Both the position numbers and the translations under genes were made by a program. This document shows, piece by piece, positions 1 through 64,000 of a stretch of 64,000 nt of DNA. A model generated the notes under the pieces. It ran no database searches and was not told where the DNA came from. It worked only from the letters and a program-made list of their open reading frames with translations. The stretch comes from Elusimicrobiota bacterium (lineage in GTDB: Bacteria > Elusimicrobiota > Elusimicrobia > UBA1565). The stretch covers positions 1,171 to 65,170 of the forward strand of contig JACRDU010000155.1 of NCBI GenBank assembly GCA_016218495.1, read 5' to 3'. Each line of letters opens with the position of its first letter. Positions within the stretch are counted from its first letter, which is position 1.

Positions 1-712
1 TAGCGTCGTTGTCGACGATGCCGTCCATCTCCACGAGCAGCTGGTTCAGGGTGGAGTTGCCCTCCGAGGACCCGCCGAACGCGTCGTAGAAGACGCGCTT
101 CTTGCCCAGCACCTCGAGCTCGTCGATGAAGATGATGCAGCCGCCGTAGGCCTGGGCGTATTGCCGCGCCTGCTTGAAGAGCTTGCGCACGCGCGCCGCG
201 CCCACGCCGACGAAGATCTCCACGAACTCCGAGCCGGCCACGGACAGGAACGGGATGCCGGCCTCCGTCGCGATGGCCTTCGCCAGCAGGGTCTTCCCGC
301 AGCCGGGGGGGCCCATCAGCATCAGGCCCCGGATGATGCGCCCGCCGACCTGGGAGAGCCTCTGGCGGTCCTTGATGAGCTGCACGACCTCCCAGGCCTC
401 CTTCTTGGCCTCGGTCTGGCCGATGACGTCGGAGAAGTGGACGTTGACGGCGGTGGCGTCGGTGCGCGCCTTCTTGAAGGTGGCGAAGCCTCCGCCGTAC
501 TGCAGCAGGTAGAGGAAGGCCACGAAGACCAGGGTCTGCAGGATGCCCCAGGGCAGCGAGGCCACGTTGATGCCGACGATATAGCGCCGGACGCTCTCCT
601 CCATCCCCGACAGGTACCAGATGGGGAGCAGGATGCAGACGGCCAGCCCCACGATGATGGCGACGGGCAGCCAGAAGCGCTGCATGAAGAGTTTCAGTCT
701 AGCCCAGAGCAT
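1..712 (-). CDS. FtsH-like membrane-anchored AAA+ ATPase (5' part; runs off the window)
   Basis: Manual translation from ATG at 712 (not in the ORF track): MLWARLKLFMQRFW..., two hydrophobic segments, VHFSDVIGQTEAK, Walker A GPPGCGKT, GSEFVEIFVGVGAARVR, Walker B IIFIDE, TLNQLLVEMDG. The protease domain is not visible in the window. Confidence 0.85.
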   Translation of the reverse strand, partial: MLWARLKLFMQRFWLPVAIIVGLAVCILLPIWYLSGMEESVRRYIVGINVASLPWGILQTLVFVAFLYLLQYGGGFATFKKARTDATAVNVHFSDVIGQTEAKKEAWEVVQLIKDRQRLSQVGGRIIRGLMLMGPPGCGKTLLAKAIATEAGIPFLSVAGSEFVEIFVGVGAARVRKLFKQARQYAQAYGGCIIFIDELEVLGKKRVFYDAFGGSSEGNSTLNQLLVEMDGIVDNDA

Positions 713-783
713 GTTTTTCTCTCACCATTCCCGAATGACACCGAAGGATAGCTGTTTGTTCCCCGCTCCGCTAGGCCGGGCAT

Positions 784-1278
784 CTAGGGCTGCAGGCCGG
801 GCAGCACGAAGGCGATGGGGCGGTCGCGGTTCGGGACGTACTTCACCACCTCGAACTTGTAGCCCGGGATGTTGAGCTGGGGCAGGCCCTTGATGCCCAT
901 CGGGTTCGTCTGCACGGTCAGCGTCACCACGTTCCAGACTTGGGTGCGGGTGACGGGGCAGATGCGGGCGCTCGAGAGCCCCAGGAAGCCGCGCGTCTTC
1001 TCGTCCTTGAAGCCCAGGTACTCCTTCACCCTGTCCTCGATGTCGGGGCAGAGCGTCGTATTGTCGAAGCTCTCGTACTGCACGTTGCGGTGGGATTCCA
1101 GCTGCCATCGGCGCGCGGCGTAGAAGGACGCCACCTCCATCTTCTGCACCAGGATGAGCAGGGCGAACACCTTGGAAAATGCGAACAGGAAGAACATGAA
1201 GAGCGGCAGCAGGAGCACGACCTCGGTCGTGGCCTGGCCCCCTTCGCGCAGGCGGCGCGGGACGCACAGTCGTATCAT
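784..1278 (-). CDS. TadE-like pseudopilin / pilus assembly protein
   Basis: N-terminus RRLREGGQATTEVVLLLPLFMFFLFAF is a class III signal (GQ-x3-E plus hydrophobic helix). ATG 1278 overlaps the upstream stop (ATGA). Confidence 0.75.
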   Translation of the reverse strand: MIRLCVPRRLREGGQATTEVVLLLPLFMFFLFAFSKVFALLILVQKMEVASFYAARRWQLESHRNVQYESFDNTTLCPDIEDRVKEYLGFKDEKTRGFLGLSSARICPVTRTQVWNVVTLTVQTNPMGIKGLPQLNIPGYKFEVVKYVPNRDRPIAFVLPGLQP

Positions 1279-2408
1279 GGGTAGAGCCTCGTCTGGAACT
1301 TCGGCGTCGGATTGGGCCACAGGTGGCCGCCGGAAAGCGAGATGGTCGCATGCACGCAGGGGCCGGTCCCTCCGGTGGCCCCGGGGCAGTCGACTGTGTT
1401 CATGAAATTAACATTGAAGTAGTTCTTGTCGATGATGCCGCGCCCCCAATTCTGGAACACCGGCAGCCCGGGCAGGACCAGACCGAACCGTGAGCCGGGA
1501 GCGTGGGGGGTGGCCAGGTTGCTGAGCTGGGTCTGCGGGATGGCCTCCGCCTGGAAGAGGCCCGAGGTCGGCTGGCAGCCCGCTATGCTCGAGTCCATTG
1601 GGACCGGGTGCGACGGGCCCCATTGGACGTAGGGCTGGAAGGGGTTGTTCGTCGGCTTGTTGCCGACGATCATGATCTCCTGGATGCAGTAGGGCTTGGG
1701 CTCGAATTGATAGGAGGACGGCGGGAAATAGGACGCCCCCTGCTCGCCCGCGTCGATGGCGTCGTTGGTGTTCAGCCAGTACGACTTGCGGAAGAAGTTG
1801 TGGTCCGAAGTCAGACGCTTGAAGACGGAGAACTGCGCGTCCTCGACCGAGCCCAGCAGCAGGTAGATCTGCACATAGAGCTTGTAGATGTCCTCGGCGT
1901 CGTCCCAGGAGAGCCAGTAGTCGAGCGCATCCTGCATCGTGATCAGGTCCAAGCGCCCGCTGCCCACGTCGGGCGGGTTGTTGTTCTTGCCGGAGCCGGC
2001 TCCGCCGAACTGGAGGAACCAATGGGGCTGCTCGTCGAGCGACTGGTCGGGCGCGGCCTGGTCGGTCCGCGGGAAGGCCCCGTTCTTGTAGAGGATGTTG
2101 TAGAGGCGGTCGCCCTGCGTGCCGCAGTCGCCCTGGGTGTTGTTCTTCTTCTCGATGCAGGTGTTGTAGAAGCCCTCGTAGAAGATGCGCTGCGGAAAGG
2201 CCCCGTTGACGTAAGCCGAACGGTTCAGGAAGTCGGAATAGTTCGTCATCTCGATGAAGGTCGCGGAGTCCACCGCGAACTGGTGGCGGATCTTCTCGCG
2301 GGAGAGCTTGGCCGTCTCGAAGATGAGGTAGACGAACAAGAAGAGCGAAGGGAGGACGAAGAGGGCCGGAATGGCGATCTGGCCGCGGCGTCCTCGCAGG
2401 AAGCGCAT
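1275..2408 (-). CDS. TadG/Tad-domain pseudopilin-like protein
   Basis: MRFLRGRRGQIAIPALFVLPSLFLFVYLIFE...KIRHQFAVDSA matches the pattern of a Tad N-terminal domain. Cys-containing extracellular region; coupled to the TadE-like gene. Confidence 0.7.
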   Translation of the reverse strand: MRFLRGRRGQIAIPALFVLPSLFLFVYLIFETAKLSREKIRHQFAVDSATFIEMTNYSDFLNRSAYVNGAFPQRIFYEGFYNTCIEKKNNTQGDCGTQGDRLYNILYKNGAFPRTDQAAPDQSLDEQPHWFLQFGGAGSGKNNNPPDVGSGRLDLITMQDALDYWLSWDDAEDIYKLYVQIYLLLGSVEDAQFSVFKRLTSDHNFFRKSYWLNTNDAIDAGEQGASYFPPSSYQFEPKPYCIQEIMIVGNKPTNNPFQPYVQWGPSHPVPMDSSIAGCQPTSGLFQAEAIPQTQLSNLATPHAPGSRFGLVLPGLPVFQNWGRGIIDKNYFNVNFMNTVDCPGATGGTGPCVHATISLSGGHLWPNPTPKFQTRLYP

Positions 2409-2482
2409 ACCCCTTTATAGCCGGACCGTGTTACGAATTCAAGGGACCTTATTAAGGGAAAGTTAAGCGCCCGGAACGGGGG

Positions 2483-3223
2483 CTACTGCCCGTAGGAGAG
2501 GCGCAGCGCGAGGAATTCCGGCAGGCCGGCGGCGATGATCTTCTTCTGCACCGCCTCGATGTCGTATTTCACGCGGTGCAGCGTGAAGGTGCGTTTCTCG
2601 TCGTCGAGCAAGCCGCAGGAGGCCCGCGGCTCATGGTCCCGGGGCTGGCCGACCGACCCCGGGTTGATGACGATCTTGGTGTGGTGCGGGAGGTTGAGGA
2701 CCTGCCCCGGCGCCATGGGCCCGTGGTCCACATAGCTGACCGGCTCGGTCATCAGGAACGCCAGCGGCATATGGCTGTGGCCCACGAAGCACGGCGAGGC
2801 CTTGAAGTAGGTGCAGTTGTCGTGGAACTGCTGGACGGTGACCAGATACTCCTCGGCCGGGTTGCGCGGCGACCCGTGGACCACGGAGAAGGTGTCGGCG
2901 TCGACGCGGGGCGGCAGGTCCTTGAGCCAGGCCATGTTCTCCGGCGTGATGGTGCTCTGCGTGTACTCGACGGCGGCCCGGGCGGCCTCGTTGAACCAGG
3001 CGATGTCCATGCGGCCCAGCACGGCCAGGTCGTGGTTGCCGCGCACCGCGCGCAGGCCCTTCAGGCCGCGCAGGGTCTCGATGACCGGGTTCGGGTCGGC
3101 GCCGTAGCCGACGATGTCGCCGCAGCAGATCCAGCCCTCGGCCCCCTGGCCCCTGAGGCGCTCGACGGAGGCCTCCAAGGCTTCGCGGTTGGAGTGGATG
3201 TCGCTGAGGACGCCCCAGAGCAT
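2483..3223 (-). CDS. Metallophosphoesterase (calcineurin-like)
   Basis: Motifs SDIHSN, GDIVGYG, GNHD, VHGSP, GHSH, NPGSVGQPRD. Confidence 0.92.
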   Translation of the reverse strand: MLWGVLSDIHSNREALEASVERLRGQGAEGWICCGDIVGYGADPNPVIETLRGLKGLRAVRGNHDLAVLGRMDIAWFNEAARAAVEYTQSTITPENMAWLKDLPPRVDADTFSVVHGSPRNPAEEYLVTVQQFHDNCTYFKASPCFVGHSHMPLAFLMTEPVSYVDHGPMAPGQVLNLPHHTKIVINPGSVGQPRDHEPRASCGLLDDEKRTFTLHRVKYDIEAVQKKIIAAGLPEFLALRLSYGQ

Positions 3224-3226
3224 GGC

Positions 3227-6200
3227 TTAGCCCGCCGCCGCCTCGGGAGCCTTCTCGAAGGGCCCGTCGGTGGCCGGCGCCGCCCCGAAGGCCGGCGCCT
3301 CGGCCCGGGCGCCCGCGTCGGGCGCGGACCCGGAAGCCTTGCGGAACTCGACCGACATCATCTGGGTGACGCCGGACTCCTCCATCGTCACGCCGTAGAT
3401 GGCGTCGCAGGCCTCCATCGTCTTCTTGTTGTGGCTGACGAGCAGGAACTGGGTGCGCCCCCCGAACTCCCGCAGCATCGAGACGAAGCGGTCCACGTTC
3501 GCGTCGTCGAGGGCCGCGTCGGCCTCGTCGAGCATGCAGATCGGGGAGGGCTTCACCATGAAGAACGCGAAGAGCAGCGCGATGGCGGTGAGGGTCTTCT
3601 CGCCGCCCGAGAGCTGCGAGAGGTTCTGCAGCTTCTTGCCCGGCGGCTGTGCGACGATGTCGACGCCGGACTCGAGCAGGTTCTCCTGGTCGGTCAGTAT
3701 GAGGTCGGCCTCGCCGCCCTCGAAGAGGACCGCGTAGAGCTTGCGGAAGTGCTCGCGCACCTCGGAGAAGGTCTGCCGGAAGTTCTCGCGGGTGGTGGCG
3801 TTGATCTTCGCGATGACGTTGTGCAGGTCCTGCTTGGCCTGCCCGAGGTCGTCGACCTGCCCCTGCATGTGGTCGCGGCGCTTGGTCAGCTCCTCGTACT
3901 CCTCGGGGGCGGCCATATTGATGTTGCCCAGCGACGCGATGCGCCGACGCAGGAACTCGAGGCGTTCGGCGTCGACCTCGGCCTCGGCGAACTTCGCCTT
4001 CGCGTCCTCATAGCTGAGCTGCCACTCGTCCGTCAGCCGCTGGGTCAGGAAGCCCCGGCGGGACTCCGCCTGCGAGAGCGCCATCTCGCCCTGATGGATG
4101 TCGTTCTGCAGGGCGTCCGCCTCGTTCTTGCGGGCATGGACGGACTGGCCGAGCTCCTCGGCCTCGAGGCCGGTCTTCTGGCTCTTCTCGTGCAGCGCGC
4201 TCGCCTCGTTCTCCATGACGGCGAGCTCCGAGCGGAGCTCGTCGACGCGCGCCAGCGATTCCTGGCGCTGCCGGGCCAGCTCGTCGAGCCGCGCCTCCCA
4301 GCCGTCGTGGCGTTCCTTCCGCTCGGCGCTCTGGCCCTCGAGGGCCGTGCGGGAGCTTACGAGCTCGGAGAGCTGCCGCTCGGCGAAGCCGGCCTGCCCC
4401 TTGAGCCCTTCCACCGAGCTCTCGAGGTGCTCCTTCTCGGCCCGCCGCGCGGCCAGGCGCTCGCCGGCGGCCTGCATCACGGCCACGGCCTCGGCCTCCG
4501 CCCCGCGCCGGGAGGACTCCTCGGCCTGCGCGGCCTCATGGGCCGCCGCCGCCGCTGTGCGCTCGTCGGAGAGGGTCTGGAGGTCGCCGCGCAGGCGCTC
4601 TTCCTGGGCGGCCAGCGCGGAGAGCTCGTCCTGATAGGTCTGCGCCGTGCTGCGGGCATGGCGCAGCAGCTCCTCGAGCCGGTGCACCGAGTTGTCCGCG
4701 GCGCGCATCGAGGCCTGGGCGTCGCGCGTCGCCTGCTCGCGCCCCTTGCGTTCGCCCTCGAGCGAATTCCGGCGCTCGGTCACGGCGTCGAGGTCGGCCG
4801 CCAGCGACGCGGCCTTGGCCCGCAGGCCTCCGACGTCGGCCAGGCCGGCGGCCGGGGCCTCGGCCCCGGCGGCCCCGCCGAACAGCCACGCCCCGTCGCG
4901 CAGGCCCCCGTCCTCCAGGCTGGCGCCGCCGAGGAGGTGGCGGACCACGGCCTCATGGGCGGGATCGAAGCGCACGGAGGCCGCCAGCCCGCCGCCGTCC
5001 CCGTTCGGGGCCAGCGCGGAGGCGATCAGGAAGCGGGCGCGCCCGCGGCCGAGGCCCTTGAGGAGCTCGAGCCCGGTCCGGGCCGCGGCGCGGTCCGCGC
5101 AGACGACGGCGAAGAGCCGCTCGCCGAGGGCGTCCTCGACGGCCCGCCGCGCGGCCTCGTCGTATTCGATCATGGAGCGCACGGTCCCCAGCACGCCGGG
5201 GATGCCGGCGGCGGTGACCGCCTGCGCGCCGACCCAATAGGGGTCCCGCTCGCCCTGGGCCTCGAGGGCCTCCAGACGGGCCGTGACGCCGGCATTCTCC
5301 GAGTGGAGCTCCATCGCGCGCTGGTGCAGCGCCTCGATCTCGGCCCGGGCCGCCGCCGCCGAGGCCTCGGCCTCTTCCACGGCCGTCTTGGCCTTGGCCA
5401 GCTCGGCCTGGGCGGTCTCGAGCGCGCCCTGCGCCTGCCCGGCCTGGGCGAGGGCCGCCTGGTGGCGCCCGCCGAACTTCTCCGATTCCCGGCGCGTGCT
5501 CTCGAGGTCGTACTGACGCTTGCCGATGCGGCTGTCGGCGTCGGAGACCCGGCGCACGGCGGCGACCGACGCCTCCGCGGCCTCGGTCACGGCGCGGCGG
5601 GCGTCCTCGAGGGCGCGGACGGCGGCCTCGCGCTCGGCGTTCAAGGTCTCGAACTCCCGCGAGAAGCGCTCCAGGTCCTCCACGGCGCGCGCGGCGCGGG
5701 CCGCGGCCTCGTCGTAGGAGCTCCGGGCCTCGGCGATGACGGGCTCCATCTCCCCGAGGCGCCTGAGCTCCGCCGAGAGGTGTTCCGCGCCGTCCTTGAG
5801 CTGGGCGCGCAGCTCTTCGGTCAGGGCCTGCGCGTTCTGGGCGTGCCCGTCCTGCGTCGCAGCCTCGACCTTCGCGTCCGAGATGCGCTGGTTGACGGCG
5901 AGGATCTCGCCCTGCTGGGACGCCCGCTCGAGGTTGAGCGCGGCGAGGCGGGCCTCGTCGCCGCCCATCCTCGTGCGCAGGTCGGCGAGCTTCTCGGCCA
6001 TCGGGGTGAGCCGGGCCCGCTCCTCGGCCAGGCGCCCGTCGAGGCCGCCGAGCTCCTTGAGGATGGAGCCCGCCTCCAAGGCCGCCAGCTCCTCCTTGTA
6101 CTTCTTGTAGAGCTGGGCCTTGCGCGCGTCGGCGTCGAGCTTCTTGATCTGCTCGTTGATGAGGGAGACGGAGTCCTGCAGGCGCCCCAGGTCGATCTCG

Positions 6201-6751
6201 ACCCGGTCGAGCTTGCGCAGGGCCTCGGTCCGCTTGGCCTTGTACTTGGCGACGCCGGCGGCCTCTTCGAACAGGCTGCGGCGCTCCTCGGGCTTGGACT
6301 TCACCATGAAGTCGACCTGGCCCTGGTCGATGATGGCGTAGCCGTCGTTGCCGATGCCGGTGTCGAGGAAGAGCTCTCGGATGTCCTTGAGGCGGCACTG
6401 GGTCTTGTTGAGCCAGTACTCGGACTCGCCGGACCGGAACAGGCGGCGGGCGACCTGGACCTCGGAGTACTGGACGGGCAGGAGGCTCTGCGCGTTGTCG
6501 AAGGTGAGCGTGACCTCGCAGAGGTTCATCGGGTTGCGCCGCGCCGTGCCCGCGAAGATGACGCTGACCATGGACTCCGAGCGCAGGGACTTCCAGCTCA
6601 TCTCGCCGATGCACCAGCGGATGGACTCCATGATGTTGGACTTGCCGCAGCCGTTGGGGCCGATGACGCCGGTGATGCCCGGCTTGAGCTCGATGCGGGT
6701 TCGGTCCGCGAAGGACTTGAAGCCGACGATCTCGATGCTCTTAAGGTACAT
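3227..6751 (-). CDS. smc: Chromosome segregation protein SMC
   Basis: GFKSF, Walker A GPNGCGKSN, long coiled coils with a central hinge, signature LSGGE, Walker B/D-loop LDEADAALDDAN. Confidence 0.97.
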   Translation of the reverse strand: MYLKSIEIVGFKSFADRTRIELKPGITGVIGPNGCGKSNIMESIRWCIGEMSWKSLRSESMVSVIFAGTARRNPMNLCEVTLTFDNAQSLLPVQYSEVQVARRLFRSGESEYWLNKTQCRLKDIRELFLDTGIGNDGYAIIDQGQVDFMVKSKPEERRSLFEEAAGVAKYKAKRTEALRKLDRVEIDLGRLQDSVSLINEQIKKLDADARKAQLYKKYKEELAALEAGSILKELGGLDGRLAEERARLTPMAEKLADLRTRMGGDEARLAALNLERASQQGEILAVNQRISDAKVEAATQDGHAQNAQALTEELRAQLKDGAEHLSAELRRLGEMEPVIAEARSSYDEAAARAARAVEDLERFSREFETLNAEREAAVRALEDARRAVTEAAEASVAAVRRVSDADSRIGKRQYDLESTRRESEKFGGRHQAALAQAGQAQGALETAQAELAKAKTAVEEAEASAAAARAEIEALHQRAMELHSENAGVTARLEALEAQGERDPYWVGAQAVTAAGIPGVLGTVRSMIEYDEAARRAVEDALGERLFAVVCADRAAARTGLELLKGLGRGRARFLIASALAPNGDGGGLAASVRFDPAHEAVVRHLLGGASLEDGGLRDGAWLFGGAAGAEAPAAGLADVGGLRAKAASLAADLDAVTERRNSLEGERKGREQATRDAQASMRAADNSVHRLEELLRHARSTAQTYQDELSALAAQEERLRGDLQTLSDERTAAAAAHEAAQAEESSRRGAEAEAVAVMQAAGERLAARRAEKEHLESSVEGLKGQAGFAERQLSELVSSRTALEGQSAERKERHDGWEARLDELARQRQESLARVDELRSELAVMENEASALHEKSQKTGLEAEELGQSVHARKNEADALQNDIHQGEMALSQAESRRGFLTQRLTDEWQLSYEDAKAKFAEAEVDAERLEFLRRRIASLGNINMAAPEEYEELTKRRDHMQGQVDDLGQAKQDLHNVIAKINATTRENFRQTFSEVREHFRKLYAVLFEGGEADLILTDQENLLESGVDIVAQPPGKKLQNLSQLSGGEKTLTAIALLFAFFMVKPSPICMLDEADAALDDANVDRFVSMLREFGGRTQFLLVSHNKKTMEACDAIYGVTMEESGVTQMMSVEFRKASGSAPDAGARAEAPAFGAAPATDGPFEKAPEAAAG

Positions 6752-6846
6752 GCAACCTGCCTAAGATGGCTGTGTCCATCTTTTGCTATCTTTTATATAT
6801 TCCGCGGCGTTCAACGGCCTTATTTTAGCAGGTCACGACGAGAAAA

Positions 6847-8436
6847 TCAAGGTTCTGCCGCGCTGACGGGGAGTTTACCGACGGGAGACAGCCCGCCCGC
6901 CAGAGCGTCGGCGGCGGCTTCCAGCATGGCCGCCGTGGGGCCGTAGACGGCCAGGACGACCTTGGCCCGCGGGAAGCCCGCGGCATCGTAGGGGTTCATC
7001 AGGCTGACCTGGGCCGTGGGCTTGTCGGCTTTCAGCAGCTCGGCGGCCAGCTCGACCTGCTCCCGGGGCGCCGCGCCTCCCCAGAGGTAGGTCCCCACCA
7101 CCAGCGCTCCCGCCCCGGCCGCGGCCTCCCGGGCCTGCGCGGCCGCCTCCGGGGACGGTTTGGGGTCGAGGAATACGGTCCGGACGCCCGGCCAATGCCG
7201 GTCCAGGGCCTGGGCGAAGCCCTCGACTTCCTTTGATAGTGACCTGGAGCGGAAAGCGACCAGCACCACCGGCCCCTTGCCCGCCCTCAGCGGCAGTTCT
7301 CCGCGCACCAGGGTCAGCGCGGCCCGGGCGACGGCGCGGGCGACGGCCGGCCCGCCGCTGGACGGGGGAAGCGGCGCCTTGGGGAGCCGGGACTTGAGCT
7401 CTCGGATGCGCGCGACGGACGCCTCGAGCCTTTCCATCGGCACCCGGCCGGAGCGGACCGCTTCCAGGAAATACGCGAAGGTCTTCCGGTAGTCGGTCTT
7501 CCCCGTCAACAGCAGGTCGCAGCCGGCCAGGAAGGCCAGCACCGAGCCCTCGGCCACGTCGGTGGACTTCGCCACCGCGCCCATGTCGAGGCTGTCGGAG
7601 ACTATGACGCCCTTGAATCCGAGCTCCCCGCGCAGCACGCCTTCCAGCGCGGCGCGCGAAAAGGTCACCGGGACGCCGTCGGCCCCCAGGGCCGGCGCCA
7701 GCACGTGGGCCGGCATCACCATCGGCGTTCCGGCCGCGACGGCGGCCTTGAACGGAGGCAGTTCCACGGCGTCGAAGGCGGCGCGCCCGCGCTCGACGGA
7801 CGGCAGGCCGACGTGGGAATCCACCTCCGTGTCGCCATGTCCGGGGAAATGCTTGACCACCGGCAGCAGGCCTCCGGCCAGGTAGCCGCGGACCTGGGCC
7901 GCGCCCAGGCGCGAGACCAGCCCAGGGTCCTCGCCGTAGGAGCGCACTCCGATGATGGGGTTGCGCGGGTTGCTGTTCACGTCGACGGCCGGGGCGAAGT
8001 CCGAGTGCACTCCGAGCGCGGCCAGCTCGGCCGCCGAGGCTTTCGCGGCCGACTCGGCCAGTTCCTCGGAACCGGCGGCGCCCAACGCCATGTTCCCGGG
8101 CATGATGGTGGCGCCGAAGGACTTCTGGGTGAACAGCGGCCCGCCCTCGTGGTCGGCGAACACCAGGAAGGGGAGTCCCTCGGGCGAACGCGCGCGCAGC
8201 CAGGCCGTGAAGGACGAGAGCTCCTCCGCCGTGAAGCGGTCCCAGCGCAGCAGGCCGCCCGAGACCAGCCCGCCCCGGACAAGGTCTTCGTCCCGCCTCG
8301 CCTGCTCGGTGTCCGTCACGACGACGAAGAGCTGTCCGACCTTCTGCTCCAGGCTCAAGGATGGCACCGGTTCCCTCCCAAAGGCCGTTGAAACGAGGAG
8401 AAACGACGCGAGGACGGCGGCTGACATGCGTCCCAT
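6847..8436 (-). CDS. nagZ: Beta-N-acetylhexosaminidase, GH3 (two-domain, signal peptide)
   Basis: NagZ motif KHFPGHGDTEVDSH, DHEGG, SDSLDMGA; N-terminal signal peptide. Start may be 8427. Confidence 0.9.
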   Translation of the reverse strand: MGRMSAAVLASFLLVSTAFGREPVPSLSLEQKVGQLFVVVTDTEQARRDEDLVRGGLVSGGLLRWDRFTAEELSSFTAWLRARSPEGLPFLVFADHEGGPLFTQKSFGATIMPGNMALGAAGSEELAESAAKASAAELAALGVHSDFAPAVDVNSNPRNPIIGVRSYGEDPGLVSRLGAAQVRGYLAGGLLPVVKHFPGHGDTEVDSHVGLPSVERGRAAFDAVELPPFKAAVAAGTPMVMPAHVLAPALGADGVPVTFSRAALEGVLRGELGFKGVIVSDSLDMGAVAKSTDVAEGSVLAFLAGCDLLLTGKTDYRKTFAYFLEAVRSGRVPMERLEASVARIRELKSRLPKAPLPPSSGGPAVARAVARAALTLVRGELPLRAGKGPVVLVAFRSRSLSKEVEGFAQALDRHWPGVRTVFLDPKPSPEAAAQAREAAAGAGALVVGTYLWGGAAPREQVELAAELLKADKPTAQVSLMNPYDAAGFPRAKVVLAVYGPTAAMLEAAADALAGGLSPVGKLPVSAAEP

Positions 8437-8469
8437 GATAGCACGGTCACAATTGTTATACTCGGTCCC

Positions 8470-9708
8470 ATGAAATCGGCGTTCCGTGCGGTGCCTTTGC
8501 TCGTCTTAGCCGGCTGCCTGCCCCCCTCCCACCCTGTTTCCCTGCCTCCGCCCCCCCCTCCCCCGCCGCCCGCGCTGGTCCCGTTCGAAGCGGTGGCGCC
8601 CGAGGACTGGCCCGAGCTCTCCGACGACCTCGACGCCGAGACCTTCGCCCGCGCGGCCGCGCGCAGCAAGGCTTATCTCGACGGCCAGGACGACAAGCTC
8701 TGGAGCATCGGGCCCGTGCAGGTCGGGACCCAGACCCTCATCGAGACCCTCGACGCCCTCGCGCAGGCGCGCAAGGACTCCGCCGGCCCGAAGGAATTCA
8801 CGGACCGCCTCAAGGCCGGCTTCGAGCTCTACCGCGTGCGCGGTTCGACGACGGGACCGGGCGCCCATTATTCCTCCTATTATCCGCCCACCCTGGCCGC
8901 CAGCCGTAAGCAGACCCCCGAGTTCAAATACCCGCTTTTCGGCCGTCCGAAGGACCTCGTCGAGGTGGACCTCGGGTCCTTTGACCCCAAGTGGAAGGGC
9001 GAGAAGCTCTTCGGCCGCATCGCCTCCTCGGGCAGCTTCGTGCCGTATTTCGACCGGCGCGACTTCGACGTGCGCGGACAGCTGGCGGGGCGCGGCCTCG
9101 AGGCGGCCTGGCTGAAGGACCCTTTCGACCGGCTCAACATCCACATCCAGGGCTCGGGGCTGCTCTCCTTCCAGGACGGGACGATGGCGATGGCCCGCTT
9201 CGCCGCCACCAACGGCCGCCCGTACCAGAGCGTCGGCCTGGCCGTGGTGGGAGCGGGGGCGATGACACGGGACCAGATCACCGCGGCGACCCTCAAGCAG
9301 TATCTGGCCGAGCACCCGGAAGGAGAGGCCTGGCTGCTGGCGCGCAACCCCCGCTACACCTTCTTCGAGCTCGTCGACCTGCCCGCCGACGGAGAGCCTC
9401 CGGGCACCATCGGACAGGCCCTGGTCGCGGGCCGCTCCATCGCCGTCGACCCGTCGGTCGTCCCCCTCGGGGCCGCCTGCTGGGTCTCGGTCCCGGTCCC
9501 CCAGGCCGATGCGCAGGGCCGGCTGCTGGCGCGGGAGCCGATGCGGCGGCTCATGCTCGCCCAGGATACCGGGGGGGCGATCAAGGGTCCCGGCCGGGTG
9601 GACCTCTATATGGGCCACGGGCCCGAAGCGGAGACGGTCGCCCACCGGGTCTGGGACGCGGGCGAGCTCTTCGTCCTCGTCTTGAAGCGTCCCGCGAGGT
9701 CGCGTTGA
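8470..9708 (+). CDS. mltA: Membrane-bound lytic murein transglycosylase A (lipoprotein)
   Basis: Lipobox VLAGC, IQGSG, NPRYTFF, RSIAVDP, 3D-domain motif AQDTGGAIKGPGRVDLYMG. Confidence 0.93.
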   Translation: MKSAFRAVPLLVLAGCLPPSHPVSLPPPPPPPPPALVPFEAVAPEDWPELSDDLDAETFARAAARSKAYLDGQDDKLWSIGPVQVGTQTLIETLDALAQARKDSAGPKEFTDRLKAGFELYRVRGSTTGPGAHYSSYYPPTLAASRKQTPEFKYPLFGRPKDLVEVDLGSFDPKWKGEKLFGRIASSGSFVPYFDRRDFDVRGQLAGRGLEAAWLKDPFDRLNIHIQGSGLLSFQDGTMAMARFAATNGRPYQSVGLAVVGAGAMTRDQITAATLKQYLAEHPEGEAWLLARNPRYTFFELVDLPADGEPPGTIGQALVAGRSIAVDPSVVPLGAACWVSVPVPQADAQGRLLAREPMRRLMLAQDTGGAIKGPGRVDLYMGHGPEAETVAHRVWDAGELFVLVLKRPARSR

Positions 9709-10916
9709 ACGGCGCGGCCGCGGCCCTGCTCGGGCTGCTCGCGCTGGCCGGACCCGCGCGGGCCGAAGGGCCCGCCGTGCTCTCAGGCCTCGACGTCCTC
9801 GCGGACAAGGGCTTCGCGGACTTCAAGGGCAAGCGCGTGGGCCTCATCACGAACCAGACCGGCCGCGACCGGTCGGGCAGGACCACGGTCCAGGTCCTCG
9901 CCAACGCGACGGACGTGACCCTCTCGGCGATGTTCTCGCCCGAGCATGGATTCACCGGCGTCGTCGAGGACACCGCCGTCGTCTCCGGGACCTTCGCCCT
10001 CCCCGACGGCCGCACCATCCCCCTCTACAGCCTCTACGGCGCGACCCGGGCCCCGACGGCGGCCATGCTCAAGGACCTCGACGTCCTGGTCTTCGACATC
10101 CAGGACATCGGCGCCCGCTTCTACACCTACTCGACGACGATGGCGATGGCGATGGAGGCGGCGGCCGCCGCCGGCATCGACTTCGTCGTGCTCGACCGCC
10201 CGAATCCCATCAACGGGGAGACGGTCGAAGGCCCCGTCCTGTCCACGGGCATCCGCTCCTTCATCGCATATCTCCCGGTCCCGGTGCGCCACGGCATGAC
10301 GATGGGGGAGCTCGCCCGTCTGCACAACATCACCTCCAGCCTCGGCGCCAAGCTCACCGTCGTGCCGCTCAAGGGCTGGCGGCGCGCGATGTGGTACGAC
10401 CAGACCGGCCTGCCCTGGACCCGGCCCTCGCCCAACATGCCGGACCTGGCCTCCGCCGCCCTCTATCCCGGCATCGCCTGCTTCGAGGCCTCCAGCCTGT
10501 CGGTCGGCCGGGGGACCGAAGCCCCGTTCCAATGGGTCGGCGCGCCGGGGCTGAAGGCCGAGGCGGTCGTCGCCAAGCTCAACGCCGCCCGCCTGCCTGG
10601 CATCGAGTTCCGGGCTGAACAGGCGAGTCCGTCCAAACCCCCCTTCGCGGGAGAGAAGGTCCCCGGGGTCCGCATGCGGGTGAACGACCGCGACGCCGTG
10701 CGCCCTCTGGCCGTCTTCGCCCACCTGGCCGCCGCCCTGCGCGACCAGGGGGGACCGGCCTTCTCCTTCGACATGGAGCGCCTGCTCCTCTTCGTCGGCA
10801 TGCCGCGCTTCGCCGAACTCTATCTTTCGGGAGCCGCCGCCCCCGAGCTGGAAAAATCCCTCCAAGAGGGAGCCGCAGCCTTCAAGACGGGGCGGGCTGT
10901 GTTCCTCCTCTATTGA
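9705..10916 (+). CDS. namZ: Exo-beta-N-acetylmuramidase NamZ (DUF1343) family
   Basis: TTG 9705 overlaps the mltA stop; signal peptide; VGLITNQTG, FSPEHG, FDIQDIGARFYTY, LDRPNP, RHGMTMGE, PSPNMP, SVGRGT. Confidence 0.9.
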   Translation: MNGAAAALLGLLALAGPARAEGPAVLSGLDVLADKGFADFKGKRVGLITNQTGRDRSGRTTVQVLANATDVTLSAMFSPEHGFTGVVEDTAVVSGTFALPDGRTIPLYSLYGATRAPTAAMLKDLDVLVFDIQDIGARFYTYSTTMAMAMEAAAAAGIDFVVLDRPNPINGETVEGPVLSTGIRSFIAYLPVPVRHGMTMGELARLHNITSSLGAKLTVVPLKGWRRAMWYDQTGLPWTRPSPNMPDLASAALYPGIACFEASSLSVGRGTEAPFQWVGAPGLKAEAVVAKLNAARLPGIEFRAEQASPSKPPFAGEKVPGVRMRVNDRDAVRPLAVFAHLAAALRDQGGPAFSFDMERLLLFVGMPRFAELYLSGAAAPELEKSLQEGAAAFKTGRAVFLLY

Positions 10917-13699
10917 CCCTGCTCCTCTCGTCGACGTTCCTGGCCGGGGCCGCCGCCCTGGTCTACGAGGTCCTGTGGGTCCGCCTCGTCACCATCTCGC
11001 TCGGCCACACGGCTCCGGCGGTCGCCTCGGTCCTGACCGCCTTCATGGGCGGCCTGGCCGCCGGAGGCTGGCTGGGGGGCCGCGCCGCCGACCGCCGCTC
11101 CGCCGCCGGGGCCCTGCGTCTGTACGCCGTCCTCGAACTGTGCGCCGGCGCCGCGGCCCTGGCCTCACGGCCCCTGCTGGCCGCCGCCGGCGCTTGGGCG
11201 GTCTCGGTCGGGGCGGCCGGGCTGGAGCCGAAGAGCCAGGCCGCCTGCGCCTTCGCCATCGCCGTCGCCATCCTCTTCGTCCCGTCCGCCTTGCTCGGAG
11301 CCAGCCTGCCTCTGCTGGTCCGGGCCGCCAAGGCCGACGGCAAGCCCGACGCCCCGCTGGGCCGCATCTACGGCTTCAACACGCTGGGAGCGGTCGCCGG
11401 CTGCCTGGCGGGCGGGCTGTGGCTGCTGCCCGCCTTGGGGCTCAAGGCCGCCCTGGCCTGGGCCGCCGGAGCCGACGCGCTGGCCGCCGCCCTGGCTTGG
11501 CGCGCCGCCCGGGGTTGCGACGGCTCCGCGCCCCTCCCTTCTCCGGCCCGCGGCACCATCCCCCCGGGCCCCGCCGCCCTGCTCTTGGCCACGGGCGCGG
11601 CCGCCATGGCCTGCGAGACGGCCTGGACGCGCGCATTGGCGCTCCTGGTCGGCTCCACGACCTACGCCTTCTCCGCCGTGCTCTCGGTCATCCTCGTCGG
11701 GCTGGCGCTGGGCAGCCTCGCCTACGGACGTTGGCGCGACGAAGGCTCCTCCGGGTTGGCGCGCCTGCTGCTTCTGCTCTCCCTGCTCGTCGTCGCGGGC
11801 CTGGCCGCCTACGACAGGCTCCCGTGGCTGCTCGTCACCGCCACGGGCGGCAGGCATCCGGTCCTCTCCGCCTTCGCTTTCTCCGCCCTGCTCGCCGGGC
11901 CTCCGGCGCTGCTGATGGGGGCCCTCCTTCCTTGGTCGGTCGCTCTGGCGGCGCCCGCGCGCGAACGCATCGGCCGCGCGGTCGGGGCGCTCTACGCCGC
12001 GAACACGGCGGGGGCCATCTTCGGCTCCGCCGCCGCCGGGCTGGTCCTGCTCCCCGCGCTGGGCTGGCGCGGCACGCTGTGCTGCGCGGCCCTCGCCTAC
12101 GCCGCCGCCGCGGCCGCCCAGCTGAGAGGACGCTCCCGCGCGCTGGCCCTCGCCCCCGCCGCCCTGGCCCTCCTCTGCCTGCGCGGGAACCCGCGGCTCG
12201 AGGCCAGCGGGATGTTCCTCTACGCCCCCTATTACGCCTCCGGCTCCGGATTCGCGGAATTCACCGAGGACCTGTCGCGGGACAAGGTCATCTTCCACGA
12301 GACCGGCCGCAACGCGACGGCGACCGTCCTCGAATCGCCCCACGGCGAGCGCTTCCTGCGCGTCAACGGGAAGACCGACGCCTCCGAGGGCGGCGACATG
12401 GCCACCCAGCTCCTGCTGGGTTATCTCCCGCGGCTTTGGGGCCCCGAGGCTCCGAGGTCGGCGCTCGTCGTGGGGCTTGGCGCCGGCTTGACCGCGGCCG
12501 CCTTGGCCGACGACGCGGGGCTGGAGCGGCTCGACGTCGTGGAGATCGAGCCCGCCGTGGCCCGCGCCGCCCGCCTGTTCTCCCGCTCCAACCGCGCCGT
12601 GCTCGACGACCCGCGCCTGCGCCTGGTCCTCGCCGACGCCCGGCAGCTCCTCGCCGCCCCCGGGCCGCGCTACGACCTCATCGTCTCGGAGCCGTCGAAC
12701 CCCTGGATCGCCGGGGTCGCCTACCTCTTCACCCGGGAGGCCTTCGCCCTCTCGCGCGACCGGCTCGCGCCCGGAGGCGTGGCAACCCAATGGTTCCACA
12801 GCTATCACATGCGCGTCGAGGATTTCCAGCTCGTGGTCCGGACCTTCGTCTCCGTCTTCCCCCATGCCGTGCTGCTCTCCAACGGGGAGGCCGACTATTT
12901 CCTGCTCGGGTCCCAAGAGCCCCTCGCGCCGGACTTCCGGCGCTTCGAGGCCGTCTTCGGCGACGGGGAGCGGGCGGGGCGCGACCTGTCCCGGATGGCC
13001 CGCGGCCTCGACACCCCTTTCACCCTCCTGACCGGCACCTTCGTCCTCGGCGACGCCGACCTCCGGCGCTGGGCCGGCGCGGGACCCCTCCACGAGGACG
13101 ACCGCCCGACCCTCGAGACCGATGCGCCGCTGAGCTTCCACCGCGCCAGCGCCGGCGCGGCCCTGGCCTCGCTCAACGCGGCCAAGACCTCGTGGCTGCC
13201 GCCCGGGACCAAGAACATCCTCGTGCGCAACCGGGACCTCGCCCAGCTCTTCGCCAAGGCCGCCGAGGCGGCCCTCGACGTGGAGAAAGCCCCCTCCGCC
13301 GCCGAGCCTATCTCCCGGGCCATGAAGCTCGACCCGCGCTCGTCCCGGGCCTGGACCGCCTACGGCCGATTCCTCGACGCGACCGGACGCGACGACGAGG
13401 CCGAGGCGGCCCTGCGCAACGGGGTGCTCTTCGGCCCCGCTTCCCCCGACGCCCACGCGCGGCTGGGCATCTTCCTGTACGCCGCCGGGGACCCCGCGCG
13501 GGGCTGGCCCGAGCTCGAAGCCGCGCGCCGGCTCATGCCCGGGCACCCGCTGGCCTGCCTGGGCCTGGGCTGGATGGCGCTGGAGTCCGGCGACAAGGCC
13601 GGCGCGCGCGCCGTGCTCTCCGAGGCCCTGGCCCAGCCCGTGCCCGAGGTGCGCCTGCGCGCGGACCTGGCCAATGCGCTCAGGATTGCTTCGGACTAG
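10913..13699 (+). CDS. Fused MFS-like membrane domain / spermidine-synthase-like protein with C-terminal TPRs
   Basis: LVYEVLWVR and YGFNTLGAVAG / YAANTAGAIFG repeats, SAM-binding LVVGLGAGLT, VVEIEP, YDLIVSEPSNPW; TPR-like C-terminus. Confidence 0.88.
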   Translation: MTLLLSSTFLAGAAALVYEVLWVRLVTISLGHTAPAVASVLTAFMGGLAAGGWLGGRAADRRSAAGALRLYAVLELCAGAAALASRPLLAAAGAWAVSVGAAGLEPKSQAACAFAIAVAILFVPSALLGASLPLLVRAAKADGKPDAPLGRIYGFNTLGAVAGCLAGGLWLLPALGLKAALAWAAGADALAAALAWRAARGCDGSAPLPSPARGTIPPGPAALLLATGAAAMACETAWTRALALLVGSTTYAFSAVLSVILVGLALGSLAYGRWRDEGSSGLARLLLLLSLLVVAGLAAYDRLPWLLVTATGGRHPVLSAFAFSALLAGPPALLMGALLPWSVALAAPARERIGRAVGALYAANTAGAIFGSAAAGLVLLPALGWRGTLCCAALAYAAAAAAQLRGRSRALALAPAALALLCLRGNPRLEASGMFLYAPYYASGSGFAEFTEDLSRDKVIFHETGRNATATVLESPHGERFLRVNGKTDASEGGDMATQLLLGYLPRLWGPEAPRSALVVGLGAGLTAAALADDAGLERLDVVEIEPAVARAARLFSRSNRAVLDDPRLRLVLADARQLLAAPGPRYDLIVSEPSNPWIAGVAYLFTREAFALSRDRLAPGGVATQWFHSYHMRVEDFQLVVRTFVSVFPHAVLLSNGEADYFLLGSQEPLAPDFRRFEAVFGDGERAGRDLSRMARGLDTPFTLLTGTFVLGDADLRRWAGAGPLHEDDRPTLETDAPLSFHRASAGAALASLNAAKTSWLPPGTKNILVRNRDLAQLFAKAAEAALDVEKAPSAAEPISRAMKLDPRSSRAWTAYGRFLDATGRDDEAEAALRNGVLFGPASPDAHARLGIFLYAAGDPARGWPELEAARRLMPGHPLACLGLGWMALESGDKAGARAVLSEALAQPVPEVRLRADLANALRIASD

Positions 13700-13730
13700 G
13701 TCCGGCAATTCCGTTGCTATTGAGAGAAGC

Positions 13731-14636
13731 ATGCGCCGCCTTTGCTCGGCCTTGGCTGCAGCCGTGCTGGCCTCCGGCTGCGGCGGACGCCCTCCGGAAA
13801 TATCGCTCAGCGACCCCGCCCCCGAGCTCAAGGAGCAGCGGCCTCGACGCGGCCTGCGCATCGCCATCTCGGCGATGGAATCCCCGGAATTGAGCTTCGC
13901 CCGTTACACCGAGCTCTTCAACCACATCGGAGGCGTCATCGGAGAGCCCGTCGAACTCCTGCACCGCCCCACCTACTCCGAGGTGCTCGCTTTGGTCCAG
14001 CATCGGCGGGTGGATGCCGCCCTCGTCTGCAGCGGCCCGTACGTCCAGGCCAGGGCCGACTACGGGGCCGAAAGCCTCGCCGTGCCGCGCCTCTCCGGGT
14101 CGACGTCCTATCGCGCGCTCATCATCGTGCGGCGCGACAGCCCGTTCAAATCGCTGGCCGACCTGAAGGGGCGGTCGTTCGCGCTGACCGACCCCCTCTC
14201 CAGCTCGGGGATGATGTTCCCGGCCTTCCTCCTGCGCAGGCAGGGTTCGACCACGGAGACCTTCTTCGGGAAGCTGATCTTCACGAAGGGGCACGACAAC
14301 TCCATGACGGCCGTGGCCGACGGGCTCGTCGACGGGGCCTCGGTCTCGGGCCTGGTCTACGATGAGGTCGCCCGTGCCCGCCCCCAGCTCGTGAAGAAGC
14401 TCCGCGTGGTCGGGAAGTCCCCCCCCTTCGGCAACCCTCCCGTCATCGTCCATCCGGAGACCGACCCCAGCCTCAAGCGGCGGCTCCGGATGGCCCTGCT
14501 CCATCTGCACGAGACGGAGGAGGGCCGCCGCATCCTCAAGGCCATGAGGATCGACGCCTTCGTGCCCGGCGACCCCAAGGCCTACGAGGAGGTCGAGCAC
14601 ATGAGGACGGTCGTGCTGGCCAAACCAAGGCGATGA
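13731..14636 (+). CDS. PhnD/AioX-like periplasmic oxyanion-binding lipoprotein
   Basis: Lipobox LASGC; ADLKGRSFALTDPLSSSG, GHDNS, DGASVS typical of PhnD-type binding proteins; VCSGPYV Cys motif. Coupled to a kinase rather than to ABC permeases. Confidence 0.82.
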   Translation: MRRLCSALAAAVLASGCGGRPPEISLSDPAPELKEQRPRRGLRIAISAMESPELSFARYTELFNHIGGVIGEPVELLHRPTYSEVLALVQHRRVDAALVCSGPYVQARADYGAESLAVPRLSGSTSYRALIIVRRDSPFKSLADLKGRSFALTDPLSSSGMMFPAFLLRRQGSTTETFFGKLIFTKGHDNSMTAVADGLVDGASVSGLVYDEVARARPQLVKKLRVVGKSPPFGNPPVIVHPETDPSLKRRLRMALLHLHETEEGRRILKAMRIDAFVPGDPKAYEEVEHMRTVVLAKPRR

Positions 14637-16072
14637 GCCCGCTGCGCTGGCCGCTAGGCCGTTCGGTCAAAGGCGACATAATGACCGGGGCCACTGTCCT
14701 GGTGGTCGCCATGGGTTTGATGGCCATGGGGCACATCCACCACGGCCTGGCCGTACTGCTGCGCGGCGAGCTGACCAGCCGGGGCGCGGCCGTCGCCGAG
14801 ATGGTGTCGGAGGCCGGCTCCCGGCTGACCCTCGAAGGGGACGAATTCGGCCTGCACAGGCTGCTGCAGGAGACCGTGCACAAGAACCAGGACGTCTCCT
14901 ACGCCTATGTGCTCGACGCGTCCGGGGCTCCCCGCGCCCACTCATTTCCCGGCGGCTTCCCGAGGGGCCTGGCCGACATGCACGACCGCTCCCTCGCGCG
15001 CGGGATGCGTCTCATCGACACCCCCGAGGAGGGGCGCATACAGGACGTCTTCGTCCCCTTCACCCATTTCGGCCTCGGCACCGTGCACATCGGCATGCGC
15101 GAGGGCAGGGTGCGCGGACGGATCGCCGCCCTCGTCATCGCGTGGGGCACCGGGGCGCTGCTGCTGTTCGCGGCGGGCCTGGGCGCCGCCTACTGGCTGA
15201 CGGGACAGTTCACCGAGAGGATAGCGCGCCTCATCGCGGCGACCCACCGGGTCGGGGCCGGCGACCTATCCGCGACGGCCGCCGACGGGTCGCGCGACGA
15301 AATCGGCCGTCTGGCGGAAGCCTTCGACCGCATGACCGCCGACCTGCGCCTCTCCCAGGAAGAGCTGCTGCGCGCCGGGAAGCTCGCGGCCGTGGGAGAG
15401 CTGGCCAGCGGAGTCGCCCACGAGATCAACAACCCGCTCAACATCATCGGCGTCTGCTGCCGCTCCCTGCTCGAGCGCGCGCGCGGTCCGGCCGCATTGT
15501 CGAAGGCCGACCTCGCGGAATTCCCGGAGTACCTGAGCGCCATCGAAGAGGAGATCCGGCGCTGCAAGAAGATCACCTCGTCGCTGCTCGACTTCGCCCG
15601 CAAGCGCGACCCGGTCCTGGGCGAGGTCGACCTCAACGCGCTCGTGCTCGAAACCCTGCCGCTGGCCGAGCTCCGTCGGGGCGGGGCGGCGTTCGAGCCG
15701 CGCTTGGCCAAGGCCCCCGCCCGCGTCACCGGCGACGGGGACCAGTTGCGCCAGGTCTTGATGAACCTCCTGCTCAATGCCGTCGACCAGTGCCCCTCCG
15801 GAGGTTCCGTCCGCGTGACGACCGCCCGCAGCAACGGCTCCGTGACCCTGTCGGTCTCCGACGAGGGCCCCGGTATCCCCGCCGCCCTGCGCGCGCGCCT
15901 CTTCGAGCCGTTCTTCTCCACCAAGCCCCCGGGCCAAGGCACCGGCCTCGGGCTGGCCATCTGCCGGCGCATCGTCGACTCGCACGGCGGGAGCATCGCC
16001 GCGGAGAACCTCCCGGGCCGCGGTGCCGTGTTCACCGTGACCCTGCCCGCCGCGGGAGGGCGCGATGCCTGA
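14633..16072 (+). CDS. HAMP-domain sensor histidine kinase
   Basis: Two TM segments, HAMP (DEIGRLAEAFDRM), H-box GVAHEINNPL, N-box NLLLNA, G boxes DEGPGI, FFSTK, GTGLGL. Confidence 0.95.
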   Translation: MSPLRWPLGRSVKGDIMTGATVLVVAMGLMAMGHIHHGLAVLLRGELTSRGAAVAEMVSEAGSRLTLEGDEFGLHRLLQETVHKNQDVSYAYVLDASGAPRAHSFPGGFPRGLADMHDRSLARGMRLIDTPEEGRIQDVFVPFTHFGLGTVHIGMREGRVRGRIAALVIAWGTGALLLFAAGLGAAYWLTGQFTERIARLIAATHRVGAGDLSATAADGSRDEIGRLAEAFDRMTADLRLSQEELLRAGKLAAVGELASGVAHEINNPLNIIGVCCRSLLERARGPAALSKADLAEFPEYLSAIEEEIRRCKKITSSLLDFARKRDPVLGEVDLNALVLETLPLAELRRGGAAFEPRLAKAPARVTGDGDQLRQVLMNLLLNAVDQCPSGGSVRVTTARSNGSVTLSVSDEGPGIPAALRARLFEPFFSTKPPGQGTGLGLAICRRIVDSHGGSIAAENLPGRGAVFTVTLPAAGGRDA

Positions 16073-17372
16073 GCGGCGGCCCACCGTCCTCATCGTCGAC
16101 GACGAGGAGAAGCTCCGGCGCTTCCTGCGCCGTGAGTTCGAGCGCAAAGGCTACCCCGTCCGCGCGGCCGGGGACCGCGCCGCCGCCCTGGCCGCCCTGG
16201 CCGACGGGCAGGTCGACGTGGTCCTGCTCGACATCGTGATGCCCGGCGCCGACGGCATGGCGCTGCTCGAGGAGGTCCGGCGCGAGCACCCCGACGCCGC
16301 CGTCATCATGCTCACCGGGAACGCCTCGGTGGAGACCGCGGTGCGCGCGCTCAAGCTCGGCGCCCGGGACTACCTCTCCAAGCCCTACGACATGGCCGAA
16401 CTCGAGCTGGCCGTGATGCGGGCCTATGCCGAGTCCTGCCTGCGCCAGGAGAACGAGGCGCTCAGGCTCGAGCACGCCGTCCCCGCCGACGGGCCCGAGC
16501 TGACCGGAGCCAGCGCGGCCATCGCGGCCGTGCGGCGGCAGCTCGCCCTGTTGGCCGGCTCCGACGGGCCGGTGCTCTTCGAAGGCGAGGGCGGCAGCGG
16601 CAAGGAGCGGGCCGCCCGGGTCCTGCACGCCCTGGGCCCGGGTCCGCGCGCCCCCTTCCTGGTCCTGGACTGCGCGCTCCTGGGACCCTCCGAGGCCGAA
16701 GCACGCCTCTTCGGACAAGGGCCGGGGAAGGGCCTGCTCGAGCTGGCCGCTCGCGGCACGGTCTTCTTCGACGACATCGGCAAGCTGCCCCTCCCCGCCC
16801 AGGGCCGGGTCCTGCGCCTGCTGGAGAACGGCGAGTTCAGGCGCGACGGGGAGGCCTCTCCCAAGCGCCTGCGCTGCCGGCTGACGGGCGCCGCCTGCGA
16901 GGACCTGGAGGCGGCCGTGCGGCAGCGGCGCTTCAGCCGCGACCTGCTTTCGCGCCTGAGCCCGCGAACGGTCCGCGTCCCTCCTCTGCGCGAGCGCCCC
17001 GAGGACATCCCGGTCCTGGCGGAGCGCTACCTCTCCTCCTTCGCAGGGTCCCCCGGGCGTACTCTGGCCCCGGAGGCCGCGGCCCTGCTGATGCGCTACC
17101 CTTGGCCGGGCAACGTGCGCCAGTTGCAAAGCGTCCTGGAGCGCGCCCGCCTGAAGTCCGAGGGCCCCCGAATCGACGCGGGACACCTGTTCCTGCCCCG
17201 GACCGGCGACGGCCCCGCCGAGGCGCCGGAATCCCTGTCCGCCGTCGAACGCTCCCACATCCTCAAGGTCCTGGCCGATTGCGATGGGAACCGCACCCGC
17301 GCGGCCGGCGTCCTCGGCGTCGACCCAAAGACGCTCTACAACAAGCTCAAGGAATACCGCTCCCGGCCGTAA
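16065..17372 (+). CDS. NtrC-family response regulator (REC-AAA-Fis HTH) lacking the GAFTGA loop
   Basis: REC domain (VDDE, LLDIVMP, KP), Walker A GEGGSGKE, PPLRERPEDI, WPGNVRQL, HTH GNRTRAAGVLGVDPKTLYNKL. LFGQGPGKGLLE stands where ELFGHxxGAFTGA is expected. Confidence 0.9.
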   Translation: MPERRPTVLIVDDEEKLRRFLRREFERKGYPVRAAGDRAAALAALADGQVDVVLLDIVMPGADGMALLEEVRREHPDAAVIMLTGNASVETAVRALKLGARDYLSKPYDMAELELAVMRAYAESCLRQENEALRLEHAVPADGPELTGASAAIAAVRRQLALLAGSDGPVLFEGEGGSGKERAARVLHALGPGPRAPFLVLDCALLGPSEAEARLFGQGPGKGLLELAARGTVFFDDIGKLPLPAQGRVLRLLENGEFRRDGEASPKRLRCRLTGAACEDLEAAVRQRRFSRDLLSRLSPRTVRVPPLRERPEDIPVLAERYLSSFAGSPGRTLAPEAAALLMRYPWPGNVRQLQSVLERARLKSEGPRIDAGHLFLPRTGDGPAEAPESLSAVERSHILKVLADCDGNRTRAAGVLGVDPKTLYNKLKEYRSRP

Positions 17373-17377
17373 ATGAG

Positions 17378-17414
17378 GGAGCCCCCCGGGGGAGATGCGG
17401 ACCCGGGGGGCTCC
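17378..17414. terminator. GC-rich hairpin between convergent genes (probable terminator)
   Basis: GGAGCCCCCCGGG (17378-17390) and CCCGGGGGGCTCC (17402-17414) form a perfect 13-bp stem; no clear U-tract. Confidence 0.55.
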
Positions 17415-17442
17415 GTACAGAGGGAGGGCTGCTGGGGCCCCC

Positions 17443-19887
17443 CTAGAACCTCATCGCCACCCGCGCCCCGACGATGTGCGCCGTGTAATCGTACTTGTCC
17501 GCCCCGTTGAGCACGAACCGGGTGCTGTTCTCGTTGACGTTGCTCCCCGCCACGTACTCGCCGACGTTGGCGAAGTCGTTGAGCATGTACTTGGCGAAGG
17601 CGTAGTCCAGCCCGAAGCTGACGTCCTTGGTCAGCTTGTAGGCCCCGCCCAGGCGCAACTCGTGCAGACGGCTCGTCACCGACGGCAGCGACCCCGGCGC
17701 CGCGTTGTCGAGCTTCACGCCCGAGACGTAGCCGGCCGCCACCCCGGCCGCCGCATTCGGGTTGGTTGTAATCTGGCTGACCCGGCCGTAGGAGAACGAG
17801 TAGCCGGTGGTGAACTCCCAGGCGTCCGCGGGCCGGTAGGCGGCCTCCAGGGCCACGGTGTCGGTCTTGTCGACCAGCTCCGTGTTCCAGTAGTTGAGCG
17901 GGTTGAAGGCGTTGTTCGCCCAGGTGTCGTCGATGGAGGTGGCCGTGTTGTTGAAGCCGTTGTCCTTGGCCGCGTTGGCGACCTCGGAGCGCCGGACCTC
18001 CTTGCCCAGGCTGAGCGAGACCTCGAAGGCCTCGCTGGGCGACGCCGCCACCTCCAAGTCCACTCCCAGCGTCTCCTGCCCCTTGAGCCCGAAACGCTGG
18101 GCGCCCAGGGTGTCGTCGACGTAGCGCCCGTCCAGCCCGATGTTCAGGCCGTCGGTGGGCTCCAACGACAGTCCGGCCTGCAGGGAGTGCCTTTTGCGGT
18201 CGGACCAGTTGAAGTTCTCCAGCCCCACCGCCTCCGGGTTGACCGCCGTGGCGCCGAGCTTGTAGCCCTGCACCGCGCGGCGCGAGTAGCGGTATTTCCC
18301 GTGGGCGTGCAGGCCGTGCCCCAGGCGGTACTTGAGGCTGCCGCCGGCCCCCAGCTCCGAGGTGTTGTCGACGCGGTTATTCTTGTAGGCCCATTTGTCC
18401 CAGAAGGCCTCCACCCCGGCCGTCAGGGAATCCAGCAGGTCGTAGTCGGCCCCCAGCTCGGCCGTCTGCCTGTTGTAGGAGACGAGCTCGTTGGTGATTC
18501 CCGAACCCTGCGCCGCGCTGTCGTTGCGTCGCGTTCGCCAGTGCGACTCGCTGTAGGCCGCGTACCCAGGGAAGCGGATGGTCGGCGACTGGTTGTCGTA
18601 GGTGTAGCTGCGGTATTTGGCCCGCGTGGCCAGCCCGTCGGCGGGCTTGAGCGTCACCAGCAGGCTCTGGGTCAGCGTTCGCGCCTTCCCATTGAAGCGC
18701 TGGGTGGGCAGGGCCGCCGTGGTCGTGACGCCGGCAGGAGCCCCGATGGCCGCCGTGATGTCCGTGTTGGTGGTATAGGGCAGCAGCTCGGTGTCCTGGG
18801 ACACCGTGCCGAACCCCAGCGCCGCCGTGGCCCGGCCGTTGAGCGGCAGCTCCACCGAGCCCGACGCCGCCACGTCGTGGGAACGGCTGGTGGGCGGAAG
18901 GGCCATCCGGCCCGTAGCCCCGCGGAAGCGGCCGTGGGCGCTGCCGGGGACCCCGGCGCTGTCCAAGGCGTCGGCGTCTCCCGTCGTCGTCGCAGACAGG
19001 TCCACGGCCCGGAACGGGTTGTGCCAGGTCAAGGACTTGAGCTCGTCGACGAACTCCGTGAAGGTGTACTCCAGGTCGCCCGACCACCTCTTGTCGTAGT
19101 AGCCGGCCCCGACGTTGACCGAGTTGATGCGGTAGTCGATGGGCTCGGCCACCTGCTGCCCTTCCACGAGGAAGGTGTCGCTGCGGTGCCCGCCGTCCGT
19201 GCCGACGGCCGTGCCGTTCTGGGCGAAGCGCTCGTAGCTCCCCATCCCCATCTGCCGGAAGCCCTTGCGGCGCTCTTCCGAGGCCTTCACCCAGGTCTTG
19301 GCCCGCTCGCTCAGGGAATACTCGAACGCCAACGCGCTCTTGCGGCGCTCCAGCCCGAAGGAGGTCGGGCTGGTGTTCGAGATTAGGTCCCGGATGATGT
19401 TCTGCTGGCCTAGGTCCTTGTTGGTGGGGTCATTGTTCGGCGACCCGCCGCGCACGCCGCGCGTCTCCTCGGTGGCCTGCAGCGCGTTCTGTATGGCCGA
19501 CGAGATGCCCAGCACGTCCGAACCCGCACCGTTGAGCACGAACCGGCCCGTGGCGAAGCGGTGCGGCATGCGGTCGAAGGACGCCGCGGCCTTGAACTTG
19601 CCGTAGCGGCCGCCCTCCAGCTTATAGGACTCGTCCTTGCGCCCGCCGTTGAGCGCCGTCAGCTCGGCATAGTAGGCCTCGCCGCCCACGCCCAGCTCGA
19701 GCTCGTCGACGAAGAGCCCGTCGCGCAGGTCCCGGTACTCGTTGAACTTGTCCGCCGAGCCCGTCAGGACGAGCTTGCGTCCGCCCAGGTCGACGGCGCC
19801 CTCTAGGGCGAACGCCGCCTGGCTGCCGGGCAGCAACAGCGCCATGAGCGCCGCCAGAACCGCCTTGAAGTTTTTCGTGTTGGTCAT
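17443..19887 (-). CDS. mtrB: MtrB/PioB-family outer-membrane beta-barrel
   Basis: Signal peptide, KFNEYRDLRDG, EPIDY, LTWHNPF, MALPP; alternating beta strands; C-terminal Phe (ARVAMRF); directly downstream of a decaheme cytochrome. Confidence 0.88.
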   Translation of the reverse strand: MTNTKNFKAVLAALMALLLPGSQAAFALEGAVDLGGRKLVLTGSADKFNEYRDLRDGLFVDELELGVGGEAYYAELTALNGGRKDESYKLEGGRYGKFKAAASFDRMPHRFATGRFVLNGAGSDVLGISSAIQNALQATEETRGVRGGSPNNDPTNKDLGQQNIIRDLISNTSPTSFGLERRKSALAFEYSLSERAKTWVKASEERRKGFRQMGMGSYERFAQNGTAVGTDGGHRSDTFLVEGQQVAEPIDYRINSVNVGAGYYDKRWSGDLEYTFTEFVDELKSLTWHNPFRAVDLSATTTGDADALDSAGVPGSAHGRFRGATGRMALPPTSRSHDVAASGSVELPLNGRATAALGFGTVSQDTELLPYTTNTDITAAIGAPAGVTTTAALPTQRFNGKARTLTQSLLVTLKPADGLATRAKYRSYTYDNQSPTIRFPGYAAYSESHWRTRRNDSAAQGSGITNELVSYNRQTAELGADYDLLDSLTAGVEAFWDKWAYKNNRVDNTSELGAGGSLKYRLGHGLHAHGKYRYSRRAVQGYKLGATAVNPEAVGLENFNWSDRKRHSLQAGLSLEPTDGLNIGLDGRYVDDTLGAQRFGLKGQETLGVDLEVAASPSEAFEVSLSLGKEVRRSEVANAAKDNGFNNTATSIDDTWANNAFNPLNYWNTELVDKTDTVALEAAYRPADAWEFTTGYSFSYGRVSQITTNPNAAAGVAAGYVSGVKLDNAAPGSLPSVTSRLHELRLGGAYKLTKDVSFGLDYAFAKYMLNDFANVGEYVAGSNVNENSTRFVLNGADKYDYTAHIVGARVAMRF

Positions 19888-19909
19888 AGGGTCTCCTTCG
19901 CCTCTCGGC

Positions 19910-20800
19910 TTACCTCTGCAGGACCGGCCCGGACGGATGGTTCGAGCCGTGGACCATCGGGTGGCAGTTCAGGCAGGCCTTGCCCACCGCGTAGACCGAG
20001 TTCGCCCCCAGCGTGCCGCTCTGGTGGCGTCCCTGCATGTGGCAGGATTGGCACAGGCGCGGCGGCCGCATCACCAGCAGCTTGTCGTTCGAGGAGCCGT
20101 GCGGCGTATGGCAGGTGAGGCAGTCCTCCTTGACCGGCCCGTGCTCCCAGAGCATCGGCGACTTCTTCTCGTTGTGGCAGGAGTAGCAGGTGTCGTTGAC
20201 GGACTTGCCGGCCATCAGCTTCTCGGCCTGCGAGCCGTGCGGGTTATGGCAGTCGGTGCAGGCCATCTTGCCCTGCCCGCCGTGCCTGGACGAGTCGCGC
20301 AATGGATGCTTGGAGCGCTTGAGCAGGGAGGACTTCACGTCTCCGTGGCAGGAGGCGCAGGTCTCTAGCTGGGACTCCTTGGCCAGCAGCTTCTTGCCTC
20401 CTTTATGGACCGAGTGGCAGGAAGCGCAGCCCTGTCCCTCGTGGGCGCTCCCGGACCAGAACATCCGGGCCTTGTCCCCGGCGTGGCAGGACTTGCAGGC
20501 TTCGTCGCCCTTGGCCTTCGCCGGGTTGACGATGCTGGCGAAGCCGGGGTCGTTCTTGTCGCCGCCGGCGGCGGCGTGCTTGGCGCCGGCGCCGTGGCAG
20601 GTCTCGCAGCTCTTCTCGAACGCAACGCCCTTCGCCGCGGCCATGCTTTTGGCATGCGGCGCGGTCTTGAACGCCTGCTGCTGCGCGTGGCAGCCGAGAC
20701 AGGTCTCGGCCCCCACGAACCCGTCGTCGGCCGCCGACGCTCCGGTCGCGAACGCGACGAGGACTGCCAGGGCCATCAGTGCAATTGGAGCGGTTCGCAT
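19910..20800 (-). CDS. mtrA: MtrA/DmsE-family periplasmic decaheme cytochrome c
   Basis: Ten CxxCH motifs (CLGCH, CETCH, CKSCH, CASCH, CASCH, CTDCH, CYSCH, CLTCH, CQSCH, CLNCH), WEHGPV, VHGSNHPSG; signal peptide; GAGGAGG RBS before ATG 20800. Confidence 0.93.
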   Translation of the reverse strand: MRTAPIALMALAVLVAFATGASAADDGFVGAETCLGCHAQQQAFKTAPHAKSMAAAKGVAFEKSCETCHGAGAKHAAAGGDKNDPGFASIVNPAKAKGDEACKSCHAGDKARMFWSGSAHEGQGCASCHSVHKGGKKLLAKESQLETCASCHGDVKSSLLKRSKHPLRDSSRHGGQGKMACTDCHNPHGSQAEKLMAGKSVNDTCYSCHNEKKSPMLWEHGPVKEDCLTCHTPHGSSNDKLLVMRPPRLCQSCHMQGRHQSGTLGANSVYAVGKACLNCHPMVHGSNHPSGPVLQR

Positions 20801-20837
20801 CTTGGTCGCCTCCTCACAAATCATCAACCGACGGATG

Positions 20838-20854
20838 CGCAACGCTTCCGCCGA
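20838..20854 (-). promoter_or_regulatory. Candidate sigma54 -24/-12 promoter of mtrAB
   Basis: Minus strand TCGGCGGAAGCGTTGCG gives GG-N10-GC with TTGC, just upstream of the mtrA RBS. Confidence 0.45.
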
Positions 20855-20874
20855 ATTTCCCGTCGGAGGCCGGT

Positions 20875-20917
20875 CGGGAATTATTTCCGGCGCGCCCGGG
20901 AAGAATTTCCGGCGCGC
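20875..20917. promoter_or_regulatory. Tandem palindromic regulator binding sites upstream of mtrA
   Basis: CGGGAATTATTTCCGGCGCGC (20875) and CGGGAAGAATTTCCGGCGCGC (20897): 19/21 identical, 22 bp apart, each an imperfect inverted repeat. Confidence 0.6.
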
Positions 20918-21144
20918 GGAGATTGGACGCCCTCAGGCCCGCGGCCGCGCGCCGCCGCGCCCGGGCGGCGCCGCGCGCGCCGCCCCCGGCAACGGCCCGC
21001 GGTGTTCCATGCGTGAACAGGCCCAGGGCCCAGACGGCCTTCCCTAAAGTCCGGCACCAAATCGCGGCGTTTCGGGTTATAATCAGGGCCTATGACCAAG
21101 CATAGCGCAGGGAATGGTCGACCGTTCGGCCGTAGGGAGCGACT

Positions 21145-22446
21145 ATGAAAACGATCAAGCGCGTCGTCCTCGGTCTTTTCTCCGCCGCCACGCGGCTGAC
21201 GGCATTGGCCCTGACGGGCACGATGGGCATCTTCCTTGGAGCGATGGTGCTCGAAGGCTGGAAGGAGGCGCTCGATTTCCCCGGCGTGCCCCAGGCCCTG
21301 GCCCTTTATAAGGAAGCCCAAGGGCCGCTCATCGACGCGCTGCGCGCCAAGCTCCCCCCGGTTTTCGGCGGCTTCGACGCCGCTCCCTGGATCTTCTTCG
21401 CGGGCCTGCTCGCCATGTGGGCCGTGCTGCTGGCCCAGAACGCCCGCATCAACTACCACGTCTTCCTGATGGCCCAGGAGAAGCGCAACGAGCAGCGCGC
21501 CCGGGAGCTGGAGGCGGAACGCCTCGAGCGCCAGAGGGAATATAAGGAAAGCGTGGCCCGGATGGAGCGCGAGGCGAAGGAGCGCGCCGACCGCGAGGCC
21601 GTGGAGCGGGCGCGCCGGATGGCCGAGCTCGAGATGCAGCATAAGAGCGTGGAGGCCCTGAAGGCCCGCGAGGCCCAGCGCCGCGCCGACGAGGCCCGGA
21701 TCGCCCACGAAGCCCAGCTGCGCGAGATCGAGGAGGAGCGGCTCGCCCTCGAGGCACGGCGCCAGGCCGAGGCCGAGGCCGCGCAGAAGGCCGCCGCCGA
21801 GCAGGCCATGCACGCGCCCCAGCCGCCCGCCCGCGCCCCGGAGCCCGTCACGCTCTCCGGCGGGGTCAACAAGCCGCGCTCCCGCGAGGAGCTCCTCGAG
21901 CTGATGGCGCACGCCAAGAAGCAGCTCGAGCTGCAGAAGCGCGCCCTCTCCTTCCTCTCCATCGACGTGGTCGACTCCACGGGGATGAAGGTCGGCGAGG
22001 ACCCCTCCATCGCCACCCGCGACTTCAAGCACTACCGCAAGCTGGTCGAGAAGGCCATCGCCGACCACAAGGGCCTGAAGGCGGCCTGGACGCCGGACGG
22101 CGTGATGATCTGCTTCCCCACCGCCGAGACCGCGGTCGGCGCCGCCAAGCAGGTCATCCGGGACCTCGAGGACTTCAACAAGAACGTCAAGGCGATGCGC
22201 CGGGACTTCAAGGTCCGCTGCGGCGTCAACTCCGGCACGGTGCTCTTCGACGACACCGTCCCGATGGAGGAGATGAGCGACCGCTCGATCGACATCGCCG
22301 GCCACATGCAGAAATACGCCGAGGCGAACGCCATCTTCCTGGGCAAGCACGTGGTCGCGGAGATGCGGGCCGCCGACGAGTTCGTGCCGGCGTCCCGCGA
22401 AGTGGACGGCTGCGAAGTCTACGCCTGGCGTTCCCAGAACAACTAG
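21145..22446 (+). CDS. Membrane protein with coiled coil and divergent class III nucleotide-cyclase domain
   Basis: Two TM segments, E/R/A coiled coil, then LSIDVVDSTG, WTPDGVMICF, VRCGVNSGTV. Confidence 0.75.
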   Translation: MKTIKRVVLGLFSAATRLTALALTGTMGIFLGAMVLEGWKEALDFPGVPQALALYKEAQGPLIDALRAKLPPVFGGFDAAPWIFFAGLLAMWAVLLAQNARINYHVFLMAQEKRNEQRARELEAERLERQREYKESVARMEREAKERADREAVERARRMAELEMQHKSVEALKAREAQRRADEARIAHEAQLREIEEERLALEARRQAEAEAAQKAAAEQAMHAPQPPARAPEPVTLSGGVNKPRSREELLELMAHAKKQLELQKRALSFLSIDVVDSTGMKVGEDPSIATRDFKHYRKLVEKAIADHKGLKAAWTPDGVMICFPTAETAVGAAKQVIRDLEDFNKNVKAMRRDFKVRCGVNSGTVLFDDTVPMEEMSDRSIDIAGHMQKYAEANAIFLGKHVVAEMRAADEFVPASREVDGCEVYAWRSQNN

Positions 22447-22553
22447 CAAAGGGCCCAGGAAGAATATTGACCGCCGTCATAGGGCGTGGCGGCGTCGTGC
22501 GGTATCGTATAATGGTGCCGGCCACCCAAGAAGCCCGTCCGGGAGCCCTGACC

Positions 22554-23996
22554 ATGGACCCCCACACCCGAGCCGTCCTCGATTTGGCCGTCACCGTCGG
22601 CGGCATGGGCGCCGAGATCTCCAGCGTCGAGCTCGTCACCGCGGTGGCCAACCACCCCAGCAAGCGCATGTCGGGGAACCTCTCGTCGGTGGCTTTGGCC
22701 GACGTGTACGCCAGGCGCCTGCAGCTCGGCGACGCCGACGGAGCCATCAAGAAGGCTTTCACCGCCTTTGCCCAGAAGGTGCCGTCCCTGCGTGCTGATG
22801 TGGAGCGCCTCTATGCCGCCTACCACATCCCCGGCGGGAAGGCCCCCGACGCCGATTTTAAAGCCGTGCCGCTCGGCGGCATGCAGCCGCCGCGCGACGT
22901 CCAGATCCTGACCATCGTCGCCACCTTCGCCCATGTCTGGCGCGCCAAGCAGGGCGCTCCGGGGCGGCCCATAGGCATCAACTTCCTGCGCAAGATCGAG
23001 CACGGCCTCATCTTCGGCCTTTATGGCGCCGTCCTTGCCGAGGTGGATTGGGTCGTGATGGGCGCCGGTGACCCGTCGGCCATTCCGGCCCTTCTGACCA
23101 AGCTCGCGCGCCACGAGCCGGTGGAGCTCCCGATCCATGTCGCCACCGTCCCGCTGGGGCAATACAAGGTTGCGCTCACCCCCCGCGACCTGGCGGGCAG
23201 CGACCTGCCCCCCATGCGGCGCCCCCTCTTCTTCGCCATCCTGAGCTCGCACCTGCAGGCCCAGGGACTGGCCGCCAACCCCGTCACGAGGCCGGACGGC
23301 TTCGTCATGGAAGCCCCCATCGCGGGCGGGCACAACGCTCCGCCGCAGAAGAAGGTCAAAGACGAGCGCGGATATTACATCTACGGCCCGGAAGACGAAG
23401 CGGACATCGACGCGGTGGCCGCCCTGGGTCTGCCCTTCTGGGTCGCGGGCGGACGCGGGAAGCCCGCCAAGCTCGAGACGAGCGACGGCCCGCTTCGCGG
23501 CCGGCAGATCGGCACCCTTTTCGCGTTGAGCGCCGAGTCGGGGATGGCCCCTGAAATCCGCAAGAAGGTCCTCACCCTCATCTGGCAGCAGAAGCTCGAT
23601 GTCGTCAACGACGGGGCCGCCTCGCCCAGCTCCTATCCTTTCAAGGTCGCCCTGATGCCCGGCACGGTGGCCGACCCCGCCGTCTACGGCGAGCGCGAGC
23701 GCATCTGCAACATCGGCCACCTGCGCGGCTGGCGCCCCAAGAACGGCGTCGTCATCGGCGCCTGCCCGGCCGACGACGAGGACCGCTACACCGGCTCCGG
23801 CGGGGCCGCCTGGCGGATGAAGGGCGCTATGTGCCTGTGCAACGGCCTGCTGGCCACCTGCGGGCTGGGCCAGCCCGGGGAAGCCCCCCTCGTGACGCTC
23901 GGCGACATCGCCCCGGTCCGCGAGCTGCAGCGCCACCTGCGCCGCATCGAATACACGGCGGCGGAAGCCGCCGCCTGGCTCATCGGCGAGCTTTAA
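22554..23996 (+). CDS. Nitronate monooxygenase / 2-nitropropane dioxygenase-like flavoenzyme
   Basis: VGGMG, PIGINFLRK, VMGAG, DGFVMEAPIAGGHNAPP, PFWVAGG, QIGTLFA, MCLCNGL. ATG 22554 has a GGGAG RBS; alternative start 22512. Confidence 0.8.
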   Translation: MDPHTRAVLDLAVTVGGMGAEISSVELVTAVANHPSKRMSGNLSSVALADVYARRLQLGDADGAIKKAFTAFAQKVPSLRADVERLYAAYHIPGGKAPDADFKAVPLGGMQPPRDVQILTIVATFAHVWRAKQGAPGRPIGINFLRKIEHGLIFGLYGAVLAEVDWVVMGAGDPSAIPALLTKLARHEPVELPIHVATVPLGQYKVALTPRDLAGSDLPPMRRPLFFAILSSHLQAQGLAANPVTRPDGFVMEAPIAGGHNAPPQKKVKDERGYYIYGPEDEADIDAVAALGLPFWVAGGRGKPAKLETSDGPLRGRQIGTLFALSAESGMAPEIRKKVLTLIWQQKLDVVNDGAASPSSYPFKVALMPGTVADPAVYGERERICNIGHLRGWRPKNGVVIGACPADDEDRYTGSGGAAWRMKGAMCLCNGLLATCGLGQPGEAPLVTLGDIAPVRELQRHLRRIEYTAAEAAAWLIGEL

Positions 23997-24876
23997 GGAC
24001 GCAGACCCCTCGGGTCTCGCCCGCTCCCAGCCGCTTCACGAACGCGTTGTAGCGCGCCTTCACGACGCAGGGCCCCGTCCCGGACTGGTCCGTCAACCGC
24101 ATCGCGAATGCCTCGGCGATGGGGAACATCGTGATGAGGCGCGGCCGCCCGGCCGCGGATTCCGAGGCCGAGTAGACGAGGAGGTGGGTGTCCGGCACGG
24201 CGGGATGCGGGAAACGGACGACGTCGGTGCGCAGCGCCGCCCCGGCCGCCCGTTCCTCCAGCCGCGTGACCTCGAGCGTGCCGTAATCGTAGTCGGCGAG
24301 GGCCTTGGCCGTCGCGCCTCCCGCCTCCTTCAGCGCCGCCAGGCTCGGCTCGTCGTCGCGCAGCGCGATGCGCCCGGCCAACATCGTGGCGTTGGCAAAG
24401 AGCGTGCCCTCCTTGGGCGCGGGCCCGAGCGTCCCCTCCGGAAGGCCGAGGCCCCGCTCCAATTCCCCCGACACCCAGCGCGCGCGCTTGAACCCATAGG
24501 GCGTCTTGAGCGTGCTCAGCACGTAGCCGTAGGTATGCTCGAGCCCGGCGTGGGCCCGGCCTCCGCTCGACGGCGCGCCGAAGGCGCCTTCAAGGACGGC
24601 CAGCACCCCTTCCGGAACGATGGTCGATTTCGCCAGCTCGTCGAAGTTGATGCTCTCGCCCCACAGGGCCTTGAGGCCTTCCCGCGCCCGGTCGGCCCTC
24701 AGCTGCCTTGCCACGCCCGGGAGCAGCTCTTCGAGCAGCGGAGCCAGGGCGCGCCCCTCCTCCTGCGCGCGCGCGAGCTCGCGCGCCGCACCGGCATAGG
24801 GGCAGTCCAGCGGGGTCTCCCCGGAGGGGACATCAGGACAGACGGCGACCGAGGCGGCGAGCAGGAGGGCGAACAT
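23980..24876 (-). CDS. Hypothetical exported protein
   Basis: 298-aa ORF with normal composition, short hydrophobic N-terminus, conserved-looking HAGLEHTYGY; -10 box 6 nt before the ATG. Confidence 0.7.
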   Translation of the reverse strand: MFALLLAASVAVCPDVPSGETPLDCPYAGAARELARAQEEGRALAPLLEELLPGVARQLRADRAREGLKALWGESINFDELAKSTIVPEGVLAVLEGAFGAPSSGGRAHAGLEHTYGYVLSTLKTPYGFKRARWVSGELERGLGLPEGTLGPAPKEGTLFANATMLAGRIALRDDEPSLAALKEAGGATAKALADYDYGTLEVTRLEERAAGAALRTDVVRFPHPAVPDTHLLVYSASESAAGRPRLITMFPIAEAFAMRLTDQSGTGPCVVKARYNAFVKRLGAGETRGVCVLKARR

Positions 24877-24905
24877 GCCCCTATCGTATCACGCCGGGCG
24901 GAGCG

Positions 24906-26036
24906 TCAGCGGGCGGCGAGGAGGGCCGTCTGATGGGATTCGAGCGCGGCCACCATCTCGTCGGTGCCGCCGACGCGGCCCACGCCGCGGCCGAGGAAGG
25001 TGTAGCGTACGCCGTTGGAGACGCCGCCCGAGACGCCGCTGGGGTTGATGCCCAGCTGCCTGGCCAGCGCCATGGAGCCTTCGCCGAAACGGTGGGCCGG
25101 CCCCTTGTCGCCGACGACGGCCAGCACGGAACGGCCGCCGTATTCGACGACGACGAGGTCGCCGAGCTTGGCCATGTTGCTCTTGAGCGGCACGACGACA
25201 TAGGGGACCCGGGTCGGGTCCAGCGAGCGTCCGTTGGCGTAGCGCATCGAGGTGCCTGATTGGCGGTAGGGGTCGCGGCGCGCCATGCGCGCCAGCTCCG
25301 GGTCCGCGTCGGAGAGGGCGCCGTCGGTGTCGATGGTCATCCCGGCGGTGCGGGTGACGACGCTCCCGCCCTGGTAGGCTCGCGCGGCGGCTCCGAGCAG
25401 GTTCGCGGAGCCGGAGGCGGCGGGCAGCGGCGGTTCGGTGGCGGGACGGGTGAAGGAAGGAGGCATGGAGGCTCGGGGACGAGGGTCGGCGCGAGGTGTG
25501 GGGACGGCGCCCGACGCCAGCCCGGCCGCCGACGGGGCCTCGGCACCGGGGTCGCGGTCCTTAGAGGAGTCGAAAAAGCGGCCCTGGAGCCCCGCGTCCG
25601 AAGGGGCTTTGCGGACAGCGTCGGGGACCGCCTCGACGGCCTTCTTGCCTTCCTTCGCCAGGCGGCTCTCCCCTTCCTTCTCAAGGGCGACCCTGTCGCC
25701 GAACTTCTTGAAAATCTTCTCGAGGCGGCGCCGGCAGTCCGCGACGCCCTTGGAGCCCTTCCCCCTCTTCCATGTGATGGCGGCGGACCCGTCCTCCTTC
25801 TCGTCCACCTCCGCCCGGCCCTGGAGGAGGCTGTCCGCGCGGGCCGCGTCCGAGGACTCCCCGCGCTCCTCGCGCACGGCCCTCTCCTCGGCCGAGAGCG
25901 GGGCGAGCTCGAGGTCCACGGTCGGGCTGATGCAGGCCCTCGCTATGGCCTGCGCGTCGAAACCCTGCGCCGCGGCGGCCGAAGCGGCGACGCTCAGGAT
26001 GAGTGCTACCGCGGGAAGGAGGTTGGTGACGCTCAT
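24906..26036 (-). CDS. Secreted protein with C-terminal GH75 chitosanase-like domain
   Basis: Signal peptide; C-terminal MTIDTDGA...TS...LDPTRVPYVVVP...LGDLVVV...AVVGDKGP...GEGSMALARQLG resembles GH75. Confidence 0.72.
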   Translation of the reverse strand: MSVTNLLPAVALILSVAASAAAAQGFDAQAIARACISPTVDLELAPLSAEERAVREERGESSDAARADSLLQGRAEVDEKEDGSAAITWKRGKGSKGVADCRRRLEKIFKKFGDRVALEKEGESRLAKEGKKAVEAVPDAVRKAPSDAGLQGRFFDSSKDRDPGAEAPSAAGLASGAVPTPRADPRPRASMPPSFTRPATEPPLPAASGSANLLGAAARAYQGGSVVTRTAGMTIDTDGALSDADPELARMARRDPYRQSGTSMRYANGRSLDPTRVPYVVVPLKSNMAKLGDLVVVEYGGRSVLAVVGDKGPAHRFGEGSMALARQLGINPSGVSGGVSNGVRYTFLGRGVGRVGGTDEMVAALESHQTALLAAR

Positions 26037-26144
26037 GCCCTGGTTATAGGTCCCGAAAGGCCCGGGGGCCAGAACCTATGGGCCTAGGCCTTTCTAGGCC
26101 CTTTGGACCTGCCGCCGTTCGGAACGCCTGGGCATCCTTGACCT

Positions 26145-27902
26145 ATGAAGCGCTTCGCCTGGGCCCTGCTCCTGGTCAGCCTGGCCTCCGGCGCCGGCCG
26201 CTGCGAAGAAGCCAAGAAGCCGCCGCAGAACGAGCCCGGGAAGGCTTTCAACACCCGCCTCGAACCCAAGCTGACCAAGGACGAGCTGGCCTATATCATG
26301 TCGGAGGCCTCGGGAGGGGTCTACCGCCTCTCCGACGACGGCGGAAGCATCGCGAACTTCACCCCGGATTCCGAGTACGGCCCGGTGCTGAAGTTCGAGG
26401 ACGTCGCCACGCTCATCCAGGCCCACGCGGAAAAGGCCGCGGCCCTGGCCCGCGAGCGCCTGGCCGAAGCGAAGAGGACGGGACGCCCCCCGGTCTTTTC
26501 GGAGGCCGAGAAACGCCTGGCCCAGGACGTCCGGCGCAACCGCCACATGTTCCTCTCCGCCGAGGAGATGGCCGTCCTCGACGAGGCCTTCGGCTATCGC
26601 TACGGCAGGATCCCGGCCGCCGCCCCTTCCGCCGATTTCGACCGCGCCCCCGGAGCCCCCGGCGCTACCCTGCCCCCGGCGGCCGTGCGGGCGGCCCCCG
26701 GCAGGGCCGAGCGGGCCTCCGACCCGGCCCCGTCCGACCCCGAGGCCCGGAAGCTCTACGAGAAAGTCGTGGAGAACGTCTCCTTCTCAGGAACCCCCGA
26801 AGAACAGGCCGCGCTGAAGGCCATGCTGGGCAAGGTGCTCGAGACCGATTCCGGGCGCCGGTTCGCCGCGGATTTCCTCAACGGGAGCAACCCCGGCGAG
26901 GCTCTCATCGAATTCGAGGACATCCCCAAGTCCAAGGTCATCGACTGGAACGGCAAGAAGATCTTCACCGGCTCGGGCGGACACGCCCACACCTCCGACA
27001 CGCCCATCCGCATCCACCTCAACCGGAACTACCTGGCCATCGACGACGGCACCCGCGACGGGGCCTCCACCCTCGCCCACGAATTCCTCGGACACTCGCG
27101 CCAGGCTCTCAAGGCCCGCCGCGCCGGCGTGGACGGCGCCCTCCACCTCTGGGACCAGGACGAACCCAACGCCGGTGCCGTCGGCTGGACCGCCGGCATG
27201 GAGATGGGCCTGCCCGCCACCGAAGGCTGGATGTGGACCTGGATCGGCGACCCGGCCGGCTACCCCGCCGCCCTCAAGACCAACCAGGCGTATTACGCCG
27301 GGACCTTCAGCCTCGACGAGATGCGCCGCCGCCGCACGGACGGGACTTCGGCCGTCCCCGGCATCCTCGAGACCCGCCTCCAGAACGCCTGGAAGGAGCT
27401 CCAGCAGCAAGACGAGAACGAGCGCTCCTGGAAGCGCTGGGAGCGCGCCTACTCCTTCTTCTCCTCGCAGCCCGAGTACAAGGGCAACCCCGAACGGCTC
27501 GAGGGAATCCGCCGCCGCATCGACGGCCAACTGACCGGCTATATTCCGTCCCGGCGGGGCAACCTCGAGGGCATCGTGAGCTACCTGGGCGGGCAGGCGA
27601 CGCTGGACGCCCTGCGCGGCGGAAAGGATCCGGACACCCGCGGCGGGCTCATCGCCCATTACTCCTCCGCCCAAGGCCAGAAGACCCTGGAGGCCACCGC
27701 CACTGCGGCGGATTCCCCCCTATTCAGGACCATCGAGGCGGAGAATACCTGGATGCACGGCCGCCTCACCAAGCTCACCGCGGGCCGCGACCCTTCCTCC
27801 GAGGCCCCCAAGCCCCCCGCCGAATGGGTCACCTGGGAGGAATTCGCGCAGATGGTCCGGAAGCAGAAGGCCAAGGACCCGAAGTTCATGGACGGTCCGT
27901 GA
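26145..27902 (+). CDS. Secreted putative zinc metalloprotease-like protein
   Basis: Signal peptide; TLAHEFLGH followed by downstream DEPNA (zincin-like HExxxH...E arrangement). Confidence 0.6.
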   Translation: MKRFAWALLLVSLASGAGRCEEAKKPPQNEPGKAFNTRLEPKLTKDELAYIMSEASGGVYRLSDDGGSIANFTPDSEYGPVLKFEDVATLIQAHAEKAAALARERLAEAKRTGRPPVFSEAEKRLAQDVRRNRHMFLSAEEMAVLDEAFGYRYGRIPAAAPSADFDRAPGAPGATLPPAAVRAAPGRAERASDPAPSDPEARKLYEKVVENVSFSGTPEEQAALKAMLGKVLETDSGRRFAADFLNGSNPGEALIEFEDIPKSKVIDWNGKKIFTGSGGHAHTSDTPIRIHLNRNYLAIDDGTRDGASTLAHEFLGHSRQALKARRAGVDGALHLWDQDEPNAGAVGWTAGMEMGLPATEGWMWTWIGDPAGYPAALKTNQAYYAGTFSLDEMRRRRTDGTSAVPGILETRLQNAWKELQQQDENERSWKRWERAYSFFSSQPEYKGNPERLEGIRRRIDGQLTGYIPSRRGNLEGIVSYLGGQATLDALRGGKDPDTRGGLIAHYSSAQGQKTLEATATAADSPLFRTIEAENTWMHGRLTKLTAGRDPSSEAPKPPAEWVTWEEFAQMVRKQKAKDPKFMDGP

Positions 27903-28435
27903 AAGCCGCGCCCGCCCTCTTCGGCCTGCTGCTCCTGGGAACCCCCGTCCAATCGGCCCAGAAGACCATGAACGCCAGCGACCCCGTCTCAGCTGCGGCC
28001 CGCTTCCAAAGCCCCGCCGGCTGGCAGCGCGACACCGGCTCCTTCGGCGTCGACCATTTCGTCACCTTCTCCAAAGGCTCGCTGCGCCTGCGCGTCCAGC
28101 TGCTCGGAGAGAAGGGCTCCCGCTACGCCGCGCCCACCGCCTTCCTGGCCGGACCGGAGGCGAAAGGGAAAGACGGGAAGCCGCCTGCCGGCAGCCTCAT
28201 CAAGGCGGGCAAGCGGACGTTCCGAGTCTACACCCGCTCCAGCGAGGCGGAAATCGGCCCGCAGGGGATGGGCGCGCCGGGGATGCTCCGTATCGTCGAC
28301 GAAGCCTTCGCCGTCATCCCCGTCGGCAAACGCTTCTTCGTCCTTTCCCTCACAAGGACCCTCGAAGTCCCCCCCGAATCCCCCCTAGACCAAGCCCCTT
28401 TCCTTGCCCTCCTCTCCTCCTTCCACCCGAAGTAA
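27899..28435 (+). CDS. Small secreted hypothetical protein (PsbP/DcrB-like fold suspected)
   Basis: GTG overlaps the upstream TGA; signal peptide; RFQSPAGW and C-terminal FLALLSSF pattern. Confidence 0.65.
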   Translation: MKAAPALFGLLLLGTPVQSAQKTMNASDPVSAAARFQSPAGWQRDTGSFGVDHFVTFSKGSLRLRVQLLGEKGSRYAAPTAFLAGPEAKGKDGKPPAGSLIKAGKRTFRVYTRSSEAEIGPQGMGAPGMLRIVDEAFAVIPVGKRFFVLSLTRTLEVPPESPLDQAPFLALLSSFHPK

Positions 28436-28438
28436 ACC

Positions 28439-28500
28439 GGTGTCAGACATTCGGAAATTACGAAAGCGCGAGCTTTCGAAATTTCCGAATGTCTGACACC
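28439..28500. repeat. 62-bp near-perfect inverted repeat (REP/REPIN- or MITE-like hairpin)
   Basis: GGTGTCAGACATTCGGAAATTACGAAAGC-GCGA-GCTTTCGAAATTTCCGAATGTCTGACACC: 29-bp arms, one mismatch, GNRA loop. Confidence 0.85.
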
Positions 28501-28589
28501 ATGGGCCCAGGCAAAGCGGGACCTTTATCCGGCGTAGGCTAGGCCCGCCGCTCCTCGACGGAGCGGCCCGCCCCCGGTATCCTAGCAGC

Positions 28590-31280
28590 GTGATACTAAG
28601 GAAGGGCGTTGCGGCCCTGCTGGCCTTGCTGCTGGCGGCGCCGCCGGCCTCTGCCCAGCGCATCGCCGCCCCCATCCTCGCCCCCGTCTTGCCGGGCGCC
28701 TCCATAGTCCTTCCGGCGCCGGTGCTGACCACTCCATTGGGCGCGGCTGCGACCCTGCCGACGCTGTCCGCCCCGTCCCTGTCCGCACCCCGAGGGGTCG
28801 TCGGACCGACGGCCGTCGCCGCTCCCGCCGCCGTGGCCGCCCCGGCGCTAGCGCGGGCCGCAGCCCTGCCCGCGCGGGCCGGGCTACAGGCGCTGGGCGA
28901 CGGCCTGGCCCGCGCCCAGGCCTCCGGTCGCTCCGCGGCGCCCGTCCTGGCTCAGGTCTTCGACGCCTCGGCCCCGCGCTCGGGCTCCCCGGCCTCGGCC
29001 GTCGTCGCCGCCTCCATCGGCGGCCGCACCCTGTCCGGCCTCCCGCGCTCGTTGGCCGCGCTCAAGGAGCTGCGCCTGGGCTCCTACAACGTCCTCAACC
29101 TCTTCGAAAAGGTCGGCAAGCACGTGCCGGACCCCGACCATCCCGGGCAAATGAAGCAGGTCTCCGGCCGCACGGCAAAGGAGGAATGGCAGCTGCGCGA
29201 ACAGGCCCGCGCCATCCTGGAGAGCGGACTCGACGTCGTCGCCCTGCAGGAGGTCGAGAACATCGCGGCGCTCGACGACTTCAACGCGCGCTACCTGGGC
29301 GGGGCCTACAAGACCCTGCTCAGCGAGGGCAACGACCCGCGCGGCATCGACGTGGCCTTCCTGGTTAAGCGCGACTTGCCGCTGACGTTGGAGCAGCGCA
29401 GCCACAAGGACGAGGAGTGGGAGGACCCCACCCAGGGCGGCGCGCGCGCCAAGCTCTTCTCGCGCGACCTGACGGCGCTGGTCGTCCGGGCCGAGGGCTC
29501 GGCGCAGCCGCTCTTCATCCTGCTTGGCACGCACATGAAGTCCAAGCGCGACCGCCCCGGCGACCCGGAGTCGGCCGTCCAGCGCCGCGCCCAGGCCCGC
29601 CGCACCGCCGAGGTCGTGCAGCGCTACCGGGCCGAGTTCGGCGCCGACGCCCGCCTGATGCTGGCCGGGGACTTCAACGGCGACCTCAACGCCGAGGACA
29701 CCTTCGCCCCGCTCTGGGAGGCCGGGCTCACCAACAGCCTGGACCTGGGCGAGCGCCCGGTGCCGCTCGAAGAGCGCGTCACCCACACCTACCACCCTAA
29801 GGATGGGCCGCGCCACGCCGCCCAGATGGACGGCATTTTGGTCTCGGACAGCCTGAAGGGCCTGGTCGCCGGCGCTGAGGTCTACCGCTACAAGGACGAG
29901 GGCGGGACGCCCAAGCCCATTCCCCAGACCTACGATGAGCGCAGCCGCAACCCTTCCGACCATTTCCCGCTGGTGATGACGCTGCGGGTCGCCCCGCTGC
30001 TCAAGGCCGCGCCGGCCCCGCCCGCTCCGGCCGTCCCGGCCCCGGCCGGCGAGCGCCGCCTGGCCGCGCTGGGCCTGGCATGGAGCTTCCTCGCCATCGC
30101 GTCGATGTACATCGTCCTGCCGGTGCGCAGCGCCTTCCTGCTCACCCAGTTCGGGCCCTCCGTCATGCCCTGGGTCTTCATGGCCAGCGCCGCCTTCACC
30201 GGCGCCGCGGCCTGGGCCTACGCGCGCTTCGCCGGCCTGCCGCGCGCCAAGCTCATCGGCGGCACCTTGGCCGTGCTGGCCGCCAGCCTGACCGGCTGGT
30301 GGGCCCTGGCCCCGCTGGCGATGGCCTCGGGCCCGCTGTCCTTCGCCTTCTCGATGTGGGCCGATGCCTTCTCCATCATGTCGGTGACCCTGTTCTGGAC
30401 CTACGCGAACGACCGCTTCAAAGGCGAGGCCGCGAAGCGCTGGTTCGGCCCTTTCGCCGCGGCCGGAGCGCTGGGCGGGATGGCCGGTTCGGCCGCCACC
30501 AAGGCGCTCGTGACCACCCTCGGCACGACGCCGCTGCTCCTCATCGGCGCGGCGGTCTTCGCCGCCATCGGCGGCGTCTTCGCCCTGATGGAGCGCCAGA
30601 CGCTGCCGGAGGCCTCCGAGCCGGCCCCCGCCCTCCAGGCGCCGGCCAAGCCGGACTCCAGCCCGTGGGCCGTGGCCAAGGCCGTGCTGGCCTCGCCGTT
30701 CCTGCTCGCGCTGACCGCCGTGGTCTTCTTCGAGCGCCTGGTCCCGGACTTCTCGTACTACCTCTTCTCCGTCAGCGCCCAGGCCGCCTATCCGACCCGT
30801 GAGGCGATGGCGGCCTTCCTGGCCTCCTTCGGCTTCTGGCAGAGCCTGGCCTCCCTCGTCACCAGCGCGGCCCTGACCGGCTGGGTTCTCAAGAAGCTGG
30901 GCGTAGGCAAGACCCTGCTCGGCGCGCCGCTGGCCAACCTGCTGGGCTTCGTCGGCTTCGCCCTGTCGCCGACCTTGGGCGCTGCGGTGGCTGCCAACGG
31001 CGTGGAGGGCTGGCAGCGATACGGCTGGTTCAAGGCCGCCAAGGAGACCACTTACTCGGCGGCCGACAAGGGCCTGCTCTACCAGGTGAAGGCCTACGTC
31101 GAGATGTTCGTCTACCGCTTCGCGCGCGGCGTGGCCGGCCTCATCCTGCTGCTGCTGACCGGCAGCTCGTTTATGGGCTGGAGCCCCTCCGCCGTAGCCT
31201 GGGCGGCCGTCCCGCTGGGTCTGGCCTGGGTCTACGCCGCCTGGAAACTCGGCGCCGAGTACAAGAAGCGCGCCGGTTAG
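28590..31280 (+). CDS. Fusion: signal peptide/Ala-Pro leader + EEP endonuclease/exonuclease/phosphatase + Npt/TLC-like nucleotide translocase (12-TM MFS)
   Basis: EEP motifs SYNVLNLF, ALQEVEN, NDPRGIDVAFL, HMKSK, LAGDFN, MDGILV, PSDHFP. MFS part YIVLPVRSAFL, FWTYANDRF...AKRWFG, RYGWFKAAKE, YQVKAYVEMFVYRFARG. Confidence 0.85.
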   Translation: MILRKGVAALLALLLAAPPASAQRIAAPILAPVLPGASIVLPAPVLTTPLGAAATLPTLSAPSLSAPRGVVGPTAVAAPAAVAAPALARAAALPARAGLQALGDGLARAQASGRSAAPVLAQVFDASAPRSGSPASAVVAASIGGRTLSGLPRSLAALKELRLGSYNVLNLFEKVGKHVPDPDHPGQMKQVSGRTAKEEWQLREQARAILESGLDVVALQEVENIAALDDFNARYLGGAYKTLLSEGNDPRGIDVAFLVKRDLPLTLEQRSHKDEEWEDPTQGGARAKLFSRDLTALVVRAEGSAQPLFILLGTHMKSKRDRPGDPESAVQRRAQARRTAEVVQRYRAEFGADARLMLAGDFNGDLNAEDTFAPLWEAGLTNSLDLGERPVPLEERVTHTYHPKDGPRHAAQMDGILVSDSLKGLVAGAEVYRYKDEGGTPKPIPQTYDERSRNPSDHFPLVMTLRVAPLLKAAPAPPAPAVPAPAGERRLAALGLAWSFLAIASMYIVLPVRSAFLLTQFGPSVMPWVFMASAAFTGAAAWAYARFAGLPRAKLIGGTLAVLAASLTGWWALAPLAMASGPLSFAFSMWADAFSIMSVTLFWTYANDRFKGEAAKRWFGPFAAAGALGGMAGSAATKALVTTLGTTPLLLIGAAVFAAIGGVFALMERQTLPEASEPAPALQAPAKPDSSPWAVAKAVLASPFLLALTAVVFFERLVPDFSYYLFSVSAQAAYPTREAMAAFLASFGFWQSLASLVTSAALTGWVLKKLGVGKTLLGAPLANLLGFVGFALSPTLGAAVAANGVEGWQRYGWFKAAKETTYSAADKGLLYQVKAYVEMFVYRFARGVAGLILLLLTGSSFMGWSPSAVAWAAVPLGLAWVYAAWKLGAEYKKRAG

Positions 31281-32311
31281 AGCCGTTCCCCGGTGTCGGC
31301 GTCGAAGCGGTGCAGCTTCTCGGCGGGGAGCCTGAAGAAGACCTCTTCGCGCGAGCCGGGGAAGGTGCCCGGCCAGCAGGCGCGGAATTTGAAGCCCGAG
31401 GACTCGATGCTCAACACGGTCTGCGCTCCGGTGGGTTCGGCCAGGAGGACCTTGCCGACCAAGAAGCCGTCCTTCAGCTCCAGGGAAAGCTGGACATCCT
31501 CCGGCCTCAGGCCTCCCAGCACCGTCCCGGAGGCTGCGCCGTCCTCGACTGCCCTGGCCTTGTGCGCCTCTTCGAGCGGGAAGACGTTCATCGGCGGCGC
31601 CCCCAGGAAGGTGGCGACGAAGGTATTGGCCGGGTGGTGGTAGATGTCGGCGGGCGTGCCCACCTGCTGGATGCGGCCCTTGTCGAGCACGACGACGCGG
31701 TCGGAGAGGGTCATGGCTTCGATCTGGTCGTGGGTAACATAGACGGCCGTCCCTTTGAGGCGTTTGAAGAGGAGCTTGAGCTCGCCGCGCGTGCGCTCGC
31801 GCAGCACGGCGTCCAGGTTCGAGAGCGGCTCGTCGAGCAAGGTGGCCTTCGGATGGCGCACCAGGGCCCGGCCCAGCGCCACGCGCTGGCGCTGTCCGCC
31901 GGAGAGGGCCGCCGGCTTGCGCTCGAGCAGCTCCTCCAAAGACAGCATCCGGGCCGCCTCCTGGATGCGCTCCTCGATGAGGGCGGGTTCGGCTCCCCGC
32001 AGCTTGAGGCCCATCGCTATGTTCTCGCGCACCAGCAGGTGCGGATACAGCGCGTAGTTCTGGAAGACGAAGGCGATGTCGCGGTCCTTGGGCGGGGTGT
32101 CGGTGACGTCGGCCCCGCCGATGCTGATGGCGCCGGAATCGGCCAGCTCCAGCCCGGCGATGATGCGCAGCAAGGTCGTCTTGCCGCAGCCTGAGGGCCC
32201 CAGCAGGCAGACGAACTCGCCGTCCTTGACGGTGAAGGAGATGTCGTCCAAGACCGGGCGCTTGCCCCCCTTGAACTGCTTGCGGATGTTCTTGACTGCC
32301 ACTTCGGCCAT
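31277..32311 (-). CDS. Sugar ABC transporter ATP-binding protein (MalK-like)
   Basis: GPSGCGKT, FQNYALYPH, LSGGQRQR, LDEPLSNLDA, YVTHDQ. Confidence 0.95.
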   Translation of the reverse strand: MAEVAVKNIRKQFKGGKRPVLDDISFTVKDGEFVCLLGPSGCGKTTLLRIIAGLELADSGAISIGGADVTDTPPKDRDIAFVFQNYALYPHLLVRENIAMGLKLRGAEPALIEERIQEAARMLSLEELLERKPAALSGGQRQRVALGRALVRHPKATLLDEPLSNLDAVLRERTRGELKLLFKRLKGTAVYVTHDQIEAMTLSDRVVVLDKGRIQQVGTPADIYHHPANTFVATFLGAPPMNVFPLEEAHKARAVEDGAASGTVLGGLRPEDVQLSLELKDGFLVGKVLLAEPTGAQTVLSIESSGFKFRACWPGTFPGSREEVFFRLPAEKLHRFDADTGERL

Positions 32312-32315
32312 GGGC

Positions 32316-33146
32316 TTATCCTTTGACGGCTCCCGCCGTAAGACCTTCCACGATGCGCTTCTGGAACGCCAGCACCAATGCGACGACGGGCAGAGTGGTC
32401 AGCACCACCGCCGCCGAAATCTGGTCCCAGGGGACCTCGTACATGGTAACGCCCGAGAGCATGGCGATGCCCACCGGCACCGTACGCGCGGCGTCCTGCG
32501 ACATGAATATGAGGGCCAGCAGGAACTCGTTCCACGAGAAGATGAATACCAGGATGGCCGTCGTCGCCACCGCTGGGGCGGCCAGCGGGAAGACCACCTT
32601 CCAAAGGGTCTGCCAGCGCGAGAGCCCGTCGATGGCCGCGGCCTCCTCCAGGTCGCGCGGTATGGCCTTGAAGAAGGTCATCAGCACCCATATCGAGAAG
32701 GGGAGGTTCAAGGCGGTATAGGGCAAGATGAGCCCCAGCGGGTTGTTGAGCAGGTGCAGCGCCTGCACCAGCTTGTAGAGCGGCACCACCAGGATGGTGG
32801 GCGGGAAGAGGGCCACGAACAAGATGGAGCGCACCGCCCACTCCCCGCCCGGCAGCGGCAGGCGCGAGAACGCGTAGGCCGCCAGGGTACCGACCACGGA
32901 GCACAGCGCCGTCGTGGCCAGCGCGACGACGACGCTGTTGAGGATGTAGGTGCCGAACGGGCGCGTCGAGAAGATTTTCACGTAGCTGGCCAAGGTCGGG
33001 TGGCTGGGCCAGTAGGTCGGCGGGACCTTCACCACCTCCGCCGTGGGTTTCAGGCTGGTGACGACCTGCCACAGGAACGGCCCCAGGCTCCACAGGACCA
33101 CGGCCGCCACGGCGAGGACGAAGAGGGCGTTGCCGAGCCGCTTCAT
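32316..33146 (-). CDS. Carbohydrate ABC transporter permease (MalG-like)
   Basis: EAA loop IPRDLEEAAAIDG, FSWNEF; six TM segments. Confidence 0.94.
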   Translation of the reverse strand: MKRLGNALFVLAVAAVVLWSLGPFLWQVVTSLKPTAEVVKVPPTYWPSHPTLASYVKIFSTRPFGTYILNSVVVALATTALCSVVGTLAAYAFSRLPLPGGEWAVRSILFVALFPPTILVVPLYKLVQALHLLNNPLGLILPYTALNLPFSIWVLMTFFKAIPRDLEEAAAIDGLSRWQTLWKVVFPLAAPAVATTAILVFIFSWNEFLLALIFMSQDAARTVPVGIAMLSGVTMYEVPWDQISAAVVLTTLPVVALVLAFQKRIVEGLTAGAVKG

Positions 33147-34000
33147 GCCTGCTCCTTCTGGCGCGTGAAGTAGAGGATGCCGGCCGACATGACGAGCAGG
33201 CAGGCCGCCATCACCAACGTCAGGGTGCAGGCGTAGCCGAGTTCCAGGTAGCGGAAGACGTTGTCATAGACGTAGAGGGCGATCATGCGCGTCGAGCCGC
33301 CCGGTCCGCCGCCGGTCAGCACCCAGACCAGGTCGAAGACGCCGAAGGACTGGATGGCGCGAAAGACCATCGCCAGCGCCAGCGTGGGCTTGAGCAGGGG
33401 CAGGGTTATCAGGAAGAAACGCCGAACCGGGCCGGCGCCGTCTATGCCGGCGGCTTCATAGAGCTCGTCGGGGATGTTGGCCAACCCGCTCATGAAGAGC
33501 AGGGTCATGAACGGCGTGGTCTTCCAGACGTCGGCCAGCACGCAGGCCGCCATCGCGGAGCCTGGCGAGGCCAGCCAGGCCACGCGCGGGGAGGAGACCA
33601 GCCCGAATTTGAAGAGGAGATCGCCCAGGATGCCGTATTCCGGGTTGTAGATCCACTGCCAGGCCATCGCCATGATGGCGGTGGGCAGCGCCCAGGGCAC
33701 CAGCACGGCCGCGCGCACCAGGCCGCGGCCCTTGAACGGGCGGGTCAGCAGCAAAGCGATGGCCAGCCCCAGCACGGTCTCGATGGAGACGGCATAGGCC
33801 GTGAACCTGACCGTATTCCACAAGGAGGCGAACATCCGCCCGTCGGCGGATAGTCTGTGGAACCCCGACGCGTAGCGGAATGCGGCGACGACGGGGAGCA
33901 GGTTGACCAGCGCCATCAGGAGCAGCGCCGGCACGGCGAAGCTCCAGTTGACGGCGGCTTCCCTAGGGCCGAAGCCGGCGTGAGCCCGGTCGCGGGACAT
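33143..34000 (-). CDS. Carbohydrate ABC transporter permease (MalF-like)
   Basis: DVWKTTPF, IPDELYEAAGIDGA, LTGGGPG; ATG 34000 overlaps the binding-protein stop. Confidence 0.93.
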   Translation of the reverse strand: MSRDRAHAGFGPREAAVNWSFAVPALLLMALVNLLPVVAAFRYASGFHRLSADGRMFASLWNTVRFTAYAVSIETVLGLAIALLLTRPFKGRGLVRAAVLVPWALPTAIMAMAWQWIYNPEYGILGDLLFKFGLVSSPRVAWLASPGSAMAACVLADVWKTTPFMTLLFMSGLANIPDELYEAAGIDGAGPVRRFFLITLPLLKPTLALAMVFRAIQSFGVFDLVWVLTGGGPGGSTRMIALYVYDNVFRYLELGYACTLTLVMAACLLVMSAGILYFTRQKEQA

Positions 34001-35247
34001 CAGCGCGCCATTGCCGGCCGGATCTCGTCGGCGGCGGCCTTCAGGGCGGCCTCGGGCGTCTTCTGGCCCGACAGAGCGGCGCTCAGATGGACCTGCAGGA
34101 TGTCCGAGACCCGCGCCCATTGCGGATGCACGGGCCGCGGCTTGGCGGTCTCGAGCACTTCGCGCAGTTCCTTATAATGGGGGCTCTTGGAGACGATGTC
34201 GGGGTCGTCGAATAGCGCCTTGCGGGTGGGGATGATGCCGCTCTTCATGTAGGCGACCTTCTGGGCCTCGCGGCTGGAGGCGAACTCGATGAAGGTCCAG
34301 GCCGCCTCGGGGTTCTTGGAGAAGCTGGAGATGCCGTAGCCCCAGCCCCCCAGGGTGGCCGCAGGGGAGCGGCCGGAGCCGTGGACCATGGGGCGGATTC
34401 CGACCTTCCCCTTTACGGGAGAGCCGTCCTGCTGGGCCAGGTTCCAGGCATAGGGCCAGTTGCGCATGAAGACGGCGCGCCCCTCCTGGAACATGTGGCG
34501 CGCCTCCTCCTCTTGGAAGGTCAGCACGCCGTCGGGGGAGATCTTGTCCTTGCGCACGGCGTCGACCAGCCAGGTCAGGGCCTCCACGGCGGCGGGGTCG
34601 TCCACATGGACGCCGCCGTGCTCGTCGATGAGGGTCCCGCCGTTGCCCCAGACCAGTTCCAGGAAGTCGCAGACCAGGCCCTCGTACTGCTTGCCCTGGA
34701 AGACGAAGCCCCACACCTCGGGCGGGTTCTGCAGCTTCTTCGCCGCCGCCGCCAGCTCCGCCCAGGTGTTCGGAGGCGCGATGCCGGCCGCCTCGAGCAG
34801 GTCCTTGCGGTAGTAGAGCAGGCCGCCGTCGGACTGGACCGGCACGCGGTAGGTCTTCCCCTCATAGCGCGAACCGGCGATGTCGCCCGGCAGGAACTGC
34901 GCCTGCATCTCCGGCGTGAACTTGTCGTCGAGCGGCCGCAGCCAGCCCTGGTGGGCGAACTTGGGCATCCAGACCACGTCCATATAGACGATGTCGTAGG
35001 TGCTCTCCCCCCCCATGAACGAGGTGGAGTACATGTCCTCGCGCGTGCCGGTCCCCGCCGGGCCTTCCACCATCTCGATGAGGAGCTCCGGATGGAGCTG
35101 GTGGAACTCGGCGATGACCTCCTTGGCGCCCCCACCCACGTCGGGGCCGGCGAGGAAGCGGACCACGGTCTTTCCGGAGGAGGGGGCGTCGGACTTGGCG
35201 CAGGCGGCGAGCAGGAAAGGCAGGAGAACGGCGGGGCGCCACCTCAT
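34000..35247 (-). CDS. Sugar ABC transporter substrate-binding lipoprotein (trehalose/maltose type)
   Basis: Lipobox LAAC; MDVVW, LYYRKDLL, QYEGL, FMRNWPY, ATLGGW, PRP. Confidence 0.92.
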   Translation of the reverse strand: MRWRPAVLLPFLLAACAKSDAPSSGKTVVRFLAGPDVGGGAKEVIAEFHQLHPELLIEMVEGPAGTGTREDMYSTSFMGGESTYDIVYMDVVWMPKFAHQGWLRPLDDKFTPEMQAQFLPGDIAGSRYEGKTYRVPVQSDGGLLYYRKDLLEAAGIAPPNTWAELAAAAKKLQNPPEVWGFVFQGKQYEGLVCDFLELVWGNGGTLIDEHGGVHVDDPAAVEALTWLVDAVRKDKISPDGVLTFQEEEARHMFQEGRAVFMRNWPYAWNLAQQDGSPVKGKVGIRPMVHGSGRSPAATLGGWGYGISSFSKNPEAAWTFIEFASSREAQKVAYMKSGIIPTRKALFDDPDIVSKSPHYKELREVLETAKPRPVHPQWARVSDILQVHLSAALSGQKTPEAALKAAADEIRPAMAR

Positions 35248-35266
35248 GGGGCGATTGTACTACAGG

Positions 35267-38200
35267 TCAGCGGCCGAAGAGGCCGTAGTCCGTCATGACG
35301 CGCAGCACCTCGGCCACGCTCCAGGCCTGAGAGCGGGTGCCGCCGCGGTTCTGCGCGCGCGCCGCGCGGGCCATCGCCGGGCCGAGGCCGGCCCGGTCCT
35401 CGAGGGAGAACTCCCTGAACAGCGCCTCGGAGGACCCGCCGTCGAAGACTTCGGGCAGAGAGCCCTCCGTGGAGGCGGCCAGGAACTCGGCCAGCGGGGT
35501 CAGCACGCCGCGCAGCTCGGCGCTGATTCGCTCGGAGGACCAGCCCTGGGCGCGGCGCACCTTGACCAGGGCATCGAGGTAGGGGCCCATCAGCCAGGGC
35601 CAGACCGTGCCCTGGTGGTAGGCCTGGTCCTTCTCCAGCGGGGGCTTCGCGGTATCGTAACGCCCCTGGTAGCGCGGGTCGCGGTAGGAGAGGGTGCGCA
35701 TCCCGTAGGGCGTCAGCAGGTCGCGCGTGGCGGCCAGCACGACGGCCGCCTGCCGCTCGGGGCTCAGGAGGTCGAGGCCGTGGCTGACGGCCACGAGCAT
35801 GTTCGGGCGCACCGCTTCGCCGTGCGGGTCGCCCTCGACCACGTCGCGCAGCGCTCCGCCCGTACCGCCCCAGGCCCGCCGGTTCTCCTCGTTGGCGAAC
35901 CAGAACTTCTTGTTGAAGGACTGTTTGACCCGCTCGGCCCGGGCGTCGGCCTCGGAGGCGGCCGCGGCGTCCCCGGCCTCGCGCTCCAGCTCGGCGAGGT
36001 AGCGCAGATTCGCGTACCAGAGGGCGTTGATCTCCACCGCCTTGCCGTGGCGCGGGGTCACCGGGCGGTCGCGGCCTTCGGGGTCGGCGTCCATCCAGGT
36101 GGACTGGGCGGGGCTGACGATGAGCCCATCGGAGTCCATGTAGATGCGGTTATAGCGGCCGTAGCGCTGGTAGCCGGTGCCCTCGGCGTAGGCGCGCATC
36201 ACCTTGCGCAGCACCGGCAGCATCTCGGCGGCGAAGGCCGGGTCGCCGGCCTTCTTGACCGCCTGGACGAACCACATCGAGCCGTCCACGGTGTTGTATT
36301 CCGCCGCCGCCCCGCCTCCCGGCAGGCGGTTCGGGATGAGGCCGTCAGCCTCGTGGCGCGCGAAGCCGCGGATGTTCTCGCGCGCCTCGCCGCGGCGCCC
36401 GGTGGAGAGCAGGAGGCCGGGCAGGGAGATGAAGGTGTCGCGGCCCCACTCCTCGAGGAACCAGTCCAGGCTGGCCGCCCAGATCTGGACCCCGCCGCCG
36501 GCGTGCTTCACGAACGAATCCCCCGCCTTGAGGAAGGCGCCCTTCAGCGCGGCCCCCGCGCTCCAGACCTTGCCCGCCAGCACGGCCATCCAGGCCCCCA
36601 GTTGGGCGCGCACGTCCCAGCGCGCACGGCTGCCGTAGTCCGGGTCGGAGGGCAGCGGGATGCGCCAGCGCCAATGCGAGGTGCCGCCCGCCATCTCCTT
36701 GACCGGGAACGGGTCGCCCCATTCGTCGCCCAAGGTGTAGCCGGTGAAGCGCGCGTTGCGCCCCGAACCGGGCTTGCGGCTCTCGGCCAGGAAGCGCCCG
36801 ATGAAGCCGTCGGAGCGCGGGTCGTCGTGGCTGGAGACCTTCTTCCAGTCCCCGTACACCGTCACGAAACCGAAGCGCTCGGCCGCCTCGGCCTTCCCCT
36901 CGAAGGCCTCGGCCAGCGGGAAGGCGCCGCGCTCTGAGAACACCTGCGCCAGGGCCTTCACATAGTCGTCGCCCGGCTCGTCGCCCGACACCATCTGCCC
37001 GTTGCCGAAGTCGTAGGCGAAGTGCAGCGCGTCCACGCGCGCCCCGTCGAAGCCCAGGTCCAGCCAGTGGCGATAGGGCGCCAGCATCGCCGCGTAGCCC
37101 TCGGATTTCGCGCGCCCCCAGTTCCACAGGCCCAGGTCCTTCCAGTCCTCGTTTATCCACTGGTTCTTGATGCCGGGGTTTCGGGTGCGCAGGTCGGTGA
37201 AGACCTCGGGGCGCTTCCAGGCATCCACCGAGTCCTTGCCGCGGAACATCGGTATGTCGAAGAGCACGCGGCCGCCGACGTCGTGGACGGTCGCCAGGGC
37301 CTCCTGGAGCTGGCCATAGGCCAGCCACTGCGCGAACTCGTGCGTCTCCACCGTCTCGCTGAAATCGGCCCGCCCCCGTGCCCCGGCCAGGTCAGCCGGC
37401 GTCCACTGCAGCACCGGCTTGCCCACGGCCTTCGACAGCGCCATGAACTCGGCGTACTCGCCCAGCCAAGCCGCGCTCTCCGCCTTGAAGTCCTCGAAGG
37501 CCCGGCCGCGCTGGGAAGTCCGGTCGAAGGCGCGGTAGGCCGCGCGGGCGACCTCCGCCTCCCGCGCGCGCAAGGCCTCGTAGTCCACGGCCTGCTTCTG
37601 GGACAGGGTCTTGGCCTCGAGCTTGGCGGCCAGCGCCGGGTCGGCCTTCACCTCCGGCACGACCGCCCAGTCCAGGTGGTCCTCGTTGACGGCGAAGAGG
37701 CTGACGGGGGCGTAGGGGCTCTCCCCGCGTACGGCGAAGTGCGGCAGCAGATGGACGACCTTAGCGCCCTGCTTGGCCAGCACGTCGCGGTAGTAGGCGG
37801 CGAAATCGGTGAACTTGCCCACCCCGGGGTCGCCTTTCTCGCGCCGCAGCGAGTAGAGCGGCACGGTGACGCCGGCGTGGGCGGCGGCCGGGTCGCGCCA
37901 CCAGGCGGAGCGGGCCAGGCCCGTGCGCGACAGCCCGCCGGAGCGGCCGTCCACGACGCCGGAGCGCCCGGAGACCTGGCGCCCGCCGTCGAACAGGGCT
38001 CTGAGCGCCGGGGCCGGCGCTTTGGCTACGGCCGGCGCGGCCTCCTTGAGCGAGGCCAGCGGCGTCTCGGCCCGCCCCTGCGCCGGCGCCGACGGGCCGG
38101 CGACGGCCTTGGGGGCGGCGACGGCTGAGGCGGCCGCGGCCCGCGCCGAAGCGGCGGCGGGCACGGCGACGGCAGGGAGGGCGGAAACCGCGACGGTCGG

Positions 38201-38404
38201 GGCGGCCAGCGCCGCGCCGGGCGAAAGGGTCAGCGTCGGCTTGGGCCGGGAGACCGGCGCCAAGCCTCCGACGGAGACAGGCGCGACGGGGACGGTGACG
38301 GGGGCGGAGACGACCTGCGCGAGGACGGGAGAGACGGGCTGGAGGAGCAGGCACAGCGACAGGAGGGCCGCGCCGATTCGGCCCAACAGGATTTCTCGCC
38401 TCAC
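35267..38404 (-). CDS. Fusion: signal peptide/Ala-Pro leader + GH77 4-alpha-glucanotransferase-like + amylo-alpha-1,6-glucosidase (glycogen debranching C-terminal domain)
   Basis: GH77-like GVTVPLYSLR, GVGKF, SPYAPVSLFA, FDIP, RVDALH; GDE-like WGRDTFISLPGL, GLIPN, YNTVDGSMWF, TWMDA, TPRHGKAVEINALWY, RPN, YHQGTVWPWL, QAWSVAE. Confidence 0.88.
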   Translation of the reverse strand: MRREILLGRIGAALLSLCLLLQPVSPVLAQVVSAPVTVPVAPVSVGGLAPVSRPKPTLTLSPGAALAAPTVAVSALPAVAVPAAASARAAAASAVAAPKAVAGPSAPAQGRAETPLASLKEAAPAVAKAPAPALRALFDGGRQVSGRSGVVDGRSGGLSRTGLARSAWWRDPAAAHAGVTVPLYSLRREKGDPGVGKFTDFAAYYRDVLAKQGAKVVHLLPHFAVRGESPYAPVSLFAVNEDHLDWAVVPEVKADPALAAKLEAKTLSQKQAVDYEALRAREAEVARAAYRAFDRTSQRGRAFEDFKAESAAWLGEYAEFMALSKAVGKPVLQWTPADLAGARGRADFSETVETHEFAQWLAYGQLQEALATVHDVGGRVLFDIPMFRGKDSVDAWKRPEVFTDLRTRNPGIKNQWINEDWKDLGLWNWGRAKSEGYAAMLAPYRHWLDLGFDGARVDALHFAYDFGNGQMVSGDEPGDDYVKALAQVFSERGAFPLAEAFEGKAEAAERFGFVTVYGDWKKVSSHDDPRSDGFIGRFLAESRKPGSGRNARFTGYTLGDEWGDPFPVKEMAGGTSHWRWRIPLPSDPDYGSRARWDVRAQLGAWMAVLAGKVWSAGAALKGAFLKAGDSFVKHAGGGVQIWAASLDWFLEEWGRDTFISLPGLLLSTGRRGEARENIRGFARHEADGLIPNRLPGGGAAAEYNTVDGSMWFVQAVKKAGDPAFAAEMLPVLRKVMRAYAEGTGYQRYGRYNRIYMDSDGLIVSPAQSTWMDADPEGRDRPVTPRHGKAVEINALWYANLRYLAELEREAGDAAAASEADARAERVKQSFNKKFWFANEENRRAWGGTGGALRDVVEGDPHGEAVRPNMLVAVSHGLDLLSPERQAAVVLAATRDLLTPYGMRTLSYRDPRYQGRYDTAKPPLEKDQAYHQGTVWPWLMGPYLDALVKVRRAQGWSSERISAELRGVLTPLAEFLAASTEGSLPEVFDGGSSEALFREFSLEDRAGLGPAMARAARAQNRGGTRSQAWSVAEVLRVMTDYGLFGR

Positions 38405-38439
38405 GCCCAGAGTGTAACGACCGGCCTATAAGGAAGCTT

Positions 38440-38454
38440 GGGCCGTAAAGGCCC
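38440..38454. promoter_or_regulatory. RGGNC-N5-GNCCY palindrome, 24 bp upstream of a TACACT -10 box
   Basis: GGGCC-GTAAA-GGCCC; same offset at 48335 (GGGCC-GGGAA-GTCCT); similar at 26071, 26096 and 28541. Confidence 0.55.
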
Positions 38455-38588
38455 GATTCTCAAATCATAGGGCCCAAGCGCCCCTGGGACCAAAGGTTGA
38501 GTGACATCCGTCATCACAAGGCACCGCCCCCCCGCGGCGACCGCCGCGCGGGTGAACACGGTGGGCAACCCCCCTTGATACCAGGGCG

Positions 38589-38849
38589 TCAGATCAGCGG
38601 GAAGACCCGCCTTCGGATGCTCACCGGTTTGAACGCCCTCACATCGACCGCCGGCACGCGCCTTCCGTGCTTGCGGCCGCCCGGACGCTGCCCGAGCTTG
38701 TCCGAACGGCGCCAGGCCCAATCCCAGGCCTTGACGACGCCGTAGCCGGCCAAACCCACGGTCCACAGCAACGCCCCGGCCGCCACGGCGCAGACCGCCC
38801 ACATGGCGACGATGTAGAGGCCCATTGCGATGATCTCCATGTAAGTCAT
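38589..38849 (-). CDS. Small hypothetical membrane protein
   Basis: GGAGGGGG RBS, MTYMEIIAMGLYIVAMWAVCAVAAGALLW hydrophobic N-terminus, basic tail. Confidence 0.5.
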   Translation of the reverse strand: MTYMEIIAMGLYIVAMWAVCAVAAGALLWTVGLAGYGVVKAWDWAWRRSDKLGQRPGGRKHGRRVPAVDVRAFKPVSIRRRVFPLI

Positions 38850-38969
38850 CGCACCCCCTCCTACCCGCATCATACACCCGCCCGGGCGGCAGGCAATGAC
38901 GGATGATCGAGCCCTGACAATCATCCGACCGAGGCGAAGTCGCGTCGAGGGCCAGGCCCTCTTGTTGCG

Positions 38970-39521
38970 TTAAAGGCGCCTGTAGTCGAAGTGGACGGCG
39001 CGGGCGTAGCCGGGGCAGAGGGAAATGCCGTCCATCAAGAAGGCGCGCACGAGGACGGGCCCGTCCACGAGCACTCCCTCCAGCGTGGACTTCACATAGA
39101 CGCTGGCATGGGCGCTGTTGAGCTTGCCGCAGACCTGTTCGGTCGAGCGCACCGACAGCCACGAGCCCACCAGCTCCCAGCCTCCGGCCTCGCGAGCGCC
39201 GCCGGCGATGTGCATCCGCGGAGCGGCGGGGTCGCCCGTCGCCGACATGTAGGCGTCATAGGAGAACGGAGAGCTGTCCTGCTCGCGCATCACGAGCGAT
39301 AGGGTGCCGAGGCAGAGCCGCTTGGGCAGGCCCAAACGGTCGGCCTCGGCGTTCTCCGTGCGCTCGTAGCAGGCGTCGACCCGGACGCTGCTCGACTTCG
39401 TGGCCAGGCGCCCGACGGCCTCGCGGACCATGCCCTTCGCGGCGACGGCCGCCGTGCCTAGGCTCGGCGCGCCGGCTTGAGCCGGCCATGCCGTCAACAA
39501 AATGATGATCAATGCCTTCAT
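38970..39521 (-). CDS. Secreted hypothetical protein with four Cys
   Basis: Signal peptide MKALIIILLTAWPAQA; GAGGGA RBS; extended -10 TGaTACGCT upstream. Confidence 0.7.
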   Translation of the reverse strand: MKALIIILLTAWPAQAGAPSLGTAAVAAKGMVREAVGRLATKSSSVRVDACYERTENAEADRLGLPKRLCLGTLSLVMREQDSSPFSYDAYMSATGDPAAPRMHIAGGAREAGGWELVGSWLSVRSTEQVCGKLNSAHASVYVKSTLEGVLVDGPVLVRAFLMDGISLCPGYARAVHFDYRRL

Positions 39522-40129
39522 CGGTCCCTCTCGAAGCAAACTCGGACATCGAGAGCGTATCACGGAAAACGGCGCCGGGCCCCGTCCAACCGGGCAGGAT
39601 GGGGCGGACAAAAGGCCTAGGCCCGCCTGGGCAGGAGGACCGTCCGCCTAGGCGCAATGCCGGTTGGGGATGCCGCGTCAGAGCCCTCAGCGCGGCTGAA
39701 ACCGAGCCCAAAACATGAAAGTTTCCGAAAAATTCCCTAGCCGTTTTCAGGGCAATTCGCCGTCGCTGGCGACTGTAATTTACCCTTACAAATACAGGGC
39801 TATTTTAATAAATCGTATGGGTCCTGAGGCTGGGATTGCCTGCGCATCCTGCGCAATCGTCTAGAGTTCGCCTGCTGATGCGGCTCTTTGGCCGCGTCAC
39901 GATTTGAAAAAATCTTCCGCCTACTGCAATCTAAATCAGCATCGCGCGCGCGATGTTGAGGAGTGACCGCTACATCGGCGTCGTGTCGCGAGCCGCCGAG
40001 TTCCAACTCCCGTTTTAAGGAGAGGAGGTTCGAAAATCGCACCGTTCGCGATTCTCGAACCCACGCGCCCGCAGCGCGTAAATGGCGCCGTTCATGCGGG
40101 AAGATGTTCTTAACTAACAGGCATTGCGC

Positions 40130-40795
40130 CTAGGCGCCGAGCAGGGCCGCATAGAGCCCCTGCAGGTCCCATTGGAAGTCGCGCAGCCCTTCGGGCTTGG
40201 CGCGCAAACCGCTCTTGAAGGCGATGAGCCAGTCGCCCTTGGCCTGCACCGTCCAGCCCCCCCGGGAGGCCAGGAAGCGCCGCGGCGCGGCGCCGAAGAA
40301 CCCGCGGATGCGCTCCTCGTCCGTGCCGCGCAGCCGGTAGCCCTTCGAGAATTCCGGGTCTTCGCCGAAGTCGATGTCTTGGCCGCCGAACCAGGAGGCC
40401 AGCTTGTCCGAGAACTGCTCGGGCGCGGCGGTGAAGACCGGCAGCCCCCGCCCCGGGAGGTGGAACGCGCCGACGCTCTGGGTCCAGGTCGCCTGGTTCT
40501 TCCCGCTGCCGACGGTATAGCGATACTCGAATATGACGTACTCGCGGCGCTCGCTCCAGAACACGTTCTCCGCGCGCCGGCTGTGCCCCGCCGTGAAGAG
40601 CGAGAGCTCGCGCAGTTCCCCAGGCAGGCGGTCGAGGTCGTCGTCGCTAGGGCTGAGGCCCAGGGCGACGGCGGCCGCGCGCAGGCGCTCGACGCGCCGC
40701 TTCTCCAGATGCCGGTGGATGCCCCAGACGGCCAGGCAGGCCGGGACCAGGAGCAGGTACGGGTTCTGGAGGGCGAACGCCGCGGCGTCCATCAT
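40130..40795 (-). CDS. Hypothetical protein with N-terminal TM segment
   Basis: TM segment then ...FEYRYTVGSGKN...GQDIDFGEDPEFSKGY; TATACT -10 just upstream (start may be 40792). Confidence 0.75.
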   Translation of the reverse strand: MMDAAAFALQNPYLLLVPACLAVWGIHRHLEKRRVERLRAAAVALGLSPSDDDLDRLPGELRELSLFTAGHSRRAENVFWSERREYVIFEYRYTVGSGKNQATWTQSVGAFHLPGRGLPVFTAAPEQFSDKLASWFGGQDIDFGEDPEFSKGYRLRGTDEERIRGFFGAAPRRFLASRGGWTVQAKGDWLIAFKSGLRAKPEGLRDFQWDLQGLYAALLGA

Positions 40796-40881
40796 CGGGA
40801 GTATACAACCTCCGTCGTGCCAGGGAACTTTTCGGGGGGTCTGCGCGTACTAGCATCGAGCCCCAGGGCTCGGGAGGCCTC

Positions 40882-41253
40882 ATGCAGCTGACACTCGACG
40901 GGAAGCGGATCTCCTCTGACGCCAGGCCGGAGGACGCGCGCGGCGTGCTGGAGAGGCTGCAGCGCGCGCGGCGCGGGGAGCTCGAACTCAAGGACGGGGC
41001 GCGGACCATGAGCCTCCAGCTCGCAGCCGGCGTCTGGTTCCTCGAGGCCGGCGAGGGCTCCACCCTGCGCTATGGGATGCTGGTGACGCCGCTGCAGGCC
41101 GTCGGAGCGCTCAACGCCTTCCTCAAAGGAGGCCTGCCGATGCCGGACGGCTGGGGCGCGGGGGCGGCCGCCGCCGAGGGGTTCGAATCGGTCGTCGTCG
41201 GAGACGCCGCCCACCCCGACTGCCCGCTGTGCCGTATGATGGGCGTTCAGTGA
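40882..41253 (+). CDS. Hypothetical protein with C-terminal HPDCPLC motif
   Basis: GGAGG RBS; 123 aa; CxxC near the C-terminus. Confidence 0.6.
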   Translation: MQLTLDGKRISSDARPEDARGVLERLQRARRGELELKDGARTMSLQLAAGVWFLEAGEGSTLRYGMLVTPLQAVGALNAFLKGGLPMPDGWGAGAAAAEGFESVVVGDAAHPDCPLCRMMGVQ

Positions 41254-42290
41254 GCGGGCGCCGCCTCGGGGGAGATTGCGCCGAACTCGGGGTCCTTGAA
41301 GAAGCTCGTGAAGTAGACATAGCTGCCCCACGACAGCACGAGGACGCTGCCGGTCAGAATCGCGTAGAACTTCTGGTAGCCGAAGGCGGCGAACAGGCCG
41401 AACTGCATCGTCAGGCTGGTGACCTGGTAGAGGTGCATCATCGTGGGATGGCTGATGACCCCGGCGCGGCGCATCTGGTTGACCGCGGGGACGAGCGGGC
41501 CGCCGGAGATCATGCCCTGCAGGATGTTGATGAAGACCAGCGCCAGCCCTTTGGGCGTCATCACCAGCGGGTTCTCGCCGAGGGGGCCCAGCACCAGGCG
41601 GTTGAGGAACTCGAAGCCGCAGAGCTGGAAGTAGACGAACACCATGTCGCCGACCGGCGCCTTGAAGACCCTGACCATCCCGGTCATCCGGCCCAGGAAC
41701 TTCATATAGGTCTGCCCGAAGACGGTGAATACCGCGTCCTGGACCTGGTACCAAGAGGTCGAGATGACGGCCCTCACCACCGGCAGCTCTCCCGCGTTGA
41801 CGGCCTTCATCACGAAGAAGAGCCGGATGGCCAGGTTGAAGGTGAAGGTCTTGGTCGCCAGCCAGGTGTAATCCTGACGATTGGGCCTCGTCATCGACTC
41901 CACGAAGAGCGCCTTCATGTTCTTGAGGTAGGAAGAATCGAAGGCGAACCTCGGTGCCGGGCCGGCGTTCTCCTCTGCGGACTTAGTTGAGCTCCCCACC
42001 TTGAAGAACAGCATCTCGCCGCCGTGCTGCTTCTTCGCCGCTCGGAACATCGCCCGGTCCTCGGGAGACACCTCGGCCGGCGCGGAGCTGCCCATCCCCT
42101 CGGAATAGGTCTTGGTCGGCCAGACATAGACCAGCGCGCGGCCGCCGGAGCCCGTCACCGGGAACTCCGCGCCCGGGGCCCACTCCTTGAAAGGGGCGCC
42201 GCCCTTGCCCGCCTTATAGACGCGGCGCGGCCCCGACGGGGACTCCTCGTCCACGGCCACGATGACCAGCGAGTTCGCGTCGGGCTTCAT
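41247..42290 (-). CDS. Polytopic membrane protein of unknown family (no export leader); distant paralog of 46681..48282
   Basis: Several hydrophobic helices; last gene of the amylase operon; motif-level similarity to the first gene. Confidence 0.75.
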   Translation of the reverse strand: MKPDANSLVIVAVDEESPSGPRRVYKAGKGGAPFKEWAPGAEFPVTGSGGRALVYVWPTKTYSEGMGSSAPAEVSPEDRAMFRAAKKQHGGEMLFFKVGSSTKSAEENAGPAPRFAFDSSYLKNMKALFVESMTRPNRQDYTWLATKTFTFNLAIRLFFVMKAVNAGELPVVRAVISTSWYQVQDAVFTVFGQTYMKFLGRMTGMVRVFKAPVGDMVFVYFQLCGFEFLNRLVLGPLGENPLVMTPKGLALVFINILQGMISGGPLVPAVNQMRRAGVISHPTMMHLYQVTSLTMQFGLFAAFGYQKFYAILTGSVLVLSWGSYVYFTSFFKDPEFGAISPEAAPAH

Positions 42291-44669
42291 CTATAGCTCC
42301 AGGAGGACATGGTCGTAGATCCGCGGGATCTTCGTCCCCGCGCCCTCCAGCGTGTAAAAGCTCCACTCTTCCTTCTTGGCCGCCACCGCGCGCAGCTCCC
42401 CGAGGTAGCCGTCCCAGGTCGACACGAAGGCGCGCGTGCCGGAAAAATCCGCCACCGAGGCGAAATAGGAGGCCGAGAAGGTGAACTCCACCATGTTCTT
42501 GTCCTTGTCGGCGCGGGCGGCGATGTCCCCGACCAACGGCTTGCCGTAGGATTCCGGCCCCGAATCGGCCGCCCCGAAGGAGCGCATGTCCCAGCCGTAG
42601 AGCAGGAAGCCGGCGTTGAACTCGAAGTCGGAGCGGGCGTAGCCGAGCTTCGGGAAGAAGCGCTTGCCCGGGACGCCCGGGAAATCGAAGTAGACCGAGA
42701 AATAGACGTGGTCGAAGCCATGCGGCGGATTCCATTCGTCCGTCACATCGGTCATCTTGAAGCGCAGCTTCAGGTCCCGTCCCGAGGTCAGCGCGTCCAC
42801 GCGTTCCATCGAGAGCTGGCCGCGATAGCTGGGGTCAGCCGGAGGGCGCACGGTGCCGTCGAGGCCGCCCTTCTGGGCCTGCGGGACCTTGGAACGCACC
42901 AGCAGCTTGTAAGGGTTCTTCACCGTCAGCGTCACCGGCGCCGACAGCGCCAGCCCGGCCTTGCTCTTGGCCAGCAGGGTCAGGTCGTGGCGGCCGTTGC
43001 CCAGGCGCGTCGTGTCGAGCTCCACGCAGCCCGCGGAAGGGTCGGACAGCGGCACGCGCCGCCCATAGTCGCCGTTGTCGAGGAGGACGAGCTCGCAGGC
43101 CCGGTCCTCGAGCCTGTAGTCCAGCGGGACGGTGCCCTTGACCAGGCGCCTGGCCGGGGCGACCAAGGCCAGGCCGTGCGCGTCCGCCGGGACAAAGGCG
43201 CCCTCCAGCACGAGGAATTCGCCCGGCTCGAGCAGGAAGACCCCGGGGACGTCCTTGCGCCCGTGGGAGGACAGCGCCACGGACAGGCCCTCCCCCCCCA
43301 GGTCGCAGGCCACGGGGTTGGGCGCGGTGTTGAAGACGGACACCAGGCGGACGTCCTTGTGCGTGCTCGACCAGGCCAGGAGGCCGGGGCCGTGGCTGGT
43401 GCGCTCGACGGCCAGCTTGCCGCGGGTCAGCGCGGGGTGGGCCTTGCGGAAAACGACCAGGGAGCGGATGAAGACGGCCAGCGGGCTCTCCAGGTCGAAG
43501 GCTTCGTCCCGGAACATGTCCTCGCGGGCGCGGGTCAGGGCGGCCTCGGTGCCGTAGTAGACGCAGGGCAGGCCGGGCAGGGTGAAGAGGGCGGCCAGCG
43601 ACTGCTTTACCGTGGGCAGGTCGGCCCGAGCGCACATGCGCTCGATGTCGTGGTTGTCGAGGAAGTTGACCCACAGCGGCCGGTTCGCGCGCGGGGCCTT
43701 GAGGACCTTGCGCAGGCGTTCGGTGGGCGCCTTGCGGAAGAAGACCTGGGTCAGCGCCTCGTTGAGCGGCAGGTCCACCGCCCCGTCGAGGCGCGGCCGG
43801 CCCGGCCCCTTAATGTAGTCGTTGATGGCCTTCGTGTCGTATGACCAGACCTCGCCGAAGACGAAGAAGTCGCGCTTGCCCTTCTTGGCGGCGTGCGGCT
43901 TCACTCCGTCGGCGTCGTACAGGAAGCGCTCGTAGAACTCCTCGGGGGTGTAGTAGACCGTGTCGACCCGGAATCCGTCGATGCCGGCCTCGTCCATCCA
44001 GAACTTGTAGACCTCCTTGAAGCGCTGCACGGCCAGGGGGCTCTTCAAATTGATGTCGTCGAGGTCCCCCATCGACCAGGTCAGGGTCTGCTCGCGCGAC
44101 TTGAAGTCGGAGATGTTCGGCGTGAAGTTGTAGACGGCCGCGCGCTTGTGCTCGGGGTTGTTGGGGTCGTTGAGCGAGAACACCGGGTCCTTGGGCGCCA
44201 TCAGCGCCCCGTCGGCCAGCTTCCAGTTGAGCTCCGGGCGGGCCGGGTCGAAGCCCTGGCCCTCCACGGTGAAGAAGTTGCCCGTGTGGTTGACCACGAT
44301 GTCCTGGATGACCTTGAGCCCCAGAGCGTGGGCCCGCGCGACGAACGTCTTGTAGTCCGCCAGCGTGCCGAAGTGGGGGTCCACAGCCGTGAAGTCGTAG
44401 GCCCAGTAGCCGTGGAAGCCCCGGGTCTTGATGTAGGGATTGACCCACTGGTTGTGCACCGGCGGGGTGATCCACACCGCGTCGTAGCCCATCCCCTTTA
44501 TGAAAGGGAGGCGTTCGGTCAGGCCCTTGAGGTCCCCGCCGTGGAAGGCGTCGTCATCGTCCGGGTCGTACTCGCCCTTGCCGAAGTCGTCGTTGGAGCG
44601 GTCGCCGTTGGCGAAGCGGTCGATGAGGACCAGATAGACGACCTTGTCGCGCCAAGCGTCGGGCTTCAC
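42291..44669 (-). CDS. GH13 alpha-amylase family (no signal peptide) with C-terminal DOMON/CBM-like domain
   Basis: DRFANGD, GGDLKG, HGYW, DIVVNH, DGFRVDT, FGEVW, FLDNHD, YYGTE; C-terminal WNPPHGFDHV...STWD. Confidence 0.92.
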   Translation of the reverse strand: MKPDAWRDKVVYLVLIDRFANGDRSNDDFGKGEYDPDDDDAFHGGDLKGLTERLPFIKGMGYDAVWITPPVHNQWVNPYIKTRGFHGYWAYDFTAVDPHFGTLADYKTFVARAHALGLKVIQDIVVNHTGNFFTVEGQGFDPARPELNWKLADGALMAPKDPVFSLNDPNNPEHKRAAVYNFTPNISDFKSREQTLTWSMGDLDDINLKSPLAVQRFKEVYKFWMDEAGIDGFRVDTVYYTPEEFYERFLYDADGVKPHAAKKGKRDFFVFGEVWSYDTKAINDYIKGPGRPRLDGAVDLPLNEALTQVFFRKAPTERLRKVLKAPRANRPLWVNFLDNHDIERMCARADLPTVKQSLAALFTLPGLPCVYYGTEAALTRAREDMFRDEAFDLESPLAVFIRSLVVFRKAHPALTRGKLAVERTSHGPGLLAWSSTHKDVRLVSVFNTAPNPVACDLGGEGLSVALSSHGRKDVPGVFLLEPGEFLVLEGAFVPADAHGLALVAPARRLVKGTVPLDYRLEDRACELVLLDNGDYGRRVPLSDPSAGCVELDTTRLGNGRHDLTLLAKSKAGLALSAPVTLTVKNPYKLLVRSKVPQAQKGGLDGTVRPPADPSYRGQLSMERVDALTSGRDLKLRFKMTDVTDEWNPPHGFDHVYFSVYFDFPGVPGKRFFPKLGYARSDFEFNAGFLLYGWDMRSFGAADSGPESYGKPLVGDIAARADKDKNMVEFTFSASYFASVADFSGTRAFVSTWDGYLGELRAVAAKKEEWSFYTLEGAGTKIPRIYDHVLLEL

Positions 44670-46684
44670 TTACGGACCAGCACGCGTACGCCGCGGGCGG
44701 GGACCCGCACCGTGACCTTGGAGCCGCCCTCGGCGCCGGGATGGGTGGCGACGCCGTAGCCGGCGTCGAGCGCGTCGGACAGCGCGGTGCCGGCCGGGGT
44801 CAGGCCGTTGTCGACGAACATCTCCGCCTCGCGGGCCTCGTCGGCCGTGTTCATCACGACGACGACCTCTTGCCCCTGGTAGATGCGGCTGAAGGCGTAG
44901 ATGCCGGAGTTGTATGGGTCGGACCAGCGTACATGCTGCTCTCCGCGGCGCAGCGCCGGCAGGTCCCGGCGCACCTTCATCAACTGCTGGAGCAGCTTGA
45001 AGCTGGCCGCGCCGGTATCGAACTTGTCGCCCTTGGAGCTCTCGGTCTTGTACTGCCCCTCGGCGAACATGTCCTCGCGGTTCTGAGGGTCGGCCGGGCG
45101 GTCTCCGCCCTCGGGGGTCAGGCGTCCTTCGAGCTGGCGGAAGGCCTGCTCGGCGCCGTAGTAGACTAGGGGGATGCCGGTGGAGAAGAGCAGGAAGGCG
45201 AAGGCGGCCTTGAGCACGCCGTCGGACTCGCCGTCGCGCAGGAAACGGTAGGTGTCGTGGTTGTCGATGAAGCGGATGATGCGCCCGAGGGCCGCGCCGA
45301 GCGCGTCGCGGGCCCGCACGAAGCTCTCCTCGAGCTGGCGGGTCGGGGCCTTGCCGTGCAGCGCGAACTGCTGGCGCCGGAACTCCGGGTAGTTGTAGCC
45401 GGAGTCCGTGCCCAGCCCCAGGTCGCCGACGATGTCGGAGTCGACCCCGGTGGAGTTCTCGCCCAGGACCAGGAAGTTCTTCTTGCCCAGGCCCCCCGCG
45501 TACTCCTTGACCTCCCGGGAGAAGCGCCGCACGAAGTCGGGGTCCATGTGGCGGATGGCGTCGAGCCGCATCCCGTCCACGTCGGTCTCCTTCAGCCACC
45601 ACTGCGTGACCTTGATGAGCTTCGAGCGCGTCGCGTCGCGCTCGGTGTCCCAGTGCCGGTAGTTGGGCGGGAAATCGCCGTGCGTGGCTTGGTCGTGGTT
45701 GTTCCAATCGTCGATGACGCCGCGCCGGGTGAAGTCCTCGCCGGTCATGTCCTCGGGGCCGAGCAGCTCGGTCCACTCCCCGATCTCCTTGCGGCCCGCG
45801 CCCTGGTACTTGGAGCCGTCCTTGTACTCGAAGACCGGTCCGGTGTGGTTGGCCACCACGTCCAGGATGACCTTGATGCCGCGCGCGTGGGCCTCGCGAA
45901 CCATCTCCTTGTAGTCATCCATCGTGCCCAGATGCGGGTCCACGGCCAGGAGCTGGGTCGGCGCGTAGCCGTGGTAGGCCTCCGGGATGCCCATCGTCAC
46001 CGGCGAGAGGATGATGGCGCTGACGCCCAGGGTCTTGAGGTAGTCGAGCCGCGCGGTCACGCCCTTGATGTCGCCGCCGTGGCGCGAAACCCCGCTCTTG
46101 GGGTCGCCCAGAGGGATGGCGCGCTTGGAGCGCGAGAAGCGGTCGGTCATCACCGAGTAGACGACCTCGTCGCGCCAGTCCTCGGGAGAGGCGAAGTACT
46201 TGCGCCCGGACTCCGGGGTCAGGCTCAGCTCGGCGACGGTGCGCGGGGTGCCGGCCGGCGGCTCCAGCCGGCGCATGGCCTCCGGGGTCGGGGTGGTCCG
46301 GGCCTGGACGGCGGAGAGCTGCTGGGTGGGGCCGAGGTCGGGGACGGCCTTGGCCTTCCCCTCGGCCGCCGCGCGCCCCTGCTCCTCCTTCGCCGCGACG
46401 GCCTTGGCCGGGGTCGGAGCGGCCAGAGCGGCCTGGGCCGCCTGCGCCTGCGCCCGCGCCCGCGGCTGGACGGCGGGCGTCGGCAAGGCGAGGCTGGGAG
46501 CGCCGAGGCTGGGCGCCGCCAGGGACGGGGCGGACAAGGTCGGCCCCAGCGACGGCTTGACCAGGCCCGCGCCGACAGGGCCGACGGCGGGGGCGGCCTC
46601 GACGACGGGCGCGACGGTCTTGACCTGGGCCGCCGAGGGCGACGCCAGCGCGAGAGAGAGGAGGATGGATAGAAGCCGCGTCAT
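44666..46684 (-). CDS. GH13 alpha-amylase family with signal peptide/Ala-Pro leader
   Basis: True start ATG 46684 (ATGA overlap), MTRLLSILLSLALASPSAAQ; SPEDWRDEVVY, GGDIKG, YHGY, DVVANH, DGMRLDA, LGE, FIDNHD. Confidence 0.92.
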   Translation of the reverse strand: MTRLLSILLSLALASPSAAQVKTVAPVVEAAPAVGPVGAGLVKPSLGPTLSAPSLAAPSLGAPSLALPTPAVQPRARAQAQAAQAALAAPTPAKAVAAKEEQGRAAAEGKAKAVPDLGPTQQLSAVQARTTPTPEAMRRLEPPAGTPRTVAELSLTPESGRKYFASPEDWRDEVVYSVMTDRFSRSKRAIPLGDPKSGVSRHGGDIKGVTARLDYLKTLGVSAIILSPVTMGIPEAYHGYAPTQLLAVDPHLGTMDDYKEMVREAHARGIKVILDVVANHTGPVFEYKDGSKYQGAGRKEIGEWTELLGPEDMTGEDFTRRGVIDDWNNHDQATHGDFPPNYRHWDTERDATRSKLIKVTQWWLKETDVDGMRLDAIRHMDPDFVRRFSREVKEYAGGLGKKNFLVLGENSTGVDSDIVGDLGLGTDSGYNYPEFRRQQFALHGKAPTRQLEESFVRARDALGAALGRIIRFIDNHDTYRFLRDGESDGVLKAAFAFLLFSTGIPLVYYGAEQAFRQLEGRLTPEGGDRPADPQNREDMFAEGQYKTESSKGDKFDTGAASFKLLQQLMKVRRDLPALRRGEQHVRWSDPYNSGIYAFSRIYQGQEVVVVMNTADEAREAEMFVDNGLTPAGTALSDALDAGYGVATHPGAEGGSKVTVRVPARGVRVLVRK

Positions 46685-48282
46685 TTCTTCTTCCGGATCC
46701 CGAAGATGCCCAGCACCGCGTCCAGCGCCTGCCGCAGGGCCGACGGCCGCGGCGCGGCGTCCGTCATCGAATACACCGACTTGAAATCGCCCGTCTCGGC
46801 CACGGCGGCGTCGACGGCCACGGCGATGGGCCGGGCCTTCGCGCGCTGTCCGAGTATATACAACGAAATGTCCACGCTCTGCTGGATGACGAAGAGGGTC
46901 CAGAACACCGTCATCGAGCCCGAGGCGAAGAAGGTCCCGGCCAGCAGGAAGAAGAGGTCGCGGCCCTGCTGGATGTAGGAGCGGGTGCGCCGCGAGATGC
47001 GGCCCTTGTCGTAGAGGCCGTTCACCCCGGCGTAGCCGAGCGTGCCGAAGAAGGTTCCCAACACGGTGGCGATGCCCATGTCGCGCCAATAGGCCAGCGC
47101 CCAGGGCGGGACCGTGCCGGCGATGACGGCGTAGGAGATCAGCCGGAAGAGCGCCGAGGTCGACTGCATGTAGATGAAGTTGAAGACGGTCTGGTAGCCC
47201 AGCCCGCGCTGGCGGCTGATGAGGTTCTGGAAGTTCTGCCAGGTGTTGATCCAGACCCCGTGGAAGGCCTGCAGGGCCAGCGAGAAGCCCAGCGCCGCGG
47301 CGAAGGCGACCGGGTGGAGGGGCAGGAAGAGCTTCGCCCACCACATCGCCGAGAGGACGAAGGCCGGGCCCTTGGAGAGTACGCCGCCCCAGAACTCGGC
47401 CTGGGTCGGCTTCGTATACGCGGCCTTGAAGGTGCGGGCCAGGAACGCGGCCTCGCGGAAGGGGGCGGTGAGGAAGCGCAGGAAGCGGTTGCTGGGGGCC
47501 GACTTCATGTCCCCGGCCTTAGACTCCTGCTTGGCCGCCGTCAGCGCGATGCGCTCGATGGCCACCGGCGCGGTGATTCCGGCCTCGGCCAGGGCCTCCT
47601 TGACGGCCTCGGCGCCGGCTTCGGACAGGGCGCCTCCCGCCACGATGCGTACCTGGCCCGAGGCGTTCAAAGCCTTCGCGTAAGCCGGGTCGGCGGCGAG
47701 GCGGGCCCGCAGAGAAGGGAGGGTGACCGCGGCGGGCTCGGACCCGTGCTGGGTCAGGAATACCTTGACCGTCGAGCCGTCGAAGGCCTGGTTGAGGGCG
47801 GCGGTCTGAGCGGCGCCCCTCATCGCCCGGCCCAGCACCTGCAGCCGGGAGGCCGCCGTCGCCGGGGCCGCGGACTCGGGAGAATCCATGGCGCGGGCGG
47901 CCGCCGCGATGGCGGCGGCGGCCGCCTTCGGAGCGGCCAGGGCCGCGGGCAGGGCCGACGGCGCAGAAATATTAGCCGCCGCCGCGAGAGGAATCGCGGC
48001 GGCGGCAGGGACGGCCTGACCGGGGACCGTGGTGTGGACCGTGGGCAAGGCCAAAGATGGGGCGACGGACAGGCTGGGGGCGCTCAGCGGCGCGTTCAGG
48101 CTGACGCTTTGGGGCAGGACCGTGGGCGCCGCGACGGCGGGGGTGCCCGGCGCGCCGGCCTTGACCGGGGCGGTGCGCAGCTGCGCCCAGGCCTCGGAAA
48201 CAAGAAGTCCCTGCTCGTTGAGCAGGGACATGGTCAGGAGGGCCGCCGCGAGCTTGCGTCCGCGGTTTCCGAGGAGTTTCAC
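46681..48282 (-). CDS. Signal peptide/Ala-Pro leader + polytopic membrane domain of unknown family
   Basis: Leader ...SEAWAQ...LSAPSL...LNQAFDG; C-terminal hydrophobic helices. Start GTG 48282 or 48291. Confidence 0.78.
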   Translation of the reverse strand: MKLLGNRGRKLAAALLTMSLLNEQGLLVSEAWAQLRTAPVKAGAPGTPAVAAPTVLPQSVSLNAPLSAPSLSVAPSLALPTVHTTVPGQAVPAAAAIPLAAAANISAPSALPAALAAPKAAAAAIAAAARAMDSPESAAPATAASRLQVLGRAMRGAAQTAALNQAFDGSTVKVFLTQHGSEPAAVTLPSLRARLAADPAYAKALNASGQVRIVAGGALSEAGAEAVKEALAEAGITAPVAIERIALTAAKQESKAGDMKSAPSNRFLRFLTAPFREAAFLARTFKAAYTKPTQAEFWGGVLSKGPAFVLSAMWWAKLFLPLHPVAFAAALGFSLALQAFHGVWINTWQNFQNLISRQRGLGYQTVFNFIYMQSTSALFRLISYAVIAGTVPPWALAYWRDMGIATVLGTFFGTLGYAGVNGLYDKGRISRRTRSYIQQGRDLFFLLAGTFFASGSMTVFWTLFVIQQSVDISLYILGQRAKARPIAVAVDAAVAETGDFKSVYSMTDAAPRPSALRQALDAVLGIFGIRKKK

Positions 48283-48386
48283 CGCCGCCACCCCTTCATG
48301 CTCAGAGTGTAGTCCCGCTCATATATGGAGGCATGGGCCGGGAAGTCCTACCCCGCCCGGACAGAGGGCCTATCCCCCCCTGGGCC

Positions 48387-49811
48387 CTATGACGCGGGGA
48401 TGACGGCATCGTCCCCGAAGCGGTGGGCCCAGGACAGCGTCACCCCGGCGCCGACCAGCGGCATCCAGTGCCAGCCGAAAGGCAGGAGGCCGATGCCCTC
48501 CAGCACCATCGCCGCCGCGCAGACCGCCGTCCCCAGCGCGAGACCGGACAGCGCCGAGCGCGAGGCGGAGCGCGGGCCGAAGACGCCGTACAAGACGAGG
48601 CCGAGGACGGGCCCGTAGGCGGGGGTGCCCAGACGCGCCGCCCAAGGCGCGGCCCAGGGCAGGGCCCCGAAAGTCCAGGCGGCGAGAGCGCAGGCCGCAG
48701 CGGCCGCGCAGACCGTCCAACGCGCGCCGGCCAGACGGACGCGGCCCGGGCGGAGGTCGGCGAGGAAGGCCGCCGCGGACCCGACCAGCGGCAGGTCGAC
48801 CACGGCCGCGAACAGCGCGGCCACGAGCAGCGCGCGCCACCCCAACGACATGTTTTGCACGGCGAAATGCGGGAGGATGGACTCGGCCCGGTCGGGCAAG
48901 GCCATCGCCGTATGCTGTTCGTAGAACGCATAGAGCGCGGCGCCGAGGCCCAAAAGGGCGACCAGCAAGGCGAACGAAGCGAAGACCGAACCCAGCAGAC
49001 CCCGGCGCCCGTCGCCTTCGCGCGCGTTGAGCGCGGCCTGCATCATCTCCTGGTCGGCGGCGAAGGCGGCCAGGGAGCCGAGGAAGCCTCCGGCCAGGGC
49101 GGCCGGACCCCAGGAACGGTCGAACGCGATGCCCAGCAGGAACGGGCCGTCCGGCATCCAGCGCCATACGTCGAGGCGGTGCCCCGCGTCGGCAAGACGC
49201 AGCGCCTCCAGGACTCCCCCGTCGACCCCGGCCGCGGCGTACAGAGCGAACGCCGTCCCCGCCGCGATCAGGAACAGGGCCTGGGCCGCGCCCGCGAAGA
49301 CGACGGCCCGCAGGCCGCCCCACGCGGCCATCCCCGCCGCCGAGACTGCGACCAGGCCAATCCAGCCCGCGCGCGTGCCGCCGGCCAGGGCCGCCAAAGT
49401 GGCGCAGGCCGCCATGAGGCGCACGCCGGTGACGCCCAGGCGCGCGGCCAGGAAGGCGCCCGCCGCCCAACGCCGCGCCCCCGGCCCGTAGCGCTTCTCG
49501 AGCCAACCGTAGGCGGTGGCGCCCGCATCCGCCCGAATCGCCGGCAGCAAGACGACGGCCAGGAAGGCCCGAGCCGCCGCCGAGCCGGCGAAGAACTGCA
49601 GGTACCGCCAGTCCTCGCGGAAAGCCGAGGCGCTGACCCCGAGCAAGGTCATCGCGCTGGCCTCCGCCGCGGCGAACCACAGCGCGGCGGCCCAGGGCGG
49701 GAGGTCTCCGCCCGCCGTGAAGAAATCCCGCTCGTCCTTGGCGGGGCCCAGGACCCAGAGCAGGGACGCCAGGACGGCGAGGACGAGGAAGACGGCGAAC
49801 ATCCCCATCAT
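48387..49811 (-). CDS. Sodium:solute symporter family protein
   Basis: DFFTAGGDLPPWAAALWFAAAEASAMT, YLQFFAG, TAYGWLEKRYG, GGLRAVVF, ADQEMMQ. Confidence 0.88.
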   Translation of the reverse strand: MMGMFAVFLVLAVLASLLWVLGPAKDERDFFTAGGDLPPWAAALWFAAAEASAMTLLGVSASAFREDWRYLQFFAGSAAARAFLAVVLLPAIRADAGATAYGWLEKRYGPGARRWAAGAFLAARLGVTGVRLMAACATLAALAGGTRAGWIGLVAVSAAGMAAWGGLRAVVFAGAAQALFLIAAGTAFALYAAAGVDGGVLEALRLADAGHRLDVWRWMPDGPFLLGIAFDRSWGPAALAGGFLGSLAAFAADQEMMQAALNAREGDGRRGLLGSVFASFALLVALLGLGAALYAFYEQHTAMALPDRAESILPHFAVQNMSLGWRALLVAALFAAVVDLPLVGSAAAFLADLRPGRVRLAGARWTVCAAAAACALAAWTFGALPWAAPWAARLGTPAYGPVLGLVLYGVFGPRSASRSALSGLALGTAVCAAAMVLEGIGLLPFGWHWMPLVGAGVTLSWAHRFGDDAVIPAS

Positions 49812-49917
49812 TTACCCCAGGAGCTCCCCCGCCGCAAGAGGGCCAGCGCCGGCGAATGTCGGGATGCCCCCCCGCAAGATATTTACGCAACAAGAACAGC
49901 GCACTATAATGGAGGCG

Positions 49918-51900
49918 ATGCTAGGCCTAGCCCTGCTTCTGAGCCTGCTGGCCGCCCCCGCGGGCGCGACCGGCGCGGACGCGCCGTTCGACCGAGACGA
50001 GGTCCCGCTCGACGACTCCGATTCCAGGCTGCTGGCGGAGAAGGGCTACGGCTTCGACGCCGAGGGGCTGCTCCGGCCCCCGAAGGGCGGCGACCCTCTG
50101 AGCAAGGAGGACGTCGCCTACCTGCTCGAAGACCTGCGCAGCCGCCGCCGCCTGGCCGACCTCCTGGAAATCAAGCTGATTCAGGACCGCGTGCAGGCCC
50201 AGGGCGTCATGACCGCCGAGGACCGCAAGGCCCTGCGCGCCATCGGCGAGCGCGACTGGCCCATCCTGTCCAAGAGCTCCAAGGCGGATTTGAAGGCCCT
50301 CTTCTCGGACCGCGAGCTGGCGGCCATGGACGCCGCGGCGCCGAAGGCTCCGCTGCCGGAGGCCTCCGTCATCGACCGGCCGTCGGTTCGGCCCAGCCAG
50401 GCGCCCGACCAGATTCCGCTCGGCGACCCCCTCAAGACCTTCTCGGGGACCTTGCTGCCGCTGGGCGCCGCCGCCGCTCCCTCGGCCCCCGCTTCGGCTC
50501 CCTTGCCCGCTCCGGCTCCGGTTCCCGCTCCTGTCCCGCTTCCGCCCCCCTCTCCCGCTCCCGCAGCGCCGCCCCCTGCGCCGCCTCCCGCCCCGGTCCC
50601 CGCTCCTGCCGCCCTCGAAGCCGTTCCTGACGACATCCAGGCTTTGCCCGCGCCTTGGGCCAACGAGGCCCCGGCCGCGGCGCAGCCCGTCGTCCCCGCT
50701 CCCGCTCCGATTCCCGCGGCTCCCGAGCCCCCTCCGCCGCAGCCTGCTCCTGCGCCCGCCCCGCCGGCCGCGGCGCCGGACAACCCTCCCCCGCTTCCCG
50801 AGGAGTCCGAACTGGAGAAGGGAGACCCGTCGGCCTCCCCTGCCGCCGTCCCCGCGGCGGCCGCGCCGGCTCCCGTGCCTGCGGCCGCGCCGTCCATCCC
50901 CCCCGCCCCCCCTCCCCCGGTACCCGCCGCGGCTTTCAAGGCCGAGGCCGCCGTCGACCCCGCCTCGCGGGAGGCCCCGGCCCTCCCCGGCGCCCCCGCC
51001 CCGGCGGCTCCCGCCCCCGCTCCCGCTGTCCCCGCCCATCCCGCCTTCTCGCAGCGGGCATTCGAGGCCTTTCTCGCCACGGTCCCGTACGGGAAGGACG
51101 AGAAGGCGCTGCTGTCCCTTTTGGCGGCGGACCTCCCCGAGCCGGAACGCACGGCGGCCTTCGGGACCGTCATGTCCGGGATGCCCCACATCGTCCTCGA
51201 CTCGCGGCGCGCCGGAGCGGGACGGCTGGCGGTCGGAACCATGCCCGCCGCCGACGGACCCCGCCGCGGCCTCATCGCCGTCAACGACGGCCCCGTGATG
51301 GCCTCGCGCGAGGCTTTCTTCGGGGCGGACGAGGCCCGCTTCCTGCCCGACGACCCCGCCCTCTTCGCCGCCTGGGCGCTCCCCGCGCCCTCGCAGCAGG
51401 CCTTCTCGCGCGAGAACGGCGCCGCCGGCGAGACGGTGACACGCTGGGGGCGCGCCCGCGTCTTCTCGGACGGCTCCAAGCGCCTGGTCGTCTCCGAAGC
51501 CGAGCGCGCCGGCGCGCTCGCGCACGCCCTGCTCATCCTCGACGCCGCCGAAGGCCTGCCCCAAGACCCGTATGGCGCCGAGCTGCGGGCCTGGGCGGGC
51601 GAGTTCCGCTTCTATCAGGCGCTGGAGAGGGCCTCGCGCAAGGAGCCGGAGCTCTCGGGAGGCCTGCTGGCGCTCTACCGCGAATGGCGCGAACGCCCGC
51701 TCGACTTCGTCGACACGGTGATGCACGCGCGCATGACCGGCTCCTCCGCGGACGCCCGCATCCTCGACGAGGCCGGCTTCCCCGGCGCGAAGATCCTCCC
51801 CTCCGCCCCCAAGGCCCTGCCCGCCGCGGGCTCGGAGGCCGAGCGCGCCTGGCTCGAGGCGGAAACGGCCTCCCGCGGCGGCGGGAAGGAGGACGAATGA
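49918..51900 (+). CDS. Secreted Pro/Ala-rich hypothetical protein; N-terminal motifs shared with 26145..27902
   Basis: TATAAT-ggaggcg-ATG; signal peptide; long Pro/Ala linker; C-terminal GALAHALL...AELRAW resembles a degenerate zincin motif. Confidence 0.72.
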   Translation: MLGLALLLSLLAAPAGATGADAPFDRDEVPLDDSDSRLLAEKGYGFDAEGLLRPPKGGDPLSKEDVAYLLEDLRSRRRLADLLEIKLIQDRVQAQGVMTAEDRKALRAIGERDWPILSKSSKADLKALFSDRELAAMDAAAPKAPLPEASVIDRPSVRPSQAPDQIPLGDPLKTFSGTLLPLGAAAAPSAPASAPLPAPAPVPAPVPLPPPSPAPAAPPPAPPPAPVPAPAALEAVPDDIQALPAPWANEAPAAAQPVVPAPAPIPAAPEPPPPQPAPAPAPPAAAPDNPPPLPEESELEKGDPSASPAAVPAAAAPAPVPAAAPSIPPAPPPPVPAAAFKAEAAVDPASREAPALPGAPAPAAPAPAPAVPAHPAFSQRAFEAFLATVPYGKDEKALLSLLAADLPEPERTAAFGTVMSGMPHIVLDSRRAGAGRLAVGTMPAADGPRRGLIAVNDGPVMASREAFFGADEARFLPDDPALFAAWALPAPSQQAFSRENGAAGETVTRWGRARVFSDGSKRLVVSEAERAGALAHALLILDAAEGLPQDPYGAELRAWAGEFRFYQALERASRKEPELSGGLLALYREWRERPLDFVDTVMHARMTGSSADARILDEAGFPGAKILPSAPKALPAAGSEAERAWLEAETASRGGGKEDE

Positions 51901-52439
51901 GGCTCCTGCTGGCCATGGCCTTCCTCGCCCTTCCGGCGCGCGCCGCCGACGACCTCGTCCCCTATTCGCCGCCCAGCCGCAGCTTCTCCTGCACCCTGCC
52001 AGTGGGCTGGACGGCCTTCGAGCAGGCGACCCCGGTCGGCACCGTCGCGCACGTGGTCGGCCCCGAGGTGACGGCGGGCTGGCGGCCGGCCTACCACGTC
52101 CACTCGGTGGAGAAGGGCAAGCCGGGCTGGCGCACGCCCCGGCAGATGCTCAAGGCCCTGCGCCGCTCCGACGACTCCGCCAAACGCTCCTCCAGCGGCT
52201 TGGTCTCCTGGCGCGTGGGCCGCAAGTCGTCGCGCATCTTCGAGGTCAGCGAGCGGCGGGTGGTCCCGGCCGGCCGCCTTCCCTCGGAGCTGCTCGGCCT
52301 GCACCATTTCTACGCCTACATCCCCGGCGTCGGGGACGACTATCTCATCGTGAAGCTGACCACGCGCGAGGCCGACTTCCTCGAATACCGCCGGGAGTTC
52401 TACCGCTTCCTGGACTCCTTGCGCTTCCTGGGGGGCTGA
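51897..52439 (+). CDS. Small secreted hypothetical protein (PsbP/DcrB-like fold suspected)
   Basis: ATGA overlap; signal peptide MRLLLAMAFLALPARA; FSCTLPVGW and FYRFLDSLRF. Confidence 0.7.
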   Translation: MRLLLAMAFLALPARAADDLVPYSPPSRSFSCTLPVGWTAFEQATPVGTVAHVVGPEVTAGWRPAYHVHSVEKGKPGWRTPRQMLKALRRSDDSAKRSSSGLVSWRVGRKSSRIFEVSERRVVPAGRLPSELLGLHHFYAYIPGVGDDYLIVKLTTREADFLEYRREFYRFLDSLRFLGG

Positions 52440-52807
52440 TGGCGGCGACGAAGTTCCGCTGCCCGCGCTGCCGGACCCTGCTCGAGAAGGGCGCCGGAGC
52501 CTTCGTGATGGGCTGGGCGGGCTACAAGCCCCGGCACGACGACCCCCTGCCCCCTTCGGTGACCTGTCCCCGCTGCGCCTGCGCCATCCCCACGGCGCCT
52601 ATGGTGGCCGGGGAATTCGACGAGAAGCCCGACTGGTTCACGCCGCTGGCCCTGGCGCTGTCCGGAGCGGCGGGGTTCGCGTGGCGCTACGGCTGCGGCC
52701 GCGGGGCCGGCGAGTCCTGGGGCGTGGCATTCGCCAGCCTGTGCGCGCTGGTCGGGGCGGCGACGGTCTTCGACCGGGCCCGGGCCGCCCTCAAGAAGCG
52801 GGGATGA
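52439..52807 (+). CDS. Zinc-ribbon membrane protein, hypothetical
   Basis: Two CPRC motifs and two TM segments; coupled start. Confidence 0.65.
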   Translation: MAATKFRCPRCRTLLEKGAGAFVMGWAGYKPRHDDPLPPSVTCPRCACAIPTAPMVAGEFDEKPDWFTPLALALSGAAGFAWRYGCGRGAGESWGVAFASLCALVGAATVFDRARAALKKRG

Positions 52808-53897
52808 CCTTGCCCAGGACGCGCCGTCCGCGCGCGCCGGTCGCTCCCGGACAGCCGTTCGGCCGCCCCTTCACCGCGTAGAGCCCCAGCACCGCCATCA
52901 GCGTCGGCTCTTTGGCCAGCGGGGGCAGGCCGTGCGCCGCGCTCGAGACCACCGGCAGCGGGAGGAGGCGGGCAAGGTCGCGCATCAGGACCGGGTTGAG
53001 CGCCCCTCCCCCGCTGACCACCATCTCGCGCACCTTCGCGCGGGGCAGGAGGAAGCGCTTGGCCTGGTCGGCGATGGAGGCGGCCGTGAACAAGGTGGCC
53101 GTCGCCAGGGCGTCTTCGTGGCGGTAGCGCTTCGTCGGCAGCCAGCGCTCGAGGAAGCCCTCGGCGAAGGCGCCCCGGTCGAGGCTCTTGGGGGGGCGGC
53201 GCGAGAAGAACGGCAGCCCGAGCAGCCTCCCCACCAGCCGGGCGTCGGCCCAGCCGCGCGCCGCCAGGCGTCCGCCGCGGTCGAAGTCGAAGCGCCCCTT
53301 GCTGGCGCGGCGGGCGGCGGCGTCCATCACCGCGTTGCCGGGCCCCGTGTCGAAGGCGACGACCGGGACCCCGCGGCCTACCAAGGCCGCGTTGGCCACC
53401 CCGCCGATGTTCTGGAGGATGCGCGCCGGGCCGGCGCCGAAGAGGAGTTCGTCCAGGAACGGCACCAGCGGCGCTCCCTGTCCTCCCGCCGCCATGTCGC
53501 GGGGGCGGAAGTCGCAGGCCACCGGCACGCCCAGGGCCTCGGCCAGGAAGGAGGCCTCGCCGACCTGCAGGGTCGAAGGGTCCCGGGCGTCGGGCCGGTG
53601 GATGACGGTCTGGCCGTGGGTCCCGACCGCCGCCAGGCGGCGCGGAGCCGTCCGCGCGTCCTTGAGGAACCGGACGGCGGCCTTGGCGAAGGCCCGGCCC
53701 AGCTCGAAGTCGAGGGCAGAGAGCTCGGCCGCCCGCATCGTCGGCGCGGCCAGGATCCGCGCCCTCAGGCCCGGCGGATAGGGGAAGGTGGCATCGCTCA
53801 GGACGCGGACCCCGGAAGCCGACACGCCGACCAGGGCGAGCGAGACCCCGTCGGCCGAGGTGCCGGACATCAGGCCCAGGCAGAGCTCAGCGCGCAC
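52791..53897 (-). CDS. anmK: Anhydro-N-acetylmuramic acid kinase
   Basis: GLMSGTSADG, GTHGQT, DFRPRDMAAGGQGAPLVP, NIGGVAN, FDTGPGN, SGGGALN. Confidence 0.96.
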   Translation of the reverse strand: MRAELCLGLMSGTSADGVSLALVGVSASGVRVLSDATFPYPPGLRARILAAPTMRAAELSALDFELGRAFAKAAVRFLKDARTAPRRLAAVGTHGQTVIHRPDARDPSTLQVGEASFLAEALGVPVACDFRPRDMAAGGQGAPLVPFLDELLFGAGPARILQNIGGVANAALVGRGVPVVAFDTGPGNAVMDAAARRASKGRFDFDRGGRLAARGWADARLVGRLLGLPFFSRRPPKSLDRGAFAEGFLERWLPTKRYRHEDALATATLFTAASIADQAKRFLLPRAKVREMVVSGGGALNPVLMRDLARLLPLPVVSSAAHGLPPLAKEPTLMAVLGLYAVKGRPNGCPGATGARGRRVLGKVIPAS

Positions 53898-54900
53898 GCT
53901 CGAACCCCGTCTTCAGCCGCGCGAAGCCCACGTCGTAGCGGTGCGGGATGTTCATGTGCCCGCCCTCGTGCTCCTCGTGGACGAAGGGCACCTTCAGGCG
54001 CTTGAGCTCGCGCGCCAGGGCGCGCGCGCCCATATGGAGGTGGAACTCGTCCTTGACCCCGCAGTCGAAGTAGAGGGTCTTGAGGGACTTGAGCGCCTTC
54101 GCATGCTTGGCGGCCAGCCGCACCGGGTCGTGCTCGAGCCAGCGCGCGAAGACCTCTTCGACCGTCTGGCCGGTCAGGGGGTCGAAGGGCAGGTCGAATC
54201 CCAGCGGGCTCTTGGGGTTGGGCGAGTAGGTGGAGGCCATCCCCGCCATGTTGAGCAGCGAGTGGTCCAGGCGGTCCTTGTCGCGCGCCGCCGCGAAAGC
54301 CTCGAGGAACTTCTTGAAGTCGCCGCCGTAGGCCGCCAGCGCGTTCACGCAGTTGGGGAAGTCGGCCGCGCAGGAGACCTCGAAGAGGGAGTCCCCCGAA
54401 TGGCTGACGCAGTGCCCGAAGACGTCGGGGTGGCGCATCGACAGGACGAGCGCCGCGTACCCGCCGCTGGACTTCCCCATCAGGGCGCGCCCGGCGGGGA
54501 CGGCCCGGGTCCGGTACTTCGAATCGATGTAGCCCACCAGCTCGCAGACGAGGTGGTCCTCGTAGCGGCCGGTCCCCTCCGAGTTGATGTACTGCCCGCC
54601 GCCGTAGCGCGTGAAGCCGTCGGGCATCACCAGGACGGCCTCGGGAGCGCGCCCCTCGCCGATGAGGCGGTCGAAGCGCTCGATGGGGTTCTCGCGCCAG
54701 GGGTGGCTCAGCGCCGTCCACTTGGCCAGGCCCGTGAACCCCTGGAGGAAGTAGACGGCCGGATAGCGGCGTTCGGTGCCCTCGAAATAGGACGGAGGGA
54801 GGTAGACCGGGACCTCGCGCAGGCGCGGGTCTCCGAGCGGATTCCCCTTCAAGACGACGCTCCCGACCGTCTCCATCAGCAGCTTGCCGGCAAGAGCCAT
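53887..54900 (-). CDS. Putative esterase (alpha/beta hydrolase, Fes/antigen-85-like)
   Basis: Start ATG 54900; VYLPPSY, GGQYINS, nucleophile elbow GKSSGG, FDCG, GGH. Confidence 0.88.
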   Translation of the reverse strand: MALAGKLLMETVGSVVLKGNPLGDPRLREVPVYLPPSYFEGTERRYPAVYFLQGFTGLAKWTALSHPWRENPIERFDRLIGEGRAPEAVLVMPDGFTRYGGGQYINSEGTGRYEDHLVCELVGYIDSKYRTRAVPAGRALMGKSSGGYAALVLSMRHPDVFGHCVSHSGDSLFEVSCAADFPNCVNALAAYGGDFKKFLEAFAAARDKDRLDHSLLNMAGMASTYSPNPKSPLGFDLPFDPLTGQTVEEVFARWLEHDPVRLAAKHAKALKSLKTLYFDCGVKDEFHLHMGARALARELKRLKVPFVHEEHEGGHMNIPHRYDVGFARLKTGFERAR

Positions 54901-55805
54901 CACGCCTCCCCGAGCGCCACCCGCAGCGAGCCCTGATGGCGCGCCAGCAGGCGGCGCGCCTCGGCGCGCCCCAGGCCGAGGCGCGCCATGACCGCGGCGG
55001 TCTTCACGTGCTTCCCCGACTCCCTGAAGAGCCGCTCCGCGCGGCGCGGGCCCACGCCGCCCACGCGCGAGATGACCCGGACCGCGCGGAACACCAGCTT
55101 GCGGTTCGTGGGCCGCAGGTCCACCATCCAGTTGTCGTAGACCTTGTGCAGTCGGACCATCGCGGCCGTGGACATGGCGTTCAATACCAGCTTCGCGGCC
55201 GTGCCGCACTTGAGGCGGGTCGAGCCGGACAGCACCTCGGGGCCCGTGCAGGGCGCGATGACGACTTCGGCCTCCGGCAGGGGCACGCGCGCGTTGGAGG
55301 TCACGAATACGGTCCGGCAGCCCCGGCGCTTCGCCTCGCGCAGGGCCCCGCGCACGAAAGGAGTCACCCCGCTGGCCGCGACCCCGACGACGAGGTCGCC
55401 TTTGCGGGCCCGGCGTCGGACCTCTCGCGCGGCGGCGGAGGCGTCGTCCTCGGCGCCCTCCTTGGACCTGAAGACCGCCCCGCGCCCCCCCGCCATCACG
55501 GCGACCACGCGCCCGGGCGGCGTGCCGAAGGTGGGAGGCAGCTCGGCGGCCTCGAGGACGCAGAGGCGGCCGCTCGTGCCGGCGCCGAACAGGAAGACCC
55601 GCCCGCCGCCGGCCAGGGCCGCGGCGAAGAACTCCGCGGCCTTGGCGATGCGGGAGGCCTCCGCGGCCACCGCGCGCGGGACGACCGCGTCCTCGCGGCA
55701 CATCATGGAGACGACGGCGGACAGCGCCCGCCTATCGAGGCCGCGGGAGGCGGGGTTGGGCTGCTCGGTCGGGAGCAGGCGGTAGCGCGCCGCCAAGCCG
55801 GCCAT
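54900..55805 (-). CDS. murQ: N-acetylmuramic acid 6-phosphate etherase
   Basis: TEQPNP, GAGTSGRL, ELPPTFG, EGAED, AASGVTPFV, GPEVLSGSTRLKCGTA, NWMVD. Confidence 0.96.
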   Translation of the reverse strand: MAGLAARYRLLPTEQPNPASRGLDRRALSAVVSMMCREDAVVPRAVAAEASRIAKAAEFFAAALAGGGRVFLFGAGTSGRLCVLEAAELPPTFGTPPGRVVAVMAGGRGAVFRSKEGAEDDASAAAREVRRRARKGDLVVGVAASGVTPFVRGALREAKRRGCRTVFVTSNARVPLPEAEVVIAPCTGPEVLSGSTRLKCGTAAKLVLNAMSTAAMVRLHKVYDNWMVDLRPTNRKLVFRAVRVISRVGGVGPRRAERLFRESGKHVKTAAVMARLGLGRAEARRLLARHQGSLRVALGEA

Positions 55806-56707
55806 CAGTCGGCCAGCGAAGGGTCGGGCTCGTCGGACCCGGAAGGGGTCCCGGTCGACGGGACGGCGGACGGGTCCGAGCCCTCGATCCCCCCGAGGGT
55901 GTCGGTCGAGACGGAGAGGTCCGGGGCCTTCACCGGGCTGTCGATCCAGTCCAGGACCTGGTCCATCACGCCCTTGTTGTAATAGAGGATGCGCGTCCCG
56001 TGCCCCTTGGGCGCCTGCAGGAGGGCGGCGTTCTGCTCGCCGACCGCCTGCTTGGCGAACTGGTAGAGGATGGCCGTCTCAGCCACGGCCTTGCGGTCGT
56101 CCTCCCCGATGACGAACAGGATGGGCCTGTCCTTGTAGGCGCGCACCGCGTTGACGGTCGGGATGTCGCGGTAGCTCATGCCCGCGGAGAGGACGAACAC
56201 CATCGCGATCTCCGGATGGAGCGCGGCGTACTTCAGGCCGATGCTCGCCCCGAGGTCCGCCCCGCCGATGGCCACGGCCTCGGCCGGGACGCCTTTCTCC
56301 TCGAGGAACTTGGCTGCCGCGGCGATGTCCTCGCGGATGTCTTCGTACGGGTTGTCGCGCTTGGTGACGATGAACTCGCGCCAGGACGCGGGCTTCCCCG
56401 GCGGGGCCTTGATGCTGGCCCCGTGTCCCCGCATGTCGATGGCGAGATAGCCCACCCCGCGCGCCGCGAGCTTGCGGGCGAAGTGGTACCAGTTCTGCAG
56501 CCGGCCCCGGCCGTCATGGAGCAGGATGAAGGTCAGCTGGTCCTCTTCCTTGGACGCCGAATAGCGGCCTACGATGGTCCAGCCGTCCGAGGTCTGGAAC
56601 TCGACGGCCTCCCCCGGGAGCTCCCGCGAGGCCGGCTTCTTGGCCGTCTCCGCCGAGAATGCGGGACAGACGGCCAGGGCCAGCGCGGCGGCGGTCAGCC
56701 GATTCAC
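55805..56707 (-). CDS. Secreted alpha/beta-fold hydrolase
   Basis: Signal peptide; LLHD, IDMRGHGAS, elbow GADLG, GHG. Confidence 0.85.
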   Translation of the reverse strand: MNRLTAAALALAVCPAFSAETAKKPASRELPGEAVEFQTSDGWTIVGRYSASKEEDQLTFILLHDGRGRLQNWYHFARKLAARGVGYLAIDMRGHGASIKAPPGKPASWREFIVTKRDNPYEDIREDIAAAAKFLEEKGVPAEAVAIGGADLGASIGLKYAALHPEIAMVFVLSAGMSYRDIPTVNAVRAYKDRPILFVIGEDDRKAVAETAILYQFAKQAVGEQNAALLQAPKGHGTRILYYNKGVMDQVLDWIDSPVKAPDLSVSTDTLGGIEGSDPSAVPSTGTPSGSDEPDPSLAD

Positions 56708-57177
56708 GCCTTGGCGAGGGAGCCGCTGACGATCTCGTCGGCGGTGAACCAGAGCTTGACCTCGCGGACGGCGTCGCCCGCGTTCCCGGAGGCGTGGATG
56801 ACGTTCTCGAACTGCCCCTGCGTGGTCACGCGCCCGAAGGTACCCCGGATGGTGCCGGGGTCCGCCTGCTCCGGATTGGTCGCGCCGGCGATGGCGCGCA
56901 CGCGCTTGATGGCGTCATCGCCCTCATAGACCAGCGCCAGGATGCGGTTCTCGGGGATGGCGTGGAACTCTCCCTGTATGTAGCGGATGAGGTTGGGGAA
57001 GAAGGGCTTGTCGGAAAGCTCCTTATAGTGCTCCTTCGCCAGCGTCTCCGTGACCCGCACGACCTTGGCGGCCACCAACTGCAGGCCGGACGCGTCGAGC
57101 CGGTCGATCGCCAGTCCGGTGAGGCGGCGCTTGGCGCCGTCGGGCTTGATGAGGATGAGCGTTTGTTCGATTGCCAT
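56704..57177 (-). CDS. ndk: Nucleoside diphosphate kinase
   Basis: EQTLILIKPDG, KEHY, KPFF, GATNP, PGTIRG, NVIHAS. Confidence 0.96.
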   Translation of the reverse strand: MAIEQTLILIKPDGAKRRLTGLAIDRLDASGLQLVAAKVVRVTETLAKEHYKELSDKPFFPNLIRYIQGEFHAIPENRILALVYEGDDAIKRVRAIAGATNPEQADPGTIRGTFGRVTTQGQFENVIHASGNAGDAVREVKLWFTADEIVSGSLAKA

Positions 57178-57196
57178 GATGGCCGATGCTACAAAA

Positions 57197-57225
57197 TTGA
57201 CTCCCCACCGGCAATCTGTTACACT
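57197..57225 (+). promoter_or_regulatory. Sigma70 promoter TTGACT-N17-TACACT (leaderless transcript of the response regulator-lysS operon)
   Basis: TTGACT 57197-57202, 17-nt spacer, TACACT 57220-57225, GTG start 7 nt later. Confidence 0.8.
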
Positions 57226-57232
57226 CCGCGAC

Positions 57233-64000: not shown

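Follow-up and report, generated by a model that had tools for sequence, protein, structure and literature searches.

Substrates of type V secretion stay unfolded on their way through the periplasm and contain strikingly little Cys. TpsA proteins (with the TPS domain) and autotransporters carry a Sec signal peptide followed by an N-proximal element that is read after export, as is proposed for the proteins described here, and in both cases the cargo varies widely and often reaches great size. However, the TPS domain, at some 250 residues, folds into a beta-helix, whereas our leader is predicted to be disordered; autotransporters need a C-terminal beta-barrel, whereas the C-termini of all 56 leader proteins are unrelated and no signal common to them was found there; and the cargo here includes polytopic alpha-helical transporters and ATPases. 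The Pfam scan of 54 proteins reported no type V model (TPS/Haemagg_act, autotransporter). We therefore classified the proteins neither as two-partner secretion substrates, which pair a TPS domain with a cognate TpsB (no Haemagg_act match in the 54 proteins, predicted disorder of the leader) nor as autotransporter or T9SS cargo (56 unrelated C-termini, no such Pfam domain). In colicins and pyocins, an N-terminal disordered domain with short linear motifs is read by envelope proteins and threads the toxin through membranes, and the enzymes carried as cargo are exchangeable and low in cysteine. Colicins, which enter a target cell, lack a Sec signal peptide; in contrast, our leaders begin with a Sec signal, contain no recognisable Tol or Ton box, and serve at least 56 cargos per genome, transporters included. 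Chlamydia exports glycogen enzymes into the inclusion by type III secretion from the same gene copies, and the archaeon Ignicoccus has an energised intermembrane compartment. The present case would be similar in that glycogen-metabolism or ATP-using enzymes lie outside the producer's cytoplasm in a nucleotide-supplied compartment, but differs in its separate, cysteine-free paralogue set with a Sec signal and a leader.

For outer-membrane lipoproteins, a disordered stretch after the signal sequence sets the destination, according to bioRxiv 10.1101/2021.01.05.425367. Our leaders also have such a stretch right after the signal sequence; however, they exceed those linkers five- to tenfold in length and have conserved motifs, and they carry Gln at +1 and no Cys in the mature part, whereas sorted lipoproteins, which rely on Lol, have the lipobox Cys in that position. 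Thus, they were not regarded as lipoproteins with a sorting linker. In PMC5837995 and PMC10653852, signal peptidase I of Bacteroidetes is described as leaving most exported proteins with an N-terminal Gln (+1), and this Q-rule is reported as Bacteroidetes-specific. Here, Gln at +1 was found in 50 of the 56 leaders and in 6/6 OMP/secretin precursors, and a further signal would sort a subset, as in the T9SS of those sources; unlike the T9SS, there is no shared folded C-terminal sorting domain, and the plant/bacterial-type glutaminyl cyclase (PF05096) was not found in this 95.4%-complete genome. Three other classes were also rejected: Tat signals (the n-regions carry K/R but lack the twin-arginine consensus S/T-R-R-x-F-L-K), double-glycine leaders of the PCAT type, which have no Sec signal and are cleaved after GG by a C39 peptidase ABC transporter (a Sec signal is present, the leader HMM envelope, signal peptide counted in, has a median of 246 residues versus 15-30, and FDGG occurs in a minority), and TonB/TolA-type proteins, which have an uncleaved N-terminal TM anchor, a charged Pro-rich rod and a C-terminal TonB/TolA domain (A-x-A|Q site, uncharged Pro-rich part, unrelated cargos, no TonB_C match in the 54 proteins).

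The window (the whole stretch of DNA that was analysed, 64,000 nucleotides) belongs to the 4.15-Mb genome (70% GC) of an uncultured groundwater Elusimicrobiota bacterium. The gene calls were our own ORF and GC3 calls made without a gene finder, and the start codons were picked by eye or with simple rules. A leader HMM was seeded with 10 leaders and iterated against all six-frame ORFs of the genome (cut-off, E<1e-3); the matches rose from 25 to 43, 52 and finally 56, and reversed versions of the same ORFs, as a composition control, gave no match in any round. At least 56 ORFs with unrelated cargoes thus have the N-terminal module in common. Two congeners gave 41 and 39 matches, and a match was present in 30 of the 41 genomes of the order and in none of the 188 genomes of the phylum searched outside it; among the phylum genomes searched, the module was found only within this order. 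No Pfam or NCBIfam model covered the leader (54 proteins were scanned with Pfam). The preliminary description had proposed a leader shared by four proteins and a profile scan of the proteome and relatives; all four leaders are real and lie where it had placed them (Table 1), in what the scan revealed to be a far larger family. Its possible fifth member (P0005, GH75-like, at 26036) was discarded, having a plain signal peptide and no match to the leader HMM.

Table 1. Leader proteins and neighbouring features in the window (positions are those of the window; the vertical bar marks the predicted cut)
Feature	Position	Strand	Remarks
P0001	28590-31280	+	...PPASA|QR; APSL at residue 61; VFDAS at residue 124
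P0001 signal peptide	28590-28655	+	VILRKGVAALLALLLAAPPASA|Q; n-h-c layout and A-x-A|Q site shared with leaderless OMP precursors
P0001 leader	28656-29078	+	Uncharged P/A/V tract; APSL 28770-28781; VFDAS 28959-28967; HMM E=1.6e-20
P0001 endonuclease/exonuclease/phosphatase domain	29079-29714	+	PF03372/PF19580; ExeM/NucH-like, E=1.7e-12
P0001 MFS/TLC-like membrane domain	30084-31277	+	TLC 23.9 bits; MFS_1 23.4 bits
P0002	38404-35267	-	...PVLA|QV; LFDGG at residue 138
P0002 signal peptide	38318-38404	-	..LLLQPVSPVLA|Q; holds the sole Cys of the protein
P0002 leader	37865-38317	-	LRALFDGG, FDG 37985-37993; best match is A1, E=5.5e-32
P0002 cargo	35432-37864	-	No Cys; GH77 4-alpha-glucanotransferase 37031-37864; GDE_C amylo-1,6-glucosidase 35432-36520
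Operon downstream of P0002	31280-35247	-	Leaderless lipoprotein solute-binding protein, two permeases, ABC ATPase
Amylase	46684-44666	-	True start MTRLL; ...PSAA|QV; three APSL repeats; no FDG
Amylase signal peptide	46628-46684	-	MTRLLSILLSLALASPSAA|Q
Amylase leader	46154-46627	-	Three APSL repeats 46490-46531; no FDG
GH13 alpha-amylase cargo	44666-46153	-	No Cys; domain match
Leaderless GH13 paralogue	42294-44669	-	No signal peptide; 5 Cys; internal control
P0003	48291-46681	-	...EAWA|QL; two APSL repeats; AFDGS at residue 170
P0003 signal peptide	48184-48291	-	..LLVSEAWA|Q
P0003 leader	47764-48183	-	Two APSL repeats 48052-48081; AFDGS, FDG 47776-47784
P0003 cargo	46681-47763	-	No Cys; no family match; C-terminal TM segments

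Every leader opens with a start codon and a full signal peptide. In the shared module, this is followed by some 80 almost uncharged residues, mainly Pro, Ala and Val, that contain P-x-L repeats (LSAPSL), and then by an Ala-rich, partly helical spacer, the site of an F-D-G type motif (h-F-D-G, or F-D-R-L-I-G for the MFS subfamily). Judged by a positive n-region, an h-region of 10-15 residues, a helix breaker and small residues at -3 and -1, all leaders are predicted to have a Sec/signal peptidase I signal, with h-regions too short for a TM helix, and P(-4), A(-1) and Q(+1) were near-invariant in the leader alignment A1. The layout equals that of leaderless secretin/Omp85 precursors, down to near-identical cut sites (leader, ..AFPAPSAA|QF; secretin/Omp85, ..AFPAPTFA|QF). 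Because 6/6 of these leaderless precursors end in [AGS]|Q, the A|Q junction, listed in the preliminary description as part of the leader signature, is not leader-specific. The leader marks only a subset of Sec substrates, since the secretins, the Omp85 proteins and the lipoprotein solute-binding protein of the operon (N-terminus, MRWRPAVLLPFLLAAC; lipobox present) lack it. As to the internal motifs, the suspicion that they are no commoner than in shuffled sequences was not borne out: F[DE]G occurred in 46% of 50 leaders, against 4.5% once the leaders were shuffled (about 10-fold enrichment) and 5.3% in 150-residue windows drawn at random from the proteome, and P-x-L occurred 2.52 times per 110 residues in leaders, 1.25 times in shuffled leaders and 0.59 times in the background. 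In GH77-GDE orthologues with 58-74% cargo identity, the motif was kept (FFDGG, LFDGQ, WFDGA, LFAGA) and the rest of the leader had diverged; the motif was also kept across MFS orthologues. About half of the leaders are without F[DE]G.

The cargo includes leader-bearing paralogues of SecA, GlgA, PPK2, RNase II, and ClpB-/Lon-like ATPases, which have leaderless housekeeping counterparts, as well as ATP-grasp proteins, canonical N-in MFS and ABC transporters (ABC exporters), and nucleotide-independent hydrolases (GH13, GH77-GDE, PLD, S8, S41, M28, Endonuclease I). No TM segment lies between the leader and the domain in SecA (apparently intact), GlgA (KTGGL), PPK2, and the LonB-like and ClpB-like ATPases. 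Leaderless paralogues with normal Cys content are present for SecA, GlgA, MalQ, RNase II, GH13 and TLC; the leaderless MalQ in the same genome agrees with the earlier premise that GH77/GDE enzymes are normally cytoplasmic. The leader cargo contained 11 Cys in 36,275 residues (0.030%) versus 0.956% in other ORFs, an approximately 32-fold depletion, and Cys was the only deviating residue in its composition. At most one Cys was found in 95.7% of 47 cargos versus 16% of 1,275 background ORFs (p=2e-25), and in 13/13 leader multi-TM proteins versus 8% of 142 leaderless ones; the avoidance extends to TM helices and nucleotide-binding domains, and the mature leaders themselves have zero Cys. It is about 18-fold stronger than in 18 proteins with a plain signal peptide (0.54% Cys), and five OMPs/secretins contained none. 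Relatives showed the same: 35 GH77-GDE orthologue ORFs had 22 Cys among 50,589 residues, and other cargos had 4 among 3,673. Since the genome encodes DsbB and eight DsbA-like matches, the avoidance is not due to missing disulfide chemistry.

The transporters contradict plain Sec export. The preliminary description had assumed that 12-TM carriers normally have the N-terminus in the cytoplasm, and the leader-bearing carriers do look canonical N-in by manual topology, the AlphaFold model and the MFS fold match. The cargo of L043/L010 (MFS_1 matches; motif A, GGLLDRKAPAK; K/R-rich even loops) and the C-terminal domain of P0001 match the MFS, their sidedness being assigned by the family rule. Members of this family have 12 TM helices in two six-helix bundles, motif A behind TM2 and both termini in the cytoplasm. 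An AlphaFold model of a leader-MFS protein had exactly 12 helices over residues 202-613 with no extra TM, and Foldseek matched it with probability 1.00 to ferroportin, NupG, SPNS2 and GlpT. The junction before the first TM was net positive in every leader protein with TM segments (..GERR| in P0001), which, with the N-in MFS topology, would put the C-terminal end of the leader on the cytoplasmic side, at odds with simple export. The TM segments of leader multi-TM proteins are as hydrophobic as those of ordinary inner-membrane proteins (p=0.84), and thus these proteins should arrest in the inner membrane.

We regard a lineage-specific export-and-sorting leader, rather than a passive linker, serving a separate sub-proteome whose members pass the periplasm in unfolded form, as having about an even chance of being correct. 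A special route is partly supported by three independent lines: motif enrichment, cargo with leaderless housekeeping paralogues, and class-wide Cys depletion. The N-terminus would be taken over the inner membrane by Sec; the charge-free disordered tract may act as an export-initiation or threading segment that holds the cargo unfolded in the DsbA/DsbB-oxidising periplasm; and the F-D-G motif may be read by a second step, which would withdraw leader proteins from the general periplasmic content and insert them in the outer membrane, move them through it or carry them further. Dedicated second-step machinery was not found in the genome (SecY and YidC are single-copy), nor was a conserved neighbouring gene of the leader ORFs; the co-occurrence with Tad loci suggested earlier was not seen among the 35 window ORFs scanned. 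Thus, of the delivery route proposed in the preliminary description, the part that gained support, from motifs, cargo and Cys, is the view of the leader as something beyond a linker, whereas the analysis identified neither a second-step machinery nor a destination, a prey or a host.

It is unlikely, though worth serious attention, that the leader is a passive disordered spacer, namely, an extended tether or linker within the periplasm that is attached to ordinary proteins of this compartment and of the inner membrane and that spread when a 5' cassette was duplicated. The A-P-S-L sites might then be O-glycosylated, the motifs would be inherited remnants, and the cargo would be paralogues of cytoplasmic enzymes now in ATP-independent periplasmic roles. 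Such a spacer would fit the predicted disorder (pLDDT <50 at residues 1-111 and 149-196 of the leader-MFS model), the variable length (HMM envelope, 111-400 residues, signal peptide counted in), and a composition that follows genomic GC, with S/T/N/Q-rich linkers in lower-GC relatives, as expected of weakly constrained disorder. The leader enzymes of the window are ATP-independent hydrolases in an ordinary alpha-glucan utilisation operon, many cargos are hydrolases without nucleotide need, and disordered N-terminal linkers are often borne by envelope proteins, as stated in bioRxiv 10.1101/2021.01.05.425367 and PMC12041528. However, in an N-in MFS protein a periplasmic linker cannot finish on the cytoplasmic side, and the spacer is opposed by the motif enrichment and its conservation across orthologues, by ATPase and nucleotide-using cargo with no TM after the leader, and by a Cys avoidance far beyond that of plain-signal-peptide proteins.

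It is quite improbable that the signal-peptide-like helix is neither translocated nor cleaved and serves as a membrane-associated anchor with the leader as a flexible cytoplasmic-side tether, so that all cargo works inside the cell. The leader running directly into TM1 of N-in MFS proteins and ABC exporters across a K/R-rich junction, the cytoplasm-type cargo (SecA, GlgA, PPK2, RNase II, Lon/ClpB-like, ATP-grasp) and an early mature region of net +1 with acidic residues nearly absent (first 80 residues: K+R, 5%; D+E, 1-3%), unlike the plain exported proteins here, which begin acidic, would agree with such an anchor. However, the signal peptides are indistinguishable from those of secretins and Omp85 proteins, the n-regions are positive and the h-regions too short for a TM helix, a tether gives no reason for the Cys loss while leaderless paralogues retain Cys, and Endonuclease I, normally kept out of the cytoplasm, is among the cargo. 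Finally, that the leaders are an artefact, either of mis-assembly or of reading high-GC DNA ahead of the true starts as low-complexity Ala/Pro-rich sequence, is scarcely credible: ORFs often extend upstream of true starts at this GC content, and the starts were chosen as above and the model was built from low-complexity sequence, but reversed ORFs did not match, a signal peptide opens every leader, leader and cargo are kept in frame (30-60% identity) at more than 30 MFS loci of 20 genomes and likewise in GlgA and RNB entries that other groups deposited, and the cargo Cys loss, an independent trait, correlates with the presence of a leader.

For the export-and-sorting leader, the occurrence of spare copies of normally intracellular enzymes and transporters under one leader hints at a protein-delivery route that has not yet been described.

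The four proteins of the window for which a common N-terminal leader had been proposed (P0001, P0002, P0003 and a GH13 amylase) were all present as described when the sequences were re-read, and their leader was not covered by any Pfam or NCBIfam model. For P0003, neither leader nor cargo (the protein part behind the leader) had a usable match in the ESM Atlas. The fifth member suggested at position 26036 (P0005) proved to be a protein with a plain signal peptide that the leader HMM did not match; it and its 586-aa neighbour are usable as local controls. The window (G000:C131:1171-65170) is of 70% GC. The overlap between P0003 and the amylase suggests, by gene arrangement, that the two leader genes may be translationally coupled within one operon. 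The P0002 operon is an ordinary glucan locus (GH77-GDE, substrate-binding protein (SBP), two permeases and an ATPase), in which the lipoprotein SBP has a lipobox and no leader. Elsewhere in the window, the MtrB/PioB-type porin adjoins a multihaem cytochrome with paired CXXCH motifs; the pair is a putative porin-cytochrome module for extracellular electron transfer.

Features of the window and of the remaining genome (G000; C-numbers are its contigs)
Feature	Position	Strand	Content	Libraries
MtrB/PioB-type porin and multihaem cytochrome	window 17446-20932	-	outer-membrane porin (841 aa, E=2e-102) with adjacent cytochrome	
P0005	window 24906-26036	-	plain signal peptide, no leader; weak GH75 chitosanase-like match just under cut-off	
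586-aa protein	window 26142-27899	+	plain signal peptide, no leader; no assigned family	
P0001	window 28590-31280	+	signal peptide, leader, EEP nuclease-like domain, MFS/TLC-like membrane domain	Pfam, NCBIfam
P0001 C-terminal domain	window 30084-31277		weak, Cys-free TLC match	
P0002	window 38404-35267	-	signal peptide, leader, GH77, GDE_C	Pfam, NCBIfam
GH13 amylase	window 46684-44666	-	GH13 with leader	Pfam, NCBIfam
P0003/amylase overlap	window 46681-46684		stop and start codons overlap (ATGA-type)	
P0003	window 48291-46681	-	leader, cargo without family	Pfam, NCBIfam
Leader-SecA (L047)	G000:C33:118762-122061		DEAD, preprotein-binding, P-loop and wing/scaffold domains behind signal peptide and leader	
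Housekeeping SecA	G000:C134			
TLC relative	G000:C128:2073-3413		ATP/ADP-translocase family, leaderless, 6 Cys	
DsbA-like ORF	G000:C45:1433-3865		single 916-aa ORF, four tandem DsbA-like (Thioredoxin_4) domains	
Secretins	G000:C44, C3, C155		outer-membrane precursors, leaderless	
Omp85	G000:C44, C57, C158		outer-membrane precursors, leaderless	

Gene calling relied on ORFs and GC3, and transmembrane (TM) segments were predicted with a simple scale. A rule-based predictor of signal peptides accepted 978 of 2,262 ORFs, far too many, and was used in no count; the plain-signal-peptide controls were picked by hand from its list of proteins with Gln at +1. The motif SAPSL occurred in 37 six-frame ORFs of the whole genome, nine of which had it directly behind a signal peptide in a high-GC3 frame. 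As the preliminary description had proposed, the whole genome was scanned with a leader HMM (seeded with 10 leaders and iterated on six-frame ORFs, E<1e-3); 25, 43, 52 and finally 56 ORFs were matched over successive rounds, and none in any round when the same ORFs were reversed. Cysteine-free ORFs beyond these resemble extra members or contig-end fragments, so that 56 is a floor. The alignment of 46 leaders (A1) has a signal peptide near-invariant at P(-4), A(-1) and Q(+1), followed by a consensus of P-spaced L..P.L..P.L, an Ala-rich part and L...FDG. Of 50 leaders, 46% have F[DE]G, as compared with 5.3% of randomly drawn proteome windows and 4.5% of leaders after shuffling; P-x-L averages 2.52 per 110 residues, and 1.25 once the leaders are shuffled. 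The concern that both might be no commoner than in shuffled sequence did not hold. Mature residues 1-80 contain 5% K+R and 1-3% D+E. The Ala-rich part as a hidden TM segment was ruled out by hydrophobicity and the AlphaFold model described below. In about one third of the leader signal peptides, the c-region is unusually long and has an (S/A)-P-G-x-G turn 8-12 residues ahead of A-x-A|Q (L012, L022, L032, L033, L040, L042, L050 and L053, mostly with large or membrane cargos).

The A|Q cut site, regarded at first as part of the leader signature, is not specific to it: all six secretin/Omp85 precursors examined end in [AGS]|Q without a leader, and many further plain signal peptides of the genome likewise expose Gln at +1, the residue found there in 50 of 56 leaders. 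Since these precursors and the operon SBP carry signal peptides but no leader, the leader marks a subset of Sec substrates. The genome has three secretins and four Omp85 paralogues. The Q-rule is reported as Bacteroidetes-specific (PMC5837995), and Gln at +1 of the signal peptidase I sites here resembles the rule as given there. A search of the genome for the glutaminyl cyclase family PF05096 found none.

The Pfam scan of 54 of the 56 leader proteins (two short contig-end fragments were left out) assigned a family to 29 and none to 25. The cargo includes hydrolases (GH13, GH77+GDE, PLD (twice), Endonuclease I, EEP, RNB, S8, S41+PDZ, M28, M48, M50 and trypsin+PDZ), nucleotide-dependent proteins (a complete SecA, LonB-like AAA+Lon_C, ClpB-like AAA, a two-half ABC exporter, ATP-grasp, a PRK/uridine-kinase-like domain, PPK2, GlgA and GNAT) and at least five MFS-type carriers. 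No TM segment was predicted between leader and domain in SecA, GlgA, PPK2, the LonB-like protein, RNB, GH77-GDE or two ClpB-like fragments. Leaderless paralogues with 27-47% identity exist for SecA, GlgA, PPK2, MalQ, RNB, GH13 and ClpB. The TLC family had two relatives in this genome and no match in 14 control genomes. Leader-SecA has one Cys past the leader (residue 750 of a 1,100-residue stretch) and a patchy distribution, being present in one relative (G003) and not found in two same-genus genomes by a search with a stricter first look; its absence from the finds in both rules it out as a core component of a route. Second, more divergent SecA matches lie in long ORFs of three further genomes of the family, with the N-termini outside the part covered.

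Cysteine made up 0.030% of the cargo (11 of 36,275 residues) and 0.956% of the other coding ORFs, and every other amino acid was within 0.3 log2 units of background. At most one Cys was present in 95.7% of 47 cargos against 16% of 1,275 background ORFs (Mann-Whitney p=2e-25), and, among multi-TM proteins, in 13 of 13 with the leader against 8% of 142 without. The avoidance reaches TM helices and nucleotide-binding domains; within the leader regions, the rare Cys are all within or ahead of the signal peptide. The leaderless paralogues have ordinary contents (SecA 4, GlgA 7, MalQ 4, RNB 5, GH13 5), 18 plain-signal-peptide proteins had 0.54%, and five outer-membrane proteins (OMPs)/secretins had none. 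Among relatives, 35 GH77-GDE orthologue ORFs had 22 Cys in 50,589 residues, other cargos of eleven loci had 4 in 3,673, and MFS orthologues had at most two past the signal-peptide region. The genome encodes DsbB and eight DsbA-like matches, and VKOR was not found in it; four DsbA-like domains stand in tandem in a single ORF. OMPs, autotransporter passengers and other proteins kept unfolded through the oxidising periplasm are low in cysteine; by analogy, the leader class may be unfolded on crossing the periplasm and Cys-poor for that reason. That the leader is a passive, disordered spacer is a doubtful though serious alternative: a spacer would account for the disorder, the variation in length and the window's ordinary glucan operon, but would leave over motif enrichment, ATPase cargo and total Cys avoidance.

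The flank ahead of the first TM segment was net positive in all leader proteins with TM segments. L043, a leader protein, is a canonical MFS carrier with motif A after TM2, K/R-rich even-numbered loops and a K-rich C-tail. Its AlphaFold model (run on 10 aligned orthologues plus one paralogue) has a disordered leader with two weak helices, the second bearing an F-A/D-R-L-I-G motif, and exactly 12 helices past the leader with no extra TM segment; Foldseek matched it to ferroportin, NupG, SPNS2 and GlpT. The leader-MFS architecture is kept in more than 30 loci of 20 of 25 genomes, and the leader ABC exporter also has no extra TM segment ahead of its first membrane domain. The positive flank and the canonical MFS fold without an extra segment thus place the C-end of the leader, as modelled, on the normally cytoplasmic side, in apparent contradiction to the normal export signal at its N-end. 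Retention of the whole leader on the cytoplasmic side as a tether would account for topology and cargo types, but is very unlikely, leaving the bona fide signal peptides and the Cys loss unaccounted for. Weakened TM segments in exported membrane proteins were ruled out, there being no difference from background.

The idea that a further membrane is served by a translocon of its own is unsupported, the genome having one SecY and one YidC. No common C-terminal signal was found among the leader proteins, and no secretion island beside their genes, which are spread over ~45 contigs. As to co-occurrence with secretion loci, another part of the original proposal, two leader genes lie 10-20 kb from secretins, with no pattern.

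The closest public proteins and loci were from Elusimicrobia/Elusimicrobiota metagenome-assembled genomes of groundwater, soil and lakes, with one complete genome among them; word-indexed protein searches gave three and five relatives only and under-sample the public breadth. All counts in relatives are floors. A1 matched at least 30 of 41 genomes of the order (E<=1e-5, at most 69 candidates scored per genome), with 16/16, 10/18 and 3/6 genomes positive in families f1, f2 and f3, and at least 41 and 39 matches in the two same-genus genomes; outside the order, 0 of 188 genomes in a 201-genome phylum sample matched (E<=1e-8, at most 14 candidates scored per genome). The model is composition-bound. 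Lower-GC relatives of P0002 have S/T/N/Q-rich N-terminal linkers in place of the leader, so that a genome without matches need not lack such a segment. The leader-GlgA and leader-RNB architectures recur among independently deposited proteins. In the P0002 relatives L086-L115, from many Elusimicrobiota, GH77-GDE forms the C-terminal end of ORFs of ~1,700-1,930 aa, which have an S8 subtilase-like domain and, internally, a short hydrophobic segment in their upstream part (within the flanks analysed; the true N-termini lie beyond). A search of the literature, supplements apart, brought up no account of the leader or of any sub-proteome lacking cysteine in Elusimicrobiota.

The claim of the preliminary description that the leader is more than a simple linker is partly upheld: motif enrichment, ATPase cargo and Cys avoidance speak for it; no machinery or destination was found. 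An export-and-sorting module accounts for most of the evidence apart from those two, and we give it an even chance. A bolder proposal, which we consider unlikely as it stands, is that the order sends Cys-free second copies of "cytoplasmic" machinery, behind one leader, to a nucleotide-containing space outside its own cytoplasm. The set would comprise SecA, ClpB-/Lon-like ATPases, RNase II, glycogen synthase, debranching enzymes, PPK2, a uridine-kinase-like enzyme, and ABC, MFS and TLC-like transporters, the transporters inserting from the side where the leader lies. The space might be a metabolically active, ATP-supplied periplasm, in a bacterial counterpart to Ignicoccus, or it might belong to another cell, a prey or a host, whose cytoplasm and membrane would receive the proteins. 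Such delivery would account jointly for the ATP-/ADP-glucose-dependent cargo, the transporter topology at odds with plain Sec export, and the Cys avoidance.

Were the leader a sorting signal, it would constitute a new bacterial targeting code (a disordered, charge-free N-terminal tract with a short motif) and a new substrate class including polytopic membrane proteins and ATPases; we know of no two-step secretion route that takes both. To our knowledge, the textbook assumption is that nothing nucleotide-dependent operates outside the bacterial cytoplasm, and a list of ~56 marked proteins per genome makes this testable, the proteins being natural Cys-free substrates for accessibility mapping. 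Even under the mundane reading, no larger family of disordered leaders with motifs would be known, and a second phylum would appear to follow the Q-rule. The leader proteins offer a first concrete handle on the lifestyle of the uncultured high-GC Elusimicrobiota of groundwater and soil.

Follow-up and report, generated by a model that had tools for sequence, protein, structure and literature searches.

A nuclease-type enzyme and a nucleotide-carrier-type transporter are joined in one real gene in a groundwater Elusimicrobiota bacterium, encoded as a single open reading frame (28590..31280, forward strand, GTG start, 896 aa) within the 64,000-nucleotide stretch of DNA analysed here (the window). 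In the protein, a Sec-type signal and an Ala/Pro leader come first, followed by an intact endonuclease/exonuclease/phosphatase (EEP) domain and, after a Pro linker of 16 residues, a 12-helix carrier, which by sequence and predicted fold belongs to the NTT/TLC superfamily. The EEP domain probably sits at the cytoplasmic side, held to helix 1 of the carrier by the Pro linker, and we give roughly even chances to the proposal that a cytoplasmic EEP domain at the inner end of the carrier forms an import-and-process salvage unit. The gene divides as follows:

28590..28655, forward strand: signal-peptide-like segment, residues 1-22 (read from the sequence; AlphaFold2 (AF2) helix 2-16)
28656..29066, forward strand: leader, residues 23-159 (leader-profile match; alignment with 10 other leaders of the genome)
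29067..30008, forward strand: EEP domain, residues 160-473 (Pfam PF03372 and PF19580, AF2, Foldseek)
30009..30056, forward strand: Pro-rich linker, residues 474-489 (AAPAPPAPAVPAPAGE; sequence, hydropathy, AF2)
30057..31253, forward strand: 12-helix NTT/TLC-type MFS carrier, residues 490-888 (AF2, Pfam TLC, Foldseek, clade profile)
31254..31280, forward strand: basic C-terminal tail (GAEYKKRAG) and stop codon (read from the sequence)

The initial annotation had described an uninterrupted 896-aa reading frame with these domains, which the ORF call, Pfam and AF2 all bear out. The same architecture is found elsewhere, in seven other metagenomic proteins (7 of 31 homologue matches; 63-66% identity, 89-100% query coverage) and in a genome of the same genus (G001), which also encodes the fusion (L030). 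The domain junction is also spanned, with substitutions but without gaps, by one contig from an independent study (X3 record 20; 29973-30123) and by two from X2 (29762-30053 and 30029-30255). The homologues of the same architecture, the G001 copy and these gap-free contigs rule out an assembly or frameshift artefact, and no stop or frameshift separates the domains at the junction. A wrong start codon is ruled out by homologues that align from residue 1, and a non-coding leader by the leader of a SecA paralog, which holds an in-frame GC3 of 0.87-0.97. There are no conserved operon partners, as the G001 locus shares only the fusion gene itself, and a PADLOC scan for defence systems gave no match. 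The 3' end of the gene overlaps a convergent ABC ATPase gene (31277-32311, reverse strand) by 4 nt.

The EEP domain, which had been claimed to carry intact motifs, is confirmed by Pfam models above their cut-offs (Exo_endo_phos, PF03372, 31.4 bits against 24.5 over residues 205-374; Exo_endo_phos_3, 30.3 bits against 27), by its motifs and by a confidently modelled alpha/beta sandwich fold. The motifs SYNVLNL, LQEVEN, GTHMKS, GDFNG, MDGILV and PSDHF are intact and kept in the family consensus, and the Asn, Glu, His, Asp-x-Asn, Asp and Asp-His motifs that define the superfamily are all present. Foldseek matches of the domain include TDP2, 3mpr, Nocturnin and CNOT6L, with the mannosyl-6-phosphatase 4c1r also among them. 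The best NCBIfam model is that of the extracellular ExeM/NucH nucleases (NF033681), whose score of 47 bits against a cut-off of 300 leaves the protein outside that family. The nearest EEP relatives without the leader are 346-406 aa long and 44-48% identical, and some of the leaderless relatives are named 'predicted extracellular nuclease'. The EEP domain is also fused to a LOG/SLOG nucleotide-nucleosidase-type domain in another protein (P0014).

An Npt/TLC-like carrier with about 12 segments had likewise been proposed, and both Pfam TLC and the 12 AF2 helices agree with this. The TLC match (PF03219; 23.9 bits against a cut-off of 21, residues 595-788) is marginal, MFS_1 falls below its cut-off (23.4 against 33.4 bits), and the genome's own leaderless NTT paralog scores 86.4 bits with TLC compared to 23.9 for the fusion carrier. 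The AF2 model (20-row alignment, mean pLDDT 78.7) places the carrier helices at residues 486-521, 523-546, 552-579, 581-609, 613-644 and 646-669 (helices 1-6) and 703-733, 737-761, 778-792, 796-824, 827-857 and 866-895 (helices 7-12). Its best Foldseek matches are AtNTT1 (9j3l; E 2.6e-11, TM 0.74) and CpNTT1 (9j3n), with target-normalised TM scores to solved NTTs of 0.69-0.74 and 16-18% identity in the fold matches. A profile of the carrier clade retrieved CpNTT1 (E 1.7e-33) and AtNTT1 (2.8e-25) as the sole PDB matches at E<=0.01 among 177,635 distinct sequences, so the carrier groups with nucleotide carriers and not with non-nucleotide MFS families, the outcome that had been named as a possible objection. 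Clade and solved NTTs have in common the motifs FW.(F/Y)AN(D/E), EAKR, (R/K)Y..F..(A/T)KE..Y and K.KA.I(E/D)...RF. P0033, P0034, P0037 and a protein of an Elusimicrobiota MAG (L051) combine a carrier of this clade with adenylate kinase, and more distant relatives (27-33% identity, 900-1100 aa) have an N-terminal carrier and are of the NTT-HEAT kind.

The conflict between an apparent signal peptide and the topology of the carrier, on which the initial annotation was built, is real. In the model, helix 1 is the first helix to follow the EEP domain, and the linker, which directly precedes R489-R... and helix 1, is too short and too polar to cross the membrane. Neither an odd number of transmembrane helices nor an extra one after the EEP domain is seen in the AF2 model, and helix 10 (795-815), doubtful by hydropathy, corresponds to AF2 helix 796-824 with pLDDT above 80. 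Both termini lie on the Lys- and Arg-rich side of the 12 MFS-type helices, with 18 such residues on the side of the termini and 2 on the other. All of the 22 family members for which the count was made have 16-25 and 1-6, respectively, and the bias is alike in stand-alone (P0035, P0036, P0038) and leader-fused carriers.

The N-terminus (MILRKGVAALLALLLAAPPASA|QR) reads as a Sec/SPI signal that ends in an AxA cleavage site; its n, h and c regions are MILRKG, a short h-region (GVAALLALLLAA) and PPASA, with a Pro in the c-region and Q23 following AxA. Beyond it lies a leader consisting of a QR-IAAPILAPV motif, about 45 uncharged Ala, Pro, Leu and Ser residues, Ala-rich helices and a VFDAS motif, which matches the leader profile with E 9.6e-30 (3.3e-29 in a genome-wise search). 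The protein follows the whole pattern of the module, in which a signal and AQ with a basic residue and APV..P precede an uncharged Pro-rich stretch, and Ala-rich helices lead to (L/F)FD(G/A). AF2 pLDDT is below 50 for residues 17-94 and 124-149, and the most hydrophobic stretch of the leader (25-43) holds five prolines and is disordered in the model, so that it offers no credible segment for a return across the membrane. The net charge of positions +1 to +18 is +1, in place of the neutral or acidic early mature region of exported proteins, and helix 1, as the next point fixed in the membrane, begins at the cytoplasmic face (AF2 and the Lys/Arg count), which is not the arrangement of a cargo working outside.

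The leader recurs across the genome (G000), where its profile finds 18 places and 22 of 2,744 GC3-filtered ORFs; a word-index search with the profile gave only seven matches, the sequence being of low complexity. Pfam assigns its cargo to a SecA paralog, ADK, PPK2, glycogen synthase, GH77+GDE_C, a GH13 amylase, a LonB-like AAA+ protease, a class III cyclase, an RNB exoribonuclease and a double PLD-like domain, and no strictly periplasmic family occurs among the Pfam-typed cargo. Four other MFS_1 transporters (C15, C101, C3, C104) also carry it, and in the five MFS transporters the leader-bearing end is cytoplasmic by charge bias or motif A. By the leader profile, the other copies of SecA (C134), ADK (C143), GlgA (C57) and PPK2 (C97) in the genome lack it. 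A search of the genome for a dedicated second translocon found none; there is a single SecY and a single YidC, so an exported SecA paralog would be partnerless. Ordinary signal peptides of the genome also show AxA|Q (Q stands at +1 in 74 of 474 heuristic signal matches), and those with Q at +1 carry DegP-like and SLT proteins. The mean net charge of positions +1 to +18 is +1.31 in leader proteins compared to -0.64 in the other Q+1 signals, and any Asp or Glu occurs there in 3 of 13 and 66 of 78, respectively. As the same leader heads about 22 proteins, many of which belong only in the cytoplasm, the puzzle moves from this gene to the leader itself. We conclude that signal and leader form a lineage-specific module that does not export the part downstream, and that most likely it ties the N-terminus to the membrane.

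On the salvage proposal, the protein would reside in the inner membrane of the cell itself as a conventional 12-helix NTT/TLC carrier with both ends cytoplasmic, and the EEP phosphodiesterase/nuclease domain would hang from helix 1 at the inner mouth of the carrier. The signal may be cut, with the Pro-rich stretch crossing back as it does in phage procoat, or the N-terminal segment may never cross the membrane. The carrier would import a scavenged compound (a nucleotide, a dinucleotide or a very short oligonucleotide), and the EEP domain tethered to it would at once cut a phosphodiester or phosphate, so trapping the imported compound; in the sister proteins with adenylate kinase instead of EEP, trapping would be by phosphorylation. 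Substrate and direction of transport are our guesses. The link to nucleotides is proposed because the clade profile and Foldseek favour solved NTTs and because of the fusions to adenylate kinase and LOG/SLOG. The EEP domain is placed inside because of the orientation of the carrier, the cytoplasm-only cargo of the leader, its occurrence on second copies, the presence of one translocon and the early-mature charge.

The main evidence against this arrangement comes from EEP relatives in other phyla, as an ordinary short signal stands at the start of 11 of the 12 leaderless relatives examined by eye (120 listed, 323 found). In addition, all that can be read from the N-terminus of the fusion matches a cleaved Sec/SPI signal, Q at +1 as in the ordinary exported proteins of the genome suggests real processing at the outer face, and a non-specific nuclease in the cytoplasm would endanger the cell. 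The signal and the EEP relatives would fit a reading in which the signal works and the exported EEP domain degrades extracellular or periplasmic DNA and RNA as its relatives do, with the attached carrier taking up the nucleotides in an unconventional topology, either with helix 1 entering from outside or frustrated or inverted. ExeM/NucH as best NCBIfam model fits this reading, and a nuclease with a nucleotide importer is functionally the tidiest pairing. We nevertheless regard it as unlikely, given 12 helices, no added transmembrane segment and a linker of 16 residues. The Lys/Arg-rich face of the carrier would then point to the periplasm, and the same bias is found in leaderless stand-alone carriers; the leader heads four other MFS transporters and ATP-dependent enzymes, and fusions to adenylate kinase would be senseless outside the cell. 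The least improbable of the alternatives, still a doubtful one, keeps the EEP domain inside with a pairing that is unrelated to nucleotide import, such as export or exchange of another solute, action of the EEP domain on a lipid head group, sugar phosphate or phosphoprotein, or breakdown, at the membrane, of foreign nucleic acid entering the cell. Lipid and sugar phosphatases belong to the EEP superfamily (compare the Foldseek matches to 4c1r and Nocturnin), the clade is far from characterised NTTs, and the NTT-HEAT relatives are given no known function in the survey by Major et al. (2017; PMC5381601). The same survey, in line with textbook knowledge, has all characterised NTTs carrying nucleotides or NAD, and nucleotides are also indicated by the independent fusions that join the carrier with adenylate kinase and the EEP domain with a LOG-type domain. 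Against degradation of foreign nucleic acid stands the lack of any PADLOC defence match.

It is very improbable that the leader targets a second nucleotide-containing compartment, for example an energised periplasm, in which the duplicate SecA, ADK, PPK2, GlgA and LonB-like proteins would work and NTT-type carriers would handle the nucleotide traffic. The signals do look genuine, and the leader-bearing enzymes are consistently duplicates of housekeeping enzymes, which is the pattern of organelle-targeted paralogs. However, SecY and YidC each occur only once, five MFS transporters have the leader at the end placed in the cytoplasm, and no route is known for a 12-helix protein across the inner membrane. 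Ignicoccus has an energised intermembrane space, of which such a compartment would be a bacterial counterpart. Least likely of all is the first resolution offered in the initial annotation, in which the protein is delivered into the membrane of another cell, there to release nucleotides by its EEP domain and pass them out to the parasite through its carrier. Delivery would formally reconcile a working signal with the topology of the carrier, and a translocated carrier effector has a precedent in LncP of Legionella. Nothing in our data favours it: the genome, 95% complete, has 4.15 Mb, the gene has neither a linked delivery system nor a conserved neighbourhood, and the same leader occurs on SecA, glycogen synthase, a LonB-like protease and similar proteins. 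NTT-type carriers, which had been taken as a hallmark of energy parasites, are moreover widespread in free-living bacteria according to the same survey (Major et al., 2017; PMC5381601), so that their presence is no sign of an energy parasite. The second resolution, an inverted uptake module in the organism's own membrane, is contradicted by the charge bias of 18 to 2, as in the leaderless relatives, so that the conflict stands while both of the resolutions first proposed are without support.

NTT-type carriers are best known from obligate intracellular organisms, which use them to steal ATP, and we know of no role assigned to the many versions that occur in free-living bacteria. A carrier welded to a nuclease-type enzyme or to an adenylate kinase offers a testable hypothesis of nucleotide salvage, with immediate processing at the membrane, for one free-living clade. 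The gene is also among the clearest cases of a lineage oddity, in which textbook-looking Sec signals stand before proteins that must stay inside. If these signals are tethers, they represent a new use of the signal peptide, and signal predictors would mislocalise dozens of proteins per genome in the phylum; if they do export, the cell plan would be unlike anything described.

The fusion carrier has the 12-helix MFS fold in common with the solved NTTs (TC 2.A.12) of Chlamydia pneumoniae (NTT1; 9j3n/9j3o) and Arabidopsis (AtNTT1; 9j3j/9j3l/9j3m), but its clade is divergent from characterised NTTs and has N-terminal additions (leader, EEP, adenylate kinase) that are seen in none of them. Fusions of an NTT module to another domain in free-living bacteria have been catalogued as NTT-HEAT, NTT-HEAT-cNBD, NTT-SAM MTase as well as 2OG-Fe(II) oxygenase-NTT, and the available part of that catalogue mentions neither an EEP-NTT nor an adenylate kinase-NTT architecture (Major, Embley and Williams, 2017; PMC5381601). 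The present fusion is of the same general type but differs in that the partner is N-terminal, enzymatic (EEP or adenylate kinase) and placed behind a signal-like leader. No report of an NTT fused to EEP or adenylate kinase came out of a literature search, which is a weak negative. ExeM/NucH and the EEP proteins of other phyla named 'predicted extracellular nuclease' share the EEP fold and catalytic motifs with the fusion. The stand-alone relatives have ordinary signal peptides; here the EEP domain is wedged between the leader and the cytoplasm-facing end of the carrier.

The signal-like segment may be compared with the Q-rule of Bacteroidetes, in which Sec/SPI signals have Gln at +1 (Bochtler et al., 2018; PMC5837995). 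Both have AxA|Q after n, h and c regions, and Q at +1 is also enriched in the ordinary signals of this genome, in which no PF05096 glutaminyl cyclase was found. The leader proteins differ from Q-rule signals in having a basic residue, APV..P and 30-60 uncharged Pro-rich residues instead of an acidic mature start, and in the cytoplasm-type nature of their cargo. Transport coupled to an attached cytoplasmic enzyme is known from the lysophospholipid transporter LplT and the acyltransferase Aas. The logic would be the same, in that an MFS carrier passes its substrate to an enzyme at the inner face, which traps it; the families, the substrates and the signal-like leader all differ, and the likeness would be one of mechanism by analogy only.

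The EEP-carrier fusion, which the initial annotation had described as a single uninterrupted frame, is encoded in a window of 64-76% G+C on contig C131 of a 4.15 Mb, 95% complete genome (G000):

28590-31280, + strand: fusion ORF, GTG start, 896 residues

Pfam recognizes Exo_endo_phos (31.4 bits; cut-off 24.5), Exo_endo_phos_3 (30.3 bits; cut-off 27) and TLC (23.9 bits; cut-off 21) in the protein, with MFS_1 under its cut-off, and among NCBIfam models the ExeM/NucH extracellular-nuclease domain ranks first with 47 bits (cut-off 300). The full set of EEP catalytic motifs can be read from the sequence and is kept in the family consensus. In an AlphaFold2 model built from a 20-row alignment, with a mean pLDDT of 78.7, residues 160-473 fold confidently as an EEP domain, the carrier has twelve helices and the leader is mostly disordered (17-94 and 124-149). 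The fusion is a real gene, because the same architecture recurs in 7 of 31 homologue matches (89-100% query coverage, 63-66% identity), is also present in a same-genus genome (L030), and is bridged at the junction by contigs from an independent study (29973-30123, 29762-30053 and 30029-30255) that differ by substitutions only, leaving no sign of the stop or frameshift between the domains that had been raised as a possible outcome. Relatives of the protein are named Elusimicrobia or Elusimicrobiota MAGs, and near-identical DNA is found in groundwater metagenomes. The fusion is rare in the phylum: among 201 genomes sampled evenly across it, the full length was restricted to G000, with the EEP or the carrier part alone in six others. 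Locus comparison found no conserved neighbouring gene.

Two signal-bearing proteins are encoded upstream of the fusion gene (26145-27902, +; 24906-26036, -), one of them 585 aa long with an HExxH motif (LAHEFLGH). The 154-nt spacer 5' of the fusion gene holds a palindrome (28439-28500; 29-nt arms, 97% complementary, 4-nt loop) that is AT-richer than the genome and looks like a member of a REP-like intergenic element family, since its first 14 nt have 27 genome copies, mostly as inverted pairs.

A search with residues 480-896 against 1.84 billion representatives (E<=1e-3) returned 5,353 carrier relatives. Close stand-alone relatives have 409-433 residues and no leader, and close fused ones consist of leader and carrier, or of leader, adenylate kinase and carrier (homologues P0034 and P0037); P0033 joins adenylate kinase to the carrier without a signal, and an Elusimicrobiota MAG also codes for an adenylate kinase-carrier fusion (L051). 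The only PDB matches of the carrier-clade profile are C. pneumoniae NTT1 (E 1.7e-33) and AtNTT1 (2.8e-25), and the same two solved NTTs are the best fold matches of the fusion model, so the carrier is a divergent, uncharacterised clade of the nucleotide-carrier superfamily and not, as had been considered, one grouping with non-nucleotide MFS families. G000 also encodes a leaderless, more typical NTT paralog (TLC 86 bits) on contig C128, where it lies downstream of a leader-bearing protein with a weak match to Lnb_N (305-1573, +, and 2112-3416, +).

The conflict between signal and carrier topology pointed out in the initial annotation is real. Residues 1-22 have the look of a textbook Sec/SPI signal with ASA/Q at its end, whereas Lys and Arg in the carrier number 18 on the terminus-side loops and ends versus 2 on the opposite side. 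The 22 family members counted all show this bias, with 16-25 versus 1-6 residues, and leaderless and leader-fused carriers do not differ in it, suggesting that helix 1 begins in the cytoplasm. Helix 10 is doubtful by hydropathy alone; AlphaFold2 resolves twelve helices and no others, so that neither an odd count nor an extra helix after the EEP domain removes the conflict. Only 16 Pro-rich residues tie the EEP domain to helix 1, which would place it on the side where helix 1 starts.

Several observations speak for an exported EEP domain. In Elusimicrobia, most stand-alone EEP relatives consist of the leader followed by the EEP domain (420-490 aa). A second tier, at 44-48% identity and 346-406 aa, includes MAGs labelled Proteobacteria or Deltaproteobacteria, and some of its members bear the name 'predicted extracellular nuclease'. 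Of 12 sequences in this tier inspected by eye, drawn from 120 relatives listed of 323, 11 start with an ordinary short signal, so elsewhere this enzyme family is exported. Neither hydropathy nor the AlphaFold2 model offers a credible helix in the leader that could return the chain across the membrane: the stretch of highest hydrophobicity contains five prolines, and the model leaves it disordered. Nevertheless, helix 1 and not the signal fixes where the EEP domain lies, and we consider a cytoplasmic EEP domain probable. The leader must then tolerate cytoplasmic cargo, and its other cargoes independently demand the same. A profile of residues 1-158 found the leader element on many further G000 proteins, of which those typed by Pfam are:

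C33:118735-122064, + strand: SecA paralog
C33:115649-116902, - strand: adenylate kinase
C40:11576-15061, - strand: LonB-like AAA+ protease, 1160 aa
C139:82754-84172, - strand: class III nucleotidyl cyclase
C148:2526-6608, + strand: RNB exoribonuclease, 1360 aa
C15:907-4344, - strand: HAD-like stretch and MFS transporter (one of the four below), 1144 aa
window 35267-38404, - strand: GH77 (4-alpha-glucanotransferase) and GDE_C (debranching), 1045 aa
window 44666-46681, - strand: GH13 alpha-amylase/cyclomaltodextrinase-type protein
G000: PPK2
G000: glycogen synthase
G000: double PLD-like domain
G000: four MFS_1 transporters

None of these belongs to a strictly periplasmic family, and DegP-like and SLT proteins of G000 are borne by ordinary signal peptides. 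About ten further cargo regions had no Pfam match. Additional copies of SecA, adenylate kinase, glycogen synthase and PPK2 are unmatched by the leader profile. In-frame GC3 stays at 0.87-0.97 throughout the leader of the SecA paralog, so this leader is coding. Between the leader-bearing SecA and adenylate kinase genes, which are separated by 2 kb, lies a malic-enzyme-like gene; canonical SecA is on C134 and canonical adenylate kinase on C143, adjoining the single SecY, and G000 has one YidC. Cargo in the same-genus genome G001 includes a nucleotidyltransferase and a caleosin-family protein (L036; C45:8887-10260). Caleosins are plant lipid-droplet proteins.

The GH77/GDE_C gene comes first in an operon-like row that also encodes a sugar-type ABC importer (31277-35247, -; binding protein, two permeases, ATPase), near the leader-bearing amylase, an arrangement parallel to the fusion that would fit inner-face tethered enzymes processing imported substrates. 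The true start of the amylase is an internal MTRLL..., not that of the longest ORF, which reaches 47344.

The leader runs from the signal through AQ plus a basic residue, an APV..P motif, an uncharged stretch of 30-60 Ala/Pro/Leu/Ser residues and Ala-rich helices to an (L/F)FD(G/A) motif. It matches 22 of 2,744 G000 ORFs (GC3 filter); by place, the profile gave 18 in G000, 12 and 15 in the two further genomes of its genus and 0-4 in the remaining relatives, with at least one leader in 11 of 21 genomes searched. Net charge over +1 to +18 averages +1.31 in leader proteins versus -0.64 in other Q+1 signals, and any acidic residue occurs there in 3/13 versus 66/78. Andersson and von Heijne (1991) and Kajava et al. 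(2000) reportedly found that a positive early mature region hampers Sec export in E. coli. The leader probably acts as a membrane tether or targeting device. It may be cut at A22/Q23, after which the Pro-rich stretch would pass back through the membrane, or it may never cross.

Fusion partners of both halves are nucleotide-related (adenylate kinase for the carrier, LOG/SLOG for the EEP domain), as is leader cargo such as RNB, PLD-like, PPK2, adenylate kinase and cyclase proteins. On this basis there is roughly an even chance that the fusion is an import-and-process salvage unit, with a presumed substrate and direction of transport. Gln at +1 after AxA is frequent, occurring in 74 of 474 ordinary signal-like N-termini of G000 (heuristic), and PF05096 glutaminyl cyclase was not found in this genome; in its ordinary signals this Gln resembles the Q-rule as outlined for Bacteroidetes (PMC5837995), here outside that group. 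A literature search for NTTs fused to EEP or adenylate kinase found no report, and neither fusion is among the architectures in the NTT survey itself, supplements aside, namely NTT, NTT-HEAT, NTT-HEAT-cNBD, NTT-SAM-MTase and 2OG-oxygenase-NTT (PMC5381601). The distant carrier relatives (27-33% identity; 900-1100 residues, carrier at the N-terminus) are, by their Pfam domains, of the NTT-HEAT kind described there (Major et al., 2017).

Follow-up and report, generated by a model that had tools for sequence, protein, structure and literature searches.

Two GH13 amylases and a pair of leader-bearing and leaderless helical proteins encoded together in Elusimicrobiota

In the maltose/maltodextrin system of E. 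coli (MalF/MalG, MalK, MalE and LamB; MalS, MalZ and MalQ), the genes for alpha-glucan enzymes accompany those for membrane components, among them a pair of paralogous membrane subunits that stay together, and of the amylases one carries a signal-type leader and another lacks it. The cyclodextrin/maltodextrin route has two GH13 enzymes with different leaders flanking uptake, an extracellular one and a cytoplasmic cyclomaltodextrinase/neopullulanase, with an ABC transporter between them. Two further systems bear on the locus described here, namely the lipase-specific foldases Lif/LimA of Pseudomonas and Burkholderia, which combine a hydrophobic segment at the N-terminus with a Pro/Ala-rich linker and a domain made only of helices and are encoded beside the enzyme that they serve, and the Sec signal peptides removed by signal peptidase I, with a basic n-region, an h-region of 10-13 residues and an AxA/Q site (the slash marks the site).

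Here we describe a four-gene operon in an uncultured Elusimicrobiota bacterium (UBA1565; GCA_016218495.1). The window, which is the whole stretch of DNA analysed, comprises 64,000 nt and corresponds to positions 1,171-65,170 of contig JACRDU010000155.1. The operon is predicted from its sequence to process alpha-glucan (glycogen, starch or maltodextrin) by means of two GH13 amylases, and we tentatively read it as a conserved alpha-glucan module in which two membrane paralogs serve as a conduit or dock and the leader as a tether. No account of it was found in the Elusimicrobia literature on amylase/glycogen and groundwater/starch, nor is it described in the term-matched passages of one preprint (bioRxiv 10.1101/765248).

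Gene order and alpha-glucan enzymes

The four genes, designated g1 to g4, lie tightly coupled on the minus strand. They and the neighbouring genes of interest have the following features (window coordinates):

46681..48282, minus strand: g1, leader module, small alpha/beta domain and six-helix domain (g1-type)
47788..48282, minus strand: g1 leader module (leader HMM i-E 2.7e-6; pLDDT <50)
47551..47778, minus strand: g1 small alpha/beta domain (residues ~169-244)
46828..47499, minus strand: g1-type helical domain (residues 262-485, six main helices)
44666..46684, minus strand: g2, leader module and GH13 alpha-amylase (672 aa)
45128..46153, minus strand: g2 GH13 catalytic domain (PF00128, 8e-47)
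42291..44669, minus strand: g3, leaderless GH13 alpha-amylase with C-terminal Glucodextran_C-like module (792 aa)
42306..42857, minus strand: g3 Glucodextran_C-like C-terminal module (PF09985, 7.7e-10)
41247..42290, minus strand: g4, leaderless, N-terminal beta-rich domain (1-117) and g4-type helical domain (134-335)
41286..41891, minus strand: g4-type helical domain, drawn from AF2 helices and invariant columns
35267..38404, minus strand: GH77 4-alpha-glucanotransferase and GDE_C amylo-1,6-glucosidase fusion (1045 aa; GDE_C 7.3e-92, GH77 1.6e-36)
48387..49811, minus strand: sodium:solute symporter (SSS) family gene, ~100 nt upstream of g1

The stop of g1 and the start of g2 share ATGA, the g2 stop and the GTG start of g3 share GTGA, and the g3 stop abuts the g4 start with zero spacer (TAG followed directly by ATG); the four genes are translationally coupled. 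Reading frames, junctions and domain order agree with a preliminary description of the locus, which had recorded four coupled or abutting minus-strand genes, two with a leader and two without. The product of g1 has 533 aa when read from the GTG at 48282 (536 aa if the upstream GTG at 48291 is used) and is identical to database protein P0121. A scan for promoters and terminators gave terminator-like sites at chance level and no promoter for the g1-g4 operon. The two promoter-like matches that it did return are both on the plus strand.

Both amylases score well above the PF00128 Alpha-amylase cut-off of 22 bits (g2 160.9; g3 172.3, E 2.8e-50), share 30% identity (E 2e-47), and match cyclomaltodextrinase, neopullulanase and CGTase entries. 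The closest solved relative is 4e2o for g2 (3e-54) and 43wj_A for g3 (9.5e-96). As judged from sequence, the catalytic Asp of region II, Glu of region III and Asp of region IV are present in both enzymes, within GMRLD, GEN and NHD in g2 and GFRVD, GEVW and NHD in g3, where D236, E273 and D341 are invariant among 24 sequences. The g3 family, with a mean column identity of 67% in its alignment (A4), has Tyr in place of the His usual after region II.

The GH77-GDE_C fusion gene carries the same leader as g1 and g2, and such a fusion is seen in six of 40 related loci and also in L061. The SSS symporter gene is possibly in the same transcript as g1-g4; just two of the 40 loci have one.

Helical proteins and their gene neighbourhood

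The small alpha/beta domain of g1 is modelled by AF2 as strands and helices (residues 172-244, pLDDT 90-97) and is kept in the family alignment (A1), and the C-terminal domain that follows it is modelled at pLDDT >90. Conserved motifs of the g1-type helical domain are TKPT, FHGxWxNTWxNFQ, YQTxFNxxYxQ, GLNxLYxKG and IQQxRD. The model of g4 has a pLDDT of 80.8, and its helical domain shows 79 invariant columns in ~200 residues (42 sequences; counted by hand), 31 of them occupied by Q, N, Y, W, D, R, K or H, so that these polar and aromatic residues might be called "sugar-friendly". An internal 3+3 repeat was sought in both helical domains and is absent (P 0.37 and 0.19).

Neither g1 nor g4 matched any Pfam or NCBIfam family at E <= 0.01, including those of MFS, SSS, ABC permease, SWEET and PTS EIIC transporters, and when 42 and 31 members of their families were compared with family models, no match recurred even at a cut-off of E 5. 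Foldseek against solved folds reached E 0.11 for g1 and 0.34 for g4. The top VIA-align matches (Z 8.3, rmsd 3.2, 84 aligned for g1; Z 6.4, rmsd 4.0, 90 aligned for g4) are to generic helical bundles and cover the last three helices only. In the ESM Atlas g4 was without a usable match, and g1 led to an unnamed cluster (score 0.75). The two proteins thus appear to represent a previously undescribed family with six helices, marginal hydrophobicity and a wealth of invariant polar and aromatic residues.

The relationship between g1 and g4 emerges as the profiles are widened. BLASTP found no match between them (lowest E 1.2), and hhalign with narrow profiles was not significant for the N-domains alone (E 0.07) and reached E 0.029 for the helical domain alone, a score attained by four of 100 column shuffles. 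With the N-domain and helical domain taken together, 250 colinear columns aligned at P 3e-4 and none of 100 shuffles reached the score. Broad profiles of 101 g1-type and 127 g4-type sequences gave a probability of 85.5%, E 5.7e-6 and a score of 44.5 over 188 of ~224 columns, against 18.1 for the reversed profile and maxima of 22.6 for column shuffles and 27.4 for 20-column block shuffles (0/100 reaching 44.5 in each case), with the limit that a null built from shuffles may be too permissive where proteins are helical and hydrophobic. On these profile comparisons we regard the two helical domains as homologous members of one family, and g1 and g4 as distant paralogs. The preliminary description had aligned the two by eye and had not recognised their family: the broad profiles pair the same motifs at a significant score, and neither Pfam and NCBIfam nor the PDB folds and the Atlas supply a name.

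Whether the helical domains are embedded in a membrane is less certain. Their top KD19 windows (1.74/1.41/1.32; range 1.74-1.31) fall between those of the SSS symporter in the window (2.65/2.28/2.17; 2.65-1.49) and those of the soluble GH13 enzymes (1.79-0.98). Membrane binding is plausible, not secure, and the domain may be peripheral or soluble, because the helices of the symporter exceed its own in hydrophobicity. The K/R-rich loops of both domain types occupy equivalent places on the linker side, in an alternating pattern consistent with an N-in start.

The homologs are strongly linked to GH13 genes. In 37 of the 40 related loci g4 immediately follows the end of a g3-type gene, a g2-type gene occurs in 31, and a leader-bearing helical gene in 30 (31 with L038, whose own match is that gene). 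The complete set g1-g4 is found in 28 loci, and eight of the 12 incomplete ones are truncated where a contig ends within the module. The leader-bearing and leaderless helical copies are nearly always together beside the two amylases. In seven loci (L001, L002, L004, L006, L027, L028 and L038) a g4-type domain, ~60% identical to g4 and with the same charged loops, takes the place of the g1-type behind the leader; the leader-bearing position can therefore hold either helical domain type. Two database proteins are outright fusions, leader-g1-GH13 in P0157 and leader-GH13-like-g1 in P0160, and members of a third, divergent subfamily again stand behind two GH13 genes in all four loci fetched. An exception is the g4 homolog L039, a solitary gene around which no GH13 occurs within 10 kb. 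Longer, fused forms of g4 were sought and none was found, which is weak evidence. The association with alpha-glucan genes that the preliminary description had anticipated for these homologs is thus strong and extends to fusion with GH13.

Further neighbours shared among the 40 loci (adenosine deaminase in 17, M1 peptidase in 13, GT1 glycosyltransferase in 10) reflect clade-level synteny only. The module is restricted to one order of Elusimicrobiota, with 45 of 101 genomes of that order and five of 151 genomes across the phylum sample carrying it, and it is accessory, since it is absent from 56 of those 101 genomes.

The leader and the role of the module

The leaders of g1, g2 and the GH77-GDE_C fusion follow the n-h-c pattern of a signal peptide, with a hydrophobic core of 10-13 residues and an AxA motif. 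In g1 the signal-peptide-like part ends AWA/Q and is followed by LRTAPV, APSL..LPT and poly-Ala up to a terminal ..AFDG; in g2 it ends SAA/Q before an Ala/Pro-rich stretch (leader HMM i-E 5.6e-5); in the GH77-GDE_C fusion the site is VLA/Q. The proteins g3 and g4 consist of domains from the start, with no leader. The leader is part of a conserved module of ~120-170 residues (Q[VLF][RVK][ST]APV, SAPSL..LP, poly-Ala, FDG) that a leader HMM finds on 29 ORFs of this genome. That HMM was trained on this genome, and as it matched only three leaders in 40 foreign loci it is too narrow for counting leaders elsewhere.

In the arrangement that we tentatively favour, g1 and g4 would share one orientation in the cytoplasmic membrane, with the K/R-rich loops, the N-terminal domains and the leader linker all on the cytoplasmic side. 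The two would most likely form a heterodimer, like paralogous permease pairs, and offer alpha-glucan oligosaccharides a conduit or a docking platform. At the face of this conduit it would hold the amylases, g3 by being made together with g4, and g2 through an N-terminal tether of its own or through fusion to g1, and passing sugar chains would be trapped through immediate hydrolysis. The leader would then be a lineage-specific membrane tether and not an export signal. Counting against the conduit, the SSS symporter encoded just upstream could carry the sugar instead, and no likeness to any transporter fold was found. Counting against the tether, nothing that textbooks list for a cleaved Sec signal peptide is missing from the leader, and GH13 amylases bearing signal peptides are usually exported.

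Export through Sec is accordingly the alternative to be weighed at length, and we hold it possible but on the unlikely side. It would place g1 and g2 beyond the cytoplasmic membrane and g3 and g4 on its cytoplasmic side, as a two-step amylase-channel relay, with g1 either in an outer bilayer, its positive face towards the periplasm, or in the inner membrane antiparallel to g4. Besides the canonical n-h-c organisation and AxA/Q site, several observations fit: secreted GH13 amylases are the rule elsewhere, the marginal hydrophobicity could allow the helices through Sec, and P0157 and P0160 place GH13 on the C- and N-side of the g1 domain under a single leader, as a six-helix N-out/C-out protein would permit. 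The same leader is borne by HtrA-like and S41/PDZ proteases, types usually found in the periplasm, and these make up two of 20 leader-bearing proteins scanned. Eight of the same 20, however, depend on ATP or have to start N-in (a ClpB-like AAA+ protein, PPK2, an ATP-grasp protein, a full ABC exporter and four MFS proteins), so that the balance of cargo is against export; in L057 the leader linker runs directly into MFS TM1, with no extra helix, and the MFS domain starts N-in. In 17 of 26 leaders K or R occurs at +2 to +6 past the AxA/Q site, and basic residues just past a signal-peptide site hinder Sec export. Topology weighs on the same side, as after an N-out insertion into the inner membrane every K/R-rich loop of g1 and the leader-borne g4-type domain would face the periplasm, contrary to the positive-inside rule. 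Opposite orientations of g4 and the leader-borne g4-type domain are unlikely because of their close identity and shared charged loops, and we know of almost no alpha-helical polytopic outer-membrane proteins, which counts against g1 in an outer bilayer.

The preliminary description had gone further and proposed a sugar or maltodextrin channel family, deployed as one exported and one resident enzyme-transporter pair and suited to extracting sugars from another compartment or cell. Its homology, unrecognised family and GH13 linkage hold; the channel is a putative one, the division into exported and resident pairs is doubtful because the same leader stands on 29 ORFs, ATP-using and N-in cargo among them, and the extraction of sugars from elsewhere is not supported. 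The strongest form of export, with a real export signal and one channel, g1 and g4, placed in both of two consecutive membranes next to a cis-side amylase for each, as a mirrored glucan relay across two membranes, we consider very improbable. If true, this order of Elusimicrobiota would send amylases, helical transporters (g1, MFS, ABC) and ATP-using enzymes alike beyond its cytoplasmic membrane, which implies an outer compartment containing ATP and an outer bilayer bearing alpha-helical transporters, or delivery into another cell.

A different view, to which we give somewhat less credence than to plain Sec export, is that the helical proteins transport nothing and are anchors, scaffolds or folding helpers of the adjoining amylases, with Lif as the model. 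Strict one-to-one adjacency and coupling with GH13, the fusion of the g1 domain to GH13 and the weak hydrophobicity of the helices all suit such a role. A general anchoring module would also suit the presence of other cargo: nine aligned g1-type proteins carry a kinase-like C-terminal extension of ~350 residues, for which a PDB profile search returned low-complexity matches only, phmmer none, and Pfam a single weak HipA_2 match (E 0.085, one of the nine). Against this, 79 invariant columns, many of them polar and within helices, point more to a site of catalysis or translocation than to an anchor or chaperone, and both paralogs are kept in nearly every locus. A complex prediction for g3 residues 400-792 with g4 gave a score of 0.00, which counts neither for nor against binding.

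It is quite unlikely that the module instead builds or remodels alpha-glucan, with GH13 transglycosylases and a helical pair that exports or attaches the product or is itself a membrane enzyme, for the co-located GH77-GDE_C fusion is a debranching, degradative enzyme and the module lacks any conserved gene for a glycosyltransferase or for sugar activation (the sole GT1-type neighbour being the one noted above in 10 of the 40 loci), even though GH13 includes transglycosylases, many cyclodextrin glucanotransferases follow g3's top amylase matches, g3 has a module known from cell-surface glucodextranase yet no signal peptide, the module has no ATPase or ion-coupling partner, and the helices contain invariant D, E, H and R residues.

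The family is sizeable, with 112 representative g1-type clusters at 50% identity, at least 198 g4-type homolog clusters at 90% identity (the named ones all Elusimicrobia hypotheticals) and the third divergent branch. It has no name and no solved fold, and its GH13 partner is unusually clear from adjacency, coupling and fusion, so that its function is directly testable. Should movement of alpha-glucan chains prove to be its role, the family would form a new class of carbohydrate conduit working without an ATPase. Since near-identical domains with and without the leader stand side by side, the operon also offers a clean setting in which to examine the Elusimicrobiota leader, and the answer, export or tether, would alter the reading of a large share of the predicted 'secretome' of the phylum.

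Comparison with known systems

With the E. coli maltose system the g1-g4 module shares alpha-glucan enzymes encoded beside candidate membrane components, two paralogs of the latter kept together, and one amylase with and one without a signal-type leader. It differs in having no ABC ATPase, binding protein or porin; unlike MalF/MalG, g1 and g4 gave no match to BPD_transp or any other Pfam family, no solved transporter fold was found to resemble them, and the amylases are translationally coupled to the helical genes and fused to them in two proteins. As in the cyclodextrin/maltodextrin route, two GH13 enzymes with different leaders would flank uptake, whereas the candidates for the ABC transporter's part are the g1/g4 helical family and the nearby SSS symporter, and the extracellular place that the enzyme has there is doubtful for g2. 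The resemblance of g1 to Lif/LimA is one of architecture; no sequence or fold match was found, and g1 and g4 are more hydrophobic, far more conserved and include a leaderless paralog. The leader, finally, has the basic n-region, h-region and AxA/Q site of a Sec signal peptide, and unlike plain signal peptides it lies within a far longer conserved module and is found on ATP-using enzymes, N-in transporters and proteases.

The four-gene operon and its amylases

The four coupled genes of the preliminary description were confirmed as open reading frames (ORFs), two encoding GH13 enzymes and two encoding helical proteins without an assigned family. These genes and a nearby glucan-acting fusion are located as follows:

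46681-48282, minus strand: g1, leader-bearing helical protein, 533 aa
44666-46684, minus strand: g2, leader-bearing GH13 amylase, 672 aa
42291-44669, minus strand: g3, GH13 amylase, 792 aa
41247-42290, minus strand: g4, helical protein, 347 aa
35267-38404, minus strand: leader-bearing fusion of a GH77 4-alpha-glucanotransferase and a GDE_C amylo-1,6-glucosidase, 1045 aa

The g1/g2 and g2/g3 junctions are ATGA and GTGA, respectively, and at the g3/g4 junction TAG is followed by ATG without a spacer. The end of an SSS-family symporter gene lies ~100 nt upstream of g1, and the GH77-GDE_C fusion is found 3 kb downstream of the operon. G+C content of the window is ~70%, and all of its named close protein relatives are labelled as Elusimicrobia or Elusimicrobiota MAGs. 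Shortly after g4 on the minus strand comes an ORF of 221 aa (40130-40795) without a match in Pfam or NCBIfam; its paralog on another contig of the genome (C13) is 33% identical.

Both enzymes matched the GH13 catalytic domain (g2, 8e-47; g3, 2.8e-50), g3 carrying an additional Glucodextran_C-like module, and they share 30% identity (E 2e-47). Their nearest solved relatives are alpha-amylases (4e2o for g2, 3e-54; 43wj_A for g3, 9.5e-96). The GH77-GDE_C fusion is similar to the eukaryote-style glycogen debranching enzyme in that both activities reside in one protein, but differs from it in that the transferase part is GH77 rather than GH13-type.

Linkage to alpha-glucan genes and distribution

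The association with GH13 genes proposed in the preliminary description was borne out by a scan of species-representative genomes, which returned 40 loci with the following composition:

g3-type gene ending directly before g4: 37/40
g2-type gene: 31/40
g1-type gene: 24/40
second g4-type gene with leader: 6/40 (7 including L038)
complete four-gene set: 28/40
GH77-GDE_C fusion: 6/40

Eight of the 12 incomplete loci are truncated by a contig end inside the module (L008, L010, L014, L022, L024, L031, L035 and L038), and in L011, L020 and L021 g2 and g1 were absent from the locus DNA examined. At L039, from a Deltaproteobacteria-labelled MAG, g4 stands alone among unrelated genes. This full-length homolog (9176-11047, 45% identity, on a 7.3-Mb contig) has a TonB-dependent receptor, a tryptophan 2,3-dioxygenase and a T3SS/flagellar-type ATPase as neighbors, and no GH13 gene was found within 10 kb.

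Direct fusions of the two protein types also occur, each known as one cluster representative from database protein sequence alone: P0157 comprises a leader, the g1 domains, a Pro-rich linker and a g2-like GH13 enzyme, and P0160 a leader, a GH13-like enzyme and the g1 domains, in these orders. Weak matches to the g4 profile in four genomes revealed a further, third branch of the helical family, divergent from the other two and located directly after two GH13 genes at the following sites:

L061: 5455-5784
L062: 4382-5086
L063: 4795-5118 and 10583-10915
L064: 2060-2398

These third-branch ORFs span 445-729 aa and have their own N-domain; one of the two copies in L063 has a signal-like start and additional hydrophobic segments. 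A g1-type gene adjoins the third-branch gene in L061 and L064, and L061 also harbors the GH77-GDE_C fusion.

The module is accessory. Within the window's order, 45 of 101 genomes carry it, including 28 of the 59 of high quality; across the phylum, 5 of 151 sampled genomes do. The genomes are related to one another and do not count as independent samples.

Homology and character of the helical domains

No Pfam or NCBIfam model matched g1 or g4, nor did any recurrent family match emerge when all aligned members (31 g1-type, 42 g4-type) were scanned at E <=5. The window's own genome encodes one copy of each. BLASTP of g1 against g4 gave nothing (E 1.2), and hhalign of the helical domain alone, with family profiles from the first search, gave E 0.029, with 4 of 100 column shuffles reaching an equal score. 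With the preceding small domains included, these profiles aligned colinearly over 250 columns (P 3e-4, 0/100 shuffles), and an E of 0.0015 was obtained with full-length profiles. When the g1-type domain served as query of an exhaustive profile search, 112 representative clusters were retrieved, and broad profiles of 101 g1-type and 127 g4-type sequences aligned with a probability of 85.5%, E 5.7e-6 and a score of 44.5 across 188 columns, almost the entire domain. The reversed profile scored 18.1, and neither column shuffles (0/100, maximum 22.6) nor block shuffles preserving helix-sized pieces (0/100, maximum 27.4) reached the observed score, although such a null is lenient for hydrophobic helical proteins. 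The evidence thus rises with profile breadth, and the motifs paired are those that had been matched by eye. Gene position provides independent support, as a g4-type domain (~60% identical to g4) replaces the g1-type domain behind the same leader in seven related loci. Given both lines of support, we regard the paralogy of the two domains, as judged from sequence, as established, in agreement with the similarity first noted.

Confident AlphaFold2 models (g4, mean pLDDT 80.8; g1, >90 in the C-terminal domain, with a disordered leader) show six main helices in each protein, preceded by a small N-domain that is alpha/beta or beta-rich. A Foldseek search of the PDB returned a best E of only 0.11, exhaustive VIA-align solely generic three-helix matches at the last helices (g1, Z 8.3, rmsd 3.2, 84 aligned; g4, Z 6.4, rmsd 4.0, 90 aligned), and an Atlas search added nothing. 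The best 19-residue Kyte-Doolittle windows were 1.74, 1.41 and 1.32 for g4 and 1.74, 1.60 and 1.38 for g1, compared with 2.65 to 1.49 for the window's SSS symporter and one isolated window of 1.5-1.8 in soluble enzymes. Because the helices are only marginally hydrophobic, embedding in the membrane is likely rather than certain. Conservation of the g4-type domain is extreme: among 42 sequences 79 columns are invariant, 31 of them Q, N, Y, W, D, R, K or H. K/R-rich segments recur at matching loop positions in the two families, facing the same side as the N-terminal domain, and these charges would be consistent with an N-in, C-in arrangement.

The leader module and a candidate mechanism

The leader of g1, g2 and the GH77-GDE_C fusion begins as a textbook signal peptide ending in AxA|Q, continues with a conserved Q[VLF][RVK][ST]APV, then SAPSL..LP, poly-Ala and FDG, and is ~120-170 residues long. 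A leader HMM run on the draft genome (4.15 Mb) detected 29 ORFs, so the module is not operon-specific; besides 28 others (e.g., L042-L060), it is carried by the following ORF of the window:

28590-31277, plus strand: leader, endonuclease/exonuclease/phosphatase domain and MFS-type domain, 896 aa

Its MFS-type domain weakly matches the TLC ATP/ADP translocase (2.1e-5, with fewer matching stretches than that family's own threshold requires). The preliminary description had taken the leader as an export signal for g1 and g2, forming one exported enzyme-transporter pair of a proposed sugar or maltodextrin channel family. The export reading is doubtful: the signal-peptide-like appearance would suit it, as would two periplasm-type proteases (HtrA-like and S41+PDZ) among the 20 cargos scanned, but eight others require ATP or an N-in start (a giant ClpB-like AAA+ protein, PPK2, ATP-grasp, a full ABC exporter and four MFS proteins) and conflict with export, as do the loop charges of the helical domains. 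Four further cargos are ambiguous (PLD, two M48 and TPR-VWA-DUF58) and six had no Pfam match. In the MFS protein L057, no additional helix was found between linker and MFS helix 1 and a motif-A-like loop follows helix 2; on this predicted topology, the linker can only be on the transporter's cytoplasmic side. Basic residues soon after the cleavage site hinder Sec export in E. coli; K or R occurs at +2 to +6 past the predicted site in 17 of 26 leaders, and likewise in g1 (+3 R) and g2 (+3 K).

The least contradictory reading, which we hold tentatively and consider possible, is that both helical paralogs would sit in the cytoplasmic membrane in one shared orientation, probably as a heterodimer, with the leader tethering its bearers at that membrane instead of exporting them. 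Both amylases would then act on the pair's cytoplasmic side; alpha-glucan chains may pass through the pair or dock on it and would be cut immediately afterwards.

It is unlikely that the helical proteins are a non-transport anchor or helper, an idea that draws on g1-type domains bearing other cargos, such as a conserved C-terminal extension of ~350 residues in nine proteins of the family alignment A5 (P0181, P0198, P0151, P0177, P0183, P0184, P0186, P0200 and P0201). By eye, this extension, with an invariant K (GVFK), DAWxGNxDR..N..W and FGD, resembles HipA or PI3/4-kinase-like enzymes; a single weak HipA_2 match (E 0.085) was obtained, in one of the nine. Another g1-type protein, P0142 (330 aa), has an N-terminus that by eye resembles the beginning of a [NiFe]-hydrogenase large subunit and is possibly a chimeric assembly; its precomputed Pfam tag, PF27537, was not reported by the local scan. 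Synthesis or export of alpha-glucan by the module appears very improbable.

No description of the module was found in a literature search or in passages of the main groundwater Elusimicrobia paper. Its two GH13 enzymes with differing leaders and its candidate membrane components are reminiscent of maltodextrin and cyclodextrin utilisation loci, and the paralogous pair of candidate membrane proteins recalls MalF/MalG, but unlike those loci the module is without an ABC ATPase, binding protein or porin. Sequence and fold searches with the membrane candidates found no described family or solved fold; the module resembles known alpha-glucan utilisation systems but rests on a new protein family.
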